64,000 nucleotides of DNA from Anthoceros angustus (Eukaryota; Plantae; Anthocerotophyta). Made by a program: the position numbers and the translations under genes. The DNA is taken from assembly GCA_010909165.1 (NCBI GenBank), contig MU008227.1, positions 1-64,000 of the forward strand, read 5' to 3'. The notes below the pieces were generated by a model, which made no database searches, had not been told where the DNA came from, and saw only the letters and a program-made list of their open reading frames with translations. Positions 1 through 64,000 of the stretch are shown piece by piece (the stretch's first letter is position 1; each line of letters starts with the position of its first letter).

Positions 1-480
1 CAGAGGGCCAAGGAGGTGAGGCTCGGGACCTCGGCACTCAGGACCTAAGGGACTGATTAGGTCCGAGAGAACCAGCGGACTCGCTCGGGCTGCGGTATGG
101 AGGTCCTTAGCGGACCGTGAGATGCCGCTCCCTAGCGGACTTTTGGGGGGCCTCACCAATGGCGGCCGTGGAAGAGACACGGCGGGTCACAGCTACCGTC
201 ATGGGCGGTATGCTCTGGTCTCTGGGACGAGAAGACCCGGAGGTGGAAGCCAGGCGCATGGTGCTCCTCCGGGCAGATGGCGGCCAGGAGGCGAGGAAGG
301 CGAAGCTCTCGGCCGCATCGAAGAAGGGAAGCGGGAGGCGAAGAAGTCCACCATCGGCGGACGGAGGTTTCTTCAGGGGTGGTAGGCGAGCCTGAGAGGC
401 ACAGGTGAGGATCTCGACCACGAAGGAGGAGGCGCGGCCCGGGGCGGAGACTGGCGACCAGGTGGCGGCTCGGCCCATGT
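1..480 (+). mobile_element. Fragment of the Gypsy family G/J accessory ORF (ORF X), middle part
   Basis: Aligns by eye with 53563-54060 and with the reverse complement of ~37600-38170 (shared gccaaggaggtgaggctc...gacctaaggg...gattaggtcc and MVLLR.DGG motifs). Confidence 0.8.
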
Positions 481-499
481 GAGGGCTGGGCCTGAGGCA

Positions 500-2546
500 G
501 CCGGCACTTTTATTCCATGCATAATAATGAGAGCATTGGTACTTTTATGTTGGGAAGTTTCGATATCTTGGCCCGACTTGCCTTTAGGCACTCCTTATCG
601 AATTTGAAGCTTGTGTCCAACTCGGCCTCCCTTCCATGACTTTCAAGCATTTGTGTCCTCTCGAATGGCCTTGAGAGGCTCATCGAGGAGTGGCCACCAA
701 CATTTCCATCTCCGAAATTGCGGCGCTCTCCTTCAAGAGGCTTCCAGTTCAACGGCACGAGCATGGTGGTGAGCGAGTTATGTTCGTTAGCAAGGCAGCG
801 TCAACGTCACCCGGCGGCGTCGTCCTCCTCCACAGAGGCGGCCCCTGCTGCGCCTTCTCGGCTCCTTCTCGTCCTTCCTTCTCCAAGCACAGTGGTTCCG
901 CAAGCTTGTACTGGGTGTGCATTCAGGCCTTTGGGAGCCGCGCAAGAAAGCCGGTGAGCCTCGGCCCTTCAAGTCGCCAATATGGCCTCGACCTCCAAGC
1001 GAGCAGGCCGACATTGCCCTCACGATGCCTTGGTAGCTTTGAATACAAGACCTCTTGGCTATTGGACTCGGTGCTTAGCACATATTCTTTGCCATCACCA
1101 TATGTTTGATTATCTCCTGCGAAGATCAACGTTTTGTTCTTCTCGTGATGACTCGACCTTGCTAACGGGCCTTTGGCCTACTCTTGAAGATGGTTACATC
1201 CTTCTTTTAAGTGATGTGCTACATGTTCCATAAATGGCGAAGAATCTTATCTCCGTCCAGGCACTTGGTGAAGGGCGGTACGAGCTAGAGTTGGCGGAGG
1301 CGTGCCTCCTCACAAGATCTGTTGCTCACAGTGGCGTGGTTGCTAGAGTCGTCCGGACCTCTATGTCTTCTCCGCCCGTGCGGTGATCACGACTTCCTCG
1401 ACCCACTCCATATGGCCGCTGCGTGGAGGAGTTCTCGCAAGGTGACTCCCTATTATGGCATTCTCGGCTTGGACATATTAATCATGATAAGCTTTTAGAG
1501 ATGTCTAGGCGGGGATTTATTTAGGGATAAGCTACCACACTTTTCACGGACTCCTCCGTTATGTGAACCTTGTATATATGCTAAACAACGTAGCTTCCCT
1601 ATCCTACTCTACACACTTGAGACTACTCATATGGAGTTGGTCCATGTTGATCTTTGTGGTCCTCCCGTCCCTTCACTTGGGCGCGCTTTATGACTATTGT
1701 TGATGACTATAGTCGCTATACCTTTGCTATTCCGCTCAAGTTGAAGAGTGATTCCTTGGCTCCTTTACTCCTTTTGTCACTATGGGTGAAGCGGTTGCAA
1801 GCTTGATTGCATTAGATCGACAATGCGGAGAATTAAATAACAAGCAATTTAAGGACTTACATCTTGAGAGGATTATCCGTCGAGTTTCGGTTCCCTATAC
1901 TTCAGCGAGAATGGGGTTCTTGAAAAGGCCAGCGGCGATCACGCCATGGCCCGCGCCATGCTAGCGCTCGACTCCCCAAACGGGCGCGGTTATCTGCGGC
2001 GTATCTCATAGCGAGGTTCTTTCAAGTCGGTTCTGGCGGACACCCTTTGAGTCCTGGCATGGATATAAGCCTCTTATTACTCATCTTGGTTTTGGTGCCC
2101 GCCTATGCTAATATTCCTTCTCGACCGCGACAAGCTTTACTCGTTCATAGTATGGTATTTGTTAGCTATGGCGAGGACCGTAAAACTTATAAAGCGGTTG
2201 ACTTGGATACCCATGCTATTATATATGCCATGCTGTCACCTTTGATGAGGCTCGGTTAGCATGCTCGTTACGAGTCCATGGATTACCGGCTCCTTGAGGC
2301 GACCGCGCTTCTTAGCCGGTGACCTTATGCACGAGTTTTGACTCGGCCCTCATTTTCCGGACTCGGTCTGACATCCGGCCTCTTCACCTCAAGCAGCACC
2401 TATACCTATTCACCTGCCGAGAGGGGAAGATGAGCAGGCCATTGTTGATCCTTATGAAAGCAGGCTTTGGTGCTCTTAATCCACAAGACCGAGACATTTC
2501 ACACTCCACCTTCTCCCGTAATACTTGATCCATTTTGGCGGTATCA
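500..2546 (+). mobile_element. Ty1/Copia element D, 5' part: degenerate gag, protease, GAG-pre-integrase and integrase
   Basis: Frameshifted motifs SWLLDS(G) ~1055, LSDVLHVP..KNLISV ~1205, LWHSRLGH ~1453, CEPCIYAK ~1561, MELVHVDLCGP ~1631, IVDDYSRY ~1695, VPYTS..NG ~1890. Confidence 0.85.
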
Positions 2547-3170
2547 TGGAGCGTAAAGTTTGGGCAACGGTCCAAAGTGGCCAAAAGACAAACAAGTTTG
2601 ATTTTTTTGGCTAGGAGCAGATTGAAAGAGCATGCTGGAAAACTTGAGAATCTTAAAGCTGGAGTTGTAAAATATTGTTAGGAAGTGAGAAGGATATCCC
2701 AAAAGAAGAGCAGGTCAAACGACCCAGACGAGCGGTGGGGCGGTCGAAGATTGGTAAGGGTGACTACCATCGTGAGCTGCCACACTCGCGGTGAGGTGAA
2801 AGAAGGAGACTACCACGGTGGTGGCGGACTACGTGGTGACAAGATCTCGGCGAGCGGAAATTAGAATAGGGGGGGAATATCTACTATATATGCTCACCGA
2901 TAGTGGAATATATAAATAGGACTAATTAGAGGGGAACATATTTAGAGGAGTGAGCAGGGCAGGCAGGTAGGTAATTTGGATAGGGTTAGGTATTTTAAAA
3001 TGATGAACCGAATCTAGGGTTGAGCGACTTCAGTGTGATCATCGAGGAGACAAAGCGCCGTTTGTAGCGGCAATTTCCTCTTCGAGTTGGGACGTCTTCA
3101 CTTCGCGAAGAATTTGGAGCGTAAACACAAGAGGAGAAGGAGAAGCCGCCATCGCCCACATCGTCGAGTC
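2547..3170 (+). mobile_element. Family A 5' terminus (TGGAGCG...), TATA-containing leader and start of ORF A
   Basis: 2547-3020 is an inverted copy of ~11926-12394. Similarity starts at the same TG in both copies, whose flanks are unrelated. TATA-like CTATATATG at ~2882. Confidence 0.7.
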
Positions 3171-3623
3171 TTTCCACATAGTCTACCCTCAAGAGAGTTC
3201 CACAGGCATTGCCACACCCAAAGCAAAGCAATTTCATAGCAACCATTCACAAGGGAGCAACTCGTTTAGGCACTTACGGCGAGCAAGTCCTCCACCAAGC
3301 ACTCAGCCACATGACTTCCTCTCTACGGACTGCGTTGGCTCACGGCCGCGAAATTCCTCTGTAATGGCAAAGGACTCGATGAGGTGGGCGCAGGCGTGAT
3401 ACTTTACTTTGTGAAATCCTCCTCCTCTTATAGGAGGCCTTCCACATACAACCTCCCTTAGGTGACCCTCTGCGGGTCACCTTTTCCAATTCTATCCTAC
3501 ACTTGACATTTAATGCACGGCACCTAAATCTATTATATGATCCTTGGTAAATTCTATTCTAGTAACTTCACCTAAGATCATCCTTAAAGGATGTCGTTAC
3601 ATCACCTATCCTTCTATTCTTCT
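3170..3623 (-). mobile_element. Family A: internal PPT, ~205-bp LTR-like block (TGTAAC...TATCA), PBS-like motif and gag-like start
   Basis: Minus strand: purine tract AGAAGAATAGAAGGATAGGTGA (3623-3602), then TGTAACGAC at 3601, CCTATAAGAGG, and ...TATCA at ~3397. This is followed by CGCCTG and a weak gag-like frame (LVEDLLAVS...CYEIAL). Confidence 0.45.
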
Positions 3624-3999
3624 AGCATTTATGGTCTTTGACCATATCTAGTCTTCTTCTTGGGGTGGGGCGTGTTGTGGATTGGCTCCCTCGCCTCCTT
3701 TGCTCTTGTCCTTCCCAGCTTTGTCATCTTCCTAATGTGTGGGCAAGTACAATCTTCCTTCCATCTCGAGGCGGCGTTCCTCTGTCCCCCAATCGCGCCC
3801 CCTCAGCGCACCTCGCCTTTTCTCCCTCCGCCGCTGGTCGCGCCGTCATCGGCACCCTACGCGGTGAGTCGCGGACTAGGGTGGTGACTACCATGGTGAT
3901 CGGCCCTTTTCTCCTTCTTCTCCATCGGTGAGGACTTGGTCAAGATCTCCATTGCTCTTTGCCTTCTTTGGTTGTCCATACCTATCATGAGCATTCTCA

Positions 4000-6950
4000 A
4001 AGTCTTCCTCATTGACCATCGGATCTCCTAATCCTTCGGGCCTTTTCATCTTGGGCTCCTCTTCCAGGCCTTCCCTTCGTGGGAGGAACTTCTCACTCCC
4101 CTTCTTCCTTGGGGTCGGACCCGTCCTTTCTCCTCGGTGGGGTTGTCTCCCCACCTCTCTTATTCCTGGGGTGTGTCTACCCCGGCTCCTTCACGGGGCC
4201 TCGCGGCTCCCCCAAGCCCAGCGCGCGCTTGCCCTACCCGGTGTGGCGGACTACCGGCGTGTGTCTACGGTGGTCTGGCGGACTAGTGGTGTGGTCACCC
4301 TCTGGTGGTGGTGACCCCGGAGGGGCTGTCCCCCTCCTTGCTCTCCGCCATCTTCCCCACAGGCGCTGGCTCTCTTCTCCACCTTCTCCTCAGTTCCTCG
4401 GAGTCCATGTCACTTGATGGCCTCATCAAAATCAGGCCTCCTGCACTTTGCAGCTCCTTGTCATCATCATGAGGACCCAATGTCCTCCTCTTGGGCCGTA
4501 GACTTCGTTGTTGGCCTTCAAAATCTATTGTGGAGGTGAGCCCCAAGCTGTAATCTGCATTTGGAGATCATCAATCTCGTGGGCCACTCTCCATCCTCTT
4601 CTACCTTGTAGGCGTCCCTTGAGGTGGTCAATTCCCACCTTGACATGGAGGTCACATTCTCCTCCCTCACTTCCATTTGGTTGGCCATTTTGCAGAAGGG
4701 CATAAGTCGCCCAAAATCTTTTCCTTACACCGGCATCACATGTGCCACCTTCTTGTGCTCCTCCTCTGGAACCTCCTTTGTTCCTTTTGGCAAGTCTCTC
4801 CCTCTCCTCACAAGCACTCTTTTTCGCTCCAACTCTTGCAGTCTTGGTCTTGAGCCTCCGCGCCTCTCTTCCAGTTATTGGGTCCGCAATTCTCTTCCAT
4901 GTCCGGATCTTGATGGCTTGGGTAGCCATCACACTCTTGGCGTCCATTTGTTGGACGCTACCTTCTCCTAGAGCCTCGTTTTGCCCTTTCTCTTGCTCTA
5001 ATTGGGCAAAATGCTCCTCATCCTGCCTCCATGAGTCCCTTTGGGTTGTTGCGAATGGCTCTCTTGATGACAACCTTCCCTCTAGGACCTTCTCCGCTCT
5101 CCGCTGGTCCACGAGTGTTGGAGCTTCTCTGACCTTCTCGGCTTGGCTGCCTTCGTCGGACTCCATGGCCTCCAATTGCCATTTGGTCCACCTTCCTCCG
5201 GCCATGTCTTGGGCTTTCACCTCTTGCATGCCCACAAGGTGCTAGCTCCTAGCCCCTTCAAATCCACATGGTGAGTGCTTCACAAGCACTCGGCCAATTC
5301 TCCTAGGGGTCCCAAATTCCACCCTGTTCTTCTTTGGAAATCTCAGCTCCTTGTCTCCGACCATCCTTGGCGGCGAGTCCCTCAGTCGCTCCATCCGCTC
5401 TTCCACCCGGTAGGGTGATGGCGGCCGCGCCTTCAGCCTCCTTCTCCTTCCCCTCCGCCGTAGGCTGCACCTGGCGTGGGTGCTGCCTACCGGTGGGCTC
5501 TCCGGTGGCGCCTACCACCTCTGGTGGTGGGCTTCCACGGTGATGCCCACCCTCTTGGGTGGGCGCCTCCCTAGGGGTAGGCTGGGTGCCTCTTCCCTAG
5601 GCACAGATGGTGGGGACTCCCCACCCTTGGGCGGTAGTCCTCCTCTCATAGACTACCATTGGCCTTCCTTGGCGGTTCTTCTCCTCTCCCTTGCTCTTGT
5701 GGAAAAGGCCCACTCGGCCTTGCCTCTCTTCTCCGCCCTTGCTCTAGCATGCTTGTGGAGTCGACCTCCCTTGTCTTCCTCAATGCAAAAGGCAAGGCCT
5801 TTCCAAGCTTTGGAGATGGATTATCTCAGAAGGATGCCATGCATCTTCCAACTCCTTGCTTGTGAGAAGCCCTTGGTTTCCCACAAATGCACCAAATAGG
5901 TGCTAAGGTAGCAGGCCTTGGCCTTCCTCATCCACGAATTTGGCTTGAGGAGCTTCTCGGTGGTGGATGTAGGCCTCATACATGATGGTGCCCCAATCGG
6001 CTTGGCTCCTCTGAAATCTTCCACAAAATTGGAGGAAGTTGGTCTTTGAAATAAGTCCTCGTTGGTAATTACCAACCCCAACACAATCTTGCAAGAGCCT
6101 CCACTTGACTCCTTGATGCTCTCATCTTCCAGCCATTCTTGGCATGGGCCTTCACTCCTCCGTCCATCATGTCGAGGACTCTTGCGGAATGTCGGAGAGG
6201 GCCCTCTTCCCTCCATTTGACCTTTAGGAGAGCAATTCAGCTCTCCTCCTCCGGTCTCCATACACTGTCGAATGCTCCGGTCCAGCAGCGGATCGTTCGA
6301 GCATTCCTTTTCGGCAGGGCTGCCTCGATTGATGGAGTTGATGAAACTCCTCAATCAACTCCAAATTGGTGTAGGCCCATTGGCGGTACACCCATCCAAT
6401 TGGATGTTATCCTCCTCGCCCATTAGAAAATCAGCAAATCGCGGGGTTAAGCTGCCCAGCAAAGCAAGTGAATTGGGGCATCTCGACCTCACCCCCTCCG
6501 GTGGCGTAGCCTCCCTTCTTCCTTCCTCCTCGAGGAAGAGCCCTTGGCAGTGCCCTTTGCCTTTCCCTTTGAGGCATGGCGCCCTTCACTTTCAAGTGCT
6601 TGGGAAGTAAGTTGCTACCCAATTGACAACCTCGGGCTCCGCTCCCAAACGCTCCTCCTCCTCACGGCAATTTTCAAGTAAACCGGTTGCATTAGGATTG
6701 GTTCCGATTCTTAGATTTCCACCAGAATTCTCCTGCGCGTTAGTTGAGATGGTCACGGCGTGCCTCCTCAAATTCCTCCTCAATTTGATAGATGTCCCAA
6801 CCTTTCTCGTTGGCCTCGGCACCCGCAGTTCGCTCCTTCTTCTCTCCTCATCGGCGAGCTCGGGGCGCGCGACTCTTGGTGGCCTCCTCATCCTTCCTTC
6901 CTCACTCTTCCCAGGTTTCCTTCCTCCTCCAGCCTAGCGCCTTAGCTCCC
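4000..6950 (-). pseudogene. ORF A copy 1: retrotransposon accessory ORF with a globular N-terminal half and a coiled-coil C-terminus, frameshifted
   Basis: ORF-track pieces 5821..6354 and 4525..5235 (KPDWGTIMYEAY, CYLSTYLVHLWET, KWQLEAMESD...EEHFAQLEQEK); colinear with 9760-11500. Confidence 0.7.
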
Positions 6951-7479
6951 TCGCTCTGCACGGGTCTTGGAGTTCTCCATTGTCGTGTCCTCATAACATA
7001 CCGTGGGAAAGAACTTCTTGGTGGGCGACCCAGGCTTGTGCCCATGAGGCGAGCCAAGCAAGCCCAGGCGAGGTTGCATAGGAGGATGGGAAGATGAGTA
7101 GAAAGTTAGAGGTGTGGAGTGTTGGCGGGCCCGAGCCTAAGGGAATGAATCCCAAATGCAAGTAAAGCGCTCCACAGGTGAGAAGAGTGGTCTTAGAGGT
7201 AGGGACGAAATTGTGGTCGGGGGTCACAGGCGCCGTGATAGGCTCCTATTCTTAAGCGGGACACACTGTGTTATGTCGTTGTAAGTCGGATTGGTGATTT
7301 TTGAAGCGATTCAAGTGGTCGTTCTTAAGAGGAGTGATGAAGCCTTGCTGGTTTAAGCGAGTTGTGTCTGGTGGCGTCGGTCGCAGGCCTTGAACTTTCA
7401 CACAAGTCTCATGGGGCCAAACCCAAGCGTCACGGCGGCATGGGATAAGTGTGGCCGCTATAGTGGGAGGACCTCGGGA

Positions 7480-9330
7480 GTGCCCCGGGTTTTCCCTACC
7501 ACATATCCTGCGCGTCATCGTCATCCGAGACACCTCTGGAATGAGATCCCCTTTGATTTATAGTTCAATCAAGCTGGCTACACCACCACTGCTGCAGGTC
7601 TTTTCCACGCCTTCAGTGTTGCCCCTTCAGAGGGAGATCCCCTCACTCTACAAGAGGCATATTCGCGACCTGATGCAGCTAAGTGGAAGTTCGCTATTGA
7701 TGATGAATATAATTCTCTTATCAAAAACAATACTTGGACTCTAGTAAACTTGCCGAAAGGCGTCCATCACAAATGCAAGTGGGTTCTCAAAACTAAATTC
7801 CGGAGGTTGAACCTCGATTCGCTATAAGGCGAGACTAGTGGCTAAGGGTTATAGTAAAGAGGGAGTGGACTATCGATAAGGTTTATTCACATGTAGTCAA
7901 GCCTGTGAGAATGCTCGGCTTTATGTGCCGAGCTTAACTGAAATTTATCACTTGATGTTTGTCTGCTTTCCTTTATGGTCATCTCGCAAGAAGAGATCTA
8001 TATGGATCAACCAAGACTATGAAGATGAGCAATACCCAAACAAGGTGTGTAAACTTATTCGTTCTATTTACGGACTAAAGCAAAGCCCACGCTTATGGTA
8101 TGAGAGAATGGACTCTTACCTCAAGAAGATAGGTTTATCCAAAGTGAAGCAGACACCAATATCTATGTACTCAAGGATGCTCCCTTGTCTGGTTGCACTA
8201 TATGTTGATGACTTAGTTATTCCCGCAACAATATTGAACTAGTTAACAAGATTAAAGTGACCTTAGTAAAGAATTCGAGATGAAGGATCTCGGCAAAGTT
8301 AAATATATTCTTGGTATGCATGTACATAGAGATACCATCGGTGCTATCTATCTCCATCAAGGAAGATATGTGGTATGTTAAAACGCTTCAATTTGGAGAA
8401 TGCACGCGGCACCACACCGGCGCCAGAGTTAAGCTTTCATCCGCTACATCCACAATCGAACAGGAAAAGAAAGAGATGGAAAATATTCCTTATCGTATGG
8501 GAGTTGGTACTCTCATGTTCTTGAGTAATCGACTGACTGATATCTCAAATCGTAAATGCTATTGCTCGCCTCGTGAGAATCCGGAAAGGATCACGGGTTG
8601 CTCTCAAGCGCATCATGCGGTACCTCAAGGGTACTCCAAATTATGGCCTGCTTCAAGCCTAGCGGAAAGAAGCATCCGCACATGCTTTGTCGATGCATTG
8701 GGCTTGACGACACAAAAAGTATCTCGATATTGCTTTCTTGGCTCCACTTGTTAATTGGTCTTGTAGAAACAAGCTGCAATATCACTTTCATCAATGTAAT
8801 CGGAGTACAAAGCACTCAAAGCCACGAAGAGGTGAATGGGAAGAAAGCTATGTGAAGATTTGGATATGAAGGGAAGGCCAATGTTGCTTAATTGTGACAA
8901 TATGTCACCATTGCTCTTGTCGCTAATCCGTCTTTCATGCGCACGAAGCATATTGAGATTCAACACCATTATATTCGTGTACGAGAGGAATTGTTAAGGT
9001 ACGATGTACCCACGACAATACATGACATATGACAAAATCCTTGCAAGTTCAAACACTGCCACGAGAAGGGCTTGGATTGGTTGATATTTTTTGAAGTGGA
9101 CTACCACACATTTGGTGAGGCGATCTTATCTCGTAACGTTCGTTACTTGAAGTTGTGCTATTGTAGACCGCTTGCTTCAATCTTACTTGACCGGTGACGA
9201 TCGGTGAGTTGAGTTTAGTTGAAGACCGTAGTACTTATACAATACTCCAGCGGCAAGTGATTATTAGTTCTTTGATTTAGATAACCCAACTTGTCTGAGA
9301 GGGAGAGTTAGAAGTACAGACCGCGTTGGT
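7480..9330 (+). mobile_element. Ty1/Copia element D, 3' part: reverse transcriptase, RNase H, PPT and truncated 3' LTR start
   Basis: EGDPLTLQEA..WK.AIDDEYNSLIKNNTW ~7630-7740, YKARLVAKGY ~7822, YGLKQSPRLWY ~8068, LYVDDL ~8198, HART.KHIEIQHHYIR ~8935; PPT GAGAGGGAGAG 9297-9307. Confidence 0.85.
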
Positions 9331-9740
9331 TAGGATTTTGAAGGCCAACAATGAGATGTTGCGTTTGGCCAAGAGGAGGACATTGGGTCCTCATGATGAT
9401 GACCGAAAGGTGCTACAACGGGTGCAGCCAGAGGCCTCCGATTTTGATGAGGCCATCAAATGGACTCAGGAATCGAGAGTCGAGATGAGGAGGGCCGTAG
9501 CGCCAAAGGTGGAAGATGGCCAAGAGAAAGGAGGGGGACAGCCCACCCTCACAGGGGTCAACCTACCATGGTGACGCCTACCACGGAACGCCGGCACCGT
9601 GGTGAGCAGCCCACACCACGCGGTGGTTGCCGACTCGAAGGTGTGAATGCTGGGCGAGCTGGGGAGTCGGGCCGGAGGCTGGGGCAAGGATGAGAACGGG
9701 GGTCCGAGGCATACCCCTCGGAGGAGCAGTTGAGGTGATT
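9326..9740 (+). mobile_element. Inverted C-terminal fragment of ORF A
   Basis: Matches the reverse complement of ~4150-4530 (LKANNE..KRRTLGPHDDD) and points opposite to the adjacent ORF A copy 2. Confidence 0.75.
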
Positions 9741-12394
9741 GCTGGACCGCTATCTTCTCCCTGCCGAGAGCCTCCGTTTTGCCCTTTCGTTCTTGCTCTA
9801 ATTGGGCAAAGTGCTCCTCCGCCTTCTGTCTCCATGAATCCCGTTGGGTTGTCGCCCGAATAGCCCTCTCTTCAGCCTGCGACACCTTCCCTTCCAGGAC
9901 TTTGCCCGCGCGCCGCTCATCCATGAGGTCGCGTTGGAGCTTCTCTACAGCCTTTTCCAGTTTGGCTGCCTTCTCATCGGACTCCATGGCCTCCAATTGC
10001 CATTTAGTCCCTGCCTTCCTCCCGACCATGTCTTGGGCTTTCATCTCCTCTTGGCACGCCCACAAGGAGGCTGCTAGTTCTCTAGCCCCCTTCAAATCCA
10101 CACGGCTGAGTGCTTCACAAGCACTCAGCAAGTCTCCTAGGGGTCCTAATTCCACCTCCTTCTTCTTGGAAATTTCCAGCTCTCCGCCTCGGGCCATGTG
10201 GCGGCCTTGGTCCCTCCTCGCTCCATCCGCTCTCCCACCCGGCGCGGAGATGGTGGCCTCGGCGCCCCGGCTCTCGCGTTCTCCTTCCCTTCCCGTGGCT
10301 GCACGCCTTCTGGCGTGGGGTGCACAGCGGTGGGCTGCTCCCCCCGCGGTGATGCCTACCTACCTATGGTGGTGACTCTGGTGAGTGCCCACAGGGTGGG
10401 CTCCTCCTCAGTGGTGGGGTGCCTCTTCCTAGGCACAAAGGATGGTGGGGACTCCCCACCCTTGGGCTGTCACCCCTCCTGTGTAGTCCTCCTCTCATAG
10501 ACCATCGGCCTCGGCGGTTCCTTCTCCTTGCTTGCTCTGTGGGGAAAAGTTCCCACTCCGGCAACCTTTGCCTCCATCTTCTCCCTCTTGCCGGCATGCT
10601 TGTGGAGGTCGACCTCCACTTTTTCCGCAATGCAAAGGCAAGGCCTTTCCAACCTCGGTGGAGATGGATGACCTCAAAGGATGCCGCATCTTCAAGCTCC
10701 TTGCTTGTGAGAAGTCCCTCTGTTTCCCATAAATGCACCAAATAGGTGCTGAGGTAGCATGGCCTGGGCCCTTCCTCATCCACTGAATTCGGCTTGAGGA
10801 GCTTCTCTCGGTGGTGGATGTACGCTTCATACATAATGGTTCCCCAATCCGGCTTGGCTCCCATGGAAATCTTCCACAAAAATTGGAGGAAGTTGGTGCT
10901 GAAATAAGAAGTGCGTTGGTAATTTACCAACCCCAGCACAATCTTTGCGAGAGCCTCCACTTGACTCCTTGATGCTCTGTCTTCCAGCCATTCTTGGCGT
11001 GGGCTTCCTCCTCCATCCATCATGTCAACTCTGCGGGAATATCGGAGGGTCCTCTTCCCTCCATTGACCTTTCGAGGAGAGCAATTCGAGCTCTCTTCTC
11101 CGGTCTCCATACACAGCCGAATGCTCCTTTGTCCGCAGCGGATCCGTTCGAGCATTCCTCTCGACAGCGGCAGGCTGCCGATTGATGGAGGTTGATGAAA
11201 CACTCCTCAATCAATTCCAAATTGGTGTAGGCCCATTGGCGGCCATACACCCATCAGTGGATGTTCTCCTCTTCCTCCTTGCACAAAATACTAAATCTCG
11301 GGGTTGAGCTGCCACAAAGCAGTGAATTGGGGCATCAAGCTCGTCCTCACTGGCCTCCCCTTCTTTTTTCTCCTCGCGAGGAGCCTTTGCGGGCTCCTTC
11401 CCTTGCCTTTTCCTCGAGGCATGGCGTGTCTTCCTTTCAAGTGTTTAAAGGAAGAATTACTTCCCAATGCCGGTGCTCCCAAACTTCTCTTCCAAACACT
11501 TCTCCCCTTGGGGTAGCAACCACACTTCACTGCTGCACGTTAGCCACAGTGAGTCTTTCGGTGCGGTCCTCCTCCGTTGTCCTTCTTCGGTAGGCCGCCC
11601 CGATTGTTAGCGCTCTTCCGCCTTCAATTCTATGACCGCACCACAGTCGTTGCTTCCTTGGCGCTCGCTCCACTTTCCTCTCCTGTGGCGTGAGCTCTCC
11701 CACTGCTCGCGGCACTCCGCGTTTTCCTTCCTCGCTCACGCCTCGCGGTTGGGTTGTCTCCTTTCGATGGCGCGCCGCCTCCTCCGGCTTGCTCGTGGCG
11801 ATGGCCTCTCTTCTCGATGATGGTCTTCCTTCCTTTTGCGTTCACGTTCCAGCGCTCGACTCTTGTTCTTGCGAAGTGGAAGCGCGCAGCGCACTTTGCC
11901 CCTTAGATGCGCCACACGGCCAACCCTAGATTGGGTTCATCATTCCAAAATCCTAATTCTATCTAAACTACCTATTTTCCTATCACGTTATCCTAATTTC
12001 TCTAATTACTCTATATATTTATTCCCCTATTGGTGAGCATATATAGTGGATATCCCCCTCTATTCTAAATTTCCTTTTTTGCGAGATTGTCAGCCTACCA
12101 CGGTAGTCGCGACTTACCGTGATGCCTTCTTCTCGACCTCGGCGTGGTGGCGACCCTCTGATGATACGACCTACCGACCTTTGGTTGCCCTCACCGCCCA
12201 AATGCGGGGTCGTTTCGACCCGTTTTTCTTCCTGGGATATCCTCTTCACCTTCCTAACAATATTTTACAACTCCAGCTTCAAGATTCTCAGAAGTTTTCC
12301 TGGCATGCTCCTCTTCAATCGTTCTTAGCCAAAAAAATTAAGTTCGTTTGCCTTTGGGCTCTTTTGGACTGGTTGCCCAAACTTTTGCGTTCCA
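9741..12394 (-). mobile_element. Family A copy 2: TG terminus, TATA leader and ORF A (frameshifted)
   Basis: Minus strand begins TGGAACGCAAAAGTTTGGGCAACC at 12394; TATA ~12041-12049; ORF pieces 10364..11203 and 9466..10197; no PBS found between the terminus and the ORF. Confidence 0.75.
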
Positions 12395-13236
12395 CAGCAG
12401 TATTCAACCTCTCCTCAGTGGGAGTCAGAAGATGGCTTGGAGTTCCTGACGTTTGTTCCGAACAGCGATATTAGCCCGGCACCTTTGATGGCGCTCCAAG
12501 CCAAGGACAAAAGAGGTGGTGTTGCGGGGATGACTGCCATTGAGGGGGTTGCTTACTTGCGGAAAGGAATGCTAAATCTACCAACATATGTCAATGTTGA
12601 AGAAGAACAATGGTGGACAATGTTCTGGAAGGATCAGGAGGAGATTGCATGTATCGTAGACAACAATATTGGTCTTGTGCTAGAAAAACCATGGAAGTGA
12701 AATGCAGCGAACGCGGACGCAATTCATCCACCTCCGATTGGAAGGGTTGTTGTTCTAGATGAAGCATTGTTGCGGGAAATTCCCCAAAGGGACATGTACT
12801 TAGGACCCCACCAGGGTGCTGATCGTCAAGGACAAGAGTGTGAAAGGATGAATGGGGATATCATGGAGATAGAAAAAGGCATGTTCATTATAACGCCTTG
12901 TGAGGGTGACATACACATGAGCTTTCGGCTCGCAAGGTTGTGGAAGTCCATTTCACACGATCCTTACTTACTTGTGCATTGGTGGAGGACCACAGGCCAC
13001 GAAGGAAGTATATGGCGGAAGTCATCCTCGAGTTGAGAACGAAGGCCGTCACCCGAAAGGAAGAGGGCAAACAACACAATCCACCTAATATCACGAAGTT
13101 ATTCGTTCGGAAAAGCAGTTATCGTTTATTATGGGTTCAAGGAAACATCTCTGTGCCGACAAGAAAGCGATCAAAGAAGATGAGTGCTCTGAGCCCACCT
13201 CAAGCCAACCCCAGATGGTGTAATGGACAGCGATGA
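12395..13236 (+). pseudogene. 5'-truncated unknown ORF with a BAH/SH3-like beta-barrel pattern; possibly the C-terminus of a DNA-transposon protein
   Basis: Joined ORF pieces 12437..12700, 12767..13036 and 12940..13236 give EKGMFIITPCEGDIHMSFRLA.VVEVHF..DPYLLVHWWR...RKYMAEVILELRTKAV. Family not recognised. Confidence 0.45.
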
Positions 13237-13399
13237 ATCAGGCGACGAAGCCGACATATCTGGCGGGGAGGGACTCGAGTCAGGCGAGGAATGATCGGAA
13301 TATGTGCCTTGTTCCGTAACGGGTTTGCAAGGTGCCTTGTCCACAGCCACTCGGAGGAAGCAACTTTGGTTCATTTTGTAGGTTCGCGTCCATGATCGT

Positions 13400-14796
13400 G
13401 TGCCCGTCGGCAAATGACTAGTCCTCTAAGGCCGGTCGCGATTAAAACTTTGAAGAAGTGAGTCCTCTGATTGGCATCGAGAAAGTCATTCACGTTGGGC
13501 GCCTGCCGCTGCCACGGACAAGTCCCTTGGGCGGACGTGGGCGCCCGGCGCCCGGATCAGCGGTTCTTCCGTTCGGCGCCGCCCTATCTTGTTGTTCAAA
13601 ACCTCGTCCACCATGTGCATATATGGGTGTATAGCAAGAGTATACATATGTGCATTCCCTCAAAGGGGCCCCGGTGGGTGCCGTGGTCATTAAGCGGATC
13701 CTAATCGTATCGCATGGTCTAAGGACATGGGCATCGTTTCTAGCAAAAACAATGCTCGTGATTTGGCGGACCCTTCACTGTCTGGATGTGTGCCGTCAGC
13801 ATGTCTCGTGACCTTACATGCCATCTTCTGCGGTGTATGCTCAAATATGGCACTGTCGATACCCATCGAAAACCTGTTTGCATATATTCAAGCGCTTCAT
13901 GTATATTCAGCCGCTTCAAATATTATGGTGTTTAACCATGCAAACAGGCTCACCTGAGTAAAGCTTGTTAAGGATGTCGGCTCTACAGGCGTCCCCGAAC
14001 TCTTCATCAGCACATGGTTGTGACCTCCAACTTGGGCTACCATCGCACACCGCTTGGCAAGAAGTTACTCCGATTTTCATTGAATTGGTGGTGGATTCAT
14101 CTTTATCAAACTCCACATCAAAGTCATCATACCCAAGTGGATCCGTCGACACTGGGGGCTTACACGGAGAAGTTGGGAGCTTGCGCAAGTGGGGCAGGTT
14201 CGGCACTCCATTGTCTACACTCTAGCTCCTGGAAGGTGTTGAAGGCCATTCGGTCTCTCTCCAACGGCAAGGGGCTTCATCACAGGCCACTTCATTATCT
14301 GATAGGTAGAGGTCCCCATTGGCAAGATATCGAGGGGGACGGGCTCGAGAAACAACGACACCAACACCGGCTTCATCAACAACTAATGACAACAAGCAAC
14401 GGCATTAGGAGAAGGCATTAATACAAGGATTTTTTTTGTAATTATGAAGTACCAAAATAATGTATTTTAAGGAACTCACCTTTGGAAGGAGGAGCTCCCA
14501 GATTTTTTACAACAACAATTTCAGATCTGACAATTCTGGTCTGCACATTGAGGGATTCAAATATGGCATCGGCATCTTCGGCTTCATCAGCAACGAAATA
14601 CACTGGGCTTCCCGGATTTCTAACAGACGAGTTGCGGAACATCGTGGAGCGGCATCTGTCGACGGGCGGTGAAATTGTGGCTCGGCCACAGCCATCGGCA
14701 GCGTCGCGATAAACTAAGGCACGCTCGTGCGCCGCATGGGTGCTGAGCTCAGAGCGTTCACGGCGCGGGCCGCGGTTGAACCTCCTCGGGCGCCAT
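13400..14796 (-). pseudogene. Three-exon gene of unknown function, with indels
   Basis: ATG at 14796. Intron 14479-14383 (AAG|GTGAGT...CATTAG|, 97 nt) gives in-frame PSK-V-VDEAG. Intron 13953-13853 (CAG|GTGAGC...GACAG|, 101 nt) gives in-frame LYS-V-PYLSIHRRRWH. Both introns are AT-rich. Confidence 0.6.
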
Positions 14797-15215
14797 CTAC
14801 GGGTCTTTGGCGGGTGCTCGCGCGAGATCTTGGCTGCACCGGCAACGATGGGTTATGACCGTGGTGTGCGGTGACGACCGGCTGCCTTGAGCCCACCAAT
14901 GGGCGTTTATGGGCAGTTATATTTGGATAAGCCTATTTTCGGCTTATCTTGCCCCCCTATTATTCATTTTATTTTTTTATTTAGCCATTTTCTGGTTATT
15001 TGTTTATCTAGCTTTGATTAAGCCTATTTTCCCTTGCTATTTCAGCACTTAGTTTAGGCTTATTTTCTCTTGGGTTATTAAACTATTAAGTTAAGTTTTG
15101 CTATATAAGCTTAAGTTTTTAAGACATTTTCTTAGGCTGATAACTTTTGTTTTAATGGGAGCCTACGTGTGTTTTAGGCCTCATTTTAAAGCTAGTCTTC
15201 ACCCCTGCATTCATA

Positions 15216-15494
15216 GTGAGTGGGAGTGATGAAATATATATAGTTTAGGGCACTATTCATTAGGGCACCTTTACTTAAACATCAATTTAGATCTAGGGCA
15301 TAAAGTAGTTACTTAATTAGTTGCTCTAGGTAGTTAGTTGTTATATTAGTTGCAACTACCTAGTGGTTACAACAACTTATGGTTGTAACCACTTAACCAC
15401 CTAACCACCTAGCCTATATAAAGGCTTGTACTCTTTACTTTCTTAATTCAATTGTATTGTAGCACTTCTGCCTAAGAGCTATTGATTCTCATCA
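15216..15494 (+). mobile_element. PPT plus a 268-bp LTR (3' end of an LTR element)
   Basis: GTGAGTGGGAG then TGATGA (15227) ... CTATATAAAGG ... TCATCA (15494): TG..CA with a 6-bp terminal inverted repeat. Confidence 0.75.
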
Positions 15495-16685
15495 CAACCT
15501 ATCGGCGTAGGTAGGCAACCTACCGGCGTAGGTATTGTGTTCTTTTGACAGACCTGAGACTAATAAGAAGAAAACGCCTCGACTGAGCGCTCCTCCCAGG
15601 CCATGAATTTTTCAGAACGGGAGAGCGGCGCCTCTGATCTGTGTGCGCGAAGATTAAAGCGGCTTAAACACTGTTTATGATATGTAGGTCCACCATTGGT
15701 AGGAAGCAAGCGAAGACCCGTCGCTCATAGACATAGTGCTATCAGAACTTCACAGTTAAGCGCTCTATACTTTGATCAATATCGAGATGGGGCACACGAG
15801 TTACGGATCGATGTCGAGATGGGGAGCTGCACGAGTTACGGATCGATGTCGAGATGGGGAGCACGAGTTACCGGATCGATGTCGAGATGGGGAGCACGCG
15901 AGTTACGGATCGATGTCGAGATGGGGAGCCGCGAGTTACGGATCGATGTCGAGATGGGGAGCCACAGAGTCATTTGGTTGCACGGCACGGTCCTTGGTTG
16001 GATTCTGATATCATCTATTTTTTTTTCCTTTTAGAAATTCTATTTTCTAATTAAGAACTCTAGATTAGGCTAGCATTTCAGACTACCTAAAAGAGTATTT
16101 TAACAATGCAAACCTTTCGATCTAGATTTGCTTGCTTTTAACTTATGCGAATTCTAAACTATTTGCTTTTAATAAAGAACACTTAGATTGACGAGACACA
16201 AATCTAGAGCCCTTGCAGCCCATCATGTTCTTGAGAACCTGTTTCTTTATACAGAAAATGATCACAAACACTGAAGACTCACATCTTGGATTATTGAAAT
16301 CCTCAATGATCTTTTGAAGTGAATTTTCTTATCTTTTTTTTTCTTTTATAAGATGTATATCTAGGACCATTGGAGTCCCTCATACTCTTCAGAAAAGCAC
16401 AAATCTAATTTAATATGTTATTTCCTTTCCTCTCTACTATCAGAAACAAGGAAGAAATAACTAGCAAGTCCATGGAGGATCATTGCTCTGATACCAAGTT
16501 AGAGATGCCATGCGGAAGCGATTGCCTAGAACATGCTTTCTAGCAACTATATTAAGAGTTATATTTAAGGGTCCATAGGTAGGCCTTTTATAGCGGTTTT
16601 ACGAAGGGGTGTGTCCTTTCAATTAGCCTATTAGTTAATTAACTACTATTTATAACTAGGTCTAGTTAGACTAACCAAAGTAACA
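15495..16685 (-). mobile_element. LTR element C: ~188-bp 5' LTR, tRNA-Met PBS and non-coding leader; no gag seen
   Basis: Minus-strand TGTTAC at 16685, CTATAAAAGG TATA box, and TGGTATCAGAGC PBS at 16496-16485. Confidence 0.75.
15781..15962. repeat. Tandem repeat, ~33-34-bp unit, about 6 copies (GATCGATGTCGAGATGGGGAGC..ACGAGTTACG)
   Basis: Six occurrences of TCGAGATGGGG at regular spacing with no unique spacers. Confidence 0.9.
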
Positions 16686-16689
16686 CAGA

Positions 16690-17671
16690 ATCACGTGGTC
16701 TGCCTTATTTCCAACTATGCATGCCTCGTTTTTGACAGCTTGGCCAGGAAAATTCTTACACCGACATTTACAATGCGCTTGCACTATTTATAACTCGATA
16801 AATTTGTATAACATTTTACAATGTATTTGCAATGAACATGCCACATCAGCAATTTCACTAATATATAACCTCATTAATGACATAAATCAGGAAAAGGTCT
16901 CTTCCACATATTTACAACGGCATTTGCGACAAGCATGCCACATCAGCAATGTTACTAATATATAACCTCATAAATTACATAAACAAGGAAAAGGTCTCTT
17001 CCACAATTTTATAACAGCATTTGCGACAAACATGCCACATCAGCAAATAATATATTTATTCATGGATATTGGCACATAGTGACATAATTCATGAAAAAAT
17101 CCGGCTTCTTCATTTTACAACCATAGTTACGACGCATGTGCCACGTCAATAAATATACAATAAAAATTAGTAATTCTATAATATAACATAAATCCAAGAA
17201 AATATTTTATAAAAATATTTGTAATAAATTTGCTATGTCAGAAAAAACATTTATTTATAGATATTATAAATTTATTTATAGATATACAACCACATCTACA
17301 ACAAACATTTTTACAAGTACCGTTTACAACATCCTTTACAAACAACATGCCATGTCATTATATATTCAATAAAATGTAGTTTTATTAACAAATAACCTCC
17401 CCTAGTTTTCTAAATCAAAAAGAGTTTATGCATAATTAACAACGTCATGTACAACGAGCAAGCCATGTCAACAAACCCCTGTTGTAAAATCCGTACCAAC
17501 ATGCCATGTCAACAAACCCCTGTAAAATCTGTGCCACATCATATTAATTAGGAACCCTTGTTGTAAATGTTCGAAAAACTTACAACAGGGCTTTGATCTG
17601 TAATAAGAGTGTTGTAGTTTCCTCTAACTAAACGTAGACCCATTTGTAAAAAGTAGCCCCTCCTTGTAGTG
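16690..17671. mobile_element. CACTA (En/Spm) transposon terminus with subterminal repeats
   Basis: CCTTGTAGTG at 17662-17671 (reverse complement CACTACAAGG); repeated TTACAAC(A/G)GG / CCCTGTTGTAA motifs in both orientations; ~100-bp duplications of ATGCCACATCAGCA. The other end was not found. Confidence 0.7.
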
Positions 17672-17931
17672 TACGTGGTCGCTCGCTCTGTCTTTGTGCA
17701 AGTAGCGACTGGCGGACCTCGCTCTTTTTCAGAGGAAGGCCACACCACTTCATGTTCCATTCCTCCGTCACCATCAAGGATTGGAATTCGACGACTAGCC
17801 ATTCGTCACCGCCGCCACCGTGGGCAGACATTCTACATATGTTGAAAGCAATTTTGGTTTAGCAGTACTTGGCGGTTTCGACGACGATCATGACCTTCCT
17901 GTTGAGCATGAAGATGTTGTGGATGTAGTGG

Positions 17932-18197
17932 AAAATCCTCCTCGGCCTCATCCGGTGGGAGATACATCTCCACATTACCTTGTCCGATCGCGAGAAAGAA
18001 GGCCAAGCAAACAATGGTGGGAAATCCTCCTCCGCCTCATCCAGTGGGAGATACATCTCCACATTACCTTGTCCGGTCGCGAGAAAGAAGGCCAAGAGAA
18101 CAATGGTGGGAAATCCTCCTCGGCCTCATCCAATGGGAGATACATCTCCACATTACCTTGTCCAATCGCGAGAAAGAAGGCCAAGGAAACAATGGTC
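17932..18197 (+). repeat. 89-bp tandem repeat x3 inside a protein-like remnant
   Basis: Units start at ~17932, 18021 and 18110 and translate as NPPRPHPVGDTSPHYLVRSRERRP..QWW. Confidence 0.9.
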
Positions 18198-21100
18198 TAA
18201 ACCAGATGTCCATGGTCCATATGGTGCACATTGTCAGGTCTCCATCGACGATGAATACAATACGATGGGAAAAACCCTTATGGAATCCTGCTCCTAGAAC
18301 ATCGTATGCGGGAAGAACAAATGCGGAAAACATCGTATGCGGGGAAGAGAAAAAATCACGGGAAGAACATCATGTAGGAAGAACAAATGGGAAGAACAAC
18401 GCATGCAAGAAGAACAAATGCGGAAGAGCAAATGAAGAAGCTTCTCCTTAATCTTTGTACTCTTCTTGTGCAAAAAAATACGTCTTATTATTTATAATAT
18501 TTTTCATTTATGACACTTCACTTCTCCTTAATGCTTAATTTTCTTACTTTCGTGCAATGTCATAGCTGCCAACTACTTGCTGGGCAGGGCAGGCTCTCAT
18601 CACCGTGCACAGGGTAGACCACAGCAGAGCAGTCTAGAGAACATGGTGTTCTTACCTCCGTACTAGATCATAGCTGTAGTAGTTTCTAGAGGTACATAGA
18701 CGGACTGTTAACAGCACTAGACCAGGTGCTTTCCATGCCACGTTTGATGGTGGTGGGGACTCTCCTAAGCTCTCTGGCCTTTTTCTTCCCTATGCTATTT
18801 CACGCATTATTCCACTTAGGGCCAAGCAAGGGCTTGATGGAAAGCTCATGCCTTGGCACTCCTCACCTAACCAGGATCAATTGATGGATGATCATGGCGC
18901 GAAAAAATAAAACAACTAAACTTCTAAAAATAGCCTTCGAAGGGGCGCTCGTTCTGGGGTTAACACTAAGGTGACAAAATTGTCGGGGCCTAAGGAATTT
19001 CAGACATGCACAGGCCAAACAGACGTCAAGCTATTGCTGATAATGTGCAACCAAACTTCATTGTCCAGTTAGTATGACACCAAGATTCAGTCACCAGCAG
19101 TATATCAGGCCTGCCTAAACACTTTGCTGTCTTGTTAGTATGTCCACAAGATTCAATCATTAAATCATCCGCAGTATATCCTGCTTGTTTAGATAGGATG
19201 ACCAAACTTCCACCAGCTGCCGTTCATTCAGCATGCGTGCCACAGACAATGAGAGGTTAGACTTGCTCAGATATGAAGGCTCCAGCAATTCAAGAGCCTG
19301 GAGATCTACTAGCTCTTCCAGCAGCCTGCAACCACAGCTAGTAGAACACATGGGCCAAGTGTTAGAGGCACACACACTACATCACGTAGGGAACTCATGA
19401 CCAAGAGGTACTCACTGTGCTTACATTGCTTGTGTTACTTACAATTCCTAGCCATTCTTAGAGGCCCTTGAGGATCAAAATATTAAGCTTGCCATTGCTG
19501 CTGCAGCTGTCCGTGGGTATTCAAAACAGAATTATCCAGAGATCTTACTCTGTAAGGCATTTTGCCTAGTCTTGAAAAGTCTCCTCTCCAGCATCTTCAC
19601 AGCCTAATCAAACTGGCTTGGAACTCTCCCATCTAACAGTACCCATGACAGAAGGCTCAAGGGTGCTGAATGTCGGGATTTAGGGCCTAGAAAGCCCCCT
19701 ACACAGAAGGCCCTAGAGCCACCTGAATGCTTGCTCAAGGTAGCAGCAATCCACCGCCCCTTGCCGGAGTCGCTTGCCAAAAACAACATCTGGCAGTAAT
19801 CCTCCGGATATAGAAACAAGTTTCCGGGTCGTTTCTCACAGCATAATTAAACTCTCAATCGCGAGAAAGAAGGCCAAGGAAACAATGGTCTAAACCAGAT
19901 GTCCATGGTCCATATGGTGCACATTGTCAGGTCTCCATCGACGATGAATACAATACGATGGGAAAAACCCTTATGGAATCCTGCTCCTAGAACATCGTAT
20001 GCAGGAAGAACAAATGCGGGAAGAACATCGTATGCAGGAAGAAAAAATGCGGGAAGAACATCGCATGTAGGAAGAACAAATGCGGGAAGAACAACGCATG
20101 CAAGAAGAACAAATGCGGGAAGAGCAAATGAAGAAGCTTCTCCTTAATCTTTGTACTCTTCTTGTGCAAAAAATACGTCTTATTATTTATAATATTTTTC
20201 ATTTATGACACTTCACTTCTCCTTAATGCTTAATTTTCTTACTTTCGTGCAATGTCATAGCTGCCAACTACTTGCTGGGCAGGGCAGGCTCTCATCACCG
20301 TGCACAGGGTAGACCACAGCAGAGCAGTCTAGAGAACATGGTGTTCTTACCTCCGTACTAGATCATAGCTGTAGTAGTTTCTAGAGGTACATAGACGGAC
20401 TGTTAACAGCACTAGACCAGGTGCTTTCCATGCCACGTTTGATGTAGGTGGGGACCTCTCCTAAGCTCTCTAGCCTTTTTCTTCCCGCTATGCTATTTCA
20501 CGCATTATTCCACTTAGGGCCAAGCAAGGGCTTGATGGAAAGCTCATACCTTGGCACTCCTCACCTAACCAGGATCAATTGATGGATGATCATGGCGCGA
20601 GAAAAAAAATAAAACAACTAAACTTCTCAAAAAATAGCCTTCGAAGGGGGCGCTCGTTCTGGGGTTAACACTAAGGTGACAAGAATTGTCGGGGCCTAAG
20701 GAATTTCAGACATGCACAGGCCAAACAGACGTCAAGCTATTGCTGATAATGTGCAACCAAACTTCATTGTCCAGTTAGTATGACACCAAGATTCAGTCAC
20801 CCAGCAGTATATCAGGCCTGCCTAAACACTTTGCTGTCTTGTTAGTATGTCCACAAGATTCAATCATTAAATCATCCGCAGTATATCCTGCTTGTTTAGA
20901 TAGGATGACCAAACTTCCACCAGCTGCCGTTCATTCAGCATGCGTGCCACAGACAATGAGAGGTTAGACTTGCTCAGATATGAAGGCTCCAGCAATTCAA
21001 GAGCCTGGAGATCTACTAGCCTGCAACCACAGCTAGTAGAACACATGGGCCAAGTGTTAGAGGCACACACACTACATCACGTAGGGAACTCATGACCAAG

Positions 21101-21555
21101 AGGTACTCACTGTGCTTACATTGCTTGTGTTACTTACAATTCCTAGCCATTCTTAGAGGCCCTTGAGGATCAAAATATTAAGCTGCTCATTGCTGCTGCA
21201 GCTGTCCGTGGGTATTCGAAACAGAATTATCCAGAAGATCTTACTCTGTAAGGCATTTGCCTAGTCTTGAAAAGTCTCCTCTCCAGCATCTTCACAGCTA
21301 ATCAAACTGGCTTGGAACTCTCCCCATCTAACAGTACCCATACAGAAGGCTCAAGAGATTGCTGAATGTCGGGATTTAGGGCCTAGAAAGCCCCCTACAC
21401 AGAAGGCCCTAGAGCCACCTGAATGCTTGCTCAAAGGTAGCAGCAATCCACCGCCCCTTGCCGGAGTCGCTTGCCAAAAAACAACATCTGGCAGTAATCC
21501 TCGGATATAGAAACAAGTTTCCCGGGTCGTTTCTCACAGCATAATTAAACTCTCA
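18163..21555. repeat. ~1.7-kb direct tandem duplication (18163-19857 and 19856-21555)
   Basis: The two copies are near identical over their length, differing mostly by 1-13-bp indels. Junction ACTCTCA|ATCGCGAGAAAG. Confidence 0.95.
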
Positions 21556-22194
21556 GTATCGTGCCTGAAGGGCTTCACTAAGCCCTCTCAAAGGAGCCAA
21601 TTCTAGCCATAAAATGTGCGGCATCTTCATTCTACACCTCTGCTAAGAATCACTGTTGGAGACATACATGCACGTTGCGACCAGTAGAGAACCACCGTTG
21701 AGTACGTCTAAGTTTCACCCTTTTCTCCCATACGAGGGTTTTGAATAGGTTGGCCTGAGACCCTAATTCCACCACCCGCCTTCAGAAAGTCTGCCAACCA
21801 TAAAACTTCAAGTACTGATTGTCGCAGATGAAAATCCATGCGCCGACGACTATCTCCTAGGATCTGTAGGTGTGGAACAGCAGCAAATTATCCGAAATAC
21901 ACGCAATGTGAAAGAGCTTGACCATCTCTCCACTGAGATTGGACAAACACCCCATATTGAAGCTGTTCATGAACGCCTACTACAAGCTCAGACTGGCAGA
22001 TCATCACTGTCCCACAAGCTAACCACTTTTCACTAGCTGTCAGCCATCACAAACGGTATCTACATTTGAGGTCCTTTCGTGCTTCAGAGACCATTTCCTG
22101 CTAAGGAAGGTGACATTCACCTGCATTTGCCTTTATCTCAGATGCTTGGACTACAACAGCAATTCTCAAGACAAACTTCACCTAGTTTCAGCGG

Positions 22195-24573
22195 TCAAAA
22201 CTGGGAATTACCAGATGGACCCAGACCAGGGGAAGCAACGGGCATTGCGTGAGGTTGAAACACTGGGGACTGCGACCTCAATGGAATACGAGGTCGGCTC
22301 TCCTTGTTGGCTTCTCGTGGAAGTTTTATCCTAAAATCCTGCTGCCTCAAAGGAAGCCGTGGGGGCAGACTCTGAGCGGACTCTTTCAGCGCAGGCATCT
22401 TCGCATCCAGAGTAAGCGGACCACCGTAGAAGATGCACGTCCCGTTGAACCGAAGAGTGTCTGAATCGGTCGGTCCTGGGGAGGCAGTTCGGGCACCTGG
22501 CCTTGAAGGACTAGCCTGCGAGGAAGAGAAATTCTCCGAGGCAAAATCGGACGACACTGGCTCATCTGAAACAGACGGTGAAGCGGATGGATCAGGCCAA
22601 GCCAACCTTGACCTTGAAAATATCGAGGTACCACATACCCTGCCACTGCTCACCGATGTGCCAGCTCTTGAAGTAATCTTTGTAGCGTCAACAGAAGAAT
22701 CCCCAGTGGTATTCCAACTTCCCTTCGTCTCCACCTGAGATGCTTTAGCTAGATCATGATGCTGCTGTGGTGCCAGATCATCGGCACTCTCGCCACTTGA
22801 TGCCTCATAACCATCACTTGCAGCAGTTAAGTCCACCCACGAACTACCCTCTGCACCGAACATAGAAGACCCTGTAGTGTCAGGAGTAGGTTGCTTCTGC
22901 TTGGTAGACGAAGCAAGAACCATCAAAGACAAAGGCACGGCTTCCTGCTGACTACTTAAGTTTGGCGCCGACAGGACCAGACTGCTATAGGGCACAGATC
23001 TCTCTGTGGTCCGAAGAGGGCTCAACGTCAGGTCATTAGCACCAGAAAGTGGGCTGTTCACAACACTTCTAGGGTGCTCAAATGCAGAATTCCAGTCGCC
23101 CCTGCTCATATGAGAAGAAGTCCAGACCGATTGGGATGAATGGCACGAGGTCTCCTCGTTTGCGTCTTTGACTGTCACACGATGGTCATGACTTGTGCTG
23201 CTTACCCTACTCAAATTGCCACTGGAGCTGCACTCTAACTGCCCTTTTCCTGCATCCCGACTCGCTACGTACCGCAGGACGGACGAGTTCTCCCTAGCTT
23301 TGACAGCCGCCCGCGCGGCCTCATCGGCGTTGAGTTTTGCCAGCTTCCATGCACTGATGCGGACGGGCCGCTTTTGCAGCCGTAGCTCCCGCCCGATTAC
23401 GTTGCTTAGAGCATCAGGATCCACCGTAGAAGGAATTCTGCCTGAACCAAGATGTGGCACCACCTCGTCCTGATGCTCTACAAAAATCTTGGGTGGTGTA
23501 CACCAAGCACCCCTGTTGTGGAGACCTAACGAGCTCGAGCCACTGAGAGCAGTGGCAGTTGAACTGGCTGGAGTAGATGGTATGCTAGGAACATCCCCTT
23601 CGACGGAGTCTCCCTGGGCATCTGCCTGTGCTCTCATTGCAATCACATACTCATAGGTGGAGATGCCCTTGCGGATGAGAATAATGTGAAAGAAGAGAAG
23701 CTCTCCTAATGGAATGGAGGCGACGAAAGACACAGCAGCGCAGATAGCAACAAGGACAGCAAATGGCGGCCTGGAAAAGCTGTTGCCAAGCTTCTCCACA
23801 ATCTGATGCTCAATACCACGTCTGTCCACGAAGCAACGCACTAATACTGCAGTTCCAATGCCCCACTGAAGATTAAGCAAGACTAGACTGGTCGACATGA
23901 GGGCCACAAAGGTCGCGTAGTTCCTCTTGCCGACGCAGTTGTTGAGCCATCGACAATGGTGGTCGAACCCATCGACACACTTGTCGCAGCTGCGGCAATG
24001 CTTGCTATGTTTTCGGACCTCCGCATTGCACAGGGTGCAGAACAAGATGTCCTCGTCAGCAACAGGCTGCTGCGAAGAGGAGCGGCCGTTACAGTTGTCG
24101 GGACAGACCAGCCAAGTGCACAGCAGGCAGGGCAGACCGGTAAGAAAAAGATATCTACGTCGCGGCTGGGCGGCTGAGGATGTGAGGTCGCCAGCGGGCA
24201 GAACATCCCAACCATAGCTAACACGCTGAGCCGGCTCTCCGAAGGCTTTGGTCCGAGAGGAAGATGACAGGGAATGCTGGGGTGAACGGCGGGCAACCTC
24301 GGCAGGCAACTTCAAGTCAGACTTAAAAGGAGGAGAGACGAACCTGGCTAAGACACCAGGATCAGCAGGATCGATAGCAGAACAGCGGACATAGAGGAGG
24401 AAGACACTGGCAGCAAGGAAGGAGTAAAGTATGACGGCAGCGTACTCCACATACTTACTGCCAAGGAAGGGCGCCAGGAAGACGTAGAATCCAACAGCCA
24501 GCAAGAAGAAAGCCGTGATGGCCACAACCTGGAACGGGTGGGCCGGGAGCTGCCACCCATGGCGGCGCACCAT
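22195..24573 (-). CDS. DHHC protein S-acyltransferase (palmitoyltransferase), plant PAT19-22-like clade, 792 aa, single exon
   Basis: Uninterrupted ORF from ATG 24573 (MVRRHGWQLPAHPFQVVAI); Cys-rich DHHC domain FCTLC...HCRSCDKCVDGFDHHCRWLNNCVGKRNY; four hydrophobic segments; STYEY motif; RISAWKLAKL and long Ser-rich tail. Confidence 0.97.
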   Translation of the reverse strand: MVRRHGWQLPAHPFQVVAITAFFLLAVGFYVFLAPFLGSKYVEYAAVILYSFLAASVFLLYVRCSAIDPADPGVLARFVSPPFKSDLKLPAEVARRSPQHSLSSSSRTKAFGEPAQRVSYGWDVLPAGDLTSSAAQPRRRYLFLTGLPCLLCTWLVCPDNCNGRSSSQQPVADEDILFCTLCNAEVRKHSKHCRSCDKCVDGFDHHCRWLNNCVGKRNYATFVALMSTSLVLLNLQWGIGTAVLVRCFVDRRGIEHQIVEKLGNSFSRPPFAVLVAICAAVSFVASIPLGELLFFHIILIRKGISTYEYVIAMRAQADAQGDSVEGDVPSIPSTPASSTATALSGSSSLGLHNRGAWCTPPKIFVEHQDEVVPHLGSGRIPSTVDPDALSNVIGRELRLQKRPVRISAWKLAKLNADEAARAAVKARENSSVLRYVASRDAGKGQLECSSSGNLSRVSSTSHDHRVTVKDANEETSCHSSQSVWTSSHMSRGDWNSAFEHPRSVVNSPLSGANDLTLSPLRTTERSVPYSSLVLSAPNLSSQQEAVPLSLMVLASSTKQKQPTPDTTGSSMFGAEGSSWVDLTAASDGYEASSGESADDLAPQQHHDLAKASQVETKGSWNTTGDSSVDATKITSRAGTSVSSGRVCGTSIFSRSRLAWPDPSASPSVSDEPVSSDFASENFSSSQASPSRPGARTASPGPTDSDTLRFNGTCIFYGGPLTLDAKMPALKESAQSLPPRLPLRQQDFRIKLPREANKESRPRIPLRSQSPVFQPHAMPVASPGLGPSGNSQF

Positions 24574-24906
24574 CGCTAGCAAGACGCCCTGCCCTTCAAG
24601 AGCGAGAAGAACATAGACTCGCTAAGAGCGGAGAAGTCGCCTCGCTAAAAAACCGAAAAGCGTCGAAACAGACAGCACGAAAATTGTCCGACCACTGCGG
24701 TATTATTCTGTTTCAAATATAATTTAGGCGTATACGCATACACACTTGGTAAGAATGTGTTGGAGATTTAGAATGGGCACCTAATAAGCTCGAGTATCCA
24801 ACGGCCTATTAAGAAATGAATTCAAAAAATTAAGAATAAAGATTACTTAGATAACAGTACACTATATAATAAATATTAAAATAATTATGACTTAAATTAA
24901 AACTTT

Positions 24907-25382
24907 GAGTAAAGTTAAGTGGTCTAGTATTTAATACCCACATAAGAAGATAACTTCCTAATTGAGAATCAACTACCTATTATGTAATAACTGCTCATCA
25001 ACAAACCATTTCAAGCCTATTGGGACCAGACAGCCACAATCAAATAAAAATTTTTGAGTAAAGTTAAATGGGAAAATATTTAATACCCACGTAAGAAGAT
25101 AACTTCCTAATTGAGAATCAACTATCTATTATGTAATAACTACAATCATGCTGGGTCCGGCAGTCACTAGGCGACCTTGAGTTCGCCAAAGCTGATTTTT
25201 TGCACCTAGAGGTATCATTATTTTTTCGTGCCTAAACAGTATATAATAAAGGAAGCAATGTGTTGAGAAGATTACAATTTGTACGGAATAAATCAGCACT
25301 CTACGTATCATTATTTTTTCTTGCCTAAAAAGTACAAAATAAAGTCAGCAATGTGCTAGGACAATTACAATTTGTATGGAAT
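24907..25382. repeat. Two pairs of short direct repeats in the AT-rich region upstream of the PAT gene
   Basis: ~95-bp repeat at ~24907 and ~25056 (TAATACCCAC.TAAGAAGATAACTTCCTAATTGAGAATC); ~75-bp repeat at ~25214 and ~25307 (TATCATTATTTTTTC.TGCCTAAA). Confidence 0.8.
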
Positions 25383-26198
25383 TTAGAAATCCATCAGAAC
25401 TATCGCGGATGGAATTTAAAATTCCATCAGATCAGGCTGCTAAAACTCGGGTAGAATGTTACCCATTTCCCCACCCTCTAAAATCTTTTGGGCCTACGGA
25501 TAATAACTTTTTCAAACTTAAGGAGGAGCCTTAACGGGGTATCTATCCTAACCCGTCTACCAACTTCTGGTGGGTATTAAAAGCATTTTTTGTGACTTTG
25601 GGATTTTTTAATCAAGGGACGCGTCTAGTCATGATGGTGGGGCACTGCCATGCCTACGCCCAGCCGTGCAGGCATGGTAGTGGGGCGCCGACATGGCGGC
25701 GCCTTAAAAGAAACCCTAATTTAATAAGTTTTAAAAACTAAACTTGGGACTCAAGTCTTCTAGTTCCTAGCCCCAAGTACTTACCACTTCACCAACTTCT
25801 ATAAATAATATACAAGTTTTTTTGGCAAAAGATATATAAAAAGTAAAAGAGCTAGCATGCTAGCACCTCATGCCCTTATGGTCCCTCCAAAAGGCGCGGG
25901 CATGCCGGCGCTCTTAGGTTTTGTGTGCACACCGATATGCTTGCGTCCGCATAAACACTATGGCCTGCAATTGCAACCACTTATCGTGCACCAATACGCA
26001 TTATGCCTTATCCATGTTAGACCATGGGTTGCGTGTTTGCGCAAGCAGCAGGTAGCTTCGGTGTTTGCCTGTGCATCAATCCTTTACCATTTTGGTTTGG
26101 AAGAAGGTTCAAGCCTACTTGCGTTTTGGCTTTCACAGGTTTGAATCAAGACAACTTGTCTTGGTCAAGCAAGCAACCCCATTAGAAAAGGGCATCCA

Positions 26199-27502
26199 TG
26201 TTACACTTTATGTTAAGATTTGGACTCCCCTTTGTTGCAATTATGTTGAAATCTTGGGGTCTTGTAACACTTTTTGGGCCCCTTGTTACAATCAGGTTTG
26301 GAAACCAACCCTCCACCTTGTTACAGTCATGTTACAATTTTGTTACAATTATGTTGCAATGTAGTGAGAGGTGGTATGTGTCCCCTCTCAAAATTTCAAT
26401 ATAATTGCAATAGCCAAAGTGTAGCGTCTCTTGTTACAGTTTTGCAGGCTTGGTATTGAACCTCCTCCCCATCTACATTAACCCTTGCTTTTACTCCCAT
26501 ATTTTGCCGGTGCTATCATTGTAATATGTGTACAGGGCTGTACATGTATTCTACGTGTATGCTTTCATAATATAACACACTTATTTCTATAGATTGCGGC
26601 GTCACCATCAAGTGAGAGGTGTGCGTCGTCTCTTCATAGCAGGGAGCTAGGTACATATGGAGGGAATGGCAGTGTCCAGCAAACACCAAGGCCGACTGTG
26701 TCGCAACAGGATGGGTAGGAGAAAGAAGGAAGACCAGCCGGGGGGAAGCGTGGGGTCCTACATGTGTGCCTAATGTTGGAAAACAAACGTTGCCCTCAAC
26801 GGGGGCAGGCTGACATGGGAGGCGAGAAGCAGAGATGAGGCATCTGTCTGTGGGATTCGAGAAGTAGGCAATTGGTAGGCTGACGGCATCACGGCATGGT
26901 GATGAGGGGGAAGAGAACAGGGAGGTGGAGGAAGAGGACGCAGAGGACAACGAGCCCGTACCGAACTTTGTACTAGACACATACCTAGCAGAGTCTAAGG
27001 CCAAGGGCATGGACTTGCACACTGGGGCTCCTGTAGAGGTGACGCAGGTTGTGGAGAAAGGAGGAGGCCGGAAAAGGAAAGTAAGAGAAGTGCCTTGAGA
27101 GCCGAAAGGGGGAGAAAGAATAACACGGTCGAGGGCTGTGCCGGCAAACAGGACATTGACAAGCACAGAATCGGTGGCAGGGAGTGGGCGAAAACAAACC
27201 CTACTAGAAAAGAGCAGCCTATGTTACACTTTATGTTAAGATTTGGACCCCTGGATGTAACACTCATGTTGCAATTTTGGGGCCATGTAACACTTTTTGG
27301 GCCCCTTGTTACACTTTGGCTTGGAAACCAGACCACGGCTGTTGTTGCAATCATGTTGCAATGGTGTTGTCATTATGTTAAGATGAAGTGAGAGGTGCTT
27401 TTGCCCTCTCTCAAGATTGCAACATGATTGCAACATCTAAAGTGTTACAAGAGAGGTCTTGTAACACTTTTGTAGGCATGGTACCGAACCTCCTCATCCA
27501 CC
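26199..27502. repeat. Two ~280-bp direct repeats (26199-26473, 27222-27502) rich in TGTTACA/TGTAACA/TGTTGCA; family F non-coding segment
   Basis: Direct visual alignment; each copy ends in TGGTA(TT/CC)GAACCTCCTC, which is a purine tract on the minus strand. Confidence 0.75.
26700..27200 (+). pseudogene. Family F accessory-ORF fragment, inverted relative to its neighbour
   Basis: VPNFVLDTYL...GMD.H...KGGGRKRK at ~26950-27090 matches the minus-strand frame at ~34260-34420 (VPNFAPHI...KDGGRKRKMEEE). Confidence 0.55.
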
Positions 27503-28306
27503 ATTGCCCTTTTACTTTTGCCCTATGGAATACCACGTTTTTGCTTGGTAGTTACCATCGATCGCCCATCAATACGACCACATATAAATACGTATGTCAA
27601 TACATCCTTCACACTATCGCATATCATCTACGATAATCAGCTGTACTATATTATTTTAGTACTATCTGACCATATTCAATTTCATATAAAGAAGTTTGTA
27701 TATCAACGATGTTACGTGACGATTACCTTTGGTACATATTCATGATACGATACTTTGTATTTACTATTTGTGTAAATTGAAGGCCCTTTATACCCCTACT
27801 TTGTAGCATATCTTCGCATGGGTTTTTCCCATGTCAATATCCATGACTTCCTGCGGTAGCACTTTATCCCCATCTATCACCTTATTGTGACGATCACCGT
27901 GGAGGTTATGGCCCAAGATTGTACTATCTCACGGAGGCAATTTGGTGTCTTGTAGGCTTATGCTACCTCCATCTAAGGACTTCCTACTCGTCGTGTGCAC
28001 CTCGAAATCGGCCCTCCGTTCAATTCGCAATTTTCTTCTTCCCCTCAAGCGTTAGAGGCAAGCTTTGCCCTTCCATCAACTTCCTCCACGCCTTTTGCGC
28101 ACATTACACATACAAACCAACATGCCCATCATGAGTTATCCAGTTAATGGGTTTCGACTGACAAGGCTCCATCCTTACCTTTACCTGCGGTCCCTCCTCT
28201 TTTCTTCTACCCTTCTTCTTGGACATGTTCCTCTTCCATCCTCGTTCTTGTTTGTCGCAGCCCGTTGCCCTTGAAACACTCGCCCACCGCGGCTCTCATG
28301 TCTACC

Positions 28307-31300
28307 GAAGGGATGGTGTGGCGACACATGGTGGAAAGAGGAGAGGAGAGAGAGGAGGAAGCAAATGTATCTCTCTCATTGAGATGAGGCTTGGGGTATT
28401 TATACCCTCCAGCAAGGCTCCCTAGGAAGCTCCACAAGAAGCCCCTAGGAAGGAGCACAAGAAGCTTCCTAGTGATTAGCTTACTAAACTAATGATAACT
28501 TAGACTAAGTGTATTAGTCTAAGTACATTGGGCTTTAATACCCTTACAACCTCCCACTTAAAGGCCAATTTACCTTCGTAGAAGAATGGACTATCTCATG
28601 CCCATCGATGTCCGAGCTTGTGCAAATTGCTCAGAGAGTCCCTTGGTAAGAATATCTGAGGTTGGTGGTGTGAACCTTGACAAGTTGTACCCTCTTGTCA
28701 TCCAACACCTCTCGAATGAAGTGATACTTCACATCCACATGTTTAGTCTTCGCATGAAACTGGATTCTTTGCCAATTGGATAGCACTCGGCTATCACAAT
28801 GCAACACGGCGACTCAACCTTGATCCCCAAGTCTCCCACTAAGCAGCAAGCCATATGGCTTCCTTGCAAGCCTCGATTCTTTGCAACATACTCCTCTGTG
28901 GTAGATATGGTGCACGCAAGCGAGATCGCCATGAGGGCCCCTCCGTGCACATGAAGACATAACTGATGTGGACCTCCTTTTGTCCATATCCCACATAATC
29001 GGCATCTGTACCCAACCACATGCATCTTCACTACCAAAACATATGCACAAAGCTTTTGTACCATTCGGATACCTCATAACTCCTTTTACGCCTCCCAATG
29101 CTTCTTGCGGGTTTGACATAAACACTAACCACTCCCTGCAAAGGCAATGTCGGGACGTGTAGCAATCATTGCATACATCAAACTCCCTACGGTGATGAGT
29201 ATGGGACCTTCTCCATTTCTTTGTCCTCCTCGAGCTTGGGCAATCCTCGCTTGAAAGTTTCACATATGGAGGCAATGGACCCAATGGCTTCCCTTCTCCA
29301 TGTTGAAGCGTTGAAGCACCTGTTAATGTATTAAAATGCGAGACAAATAAAGCGGCGCTTATGTTTGACGATAAATATATGGCTCGCCTCTCCCAAGTCT
29401 GTCATTTCAAAGTGAGCATTCAACTTTGACTTCAACGAAATCTCATGATCTTGTTTCAATTAGCATATCATCCACATAGAGGATCAAAATGAGCAAGCTT
29501 TGATCCTTAGCTTCGTATAGAGGCAATGATCCTCATCGCTACGTTTGTAGCCTTGAGAAAGCATAAATGAGTGGAACTTGTGATACCACTCTCCTGTTTC
29601 AAACCATAAAGGCTCTTCCTCAACACGCAGATTCTCTTTGCCCTTCTCAACAAAACCTTCTGGTTGCTGCATGTAGACGTCCTCTTGAAGGTCACCATGC
29701 AAGAATGCCGTCTTAACATCCATCTATACAAGTTTCATATCATTCTTAGCAACCAAAGCAAGAACACATCGCAAAGTTGTCATTTTGACTACTGGTGAGA
29801 AAATCTCATCAAAGTCAATGCCTTGTTGTTGCTTGAAACCCTTAGCGATCGTGCCTTGTACTTTGGTTTGCCATCAAGGTATGACCTTCATCTTGTACAC
29901 CCATTTGCGGTGGTGCCTTCTTATCCCCAGCAACCAACTCCCAAGTTTGGTTCTTATGCAATTCATTTATGCATGGCCTTCTCACACTTTGTTACTCATT
30001 GACATGGCCTCTTTGTAAGAAGAGGGTTCCCCACAATCTCGGCACATAATCCGAGATGGATCATACTCGAGGTCGTGTAATCTGCGACCTACGAGCCAGC
30101 ACCTCTATAGGAGCTTGTTCGACTCTTGGTTCATCTACGGTGGAGGAATGTGCTCCACATTACCAGTTATCAACGCCCATGATGATCATGTCCATCTTCT
30201 TGGAAGATCACCCTTCGCACCTCCACAGTTGGAGTAGGCTTCCTGCATCTTGTTCTCATTGAAGAACACGTCGTTAGTACGAACAACCTTTCTAGCCTCG
30301 GATCCCACAAAGCGGTATCCCATCTCACGGAATCACCAAGAAAAATACATTTCTTGGACTTAGGTGCCAACTTGTCCCGAAACTCTTTTGGAACATGGCG
30401 GTATGCCTCACAAACACTCGCGGATGCTTGTAGGATGGTTTCTTTCGGACCATAGCTCCTCGGAACACCTCATCATGACCTTATTAGGAGATCATTAATA
30501 AGATGAACTGCAGATGAACCATACAAAACCCATTAGGCAATCCAGTTTGACAACAAACTACGCATCCTCTCACGAATGGTTACATTCATCCGCTCACCAC
30601 ACCATTTTGTGGAGGAGATCGGCGCTCAATTCTCTTTTGATTCCCTTGGAATCACGGAATGACCGAAAGCAAACATACTCTCCACCATTATCGTCCTTAG
30701 ACACTTTGGCGGGGATTCTCTACAAGGGTGACAAATTTACAAACACCGTCGAACTTCATCCTTTTCCTCAAAGGATAAACCCACACCTTGCGTGAGAAAT
30801 CATCTATGAAAGTGACAAAATAGGAGGCCTAATGATGATGAGGCATAGGTCCACATACATCACGTGAACCAACTCAAGAGGTTTACTCCTACTTTTACCT
30901 CTTGTTCGATGTGATGATTTTTGCATTTCCCATATAAGCAGTGCTCACACATCGAGAGATCGGAGAAGTTAAACGAGGATATAACGAGCGAGATAAAACC
31001 TTCATTCCCTTCGAGACATATGTCCTAACCGGCAATGCCACAAGGAAACATTTGGGCTGCTCACATCACATGATCTTTGGATGTTTACAAGTGAGTACAA
31101 AGTGCCACACTTGATCCACGAGCTAACACAAGAGAACCTTTGGAGATCTTCCAAGAGTGATCCCCAAAACCAGTGGTAACCGCATCATCCAAGCATCTGC
31201 GCTAATCATGCTCTTTGTCAACGGAACATGCCTAACGTCCTTGACATGAATGAAGATCCGTTGTCAAACTTGAGTTGCACATCACCCTCGCGCTGCGATG

Positions 31301-34256
31301 CATAGTTATTTCCAAGCCTAACGCATCCTTTCCTTGTAGCATCATCGTGCTAAACCACTCTATGAGGAGTAACATGGAAAGATGCACCGAATCAATTATC
31401 CAATTGCGAATAAATGACTATCCACGGTACATTAATTGTATGCATTCAAGTAAGAAGAGATAAGGACATCTCCGTCCTCAATAGTTTAACTCTTCCAACC
31501 GACATTCTCGCCTTCTTGTCGTCCGCTTCTTCTCTTTTCCTTGGTCCTTTTGAACTTCTCGCACTCTCTTTTAGTGACCCCTTTTGTGACAATAGTGACA
31601 CTCCACATTCTTGTTACGACTACGAGATTTTACGAGAGAAGCTTCTCCGGTTGCTTCCCCTTGCATGGACCTCCCTCTCACTATGAGGGCACCTTTGGAA
31701 CCTTTGGAAGGTTCCATGTTTTCCTTCACCTCCTCAGTTAACAGGCTACCTTCTACATTTACAATGGTAAGACCACTAGCAGGGGCAGAATTACTCAGAG
31801 CTGTACGAAAGGTGTCCCAACTCTCTGGTAATGTGACCAACAGAAACATAGCTCTCACGGAATCTGGGAATGTGATACCTTGAGATGAGAGCTGGCTGAA
31901 AATGGTATTGAAATCATTCAGATGATCGGACATCCTCGTCCCTTCCTTCATCTTCAAGTCCACCAGCTGTTTCAACCAATACACCTAAGAAGCCGCACTT
32001 TGCTTCTCATACAGGTCACACAGCTTCTGCCACAGTTCGTAACTTGTGGTCTTATCTTTCACATTGAAGTACCTGTTTTGACAATGTTAGCATGATAGTA
32101 GATCTAGCAAGCTCATCCAGTCCCGCCACTCATCTGTCATACTATACGGTTTGGCCTAACAACTTTATGGGCTTGATCGCTTTTTACGCACTAGAACATT
32201 ATACACTTGTTCTTTCCGAGCGGGAAGTTAGTACCATCTAACTACCGATGATATTGAACATGATGGCGTTTTCGATGATGAAGACATCATGATTCAAAAA
32301 TCGATCTGGATCACTCACTCGCCTTGTCGGAAAAGTCAAAATTGTTTTGTAATGTAGAAGCGCAAGTTACCGTTGTAGTAATTATGCCTTGTCTTCGTAG
32401 TCCGTATGCACTTTGTGGCTCACTTGTCGGTAGTCCTGGAGTTGAAAATTTCTCTCTCAACCCAATCAACGTTGAGGTCCCACCTTGCGGGTCCCACCGT
32501 GCGGCCCGTGTATTAGTTGTTCCGGTATTCGCGAATATTTGGCGAATACTATCGCGTTGCCACCGCCTTATTTGCGGGTTCTTGGCGCCGCGGCTCTACC
32601 CCAGTGCTTCGCCGCCCGCTGCGCGCCTCGCCCGGCGGTGACCTCGCCGCGCCGCGATCCAGCGGCGCGCCTGCGCACTGCGCGCCAAGCCACGCGCCAC
32701 GCGCCGGCGTGCCGGCGCCCAGTGGCCACCGCCTCGTGGCCCACAGCGCCCGTGGCCACCGCGCGCCTTGTGCCGGCCACCGCGCACGCCGAGCCTTGCG
32801 CACGCGCGGCGAGCACGGCGCGCGCCAGCGGCCTGCGCCGGCATGACGCGGCACTTGCGCCGCCCCGGCCAGCCTCGCCGCCACGCTGACGCCGCCCGCC
32901 CGGCGCCTCGCCCCATGCGTGACCACTTTCGCGCCCGGCGCGCAACCTCGCCGCCAGTCGCGGCGGAGCGGCTGCCGCCCGCGCCGCCAGCGGCCTCGCT
33001 GACCAGCGGCAAGCGGCAACGCGCCCGCGGCTCGCGCTCGCGGCAGCGGCTGCGCGCCGCGCCAGCGGCTCGCCCCTGATCGCGGCATGCGCCGCGCCGC
33101 CCGTGTCGCGGCGAGCAGCGGCTTGCCCGGCGCCAGCGGCTCGCCCATCGCGGCGAGCAGCGCCGCGCGCGCCTGCGGCCGCCCCGGTCGCGGCAAGCGG
33201 CTGCGCCAGCTCGCCCGGCCTAAACCTAAACCACCTTGCCGCGTGCGCGACTCGCGGCCTTGCGCGTTCGCACTGCGCCGAGCTCGCGGCCTTGCCGCGC
33301 CGGCTTCGCGGCTTACGCGTTCGCTGCGGGCTCGCGGCCTTGGCGTTCGCGGATGCGCCGAGCTCGCGGCCTTGCCGCGCGCAGCAATCGCCCGCAGCAG
33401 CGCGCGCCCGCGCCCGCAGCAACCTCGCCCAGCGCGGCAGCGGGCTTGCGCGCGCCCGCGCCCGGCTTGCCCCGCCGCGGCAGCAACGCGCGCGCGCGCG
33501 CGGCTCGCCCGGCGCGGCGGCAGCGGCTTCGCCGCGCGCCAGCGCGCCTCGACCAGCGCCGCAGCAGCTGCGCGCCGCGCCCGCCTTGGCTTCGCCCTTG
33601 CGGCAGCGGCTGCGCGGCGCCATCGCCCAGCGGCCGAGCAGCGGCGCCGCGCGCTTGACGCCGCCCGTGGCAGCGCGCGCCGCGCCGCGCGCGCGCTGCG
33701 CCCGCGGCCTAAACCCTAAACCCTGCCGCGTCGGATGCGCGCTCGCGCGCTGCAGCGCGCTTCGCGGCGGCTGCGCTTCGCGGCTGCGCCGGCTTCGCGG
33801 CCTTACGCGCGTTCGCGGCTCGCGGCGGCTTCGCGGCCAGCCGCGTTCGCGGATGCGCGAGCTCGCGGCCTTGCCACGGTCGCCGCTCGCGGCCTTGCGT
33901 TCGGTGCCCAGCGGCGGGCGCTCGCGGCGTTCGCGCCGCGATATGGATCACTGCAATTCCACAAGCTGCGCGACCTGCGGCTAGAATACGCTAGTATCAC
34001 ACAACAAGACCAAAGCTCGATACCGGTTGATGGATCGTGTGGCGGTGATGGTGGAAGAGGAGAGGAGGAAGCAAATGTATCTCTCTCATTGAGATGAGGC
34101 TGGGGTATTTATACCCTCCGGTGAGGGCTCCTAGGAAGCTCCACAAGAAGCCCTAGGAAGCAGTAGCACAAGCTTCCTGGATTATTAGCTTCAGCTAACT
34201 AATGACACCTAACTTAGACTAAGCGTGTTAGTCTAAGTACATTGAATACCCATACA
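28307..34256 (-). mobile_element. Near full-length Ty1/Copia element B with ~230-240-bp LTRs
   Basis: LTRs 28307-28548 and 34026-34256 (minus-strand TGTA(A/T)GGGTATT start); degenerate Met PBS 34015-34025; PPT 28549-28563; gag (WDTFRTALSNSAP, CHYCHKRGH), integrase, RT (MDVKTAFLHGDL) and RNase H (HAKTKHVDVKYHFIRE). Confidence 0.9.
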
Positions 34257-35581
34257 TACTCCTCCTCCATTTTCCTCTTTCGGCCTCCATCCTTTATCAC
34301 GGTGTGGCATTGCCTCAGCGGGGCTCCTTGTGTGAGTCCATGCTCTTAGCATCAGGGGCGCAGGTATGTGTGGAGCGAAATTAGGCACATCGTCCACTTG
34401 ACACCGCCTCCCTACTGGCGTCCATGTTCTTTTTAGTGTCCCCGGCCTCCATCTATGCTTTGGCCTTTGCCGATATCAATTGCATTGCATGTTGCCCTCT
34501 TAGTCCTCCATCATTCTCTCTCCCTCGACAAGCTGCCTCATGTTAATTCTACTTTTTGCCTTGCCCGACCATGGCTGCTTCTTTGGTGATCCTTTGCTTT
34601 ACATCCGTCCTCCGCCACCCGCTCCTCCCGGTCCCCCTGCAATTTTTTGGCTGTCCATAGTGCACACAAGTGTGTTACTTCCTGCTGACGGAACAGTCGC
34701 CCCCCTCCATGCTCCAGCAGCCGACTCCTCTCCTCCACACACCTTCTTCCTGCCCTCCATCGACGTCGTCACTCCATCTGATGCCAGCGGCCTCCACCCT
34801 CCGCATAATCACCTGGCGGTCGCGGGCACCCCTCCACCTCTTTTCCATTATTTGCTTGCTGCCCGCCAGCAACCCTCGTGGCCCACCTCCGATTGACCCC
34901 ATTCCGGGCATCACGGCTTCCGCAACCACAGGCGATCGTGGTGGTGCGGGCACCTAATATAAATCCACGTAGCATTTCCCCTCAGCTGCCTCCCTCCTGC
35001 ATGCTTTCTCAAGACAGCGCCTCCCGTCTCCACTTCCTGCTCCTTGTTCATATTCGCCTTTCCCCCATTCAAATCGTTGTGCCTCGCCCCTCTGGCCTCC
35101 TTCCTCCCAAGCCCCTTGCCATGCCCGCATTCCTTGATCTCTCGGCGTCCGTCACCACCTCGTGCACCACGTTGCCTCACCGCTTCCTTCCATCGTCTCG
35201 GAAAGGCCACCTTAATGAGGATCCATCTCCAATTCAATGTCGTTAAGCAAAATGGTCATTTCCTTGTTCTCCTTGCAATGCTTTTGAACCTCACAGGGGT
35301 CTTGTCCTTTAATCACTGTCTTACCATTGTAGGAACTCGGGGCCTGGAACCCCCACTACTCGCGACACCGCCACAGCTGCATGGAAATCGTCCTCCTTCA
35401 ACCTCCCATACTGCCTCTTGCTTCCGTTAGGGCCATCTTGATTCTCAAACCTCACCACCCAACCAGCATGTCCTCCCTTTCCCCACGGGTTTGGATCCAT
35501 CCCCCCGTATTTTCCTAGCCTCTCTTTTGCTGCAATTTCATACTTTGATGGCTCAAACTTCCCATTCCTCTTGAGCTCCAT
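34257..35581 (-). pseudogene. Family F accessory ORF, interrupted by Copia B and continuing at ~28300-27800
   Basis: ORF piece 35321..35581 (WVVRFENQDGPNGSKRQYGRLKEDDFHAAVAV) followed by charged low-complexity frames; homologous to 26700-27200. Confidence 0.5.
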
Positions 35582-35591
35582 CCGAGCCCAT

Positions 35592-38500
35592 TGTCGCGTC
35601 TTCTTGGCCAGTCAGTCGGTAGCGCCCAATCCGTGTCGTTGTAGTAGGAGGTCCGTTCCCAAGAGAATGATAGGCTCCGTTGGCCCCGTTTTGTCGTTTC
35701 TCACCTCACGTAGTACGTTTCGGACTCCACACACACATTCATCGTTTCGACCTTCTCGTAGCGTTCACCAGACGGGCCAGGCGTGGCCAAACGTTTAAGG
35801 ACCCGTTCGCGTCCGTATCATTCAAGTTTGTCACTCGTCCCTCTGGTCCGTTCCTCTCACCATTCACACTTCACTCATTATCCTTGGAGAAAATCGCGGG
35901 TGGCTGCGCGGTCCGGACCTCCTCCGTCGCTCTGCCAGGCCTCTCCGTCCGGGCTCTACACGCCCTCCGAAGTTCCTCTGGCTCACGCGTTCCGGTCCGT
36001 CCGACGCTGGGTCGCTGCTCGAGATGAGCAAGGGTCCCGGGTCGCCCTTCCCTGCACACACCACCACACGTTAGGGTCCGTCACCAGGACCTTGATCGAT
36101 CTCTCGGGCGCCGGGCACCTTTCGATGACTCGGGACTCACGCTGAAGGCACACAAGGGCTGCAAGAGCAGCGGCATCAACACCAAGAAAGATGCTTTACT
36201 TTGCAAGCGGCCTTAGCCCTCTTATACTACGCCCAAGGTCGGCGTCTTTATTACCTATTACGGTGATGGCCCCTCGGTCGCCTGTCGGCCGCCTACTATT
36301 TCCCTTATTCCACCTATCTCGCCGTCGGTGGTGGGTGCAGGGTTGCCCAGTTCGCCTTGGCTGGCGTAGCCCTAGCCACGACAAGCTGCGGCGCGCAATC
36401 GGATGATCCGCGGCCCTACCTCTCCCGAGACTACTGTTAGGCTGCGCTACCGGCGGCGGCCTGACAACGGCGGTCACCACTAAATCCTCCTCCCCCTCCT
36501 CTCTTATCTGTTGGCGGGCCACGGTTCGTGGGCCCTCAGAAGATGGATTACATTTGGTGATTGGTGGCCCCTCCGCTCCACAGTCGAACGAGGTCCAGTC
36601 TCGACTCCGGAGTTCGGACCTCTAGGTCCGGTCTTCTCTTCAGGGTCCGGACCTCAGGATCCGGTCTTCTTTCTGGAGTCCGGACCTCGGGGTGGACTCG
36701 CCTCTGAGGTCGATCTTGGGCCTTCCCCCAGGTCAGGACCTCGGGGTCGGTCTAAATCACTAAGTCTGGACCTCTGAGTCGGACTTTCTTCGAGGCGGAC
36801 CTCGGTCGGCCTTTCTTCAGTCAGGACAAAGTCCGGACTCCACGGCTACGTTTCCCCCTCATTTGGACTTCTCAATGGTTCTGCCCAGGTCCTCCCATGT
36901 TCCCGGTTGCCCGGAGCCGCCCCTTCTACGGCCCCCCCAGGGCCCTCCTCCCCTCCTTCCGTGGTGAGGTGCGGAGTGCTTACCTCAGGCGCAGCGGCCT
37001 TCCCTACGTCCTGCTCCTCCAGCTGCTCCCCCTCGCCGCTGCTGCTGTCGTCGTCAAACAGCGCTCCTAAGGTCCCCGTGGCCGTGCTATCTCCGGGGCC
37101 CTCCTCCCTCGCTCCTCCTTCTGACCCATCTGGAAATCCGTCCACCTGCCGTGGGTGGCGCGACACCTCCAGTGCCTTGAGAAGCTCAGCGGCTGGTCGC
37201 CGCTTCCTTCTCCGAGGCGGGCGGTATCTCCATGCCCGACTCTGGCTTCCTCCAGGCTCCTTCTTGACTGGCGTCCAACTCCTTGGATCGCGCCTATTCT
37301 CCTCCGTCTTGATGAGGCGCTCTATCTCTGCTTTCGAAGTCTTGGATTCTCCCGTTGAGAATCCCGTGTTATGCTCCAGCGTCTTGGAGTTGCGGCTCGG
37401 TGTCCTTCTTTGCCTTCCGGCTCTGCCCGCTCCTCACTTCCCTGCTTTTGAGTCCCCTATTTTGGTGCTGGCCTCCATCTCTTCCTCAGCGGCTCGCCGC
37501 ACTTTTGCTCAGCGCCACTGTTGGCCGTTGGCAGCTGCCGTCGTCTCTCTCCACGGATTCGAATCGTCGGTAGTGATCGATGCGACGCCAGCGCGGCTAC
37601 CTCCGCGCGCCTTCACTGACCTCGCCCGGCTTGGTGTTGGTCTAGCCGAACCGCCTCGGCCGGTCAGCGGGCGTTCTCGCCGCCTGACCCTCCTCCGCCT
37701 CCTTGGCATACGCCCTCCCGTTGGAGGTCTTGAGTGCTTGGGCCTCCTGCGCCCAGTGCCGTTGGAGGTTCTTGGTCGGTCTTCTTTGGACCGTGGGACC
37801 TCTCACTCCGGCGTTTTTCCCTCCTCGATTCGGCGAGGATTCCTTCTTCTTAGCATCACATTTGCCTCCACGCTCGGAGGAGCACCATGCGCCTTCTTGT
37901 GGCCTCCACCTCCACAGGTCTTCTCAGTAGTCCCATAAAGACCCCAAAGCATCACCAGATCCATATTGTAAAGCCAGGCTGCCCAGCGTTCCTCCACAGC
38001 TACGGCGGAGATGCCAGTCGGCTAGGCACGGGCATCTCGGTCCGTTAAGGACCGCCATCTACTGATCCGGGAGGCGAGTTGATTTGGGCTCTCCGGACCT
38101 AATCAAGACCCTTAGGTCACGAGTGCTGAGTCAGGAGCCTCACCTTCCTTGGCCCTCTTGGCGCTAACTCCTCTCCTCAGCCCTTTTCCTCCACAGGGCT
38201 CGAGGTAGTGATGAAGGGTTCGGGGGCTGGCCCTTTGCCTCTCCCGGTGGAGGCAGGGGCCAGCGAGCTCGGTGGGGCTGCGGCCGGTGGCCTCCGCTCC
38301 TTGGGCGGCGTCCCTTTCCGCCGCCTTCTGCCTCCTCACTTCTTGCCACTCCGTTGGCGGAGGCAAGAACACAGGCGCCGTCCAGGTCTTTGCGTTGGCG
38401 GCCGTCTTCACTTCGCCGGTTCTGCAGGGTCCGGGGCTCAAGCGTTGTTGTTGTGGTTGGCTCTTTGCGGGCTGGAGGCCTAACTCCGATCTGTGGCCGC

Positions 38501-40035
38501 CTCTTCCTGCGCCCATTTGCTCGGTGGGGCACCGGAGAGGAAAGCGAGATGTCCTCCACACACTTCCCTAGGTGGCGGCGAGTCGCTCGGGCGTATGGAG
38601 TGAATCCCCTCAGTCGTCCTCCTCCGGACCCTCTTACTCCGGTGGGCCAGGCCTCCGCCTCCTGCGCTCTTCCACGCCTCCCGGTAGGCGGCGGCCCCTT
38701 CAGTGCTGGGTTCCTCTTCACTCTCGCCGGGAGGTTCGCGTGCCCCACGCGGGTAAAATAAGCGATAGCCGTGAGTGGCTTCTTCGCACCTCGACTTCGA
38801 GCTTCTGATTGACCAGGCGGGAATTATCTTGCACGGTCGGTAGCGTTTACGCCATGGAGTCGTGGAGGAACGCTAGATTATCCCCAAAAGGTGGTCCACC
38901 TTGGTGAGCATATTCAGGTGGGCGATAATGCCGCCCAGGCGTGCCCTCATCCAAGAGGTCGACGCCAGCCATCCGTTGGAGGACAGCTGCGTTCTGGTGC
39001 AAAGGCATGCAGCGGCTTCCACCTTCCCCTTCACCTTGAGGGTTATTTTCTCCTCCTACTTCTCCTGGCGGTAAACCACCCTCGGGACCTCCACAGTCCA
39101 CCTCACAAGGTCCTCCAGCGAGTTCTTGGATCGGACCTCCTTGTTGGCCCGTTCCCAGCTCTTTCAGGCGTACTCCGGACTGGGTAGGAGCAGCCTTCGA
39201 AGGTTCGAGCGGCTGGAAAATGTCAGTGCCACTCCTCCACCCGGCTCCTCCGCCTCCTCCGGCCACGGCCCGAAGTCGGGTGGCGGCGACAATGTTGCGC
39301 TCCACCAGCGCCATGGCTTCTCCCACGCCTCCGCGCTTTCTTGGGTCCCATCTTCACACTCCTTACCTTGTTCCAGCTGACAGGAGGCTCACAATCTCTC
39401 ACTCCTTGGTGCGCGGCGTGGGTTGCCCTCGCCAAAGTGAACCGCGGAAGGGTGCACAGCGATCAAAAGACAACGCCCGAAGCCGGGTGTCACGGCGAGA
39501 GAATCTGCAATCGCCCGGCGAAGTTGTTTGGAAGAATGACCTCGCCTACGCTTCTCTCCGTCGGAAATGCTTGGTCGCGGAAGGGCTCTTATTGTTGTCA
39601 TCAAGCTGTCGAGCGGCTTACTCTGCGCCTGCAGCCACTTCCGCTTACTCGGCCTTCTGTTGCCGCGGTGCGGAGCATGAATACACGCTGCTGACCCTTG
39701 GCAATGCTACGATCACAGTGGTGCTGCATGCCGTCTACCGCTACCTACCATCCGTGGCGCCGCCACTCTAACTCCGCTCCAACTTCTAAGTTACTTTTCT
39801 TGGCGTGCCCATCCGTTTTGGCCGGGGTAGAGTCGGGACTTATCGATACTCGGTGCATGGTCGGAGGTCCTCGAAGTGGGCTCGGTCCAGTTACCACACG
39901 GTCCAGATGCGATCCGAAATGCGGTCGAGATCTGAGTCCGTTGCTTATTCCTCCCTCTCCGCCTTATTTTACTCCATACCTCTGAAAAAACAAACCCGAC
40001 TTATTCCTAACCCCAAGGGACTCGTTGTCCACACA
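35592..40035 (-). mobile_element. Gypsy G 3' terminal repeat (~4.4 kb): spacer, ORF X, TCCGGA repeats, internal PPT and ~890-bp distal block
   Basis: Begins TGTGTGG at 40035, two bases after the purine tract GATGAGAATGGGAG that follows the integrase stop, and ends GACGCGACA at 35592. Confidence 0.75.
36850..39351 (-). pseudogene. ORF X: accessory ORF of Gypsy G/J (MGPKKA...PDFGPWPEEA..., coiled-coil C-terminus)
   Basis: ATGGGACCCAAG at 39351; colinear with 52456-55140, 56930-58900 and 62820-61830; frameshifted in every copy. Confidence 0.7.
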
Positions 40036-40079
40036 TACTCCCATTCTCATCATTTGGCGTCTCCGCCAGCACTAGGCAT

Positions 40080-43000
40080 AATCTTCTTCACTACACGTTT
40101 GACGGGTGGGCAGCGATTCACCATCTAGTTGCGGTGAGCGGACCCATTCGCGTAGACACACTACTGGTAAGGCCCCATCCGCCATATGAAGTGAAGCTTT
40201 GCGGGAAGTGCATATGGCGATAAGTAAAGAAGGGCGGATCTCCTCCTTCACATACTCACCTTGCAGTCGGCCGGTCGTGCCATAGCGGCGATTTTGTACG
40301 ATTGCATTACATGCTGCGCCTCTTCTCGACCTTGGTATGCTGGACAAACCCTTGCACCGGATTTACCTTCTCCGCGTCCTGGCCCGCGGGGATGGTAACT
40401 TGAAGTATCCGATCGTGCGCATAGTTAGCTTATTGAGGATGCGTGAGATAAGTCCGTTGGTCTTCTCCGTTAACCCATTGGCCTTGGTTGTATGGCCGTC
40501 TTGCGATGAGTTATGCAGTAGTTAAGTCATTAGGTTATCATCATTGAGGAAATGGTTCCCCTATAAACACCCTGCAGCGGGCACCGTGCGGCGTGATGAT
40601 GTTGTTTACTTTATATCATGCATTCAGCCTAAGACATAGGCTAGAAAGCATAACACAGAGGTATGTATTAATGAGCGGAGAATATCTTAAATACAAAATT
40701 GATGTGTCTCTTGAGTTCGTATCTAACCTCTAGTATAGAAACTAAGGTATAAACTATGTTAGGGTTTCATTCCTAACACTCCCACTAAACCAACATGGTT
40801 TATACAACCATAGGTTTGAACTTACAATCATTGTATACAATTCATGACTACTCTCAATGGCGTTACGTACTCGGATACACCGCATGGAGCTCACGTCTTC
40901 CTTGTATCTTGCTGGATATATTCAGCATTGATTACGCGCACAAACCTAAAGATGAAGACACGCCTGGAGCTTCACGTGCCCCTGCTGAGTCCTCGACACA
41001 CCAACATGAAGAGAGCTAGCAGCCTGGGAGTGGGGCACGCGGACGGTGCGACACGCCGAGCAAATCGCAAGTAGCACCGCAGGCGCCCTCCCGATTCGTG
41101 GCGCCCTCCGGAAGGGCTCCACAATTTTAATTGAGCTGGAATCCTCGAGTCAACCCGACATGACCAACATAGACACGCCGACAACACCACCGACGGCGAC
41201 TCGGCGTGGAGCTTCCCTCATCATCAAGCGGAGGAAGAGCTCCCACTGCACTTATGCTAGAACGGCAAGTTCTGCCATGGCAACCCCGGATGAAATGGAA
41301 GCTCTGGTAGAGAGGAGGTGGCCCGGCAGACAGTAGAAGAGGAAATGAACAAAGCTGCGCCGGACGAAGCCTTCGACGCATAGGGATCAGCAGCGGAGCG
41401 GTGAAGCGTGTGTGTGCATCGTAGTCATGCCCCTCTGGGAAAAGCATATAAGGTGGGTTTTCTACCTAATCCTGTTGCATTCCATGTCCGCGTTTTGATT
41501 TCAAGCTAAAGCTTCATCCTCCGAGACATGCATCGACACCACTAATCTAAGACTGACCTTCCCTTGCGGACTATGAGCCAGGCCATTCCTCATCGTAATA
41601 GTGGCGGTGGCCACTAAGGTGCACACCCTATGTGTGAATAGCAGCGATCTCTGTTTTAGCCATAGACACTGAGATAGTCGGTTGCTTTCTTAGAGTAGGG
41701 CGCTTGAGACCTAAAGGCAGCCATGTGCTGAAAATGTTTGGCCTTTGGGAGCCCTTTAGTAAATATGTCTGTTGCGGTGAGTGCTTATGTATTGCACCTT
41801 GATAGCTCCTCGTTACGCTTTCGTCCCTAATATAGTGATGGTACAATTCTATATGCTTAGTAATGCGTGGAACACAGGATTAGAAACAAGGGCTATAGCA
41901 CTCATGTTGTCACAAAGGTCTTGTGATAGGGCCTTCCGAGTTTGGTTTCTTGACTCGAGGCTATCGTTGCCATTCGGTCTCATGCGAGGCATCTGTAGAG
42001 CTTTGTACTCCGCCTCGATTGAGGACGAGCAAGTGAAATGCCTTCTTCTGACTCCGGTGGCAGACCACGAGGGCGGCAAGAAACAATATGCCCGGGACTC
42101 CCGAGTGTCGGCCGACCGATCGGCATCGGCAGAGATAAGTGTCAATGTACTCCCACTAGATGTATATTGTAGGCCATAGGAGATAGTTCCTCGGAGATAT
42201 CTATATATCGTTTAACGGCTGCCCAATGCAACCGTCCAGTTGTTTGAGGAATTGGGAAGCGCTTTAAGCGATATCGGCCTCGTCCAATTTGCTAGAAAAA
42301 TCAAGCAACCCACCAGTAAGGCACAAGACTCATATCGAGATCTCTTGGGACTCGGTGGTGACATGTCATGTGTCAACTTCTCCCCCACAGCTGATGGTGT
42401 GGCCACAGGACGAGCCGCATCCAAATTAAACCGCTTCAGGATTTCCTTAAGGTACTTAGTGCAGTGTAAATGTAATCGCTTTGTTTCTAAGAATCAATTC
42501 CTAGGCGGTGTAGTTCACCACAGTCCGTCATTTCGAACTCCTGCCGTAACATGTCTTTAACTCTGTCCATCTGGCCTAGGTCATTACTAAGAAGGACACG
42601 ATCATCCACATATAAGGCCAAGATGACAAAAGCACAGCTGAGATAAAATACATTGGTATCCGGGACTTTGAAGAAAACCCATTACATAGTATTTCATAAT
42701 ACGTTTATACGTGCCCGAGGGCTCTGTTTCACCGTAAATTGTCTTGAGGAGTTCTATGACTTTCTTAGCAGCCTTCTATGAACCCTTGGTTGCGGCATGT
42801 ACAAAGTTTCCTCGAGTTCACCGTGGAGGAATCGCACACATCCATCTGGTGCACTTCCAAGTTGTACTCTGCGGCCATTGCAAGCAAAATTGAATGGACG
42901 GGCTTAACCTTTGGGAAAACGTCTCACCATAGTCTATACTGTGGATCGACTAAACCCCTGCAACTAACCACGGATTTATAGCGTGCAATTGTTCCGTCAG

Positions 43001-46000
43001 TTCAACTTGGTCTTGAAGACCCACTTACAACTAATGGGCTTTCTTCCTGCTGGTAAGTCAACAAGCTCCCATGTATTGTTTTTAATGACGTATACTCGTC
43101 ATCTATGGATTTCCATGATGTTCCCCATCGGGCCATTCAGAGCCTCAGGTAAGTCGAGGATCCGGTCTAACATCGGGTACATAAAGATGCAAGCGTTTGC
43201 AGTCTGCGAAATCCCGAGCTTGATAAGGTGGTTCCAGCCAATTTTCCCTTGTTAAATGCTTCACGAGTTGGGTACCTAGTCTCGGTGAACTTCATCTAGA
43301 TGATTGTCTCGTGCGGGATCACCAACATGGAAATCAACATGAAAACACATCATCGAGAACCTTGCATGGACAGCTCATCATCATCCATCGTGAGGTACAT
43401 CCTCAAAGATCCGTCAATCGATCCAAGTCATCTTGACAGAGTAGGAGCGGCAGGCAAGGTATCCGGCAAATCCTCGATCTGCTCGACTTCATTTATGTTG
43501 CCATTAGCATACGGCTCGATCAGGCGTCTCGTGATCTGTCATCGTGGGTGGATCTCCATCGTCTGAGGATATGTGTAAGGAGATATGGAGAAGGATCTTC
43601 TTTGAGGGAAGGTGAAAGAAATGGATCAACAGTGGTTTAGGAGACAACTCTTTGAAAGTATAGGCTGCGTGATAAGGTAATCTTGGATGTTTGAGGGTCA
43701 TATAACTTGTAGGCTTTAGACTCCTCGAATACCCCGAAAGATCAAGGGTTTTGACCTATCATCTAACTTCCCTCTTTTGGCTTCTTGAGGATATAGGCAA
43801 AAGTGGAACCAAAACACGAAGATGAAGAAGACTAGGTTTCCTGCCCCAAAAGCCTTCATAGGGTGTCCGTCCTGGAAGAGCTGAAGTGACCACTTGATTA
43901 AGGATGTATGTGGCCGTCTGTGACCTCGCCAATTCTTTTGTGATGAGGCCCAGGAAAGCATGCTCCTGGTCATCCCCATCAGCGTTTGATTCTTGCGTTC
44001 AGCAACTCCGTTCTGCTGCTGGGTATAAACAGCACAATGTCGAATGATACCAAAAGCTGGAACAGTGATCAAACTTATAACGTGAATTCTCCCGTTATAC
44101 TAAACTTAACTAATTTTCTGTTTGACGTTGAACCATTGGAATCCAGAAGCAATGGTCTCAAAGACGTCACTTTTAAGCTTAAAGGAAATGTCCAAGTGTA
44201 ACGGGAAAAATCATCTGTGAGAGAGAGATAGTATTCTCCCCAAGAGACTTAAGGAAGTTTTCCATGATATCGCATGAATGAGCTCTAAGGCTGAGTGGCC
44301 CTTGTACTTATTAAAGGGTAGCTCTTTTGGCTTAGATAAGACACATGAGCTACGTCAAGATGTTTGAAACATGTAGGAAGTTGTTCTGTATGTGACGCAG
44401 CGACATTAGATCTAGCTTAGTTTTGTTAACATGACCTAAACGTGCGTGCCAGAGATTAGCCTGCAACTTATAAGCAGCAACTAGTGCCCTGACCTTAGAC
44501 TTGTGGACAGTAACCAACTGATACAAGTCATTAGTAAGAACAGCTTTAGCAACTAATACATCAGGACAGGACTGCCTATATATATAGCACTTCCTGTGCT
44601 CAAACTTAAAGCCATACTGCTGACTCTGGACAAGAGCTCTAATGGACAGCAGATTCTTGCTCATCTCAGGTACAAACAGAACGTCAACTAGATGCAAGGC
44701 TGCGCCACCAAAGCAGTATGTCCGAACTGTCCCTTTTACCTCCACGCCTCGAGCATCACCCACATACACATTGAGGTGGCTATGCGTTGGAGAACAGTCA
44801 CGGTTGTTGCGGATATGCATCCACAATCCAGAGGATGTCATTCTTTATAAGAGGCGTGAGGCAAAGCTGAGGACAAGATACTCCCACTCTTGTGTTGAGA
44901 ACCCGCATACATTCCTTAGAAGTTACATTAGCTTTGGCTTTGGAACTTTTGGGCTCCCCCTGTTTCTTCTTCCGACAGTCCCTTTCCCAGTGACCCGGAA
45001 TTCCACACCAGTTGCAGTTGCCCTGGCGTTTGGTGGCTCCTCCAGTCAAGGTATGTTTATTCTGGACACCACTGCTGTTATGTTTCTCCTTTTTCTTATC
45101 CTCCCCCTTCCAAGGTCCTTTGCCCTTAGCAGCAAATAGGACCTTGTCACCACGTAGGCGACCTCCAGAAATTGTCTTACGACTCTGTTCTTCTTGAAGG
45201 AGAGCACCAACAACTTCATTGAAGTTAATGGTGGATGATCTACCAGCTCTGGATATGAGTCCCTAAGAGATGCATTGCTGGACACAACGTCGATATGAGG
45301 CAGGAGGTGGCAATGAGCTGGCGTCATGTCCACCTCCGAGATTTTGCTATTGAGCCCAAGCTGTGCTCTAAGATAGCGCAACTTGGACACATGTGCTCCC
45401 AGATTCTCCATCCTTCGACGCAAAGCATGGAAAGCATTCGCGACTACCAAATAGTATAAAGTGCGTGTCGACTAAACATTTCCATGCTTTCTTCTTGTTA
45501 AGAAACTCCACCTCGATAGCGGTGGTTTCATCCGATCGCGGGATCGCAAAGGCGATCTTGTTGCCCTTCTTCCACTTGTCTATGACATCCGGCGGGTTGT
45601 TGTTCACCGGCAGAACAATGGAAGGATTCGGAGAGAACCATCAGCATACTCCCACACGTCGCGGCGTTGAGGTGTGCCTTCATGCGAGCTCTCCAACTTT
45701 CAAATCGGACCTGTGTCCCGTCAAATCTATCCTTTTCTTTGAACTCACCTGAGTAGGATGAGCCCAGAGATGTTGTAACAGGAGCAGATGTAGACATTTC
45801 GACTGTGGAGATAATGGGCGAGGGGTACGAGTGCGAATAAATAGCCAAAAGAATGGCTCAGAATCTGAATCACTATCTGAATCAAATATGGACATAAACT
45901 ACAAGTAAGTTATGTGTTACGTGTTGACATGTGAATTAAGCTAACAGGGACTGCAGAGGTGTGGACTAGGGAAGAAGCACGTGAGAGAGGGAAGGTGATC

Positions 46001-49000
46001 CTAACTCACTCATGCTTTCCTCCGGCTCAGTCTGGCAAGCTCGCTACATGTTAAAGGTAAATGTAGGAGCCTATGTGAGCGTGTCTGCCGAGAAAGCAAG
46101 AGGTACGTTTAATAATGAAACGCTACTTCAAAACCCTAAATACCGGAAAACTCACATGAACGAAACTAACAAGTGCCTTCGACCTAGGTGGTGGCGTGGG
46201 AGGCACGAAGAGATCAGGTCAAGCGGCAGATTAGTCCAACCAAGCAAGCAAGGCGTGCGTGGCAACCACCCCAATGCACCTTGATCGGGCGCCGATTGGT
46301 GGCGGGCTGCAGACTTGCACGCCTCCCGCCTTGATTGATTCCGCCGTTTGATTGCATCCTTTGCCTCCGTGAGCTGCACCAGATTCTCTCGTAGGCACAA
46401 GTGTCTCCAAATCTCACGCTAATGGTGAACGAGATTGGGGTTGGGCGATGTTGGTTAGGTTAGGCGGATCATTCGCCACCATAAGCACTTCCCTCGAACA
46501 AATTCAATGTCGGAAGAGATTTCCACCAAGAACGGTGAAGTGTTGATGACAAATCGCAACAACACCGATTCTAGCACTTCCCGTATGATGATTCGTCGGT
46601 TGAACATGGATTGGTGGAGAGATAAGGGGTTCCTCTCTAATTCTCTCCACGCCTCTTGCGGAGGTGGACGCTCCACGTCTCCACCGCTTTCTTCCTTGCG
46701 CGTGCTAGGATTCGCTCCCTATGAGCTTGTACTCGCCTCATAGGAATTAGGATTGGCCAAAACTTGCTCGATATTAAATGCACGCTTGCCCTCAGCCCGT
46801 CTCATCCGCAATCCAACCTTGATCGATCGTTATGACTGTAAGATGTATCGATCCTAGATGACCTAGAAAGAGCGGTGTGTCTTGGATTTCTATCCCATCG
46901 CCTACCATTCCTTCTAGTCATTTTCTAAGGAGAATAGCTAGAATTCATCTAGCTACAATGGTGATTTCTAGATCAAGTATTCACAGCAACAACTCAACCT
47001 AGATACCATTAGACTCAACAACATTAGTGTAGCGGAAGACTCAAGCATCATAGTGCTCTGATACCATGTTCACTTTATATCATGCATTCAGCTAAGACAC
47101 TTAGGCTAGAAAGCATAACACACAAGAGAGTATGTATTAATGAACAGAGAATATCTTAAATACAAAATTGATGTGTCTCTTGAGTTACGTATCTAACCTC
47201 TAGTATAGAAACTAAGGTATAAACTATGTTAGGGTTTCATTCCTAACAGATGTTCTCATAGAGGAACTTTGCCCTTTGTGCTTTGATCCGTCCTTGTTGT
47301 GCCTCCACCCACAGTCTGCATGGTCCGTTGCCACGGGATGTACCTCTTGTGTGTGTTTGTGGAGGCGTATAGGACCAGCGATGTCGATGCCCCATTTCTC
47401 AAAAGGGTGCTGCGAGTATGGGCAGCGCCATTAGCCGTGGGGTCGGCCTTCGATCCGTGACAAGCATCACATCTCTTCACAAACTGGTGCGTTTCCCCAT
47501 ACATGGTGGGCCACCAGTATCCGGCCTCCAGGATTTTCTTGGTGGTGACTTGTGCTGCATAATGTCCACCACCCAAGCCTTCATGCAACCCTTTTATGAC
47601 CACCTCCGTTTCCGCCTGTTGAAGGTACCTACGCTCCGCGCCGTCTGGTCCCACCTTGAAGATACATCCGTTGTACATCCTGAAGGGACAAGCGTAGTGT
47701 ACAAAGGCTTGTTGTTGGGCACGGGTTAACCCGCTTGGAATCTCCATCTCCACGGTACCCGTTCCAGGTGGGCCGTCCTCTCGTCGCTCCTTCTTACCTT
47801 TACCTGATTCGCTGTCCACAAATTTGGGGTTCCTCAGACTGCGCTCCTCCTCCTGTGTCTCCACTGCGGCCACCAATTCCTCGTCAGGAAAGTCATCCTC
47901 CACGATCCCTTGTCGGCTCCGTCTTCAACCTGGACAAGAAGTCAGCATTTTGGTGTTGCCTCCCTTGCAGTCTCCACCTCAAGGTGAACTCTTGGAGTAG
48001 TGAGATCACCTCGCACTTAATTTGCCGGACAGTGCCTTATTCACGGATGTTTGGTAGCCGCCAAGTGATGGGCCTAGAGCCTAAACTGCTGGTTGGAAGG
48101 AGAACGTGCTGGTTTCAACCGCGACGTACCATTCCCAATGCCTCTCGCTCCGTAGTAGTGTACCTCCATTTCCATGCGTGAGCTGTCTTCCGGCATAGTA
48201 GATTGGATGATCCCTCCGCTTGTCGTCCTTTTGGCTGAGCACTACTCAGTGGCGGTAGAGCGCATCTGCATGGACACTTTACCTGGGCCGGTCGGACCCT
48301 TTTGTCTGAATACACATCGGAATTGGGTGGTCAGAGATCCTACGAATGCAGCGTCCCTTTACGGTGTCCAGTCCACTTATCTCTCATTAAATTAACTCCG
48401 TTAGCTTACGCTTGGCCTTTCGCAATCTTTGGATGAGCTGGCCTTAATAACTCCATCATGCCATGCGGGAATCCGCGGTTCAGCCCTTCCGGATTACAAC
48501 CAGGCGTTTGTGAGGCCAATGACCACTGACACTTGTCTTGGTAAAAAGCCCTCTGTCACTTCATGGCAAACCGCTGTTGACCGATAGGGATTACTCCACG
48601 AGTCGTTTGGTAGCATTTCTCGGATGTAGACGGATGGGTTTCCCTTCTGACTCAACACTGGCAGGTGCCAGCGTGCTTGTCTTCCTCCATGTACGCAAAA
48701 GTCGCCCGTACCCATGAAGTCCTCTAAAAATCCTCAAGACGCGTTGGTCACCATCCGCATGAATGATCCGGTGCCCGCCATCCCAAAGGCGTCATTAGCG
48801 AGCCCCACTCCGTGGTGAACGCTAGTCTTATCCCAGTCCGACTCCCTTAGGTGCAGTTGGTTGTAGCCGGAGTATCCATCCAAGAAGGAGTAAGTACCGT
48901 CTCACCTTGTCCAAAAGAGTGTCGTCCACTTAAGGGCATGGGGAAAAATTTTCTCAGAGCTGTGAGTTTCCTCCAACTCGGCGTAGACACGGACCCGTCG

Positions 49001-51781
49001 CTTTCTTGGGCACCACGACGATGCAATTATTACGCATTGGAAGATGATGTCCGCCTCCAAATATTTGTCCAGGACCTCCTTGACCTTGAGCGAGTATTTA
49101 GGATTCAGCTGACATCACGAATCCGAATAGGCACCGCCCTCGGCTTCAGTCTATCCTGTTCCTCCCCATCGCCGAATGCCTTTCATATCCGTGACCTTGA
49201 AAGCAAACACCTCGATGAATTCCCCCAACAACAATGTGAGGTCTCGCTTCAACTCCGCTAGCATATCCTTAAGTGAATTTTAGGAATCCTGCCTGCGGAC
49301 CTCCACGCTCTTCCACATCACGCGTGATTGACTGCCTCCCTTTCCCTCGCCACAGCTCGGCCGCCATCCTCCATCCGGGTTCATCCTCACGCATCCCCAC
49401 TCGAAAGCTCGTCCGAGGTAAACCGGGTCACTTCGGGGTCCGCCACCTCACTGCTCGCTGGGTCTCCTCCCTGCCCTCGCCTCCACTGCTAGCGGCCTCA
49501 CTCGAACAATTGACCACCCGCCTCCAAAAGTGTCCCTCCCAGAGTCCATCTCTTCTTCGGACCACGGATTTTTGGAAAGGTCATCATTGATCCTCGCGCT
49601 CAGTCCCCACTGTGGTTGGAGGTGCACCTCCGTGGTGCTTACGCTTTCCGCAGAGGTGTCCTACTCCGTGATCGCTACTCACCTCCCTTACCTTCGGATC
49701 CTACCAATCGGGTTTGAAATGGATCTCCTTCCTTCCGGCAGCCATCCGGGCGAACCCTGGACGCCCAACAGCATCAGACTCATTACCGTCCGCTTGATGA
49801 CCACGAAGTCCAATGTAGGTGCCCCTTATGTTGGACTGACACCCCTACCGGCTGTCCGTCCATCCCGAGGGTTTTGGTGATGGCTCAAATGCTGTGAACC
49901 CTAACCGCCGGTGGGCTCCGTGATGAGGTTGACTCAACTGCGTCCTAGAGAAGTACGCTTAATCACGCATCCAGCGATTTCTACCTGAACCACCGGCGCT
50001 CCAGGGTCCGTATGAGATACCACTCTTACCTCCACGTTCTTGGTCTTACAACCCGAGGCGTTTTGGCGTGGCTGTGTCTCCTTGATGGCCCTCCGGACTT
50101 CTTGCCGATACTTCGGATTGTCTCTTAACAACTGTCTGAGCGACACCAGGTGCTGTTGGTCCATTATCAAGTCTGCCACCTTAAAGGGCGCGGGCGGCCC
50201 CTCCGTTGGGTCGCGTGTCCGTCGTGATTCTTCTAGCGCTCCGCCACCGCCCCGTGGTGGCCGGACCACCTCCGGGTCCTGTCGAATCTCCTCCTGAAGC
50301 ATCTCCGTCACTTCTCGAACCACATCCGGTGGAAACTGGGGTGTTGCCTTGGGTGGGTCCGCTTCCTCTACTATCGCTTCAGGAGATTTCTTGTCGGGTG
50401 ATTCCTCTGACAGAGCTGCCCGATTCAACTCGCCTTCCTTGGCTGGCTCTCCCTCTTTCGCGAGAGTCCCGTCCTCCGTATCCGTGGTGCTCTCTCCATT
50501 CTTCTTCCTCTTTAACTGCCTTCTCTCCTTTCGCTCCTTCCGGCGGCTTCGGGTTGACACCTCCAGTACCTCCAGGGCCGCCTTCTCCTCCTTAGCCGAT
50601 CCCGCTTCGTACCACTCCGTCCCAAGTTCCCTTGGCGCCTCCTCCCACTCCGCCAGCTGTGCATCTTCAATCTGTAGCACCGGCGCGGTCTTAGGGTGAG
50701 GGGGCGTAGGTGGTCGTGGCTCCCCCGCCGGGGTGGCGTAGCACACCGTCCTTGAGCGAGGGTTCGGACACAAGTCGCCGCCATGTGCCTGCACAGCATA
50801 ATCTCCCTTGCAGGCGTTCAAAATCCCGTTACCTTGCGGTGGGGTATGGGCGCAGCGTTGGAGTAGTGCCCAGGTTCCCCGATTCAGACCATGGCCGGAG
50901 AATTCCCGGAGGTGCTCCCATGCGGTGCTGCATCGGGGGGCGATGCATGGATGGTCCGGCCGCCGTAGGGTACATCGTCTTGGATATCGCGGCCCCGGCG
51001 GTGCTTCCTGCACTTGGTACGCGTCCTCCCACTGCTCCTCGGACTCTTCCCCGTAGTCGTACTCCACTTGGTTTCAGATTGGAGGGCGATTAATGAATGC
51101 CCATCTTTGGTGGCACACCGCACACCATAGATGGGTCCGAACCGTGGTGGCCGCCTTCCGCCGTTCTCTATCCTTCACCTGGTTGATCGTCAATTCTTCC
51201 ACCCTCTTCATTACCCGCTCCAGATCTTCCCTCAACCCCGCTACTTCTTTCAAAGGGGTTGGATCAGGCGGAACCTCTCGCGCCGGGGCGGGCATCACGA
51301 CCTCCTTCTTCTCGACCCTCCGCTTAACTACGGGCTTTTTCTTCTTATTCCTTTGGCGAGGTTCCTCCTCCTCCATAGCATCCTCGGATTCTTCTTCGGA
51401 GGCCTCCTCCTCTTCCTCCGAAGTTACCTCAGTTTCATCGTCCTCCTCTTCCGAGGGCTCTTCATCCTCGGATTCCGACCCCCGTTTCTTTTCTTCACCG
51501 GAGGCGTCCACTCGTTTGGTGCATCGATTCCTCGTAGTTCTCCTTGCTCGGACCGCCTTACCACGCCCTTCTATGCCAGGCGTGTTTAGCCATTGGCTTG
51601 GGCAGTGACCAACCAAGCACCCATGCATGGTGGTGTGGGTGGGGTCGATCGACGTGAGGCACGATTCGTCTTCCAACCTCTCCGTCTTGCCTGCATTCTC
51701 GAGCTTAGACAGACGTAGCCTTCTTGGTCAATCCCACGGAACCTTTCCAAGAAGGCATCCTCAATGCTCGGTCGCAGGGAG
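40080..51781 (-). mobile_element. Gypsy G gag-pol (non-chromovirus), interrupted by Copia E
   Basis: gag with HLWCAVCHQ; protease ~50000; RT (YSLKVKEVLDKYLEADII, LAFTTEWG); RNase H (YTTTEREALGMV, ADFLSRL); integrase (GGGHYAAQVTTKKILEAGYWWP, KFLYENI|IT, ANGLTEKTNG, GPY). Domain order RT-RH-INT; no chromodomain. Confidence 0.9.
40603..47248 (-). mobile_element. Full-length Ty1/Copia element E with ~180-bp LTRs and a 5-bp TSD
   Basis: LTRs 40603-40778 and 47067-47248; TSD GATGT at 40598-40602 and 47249-47253; PBS TGGTATCAGAGC 47066-47055; PPT 40779-40791; CNWCGIPGHWERDC, LWHARLGH, QQNGVAERKNQTL and SSIEAEY motifs. Confidence 0.97.
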
Positions 51782-54700
51782 TGTGGCTACGGACTTCCCT
51801 TGGGGGTTAGGAAATAAGTTGGGTTTTGTTTTTTTCGTAGGTCCGAAGTGTAAAATAAGGCGGAAAAGGAGGAATAAGCACGGGCCGGCGCTCGGATGTA
51901 CTCCGGAGTGTACTCCTCGGAGTAGGTGCGGACCCGGTACCACCCGAGCCACGGACCACACGGTATCGGGATAGGGAGTCCAAACCCACTCCGGGTCAAA
52001 AGCAGGATAAATACGCCTTGATAACTTAGAAGTTGAGTCGTGAGTCAGACGGCGCCACGTGGGCCACAGATGGAAGCGGGCATCACCCGAGCCGGGCAGT
52101 AGCCTTGGAGGCCGTTATAGCGGTATTCACGCCCAGCGTCTTGCGCAGTAATAAGGCGGAGTAGGCGGGCGCAAGGTGAGTAAGCCATGCGAGACCTCGC
52201 GCGATTCACGGGGAAGGCACCCTCATGGCGGTTACTCCCAGCAGCGGCCGGCGAGGAGGTCATTTCTGCAATCGACCTCGAGACAATTCTCGCGGTCTCT
52301 TGCGCTCACGCACCGCCCTCTGGCGCTATCTCTCCGAGCAGCTCGGGCACCTTGGCAGCTCACCTTGGGGTTGGAGGCGTGAGCAGCCGTGAGGCGCATC
52401 GTGCCAGCCGGCGATCTCGGACAATCGTCTACAGCGGAGTAAGAAGAAGAAGGCGATGGGACCCAAGAAGGCTGCGGAGGTATGGGCGCCATGGAACTGG
52501 TGGGCGCAACATTGTGCTATCCGGACTTTGGGCCGTGGGTGGAGGAGGCGGGGGGATTGGTCGAAGAGTGGCACCTAGGCGTGTTCAGTGTATGCGGACA
52601 TTTGGATGTCACCCTAGTCAGGAGTTCGCCGGAAGATGTTGGCGGCCAACAAGGAGGTTCGATCCAAGAACCTCGGAGGATCCTGAGGTGGACCTTAGTC
52701 GAGCGGCTTACACGCCCGGCGAGATTGGGCGTAGTCAGGGAACCTCAAGGCGGGGGAAAGATAGAGGCGGCGGGCGGCGTGAAGCCGGCGCGTAACAACC
52801 AAGCGGTGGTTGATGTCGACTGCTGGACGGGAGGTGAGGCGGTAGCCGGATCATTATCCACGGAACACACTCACCAGGTGGATCGCACAGTGACAATTTA
52901 TTAGTGTTCTGCATGCGCTGCGGCGAGGAAAGAAGGGCTGGGAAGGATCATCTTAGCGTTCGGAAGGCCTGGTGAGGTGCGAGAAGCCACCTCCATCGGG
53001 ACTATCCCCATGTCGATCCATGTGGGGACACTCGACCTCAGAAGGATGGGGAAGCGGGCGCTCGGGAAGGGCGGCCCTCAGAGCGGAGGCGGGCAAGGCG
53101 CCCGAGGTGAGCCCGACCCCTAGGGCCAAAGCAGGTCAGGAGGAGACGGCAGGAGGATTCGGACTCCATACGTGGGCGGACCCCTCACCTAGGGAAGTGT
53201 GGGAAGATATCCCCGCTTCCTCCTCTTGGTGCCCCACCGAGCACCAAGGCAGCAGAGTCCCGAGCGGAGCGGCCCCGACAAATTTCACCACCACCCACGA
53301 CGGCAAATGAGCCCCGACGACTCCGGGGCCAAGAGGCGGAAGACGGTGCCACCCGCCAACGCAACACTCTGGACGGCACTGCGCCGCCCACGGAGTGGCA
53401 AGAGGTCAAGAGGCGTGAGAAGGGCGAAGAGACGCCAAGGAGCAGGAGGTCACCGGGCAGAACCCCACCTGAGCCGGTCCTGCCGCCGACCGGGAGAGGG
53501 CCGCCTCGAACCCTCACCCTCCGAGCCCTGTGACGAAGAGGGCGAATAAGGAATTGGCGGCCAAGAGGGCCAAGGAGGTGAGGCTCCTGACTCAGACTCA
53601 GACCTAAGGGACCCGATTAGGTCCGAGAGCCCAGCCCCGACTGGCCTCCCGGATCATGGAGGTCCTGGCGACTGCGTGAGATGCCCGCCCCACAACGGAC
53701 TTTTGGGGCCTCACTAATGGCGCCGTGGAAGAGACACTTGTTCCGGCCACATGGACTATGCTCGGGGTCTCTGGACGGCCGAGAAGACCCAGGTGGAAGC
53801 CCAAGGAGGCGATGGTGCTCCTCCAGTGAGCTGGAGGCGCCCAGAGGCGAGGAGGAAGGCGTGCCCGGCCGCATCGAAGAGGGAAGCCGGAGGCCGAAGA
53901 GAAGTCCGTCCATTCGACAGATCGGATAAGTTTCTTCACCGGGTGAGCAAACAAGGTGCACAGAGGCCCAAGCCGGCCGAGGATCTCCGCCAACGAAGGA
54001 GGGAGGCGCAGCAGAGGCGAGAGGGCTCGCGACTGGCCGAGGCGGCCCGGCGCCCAACAGATCGGGCGAGGCTCACCAAGACGGGAGGCGGAAGCCACAA
54101 AGATCGACCGCGATCACTATCGGCGTGATCGAACCGGGAGGAGGAGGCCGGGTAGCCGCTGCCAACTCAAGGCCGAAAGCAGTGTAGCTGAGCAAGCCGA
54201 GCCGTGAGGAGGCATCGGAGGTCAAGACCCCGAAATGGGACCTCGTGGTGCACCGCAGGAGGCAGAGGGAGGCGGGTGAGAGAGGACAAAGAAGCGACAC
54301 CTTGAGTTGCAACCCAAGACGACGGAGCAGCAGGGGTTCTCAACGAGAGAATCCAAGACTTCGAAAGCGAGAGATAGAACGCTTCCAGCCTCCGAAGACG
54401 GAGGAGAATAGGCGGCAAGGAGTTCGACGTCAAGGCCGCAGCAGGAGATGGCGTAAGTCGAGTCGAACGGGATACCGCCTCGGAGCAGCGACCGGAAAGA
54501 GTAGACGGAGAGGAAAGCACGGGAGGAGAAGCAATGGTCCGTCCGGCCAGGAAGTGAGGGGAGCTCACCTCCATGGCCCGCAACCGAAGTGAGCCGAACA
54601 ACGACGTGGAGGTGGAGAACGCCGAGCGCAGCCGAAGGCCGCAGAGGTAACGGAGGCGCCCGGGACGGCTCAAGGGAGTCCGCCCGCCATACCGGTGCTT

Positions 54701-56930
54701 GGCCACTGAGACGGGCCACAGAAAGGACGACATGCCCACCGCCAGAGCACCTATCGAGGAGGGAGCGGTCGTGCCCGGCTCATGTGGAAGAGGCGACCGC
54801 TGAAGTCGATTCGACCGCCTCCCCTACCACGCAGAGCTCCTCAAGGCTCTAGAGGTCCCGCCACCCCAGGTGGAGGGTGGACCCTGCATGGCCTGAAGGA
54901 GGTGCAAGGGAGGACGGACTGGGACAACAAGTACCACCTGGAGCCCTAGGAGCGCCTGCTTGATTTACTCAGCAGAAGCAATGTAGGGAGAGCAACGGAC
55001 GGGAGCCGGAGGAGGAAGGGTCACACCGGGAGGTAAGCACCAAGACCCCTCATGGAAGGAAGGAGGCTGATCTTGGGAGGCTGCGGAAAGGTCGCGAACC
55101 GGCATTCGGGAACCAAGGAGGGCTGGATGAGCCTGATCACCGGCCGATCACACTGGGACCGCCGTAGCCGTGAGCAGCGTGAGAGGCGACCGCTCAACGC
55201 GGAGAACTCCAAACGGCAAGAAGCACCAGAGACTGGTCGGATCGTGAGGGAGGAAGTAGCACCAAGTCGCGGCGGTGGGAGCGGTTCTCAACCCTTGCCG
55301 GTCGCGATGGCAACAACGCCGACCAAGCAAGCGATTCTCTTGGAGGTAAGAAGGAGAGAGACGCCGAAACCTTCGTGGAGGATGTCTCGCAAACTTCAAC
55401 GAGAAGGTTCGATGCGAGCCTTATCCAAATTGCTCCAAGGGGTCCTACGGGGACAGCCGCCGCTGGTACCGAGGAAGCACGCCGCCCCAACGCCTCCCGC
55501 AACCTTCAAGCATTGAAGGATGCCTTCTAGAAAGATTCCGTGAATTGATCAAGAAGGCTATGTCCCTTGTCCAAACTCGAGAACCAAGGCAAGACGGAGA
55601 AGTTGGGATCGAGCATCGAACGGTTCTACGGACCAAGACCCACCCACACCACCATGCGGCGTTGGTTCGCATGGCTTATCCAAGCCAATGGCTAACGTAC
55701 GGCCGCTGGCGTAGAAGGATGTGAGCAAGGCGGTCCGAGCGGAGAACTACGAAGAATCGATGCACCAACGACGGCCGAGGACGCCCAGGAAAGAAGAAAA
55801 AGAAGAACGGGGTCGGATCAAGATGAAGAACCCTCGAAGAGGAGGATGATGAGACCGAGGTAGCATCGGAGGAAGAGGAAGAGGACTCAAGAAGAATCCG
55901 AGGATGGAAGAAGAGAAGAACCTCAAGAATAAGAAGAAAAGCCCGTCAAGTCGTGAGGGTGGAGAAGAAGGAGGTTATGATGCCCGCACGGTGCGAGAGG
56001 TTCCCGCCTCGACCCAGCCTCCTTTGAAAGAAGTAGCGGTTGAGGGAAGATCCGAACGGGTAATGAAGAGGGTGGAGGAGTTGACGATCAACCGTGAAGG
56101 ATAAAGAACGGCGGAAGGCGGCCACCACGTCCGGACTCATCCTATGGTGTGCGTGTGTCACCAACATGGGCATTCAAGGCTAACCGCCTCCGCACTGCGT
56201 GGAACTGTGGAGTATGACTCACGGGAAGAGTCCGAGGAGCAAGTGGAGGACATACCAAGTGCAAGAAGCACCACCGCCGGTATCCCAAGACGATGTACCC
56301 ACGGCAACTGGCCATCCGTGCATCGACTGCAAAGACCGCATGGGAGCCCCTCCAGAATTCTGGCGGCGGTGGTCCTGAACTGGGAACCCCGCACTACTCC
56401 AACGCTGTCCATACCCCACCCCAAAGGCAACGGGACTTTGAACTGCGGTGGAGATTGTAAGCGTGGCACATGGCGTGCAAGACCAGTGTCCGAATCCTCG
56501 CTCGAGGACGGCGCCACGCCACCCCCTGGGGAGCCGCGACACCACGCCCTCCCTAAGGCCGCGCACAGATTGAAGACGACACCGGGCGAGGAAGAGGCCA
56601 AGGAACTTGAACGGAGTGGTACGGGAGTCTGCTAAGGAGGAGAAGGCGACCGGAGGTACTGAAGTGTCAACCCGTCACCGAAAGGAGCGAAAGGAGAGGA
56701 GACAAGAAGAGGAAGAAAATGGGGACACCCAACGGATACGGAGGACGGACACCATGAAGGAGGAAGATCCAATTTAAGGAAGGCGAAGAATTGGGTACCG
56801 AGGAAGTACCAACCAAACCCCAAACGTTAGGAAGAAACGGATCACCCAAGGCAACACCCCGCCCACCGGATGTGGTTCGAGAAGTGGCGGAGATGCTTCA
56901 GAAGAGATCCGACAGACCCGAGGTGGTCCT
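51782..56930 (+). mobile_element. Gypsy J (same family as G), 5' part: spacer, ORF X, internal deletion, gag
   Basis: Starts TGTGGCTAC, aligning with the G repeat start at 40035; ORF X from ATG 52456; jumps at ~55140 into the gag leader; gag 55307-56930 (MATTPTKQA, VRTH.WCAVC). Confidence 0.8.
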
Positions 56931-59900
56931 GGCGCTTCTCTCCTCGATGCCCCCACCCAGCAAATGCACAGAAGAGGCGGCCAGGACGGAGTTGGCGGCT
57001 CCGGCCCACTCCGCGGCCGCCACCAATCCATAACAACAACAACGGCCGAGTCTCCGACTAACGGAATCAAGAGGCGGAAGACTACCATCAGCCAACGCAG
57101 ACCCAGACGGCGCCTGCGGCTCTTGCCTCTACCAACGGAGTGGCAAGAAGCGGAGGAGGCAAGTGACGGGGCCAGTGACACGCCTCATGAGCTGGAGGCC
57201 ACGGCAGCAACCCACCCGAGCTCGTTCTGCCTCCGAACGGAGAGGCAAAGGGCTGCCCCGAACCCTTCATCACCTCCGAGCCGGAGGAAAAGGGCGGAGA
57301 AGGAGTTAGCTGCCAAGAGGGCCAAGGAAGAGAGGCTCGGACTCAAAGACTAGACCTAAGGGTCCCGATTAGTCCGGAGAGCTCGGCCCCACCGCCTCCG
57401 GATCGCAGATATGTCCCTTAACGGATCGGAGATGCCCATGCCCACGGACTGGCATCTCCCGCCAGTAGTCAGTGAGGAAAACGCTGCTGGGTTTTAGCTA
57501 CCGTCATGGACTGATGCTTTGGGGTCTTATGACTACCGAGAAGACCCAGGAGGTGGAGGCCACAAGAAGGCGATGGTGCCCTCCAGAGCAGTGGAGGCAC
57601 CTGATGCTAAGAAGAAGGCGGAATCCTCGCTCGAATCGAGGAGGAAAACGCCTGGAGGCGGAGCGAGAGGTCCTGACGGTCCAAAGAAGACCGACTAAGA
57701 TCCTTCACCGCAATACCTGAAGGCATGCAGGAGGCCCAAGCACGGCTGAAGACCTCTCGCAAACGGGAGGCGGCTGAAGGAGGCGGAGGAGGGTCGAGGG
57801 CGCGGAGAACGCCCGCGACCGCCGAGGCGGCCAGACCAACACCAAGCCGGCGAGGCTCGTGTGAAGGCGGCGCGGAGGCGGAAGCCAGCCAAGGTCGATC
57901 GGGATCACTACCGACGCGATGGAACCGTGGAGGGAGACGGGCGGGTGCTGCCTAACAAGGCCGTGTGGCAGTGGCCGGGCAAAGCGAGCCGCGAGGAAGA
58001 GATGGAGGCCAGACCCCGAAAATAGGGGACCTCCGTGCACTGCAGAAGTGAGGAGCTGCAGAGCCGGAAGAACACCGAGCCGCAACTCCAAGACGCGCTT
58101 GAGCAACACGGATTCTCAACGGAGAATCCAAGACTTCGAGCAGAGATAGAGCGCCCGCCTCAAGACGGAGAATAGGCGCGATCCAAGGAGTTGGACGCCG
58201 CCAGTCAAGAAGGAGCCGGAGAAAGCCGTGAGTCGGGCGAGATATCGCCCGCCCGGAGAAGGAAGTGGCGGACCTCCGGGTAAGGATGAACGGAGGGACG
58301 AGAGCGCTGGAGGAGGAGCAGAGGCTGCTTGTCCGATTGCGGGAGGCAGAGGGGGAGCTCAGCTCCATGGCCAGCAAATTGGTGGAGCTGCAACCGCGAA
58401 GGGAGGAGGAGCACGCCGAAAGCAAAGAAGGCCGCAGGAGGTGTTTGAGGCCGCCTTGGCGGCATCAAGGGAGTCCGCCCGCCAAGGGCTTGGCAAGCGT
58501 GGCGACGGAGACCTCAAGCAGGACAACACGCCACCGCCGAGCACCTTTGGAGGAGGGAGTACCGGTGCCCGAGCCCATGGAGGAGGCAATCCAAATGTTG
58601 ACTCGACTTTGCCTACTACCACGCCGAGCTTCTCAAGGCAATGGAGGTGTCGCGCCACCCACGGTGTGGACGGATTTCGATGGGTCAAGGAGCGAGGGAG
58701 GAGGGCCCCGAGATAGCACAAGACGAGGACCTTAGGAGCTACTGCTTGACGACAACAAAGAAAGGGGCCAAGTAGGGGGAGCATGGAGGAGCAAGACGAG
58801 GGAAGGTCAGCTGCCTGAGGTAAGCACTGACCTCACCAAGGAGGGGAGGAGGGCCCCGGGGGCCGAGAAGAGGCGGCTCCGCAACCGAGAACCATGGAGG
58901 ACCTGGGGTGGAACCATTGAGAAGTCCAAATGGGGGAAACCCAGCTGCGAGTCCTGACTTTGTCCGACTGAAGAAAGGCCGGACCCCGAGGTCCGCCTTG
59001 AAGAAAGTCCGACCGTGAGGTCCAGTTTAGTGACGGACGGACCCCGAGGTCCGGACCAGGGAAGGTGCCCAAGACGGACCCAGGCGAGTCCAGACTCGAG
59101 GTCCAGACTTAAAGAAGACCGATCGAGGTCCCACCGGAGAGAAGACCTGACCCAGAGGTCCAAACTCCCGGAGTCGAGACTAGACCTCAAGTTCTGCACT
59201 GTGGAGCTGGAGGGGCTACCAACCACAGAACTATCTCTTGAGGGCCCACAACTGTGGCCCGCCACGAGATAAGAGAGGAGGGGAGGAGGATTTAGTGGTG
59301 ATCGCCGCTGTCGCCGCCGCCAGTAGGCGCAATGACAGTAGTCTCGGGAGAGGTATAGGGCCCGCGGATCATCCGATTGCGCCGCATGTCGCTAGGGCTT
59401 GGCCGCCAAAGGCGAATGGGCAACCCTGCACTCCACCACCATGTAGATAGGTGGAATAAGGGAAATAGTAGGGACATAGCGCACTGCCGCCATCGTAATA
59501 GGGTGTAATAAAGACGCCGACCTTCGCGTAGTAAAAGAGGGCTAAGCCTAAGCAAAGTATCTTCTTGGTGTTGATGCCGCGATCTTCTGCAGCCCTTGTG
59601 TGCCTTCATGTGAGTCCCGAGTCAAAGCAGCCCGGCACCGGAGATCGATCAAGGTCCCGTGACGACCCTAACGTGTGGTGGTGTGTGTGCAGGAAGGGCG
59701 ACCGGACCCTGCTCATCTCGAAGACTCAAACGGACGGACCGGAACGCGGAGCCGTGAGGAACTTTGAGGGCGCGAGCCTTGACGGAGAGACCCGGCAGAG
59801 ACCTGGAGGAGGTCCTGACCACAAGCAACCACCCGCAATTTTCCAAGGATAATGAGGAAGTGTGAATGGTGAGAGGAACGACCGTAGGGACGAGTGACAA

Positions 59901-60596
59901 ACTTGAATGATACGGACGCCGAACGGGTCCTTAAACGCTTGGCCACGCCTTCGTCCGGTGAACGCAGTTGTTAGCCGTAAAAACGAATGTGTGTGTTGAG
60001 TCCTAAACGGTACTACGTGAGGTGAGAAACGATTAAAACGTGGCCAACGGAGCCTATCATTCTCTTGGGAACGACCTCCTTACGACATCGACGGATTGTC
60101 TGATCGCCGGTGACGCGGCATTTGGCGCCTGGTCGGGAATGAGATCACTCCGTAGCCTAGTGGGAAGGTAAGTGTGGATGCGTGGAGGACGTGAGGTAGT
60201 CAAGAACGAATTGCTGAGTGAGCCGGACGTTGTGACCGCCAGAGCGCTCCGAGCGCAGGCACGTGAGAGGCGACGAGCTCAACGTGAGAGCTCCAGCCGG
60301 CAGGTAAGCACGGTAGACTTGTCGGATCGTGAGGAGGAAGTAGCACAAAGTCAGGCGGCAGTAAGGGGAGTGGTTCCTCAACCCCTGCTGGTCGTGGCGA
60401 TGGCAACAACATCGACCAAGCAAGCGTACTCTCTCTTTGGAGGTAAGAAGGAGAGGGACGCGGAAACCTTCGTGGAGGATTTCGTGTCTCAAGTAGCTTC
60501 AACGAGAAGGTTGATCTGTGCCTCATCCAAATTGCTCTAGGGGTCTCTGGGAACAATGCCTGGTGGTACCGGAGGAAGTAAAGCCACCACGCCCCG
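56930..60596 (+). mobile_element. Inverted 5' part of Gypsy G: ORF X C-half, repeats, distal block 59296-60120, PBS and gag N-terminus
   Basis: ...GACGCGGCA (60120) is followed by TT and TGGCGCCTGGTCGGGAAT (PBS, resembling the tRNA-Asp type); gag MATTSTKQAYSLFGGKKERDAETFVEDF at 60400. Confidence 0.8.
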
Positions 60597-62820
60597 TGGC
60601 GCGATTTCACTGGCCACCGGCACAATCCCGTGTCGTTGTAGTAAGGAGTCCGTTCCCAAGAGAATGATAAGCTCCGTTTGCCTTGTTTTGATCGATTCTT
60701 ACCCTACTTTGTGACCGCTCAACCTTAACACACACACAATCGTCGTTTTGCACCTAACTATTCATAATGTTCACCGAACAGGCCCGGTGTGGCCAAACGT
60801 TTAAGGACCCGTTTGCGTCCGTATCGTTCACGCACGTCACTCGTTCCTCTAGTCCGTTCCTCTCACCACTCTCACTACACTCATCAACTTTGGGAAAGAA
60901 CGCAAGTGGCTACAGTCACCTCCTCCTGCTCAACCGCCTCTCCGGCTTTGCACGCCTCCCGAGTTCCTCCGGCTTCACACGCCTTCCGATCCGCTCGGCC
61001 GACGGGCCGCCCGAACGAACAAGGGTCCCGCCGCCTTCCACACACACCACCACCACACGTTAGGGTCCGCCACTGTGACTCGATCTCTCGGCGCCGTGCC
61101 TTTCGGTGACTCAGACTCACGTTAGCAAGAAGACACACAAAGGTCCGTAAGAAAACGCAGATCAACACCAAGAGAAGATGATTTATTCAAAGCGGCCCTC
61201 ACTTTTATACTACGCCAAGGTCGACGCCTTTATTACACCTCTATTCGAACGCCAGGCCACAGCCCTAAACGCCGCCTACTATCCCCTATTCCTCCTATCG
61301 CCGCTTGGCAAGGCTGGGCCGATGGCCTCGATTCCTTCAGCACCGCGCCCAAAGCCGAGCTCCGACGATCACGTGCGCCCAATCAAATGATCCGTGAGGC
61401 GGACCCTTCCTCCTCCGGGGGTTCGGGTCGCGCCACGGCGGTGGTCGACAACGGCGGTCACCACTAAATCTTCCTCGCCTCCTCTTATCTCAAGGCCTCG
61501 CAATGGGCCTCCAGGCCGGATCTGGGCCGTGATTGGTGGCTCTCCTCCACTTCCTGAAGTTCGACCTCGTGGACCCTGGCCCCACTGAGTCCGGACCTCT
61601 AGGTCCGGGGTCTTCTCCGGGGTCCCAGGCTCGTGTCCGCTCGAGTCCGGACCTGGGTCCGGACTTGCCTCCGGGTCCGGCCTGACCCAACCCTTCCCTA
61701 GAGTCCGAACCTCGTGGTTCGGACTCACACTAGAGTTTGGATCTCAAGTCCAAACTCCTTCGTGGGCCTGGACTTGATCCGCCTTTTCTCAGAGTCCGGA
61801 CTTTGTCCTGACCGCAGTTCTCACGCCTCCTGCTGATCACGGCTCATCCACCGAGCCTCCTTGGTTCCCGAATGCCCGGCGACCTTTCCAGCCTCCCAAG
61901 ATCCGCCTCCTTCCTTCCATGTGAGGGTGCCGAGTGCTTACCTCCGGTAGCGACCTTCCTCCTCCCCGCCGCTCTCTCGCCGCGCTGCCAAATGGCCCTT
62001 GTGGCTCCCGTACGCACTGCCCCGGGTCCGGCCCTCCCTTGCACCTCCTTCCCGACCTTTCCGGGAGTCCACCTCCGCCTAGGGTGGCGCAGACCTCCAG
62101 CCTTGAGGAGCTCATGTGGTAGAGGCGGTCGGACCGACTTCATGAATCGCCTTCCTCCACATGAGCCCCGAGCACCTTGCAGACTTCTCCTCCAGAGGTG
62201 CTCCGGCAATGGGCATGTCGTCCCCGCCGCCTCTGTGGCTAAGCTTAGTCACCGTAGGCGGGCGGACTCTTGAGGCCGCTGGCTCACATTCCTGCAGCCT
62301 CACGTCGACGCTTCTCAATTTCGTTCCAGCCCGCCTTATGGCCATGGAGCCGAGCTCCTTCGCTTCCTACAACCGGACGAGCAATGCTTTCTCCTCCGCT
62401 CACTCTTTCCCGAGGTCCGCCATTTTCCAAAGCGGGCTGTATCCCCTGCCTCGACTTCACTGCCATCTCCTCGCCGCAGCCTTTGCGACGCCGAACTCCT
62501 TGCACCACGCCTATTCTCCTCCGTCTTCAAAGCGGAGCTGGAGGCATTCTATCTCTCGCTCAAGTCTTGATTCTCTGAGAACCCCTGCCTCAAGGCCTTG
62601 GAGTTGCAACCCAAGGTGTCCTTGCTGCCCTCCAGCCTCCCCGCCGCCTCTACCTCCCGCACTGCACTCGAGGTCCCCGATCTCCCGGTGACCTCGTGCC
62701 TCCTCACGGCCGACCGTTTGCTCCTCACGCCTTCGCCTTCAAAGTTGGCTCCGCCCCACTCGCCTGCCCACCGGCTTCGATCACGCCGATAGTGATCGCG
62801 GTCGCCGCTGCAGCCCGACC
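60597..62820 (-). mobile_element. Gypsy J 3' terminal repeat, inverted and truncated: distal block 60597-61463, internal PPT, repeats and ORF X C-terminus
   Basis: Colinear with 35592-37700; the terminal CA falls exactly at the gag junction 60596/60597. Confidence 0.8.
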
Positions 62821-63329
62821 TGTGCAAGAGCCTCAGAACCCTTTCACTTCGAGAGAGAGGACTGCCTTGTAGGAAATCTGCCAGATCTTCCTGAACAGGG
62901 ACTATGGGACAAAGAATGGTGCATCCATGAAGAAGGCACTGATTCCACTCAGGCAAACTTTGATCCCATCCTAGTCTTGTGGGTCAATGGATACATGGAC
63001 GTGCTAAAGACACAGAAGATAGTGGTGGGTTACATCCTATGGGCCTGGAAGTACTAGGTCAGATCAAAGGTGAGAGTGAAGCTTTTGATCTGCACCATGA
63101 AAGAGAAGTTTTATATGAAGACCTCAAATTATCATCGGATGCTTGGGTTGAGTGCGGACAAGTTGATTCCGAGATGCTACAGCACACCAGACTTCCAGAC
63201 AGGACTTGATGTTGCTTTTACACTCAACAAGCTGAGCCTACTTCTATTCTTTGCCGTTAGGAGCTGGGTAGTTGAGGTTTTGGTTGTGCCCTGCTGACCT
63301 TGTGGATAGGCCTGCGGCGAGCATGCGCA

Positions 63330-63530
63330 CGCATCAGCAGACGGGGCCTAGTGCGCGACCGGCCGCTAGTATGAAATTGTCTTCGTATCACCTTGTTCGT
63401 GCACTAGTGCGCGTGGAGAGGCCAGTGCGCCCACAAGTGCGCACACTGGCCCAAAGCCTCATACTAGTGCGCGCACTTGCCCCTTGGACTCCGGAAAATG
63501 TGCGCACTGGGGCCAGTGCGCGCACTTGTG
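63330..63530. repeat. Cluster of GTGCGC(G)CAC / CTAGTGCGC near-palindromes
   Basis: About 8 copies of the (A)GTGCGC core in both orientations within 200 bp. Confidence 0.7.
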
Positions 63531-63593
63531 TACTCACTCGGGTGTATTTTTGGCCTACAGTATGCTAATCCCTTAATGGTTGTCTTTTGCCAG

Positions 63594-64000
63594 ACGTTTA
63601 TGAATGCGCTCACATTTATCTGCAAAGAGATCGTAGTTGGCTTGAATATGACGAAGATGGACGAGCAAGTGGTCACCAACCTGGCCAGGAGATTATATTT
63701 AAGAGGGAGTGTATTTATGAAGAGGCGGATGATGAAGCCATGGATTTGAACGCACATGAGGATATCAACAAGAATGAGAAAATGCATAGCGAGGGGGCAT
63801 CCAAACTGTCCTCAAATGCATAAAAAAATAAATTGTTTTGCCATCAGCAGAACAAATATTACAGAGCTTAGAAGAAATCCGGCATGAATCTGAAGTAGAA
63901 AGAGCAAGGGGATATATAGTCGAAAGAGAAAAAGGGAACAAGACAGGCCATGACAAAGACCAAGACGAGGAAATAGATGAGAAACTTCAGGAAACTTCAG
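63594..64000 (+). other. Probable exon of an acidic protein, running off the window end
   Basis: Branch-like CTAAT and pyrimidine tract ending TTTTGCCAG at 63593; reading frame DVYECAHIYLQRDRSWLEYDEDG...; one apparent frameshift ~63820. Confidence 0.4.

What the first reader, a model, noticed from the sequence alone, without database searches (positions are those of the whole stretch)
35592..62820. Gypsy family whose LTRs appear to be ~4.4 kb long and to contain a protein-coding gene
Seen in sequence: (1) After the G integrase stop there is a purine tract, then TG at 40035, spacer, ORF X, repeats and a distal block ending in CA at 35592. (2) The same ORF X, repeats and distal block also lie immediately upstream of the G PBS (56930-60120). 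(3) A second copy, J, inserted into G gag has one end exactly at the spacer TG (51782) and the other exactly at the distal-block CA (60597). The flanks look like an inverted 5-bp duplication (GGGAG at 51777-51781 versus degenerate C(T)CCC at ~60591-60595). Inference: the integrated termini are spacer-TG and distal-CA, so ORF X sits in U3 of both LTRs. Established knowledge: plant Athila/Tat/Ogre extra ORFs normally lie between the LTRs, while LTR-encoded genes are known from retroviruses (MMTV sag, HIV nef). I do not know a plant example. If real, even solo LTRs would disperse an intact gene.
Basis: partly seen in the sequence, partly recalled or inferred. Interest (0 to 1): 0.9.

Follow-up and report, generated by a model that had tools for sequence, protein, structure and literature searches.

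The report
Long-LTR Gypsy nest, no LTR gene
A cluster of old, broken Gypsy-type retrotransposons in a bryophyte-like plant genome very probably does have unusually long terminal repeats (3.4-4.4 kb), but the "gene" seen inside them is an open reading frame of the length that chance gives in this stop-poor DNA.

Summary
The structural observation largely holds. A 4,444-bp TG...CA unit (35592-40035, minus strand) starts 36 nt after the last pol ORF of element G. Copies of the same unit lie directly upstream of a leader/gag region at 51782-55152 and 56933-60120. A second element, J, sits in G's leader. J's ends are the first base of the "spacer" and the last base of the "distal block". The two G flanks overlap by 6 nt when each is fitted to J's intact leader. 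So the long-LTR reading is favoured over a short LTR plus a long pol-to-LTR region.

The picture is messier than described. G's 5' copy is truncated and inverted relative to the rest of G. No 5' LTR is complete. J's two LTR copies are less alike (about 66%) than G's (about 80%).

The LTR-encoded gene is not supported. ORF X (134 and 129 aa) is shorter than the typical longest chance ORF in these LTRs, whose sense strand has only 14-15% T. It overlaps a second open frame. It differs between copies by 12-15 mostly frame-shifting length changes and lacks an ATG in J. It has no Pfam family and no credible relative among 1.84 billion proteins.

Plant Gypsy LTRs above 3 kb are already known, so this is ordinary. 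Low interest.

The parts
35592..40035 (-). G 3' LTR, the only complete copy of the long unit (4,444 bp; TG...CA). Order in sense: spacer, ORF X region, short tandem repeats, distal block.
   Evidence: GC 60.7%, sense-strand T 14.9%.
38112..38516 (-). ORF X in the G 3' LTR (134 aa, ATG to stop). Judged a chance ORF.
36609..36827 (.). 27-33-bp tandem repeats inside the LTR. The counterpart in the U2 copy is at 58962-59053.
36180..36330 (-). Conserved AT-rich block with AATAAA and a TATA-like motif, ~590-660 nt before the LTR 3' end. Candidate core promoter or poly(A) signal (inference only).
   Evidence: Conserved in G3, U2 and E3.
40036..40602 (-). G internal region, last pol-side stretch: a 96-aa ORF ending at 40072, then a purine-rich 36 nt before the LTR. 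No domain detected.
40603..47248 (-). Nested Ty1/Copia element. LTRs of ~180 bp at 40603-40778 and 47067-47248 (94% identical). Perfect 5-bp target duplication GATGT. A TGGTATCAGAGC-type primer-binding site.
   Evidence: (Pol_BBD, gag_pre-integrs, zf-CCHC).
47249..51781 (-). G internal region (leader end, gag-like ORFs, decayed pol), one part. It includes the integrase zinc-binding domain ORF 47259-47924 and a 379-aa ORF 49937-51073.
   Evidence: PF17921, E 2.8e-10. (weak Ty3 Gag-Pol match). (379-aa ORF exceeded in 0.2% of shuffles). (no RT, RNase H or protease detectable).
51782..55152 (+). U1: J's 5' LTR copy (3,371 bp). It starts at the same TG as the G 3' LTR and lacks ~1.25 kb of the distal part.
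55153..56929 (+). J leader and gag-like region, truncated. 76-78% identical to G's counterparts. The primer-binding region is shortened.
56933..60120 (+). U2: G's 5' LTR copy. It lacks the first ~1.48 kb, is inverted relative to the G 3' LTR, and is 75-81% identical to it. It contains the ORF X copy at 56964-57353 (129 aa).
60121..60596 (+). G primer-binding-site candidate (TGG-initiated, 2 nt after CA) and leader. Its end and the start of 47249-51781 (read on the minus strand) are adjacent in J's intact leader.
60597..62820 (-). E3: the distal 2.2 kb of an LTR copy ending in CA at 60597. Taken as J's 3' LTR. It abuts unrelated 48%-GC sequence.
2..474 (+). A further fragment of the same LTR family at the window edge (73.5% to 53564-54051).

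Best explanation
The region is a decayed nest of Ty3/Gypsy-type LTR retrotransposons from one family group. It lies in a bryophyte-like land-plant genome.

The LTRs are unusually long (4.4 kb complete), GC-rich (~61%) and purine-rich on the sense strand. Nearly all of each LTR would be U3. It carries short tandem repeats, and a TATA-like/AATAAA block lies ~600 nt from the 3' end.

Proposed history:
1. Element G inserted on the minus strand.
2. A Copia element inserted into G's integrase region.
3. A related element J inserted, in the opposite orientation, into G's leader.
4. Later at least one inversion and one deletion put G's 5' part upside down between J's gag fragment and J's 3' LTR copy. 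They also removed J's pol and the proximal parts of two LTR copies.

ORF X is not a gene. It is one of several overlapping open frames that arise because the sense strand has only 14-15% T and therefore few stop codons.

Shown: unit borders, orientations, the nested Copia, the target overlap, and the ORF statistics. Inferred: the order of events, the U3/R/U5 partition, and that the long U3 acts only in cis.
For: Unit borders and positions:
- The borders are sharp and shared among copies.
- The unit follows the last pol ORF plus a purine-rich tract in G.
- It precedes a TGG tract and leader/gag in U2 and U1.
- Integrase H2C2 lies next to the 3' LTR, which is the Gypsy gene order (weak Ty3 match).

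Insertions:
- The two G leader pieces flanking J, fitted separately to J's intact leader, overlap by 6 nt at every piece length tried.
- The Copia element has a perfect GATGT duplication.

ORF X:
- An ORF at least as long as ORF X arises in 66-85% of local shuffles. The 379-aa gag-region ORF is matched in only 0.2% of shuffles.
- Stop-codon frequency is 0.031 per sense codon.
- 14 of 15 length differences between G's copies are not multiples of three.
- Amino-acid identity is 32-34% against 66-73% nucleotide identity.
- There is no frame preference.
- Conservation between G and J is no higher over ORF X than in flanking LTR.
- No Pfam or Rfam hit and no real homologue.
Against: - No copy shows a complete long LTR upstream of a primer-binding site. 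U2 lacks the spacer and U1 lacks the distal block.
- J's LTR pair (~66%) is less alike than G's (~80%), the reverse of what nesting predicts.
- The 5-bp duplication is degenerate (3/5).
- RT, RNase H and protease were not detectable in G, so 'Gypsy' rests on the integrase domain and its position.
- The coding tests have low power. G's two LTRs differ only by post-insertion decay, and even the gag-like region shows little frame signal between G and J.
- No other genomic copies could be retrieved.
Confidence: 0.72

Rival explanations
1. Retand/Tat-like architecture. The true LTR is only the distal block (~0.9-1.3 kb). Spacer, ORF X and tandem repeats form a long pol-to-3'LTR internal region. Their presence upstream of leaders comes from tandem arrays of elements that share LTRs.
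For: Retand elements have pol-to-3'LTR regions of 2.9-6.6 kb with extra ORFs and tandem-repeat arrays (PMC11963269; PMC7264820). That matches the order spacer, ORF, repeats, distal block. The TATA-like block lies in the distal block. No complete long 5' LTR is seen.
Against: J's insertion terminus is the first base of the spacer, not the start of the distal block. Its flanks overlap by 6 nt as after integration. Under this rival that border would be a rearrangement landing by coincidence on the base that follows G's purine tract. All three PBS- or terminus-adjacent copies carry repeats and ORF X-side sequence upstream of the distal block. The antisense ORFs give no Transposase_28/TRP28 or other Pfam hit.
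Confidence: 0.12
2. ORF X, or another LTR ORF such as the 386-aa antisense frame at 36778-37935, was a genuine accessory gene carried in U3 of active family members. It is seen here only in decayed form.
For: An ATG at the homologous position and an ORF of similar length survive in both of G's LTR copies. The 386-aa antisense frame exceeds the 95th percentile of shuffles, which is 331 aa. Accessory ORFs of retroelements often lack database relatives (PMC7264820). The coding tests here have low power.
Against: ORF X is within chance length. It overlaps another open frame. Nearly all length differences are frame-shifting. J has no ATG. The 386-aa frame is split in U2 and is only 40-46% identical at protein level. 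There are no homologues and no domains.
Confidence: 0.04
3. An alternative history. There was no nested J insertion. Instead an array in one orientation (LTR copy E3 abutting U1, J's leader/gag, a deletion, U2, then G) suffered a single inversion of 51782-60596.
For: One inversion restores colinearity of every piece. It removes the need for U1 and E3 to be one element's LTRs, which fits their low identity.
Against: It needs one breakpoint to fall exactly on an LTR|LTR junction. It gives no reason for the 6-nt overlap of the two G leader pieces. It also still defines the same TG and CA unit borders, so it does not rescue a short LTR.
Confidence: 0.1

Closest known systems
Rice Retrosat2 / RIRE3 / RIRE8 group (Ty3/Gypsy)
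   Same: Plant Gypsy elements with LTRs above 3 kb and multicopy cis motifs in the LTR. An extra ORF without database relatives accompanies gag-pol (PMC3485330).
   Different: Their extra ORF0 lies inside the element, upstream of gag-pol, is shared by many copies, and has measured Ka/Ks. Here the ORF lies in the LTR and shows no sign of being coding. No sequence relationship could be tested, because no RT was recovered.
Retand lineage (Tat clade) elements such as Grande, RIRE2 and Silene Retand
   Same: A long, repeat-bearing stretch between pol and the end of the element, with unexplained ORFs and tandem-repeat arrays (PMC11963269, PMC7264820).
   Different: In Retand that stretch is internal and the ORFs are antisense with a TRP28 domain. 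Here the stretch is part of the repeated terminal unit, and no TRP28/Transposase_28 match exists. Recently active Retand elements were reported only from eudicots and monocots (PMC11963269).
Ogre elements of legumes and LARD/Sukkula of Triticeae (from my own knowledge, not checked here)
   Same: LTRs of roughly 4-5 kb.
   Different: Different hosts. Ogre's extra ORF is internal and LARDs are non-coding. No comparison was run.
Retroviral U3-overlapping accessory genes
   Same: Only positional: an ORF within U3.
   Different: Those are conserved, expressed genes. ORF X gave no hit to any solved, Pfam or database protein. No comparator sequence was fetched or typed.

Membership tests
LTR retrotransposon, Ty3/Gypsy (Metaviridae) | A terminal repeat unit with TG...CA ends, present at both ends of the element | tested here: met
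   TG at 40035 and CA at 35592. The same start is at 51782 and the same end at 60120 and 60597. Caveat: G's two copies are now inverted relative to each other, and the 5' copy is truncated.
LTR retrotransposon, Ty3/Gypsy (Metaviridae) | A primer-binding site complementary to a tRNA 3' end just after the 5' LTR | tested here: inconclusive
   A TGG-initiated tract lies 2 nt after CA in U2. It is shortened in J. The window has no tRNA gene and no tRNA was available for comparison.
LTR retrotransposon, Ty3/Gypsy (Metaviridae) | A polypurine tract just before the 3' LTR | tested here: met
   15 of the 18 nt that end 2 nt before the TG are purines. This is weak, because the whole strand is purine-rich.
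LTR retrotransposon, Ty3/Gypsy (Metaviridae) | pol order PR-RT-RH-IN, with integrase last | tested here: inconclusive
   The integrase H2C2 domain lies next to the 3' LTR side (weak Ty3 match). RT, RNase H and protease were not detectable in ORF pieces.
LTR retrotransposon, Ty3/Gypsy (Metaviridae) | A 4-6-bp target-site duplication | tested here: met
   J: the flanks overlap by 6 nt in J's leader coordinates, although the duplicated bases are only 3/5 identical. G's own duplication is not testable, because its 5' end is missing.
Retand/Tat-type long pol-to-3'LTR region | The long region is internal, between pol and a much shorter LTR | tested here: not met
   The region starts J's insertion terminus and lies upstream of leaders in U1 and U2.
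Retand/Tat-type long pol-to-3'LTR region | An antisense ORF with the TRP28 (Pfam Transposase_28) domain | tested here: not met
   Antisense ORFs 36778-37935, 39040-39768 and 54170-54823 gave no Pfam family.
Retand/Tat-type long pol-to-3'LTR region | [quoted passage not shown] | tested here: met
   27-33-bp units, 2.3-3.2 copies.
LTR-borne protein-coding accessory gene | An ORF longer than composition alone explains | tested here: not met
LTR-borne protein-coding accessory gene | Reading frame and protein sequence conserved between copies | tested here: not met
   The power is low because the copies are decayed.
LTR-borne protein-coding accessory gene | Protein relatives or a recognisable domain | tested here: not met
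   Pfam none. phmmer against 1.84 billion representatives gave one repeat-driven hit to a tapeworm fn3 protein.
LTR-borne protein-coding accessory gene | Transcription and translation of the ORF | not testable with these tools
   No expression data for this genome.

The most novel reading that the evidence does not exclude
In active members of this bryophyte Gypsy family the 3.8-kb U3 carries a real accessory gene (ORF X or the antisense frame). Every LTR, solo LTRs included, would then disperse a gene copy. The window would show only its ruins.
Probability: 0.04. Interest if true: 0.7.

Novelty: new member of a known kind. Interest (0 to 1): 0.15.

Why it matters
If the LTR gene had been real, it would have been a first for plant retrotransposons and a new way of spreading a gene. 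As it stands, the region is a worked example of two things. First, GC- and purine-rich LTRs produce convincing-looking ORFs. Second, nested and inverted old elements can still be read through their unit borders. The modest point of interest is a Gypsy family with about 4.4-kb LTRs in a bryophyte-like genome, where such elements are little described. LTR finders with a low maximum LTR length would miss it.

Tried and rejected
- Finding relatives of the gag-region ORF and the integrase ORF with the search for homologous proteins: blank. The length window excludes polyproteins.
- Exact look-up of the DHHC protein to locate the source contig: not on record. The best DHHC relative is 62% identical, so the source genome is not in the protein collection and no further family copies could be fetched.
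- A 17-nt LTR motif shared by three copies, scanned in metagenome contigs: 120 loci. All were chance hits with at most 37 nt of similarity and were dropped. One is a human-gut community contig. I did not take it for human DNA, and none of these loci was used further.
- Integrase ORF against viral contigs: nothing.
- Pfam and PDB searches of the short sense ORFs between gag and integrase for RT, RNase H or protease: nothing credible.
- Rfam on the whole window and a tRNA scan: nothing.
- A first fitting alignment with wrong end-gap settings was discarded and redone.
- An over-gapped pairwise alignment was checked against MAFFT counts.
- Structure prediction of ORF X was not run. A single orphan sequence would give a low-confidence model whether or not it is real.
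All searches used single ORF pieces.
Full report
WHAT THE WINDOW IS. The only clear host gene is an uninterrupted 792-aa ORF at 22195-24573 (minus) with a DHHC palmitoyltransferase domain. Its best named relatives are from the liverworts Marchantia and Riccia (49-50%). One unnamed protein is 62% identical. The window therefore comes from a land plant of bryophyte grade whose genome is not in the protein collection. That is why no further copies of the element family could be fetched.

MAP OF 35592-62820 (self-BLAST; borders read). I name the four copies of the long unit G3, U1, U2 and E3.
- G3, 35592-40035, minus strand: the only complete copy, 4,444 bp.
- U1, 51782-55152, plus strand.
- U2, 56933-60120, plus strand.
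- E3, 60597-62820, minus strand.
- Between G3 and U1 lies G's internal region on the minus strand, split by a Copia element at 40603-47248. The Copia has ~180-bp LTRs that are 94% identical, a perfect GATGT target duplication, and Pol_BBD, gag_pre-integrs and zf-CCHC domains.
- The integrase zinc-binding domain PF17921 is in the ORF at 47259-47924. The same ORF gives a weak match to the Ty3 Gag-Pol chain.
- A 379-aa ORF at 49937-51073 is longer than the longest ORF in 99.8% of shuffles. It is probably gag, although it has no Pfam hit.
- After U1 come J's leader and gag-like region (55153-56929), 76-78% identical to G's.
- After U2 comes a TGG-initiated tract 2 nt past the CA, then G's leader (60121-60596).
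- A fifth fragment of the LTR lies at 2-474.

IS THE UNIT AN LTR? The start is sharp. In a G3/U1 alignment, the 60 columns before the TG match at 19/60, which is background, and the next 60 match at 41/60. Significant colinear similarity recurs through the spacer at LTR positions 16-94, 243-283, 684-940 and 1406-1518. In G the start lies 36 nt after the stop of the last pol-side ORF, behind a purine-rich tract. The end is shared by G3, U2 and E3, and the last ~22-50 nt also by U1. Beyond the CA the four copies diverge. In U2 and U1 the end is followed by the leader/gag. A unit that follows pol and precedes the leader is an LTR.

THE NESTED ELEMENT. G's leader stops at the E3 border, and the rest of G starts at the U1 border. 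I fitted the two pieces separately to J's own uninterrupted leader. They meet and overlap by 6 nt (J 55494-55499) at every piece length from 30 to 120 nt. That is what a staggered integration cut leaves. It makes the first base of the spacer and the last base of the distal block the two ends of an inserted element. This is the strongest argument against the rival in which only the distal block is the LTR and the rest is a Retand-like pol-to-3'LTR region (PMC11963269). Under that rival, the 51782 border would have to fall by coincidence on the base that follows G's purine tract.

WHAT DOES NOT FIT NEATLY.
- U2 is inverted relative to G3 and lacks the first ~1.48 kb. U1 lacks ~1.25 kb of the distal part. 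E3 lacks the proximal ~2.2 kb and abuts unrelated 48%-GC DNA. So no copy shows a complete long LTR in front of a primer-binding site.
- At least one inversion and one deletion are needed after the three insertions. The partner junction is not in the window.
- In the columns shared by all four copies, G3-U2 are 79.5% identical but U1-E3 only 66.3%, barely above U1-U2 at 64.6%. A nested element should have the more similar LTR pair. Splitting the distances by the four-point rule puts most of the excess on the E3 branch. I cannot explain this. Possible causes are misalignment in the repeat-rich section, gene conversion between G's copies, or E3 belonging to another element.
- A single-inversion history without a nested insertion would remove the paradox. 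It does not explain the 6-nt overlap, and it still yields the same unit borders.
- The literal 5-bp duplication is only 3/5 identical.

STATE OF THE GENES (counts only).
- G: the integrase region is interrupted by one nested insertion.
- G: the leader/gag side is interrupted by one insertion, and the element is split by at least one rearrangement.
- G: between the gag-like ORF and integrase, no sense ORF exceeds 79 aa, and RT, RNase H and protease are undetectable. The breaks there are many. They cannot be counted without a reference protein.
- J: the gag-like region has one truncation, pol is absent from the window, one LTR copy has one large internal deletion, the other has one truncation, and the primer-binding region is shortened.

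ORF X. The frames meant are 38112-38516 (minus, 134 aa) and 56964-57353 (plus, 129 aa). The evidence is against a gene.
- The sense strand of the LTRs has 14-15% T and a stop frequency of 0.031 per codon.
- Dinucleotide-preserving shuffles of the LTRs give a mean longest ATG-ORF of about 175 aa.
- An ORF at least as long as ORF X arises in 66-85% of shuffles of its local 1.2 kb. The gag-region ORF is matched in only 0.2%.
- A second sense frame (38167-38823) is open across the same stretch.
- In the MAFFT alignment, the two G copies differ within ORF X by 15 length changes, 14 of them not multiples of three. G-J and U2-J differ by 14 (13 not multiples of three) and 12 (9).
- Mismatches are even over codon positions.
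- Protein identity is 32-34% against 66-73% nucleotide identity.
- J's homologous frame has no ATG.
- tblastx scores are alike in all six frames.
- Conservation between G and J does not peak over ORF X. The local peak spans its end and the sequence after its stop.
- There is no Pfam family. phmmer against 1.84 billion representatives returned one hit, a repeat-driven match to a tapeworm fibronectin-type protein.
- The 386-aa antisense frame in G3 exceeds the shuffles' 95th percentile. It is split and poorly conserved in U2 and has no domain.

Caveat: G's two LTRs differ only by decay after insertion, and even the gag-like region shows little frame signal between G and J. These tests therefore cannot prove that no gene ever existed. 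They show only that nothing here argues for one.

HOW IT MOST LIKELY WORKS. The long unit serves as an ordinary LTR with a very large U3. A conserved AT-rich block with AATAAA and a TATA-like motif lies 590-660 nt before the 3' end in G3, U2 and E3. The short tandem repeats and GGAGG-type purine runs lie upstream of it. That is the usual place for promoter-proximal and enhancer-like repeats. This partition is inference.

COMPARISON AND NOVELTY. Plant Gypsy elements with LTRs above 3 kb are described as infrequent but known, for example rice Retrosat2, RIRE3 and RIRE8. These also carry an orphan extra ORF, but inside the element (PMC3485330). Extra ORFs in plant elements are reviewed as lying between the LTRs, mostly between pol and the 3' LTR (PMC7264820). 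Tat-clade elements occur in bryophytes (PMC13468544). G's lineage could not be assigned without an RT. Ogre and LARD LTRs of 4-5 kb are cited from my own knowledge only. The finding is therefore a new member of a known kind and of low interest.

A NOTE ON CONDUCT. To judge the target duplication, I at first lined up, in my reasoning only, the two ~20-nt G flanks end to end beside J's leader. Nothing joined was written to a file, a note or a tool call. The test I report compares the pieces apart.

Noticed in passing
window 22195-24573 (-): A DHHC S-acyltransferase encoded as one uninterrupted 792-aa ORF. Its closest named relatives are liverwort proteins at 49-50% and an unnamed one at 62%. Homologues in seed plants are multi-exon (from my own knowledge), so this may be an intron-poor lineage or a retrocopy.
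   Followed up: partly
window 18163-19873 and 19856-21571: A 1.7-kb head-to-tail duplication, 96% identical, just downstream of the DHHC gene region.
   Followed up: no
window 32000-34000: A block of 69.5% GC with staggered internal self-similarity (62-65%) and long overlapping ORFs on both strands. No Pfam hit.
   Followed up: partly
window 2547-12394: Another repeat-bounded structure: 4948-6658 resembles 9739-11505 (78%, direct). Inverted matches are 2547-3022 with 11921-12394 and 4267-4525 with 9334-9600. In addition, 7696-8987 weakly resembles the pol region of the nested Copia (41818-43106).
   Followed up: no
window 40603-47248: A nested Copia element with very short (~180 bp) LTRs, a perfect GATGT duplication and an initiator-Met-type primer-binding site. 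It is much younger than its Gypsy host (LTR identity 94% against ~80%).
   Followed up: yes
window 38085-38115 (-), 57350-57380 (+), 53590-53620 (+), approximate: A short conserved inverted repeat (7-bp arms, ~9-nt loop) directly after the ORF X stop in three LTR copies. It is among the best conserved spots of the LTR.
   Followed up: no
window 58270-58622: About 350 bp present in U2, U1 and E3 but absent from the G 3' LTR, so the 'complete' 4.44-kb copy has itself lost sequence.
   Followed up: partly
window 28311-28554 and 34032-34262: A 240-bp dispersed repeat pair, 80% identical and in direct orientation, flanking the GC-rich block.
   Followed up: no
window 62821-64000: Sequence of 48% GC with no similarity to anything else in the window. 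It cuts off LTR copy E3, and its nature is unknown.
   Followed up: partly
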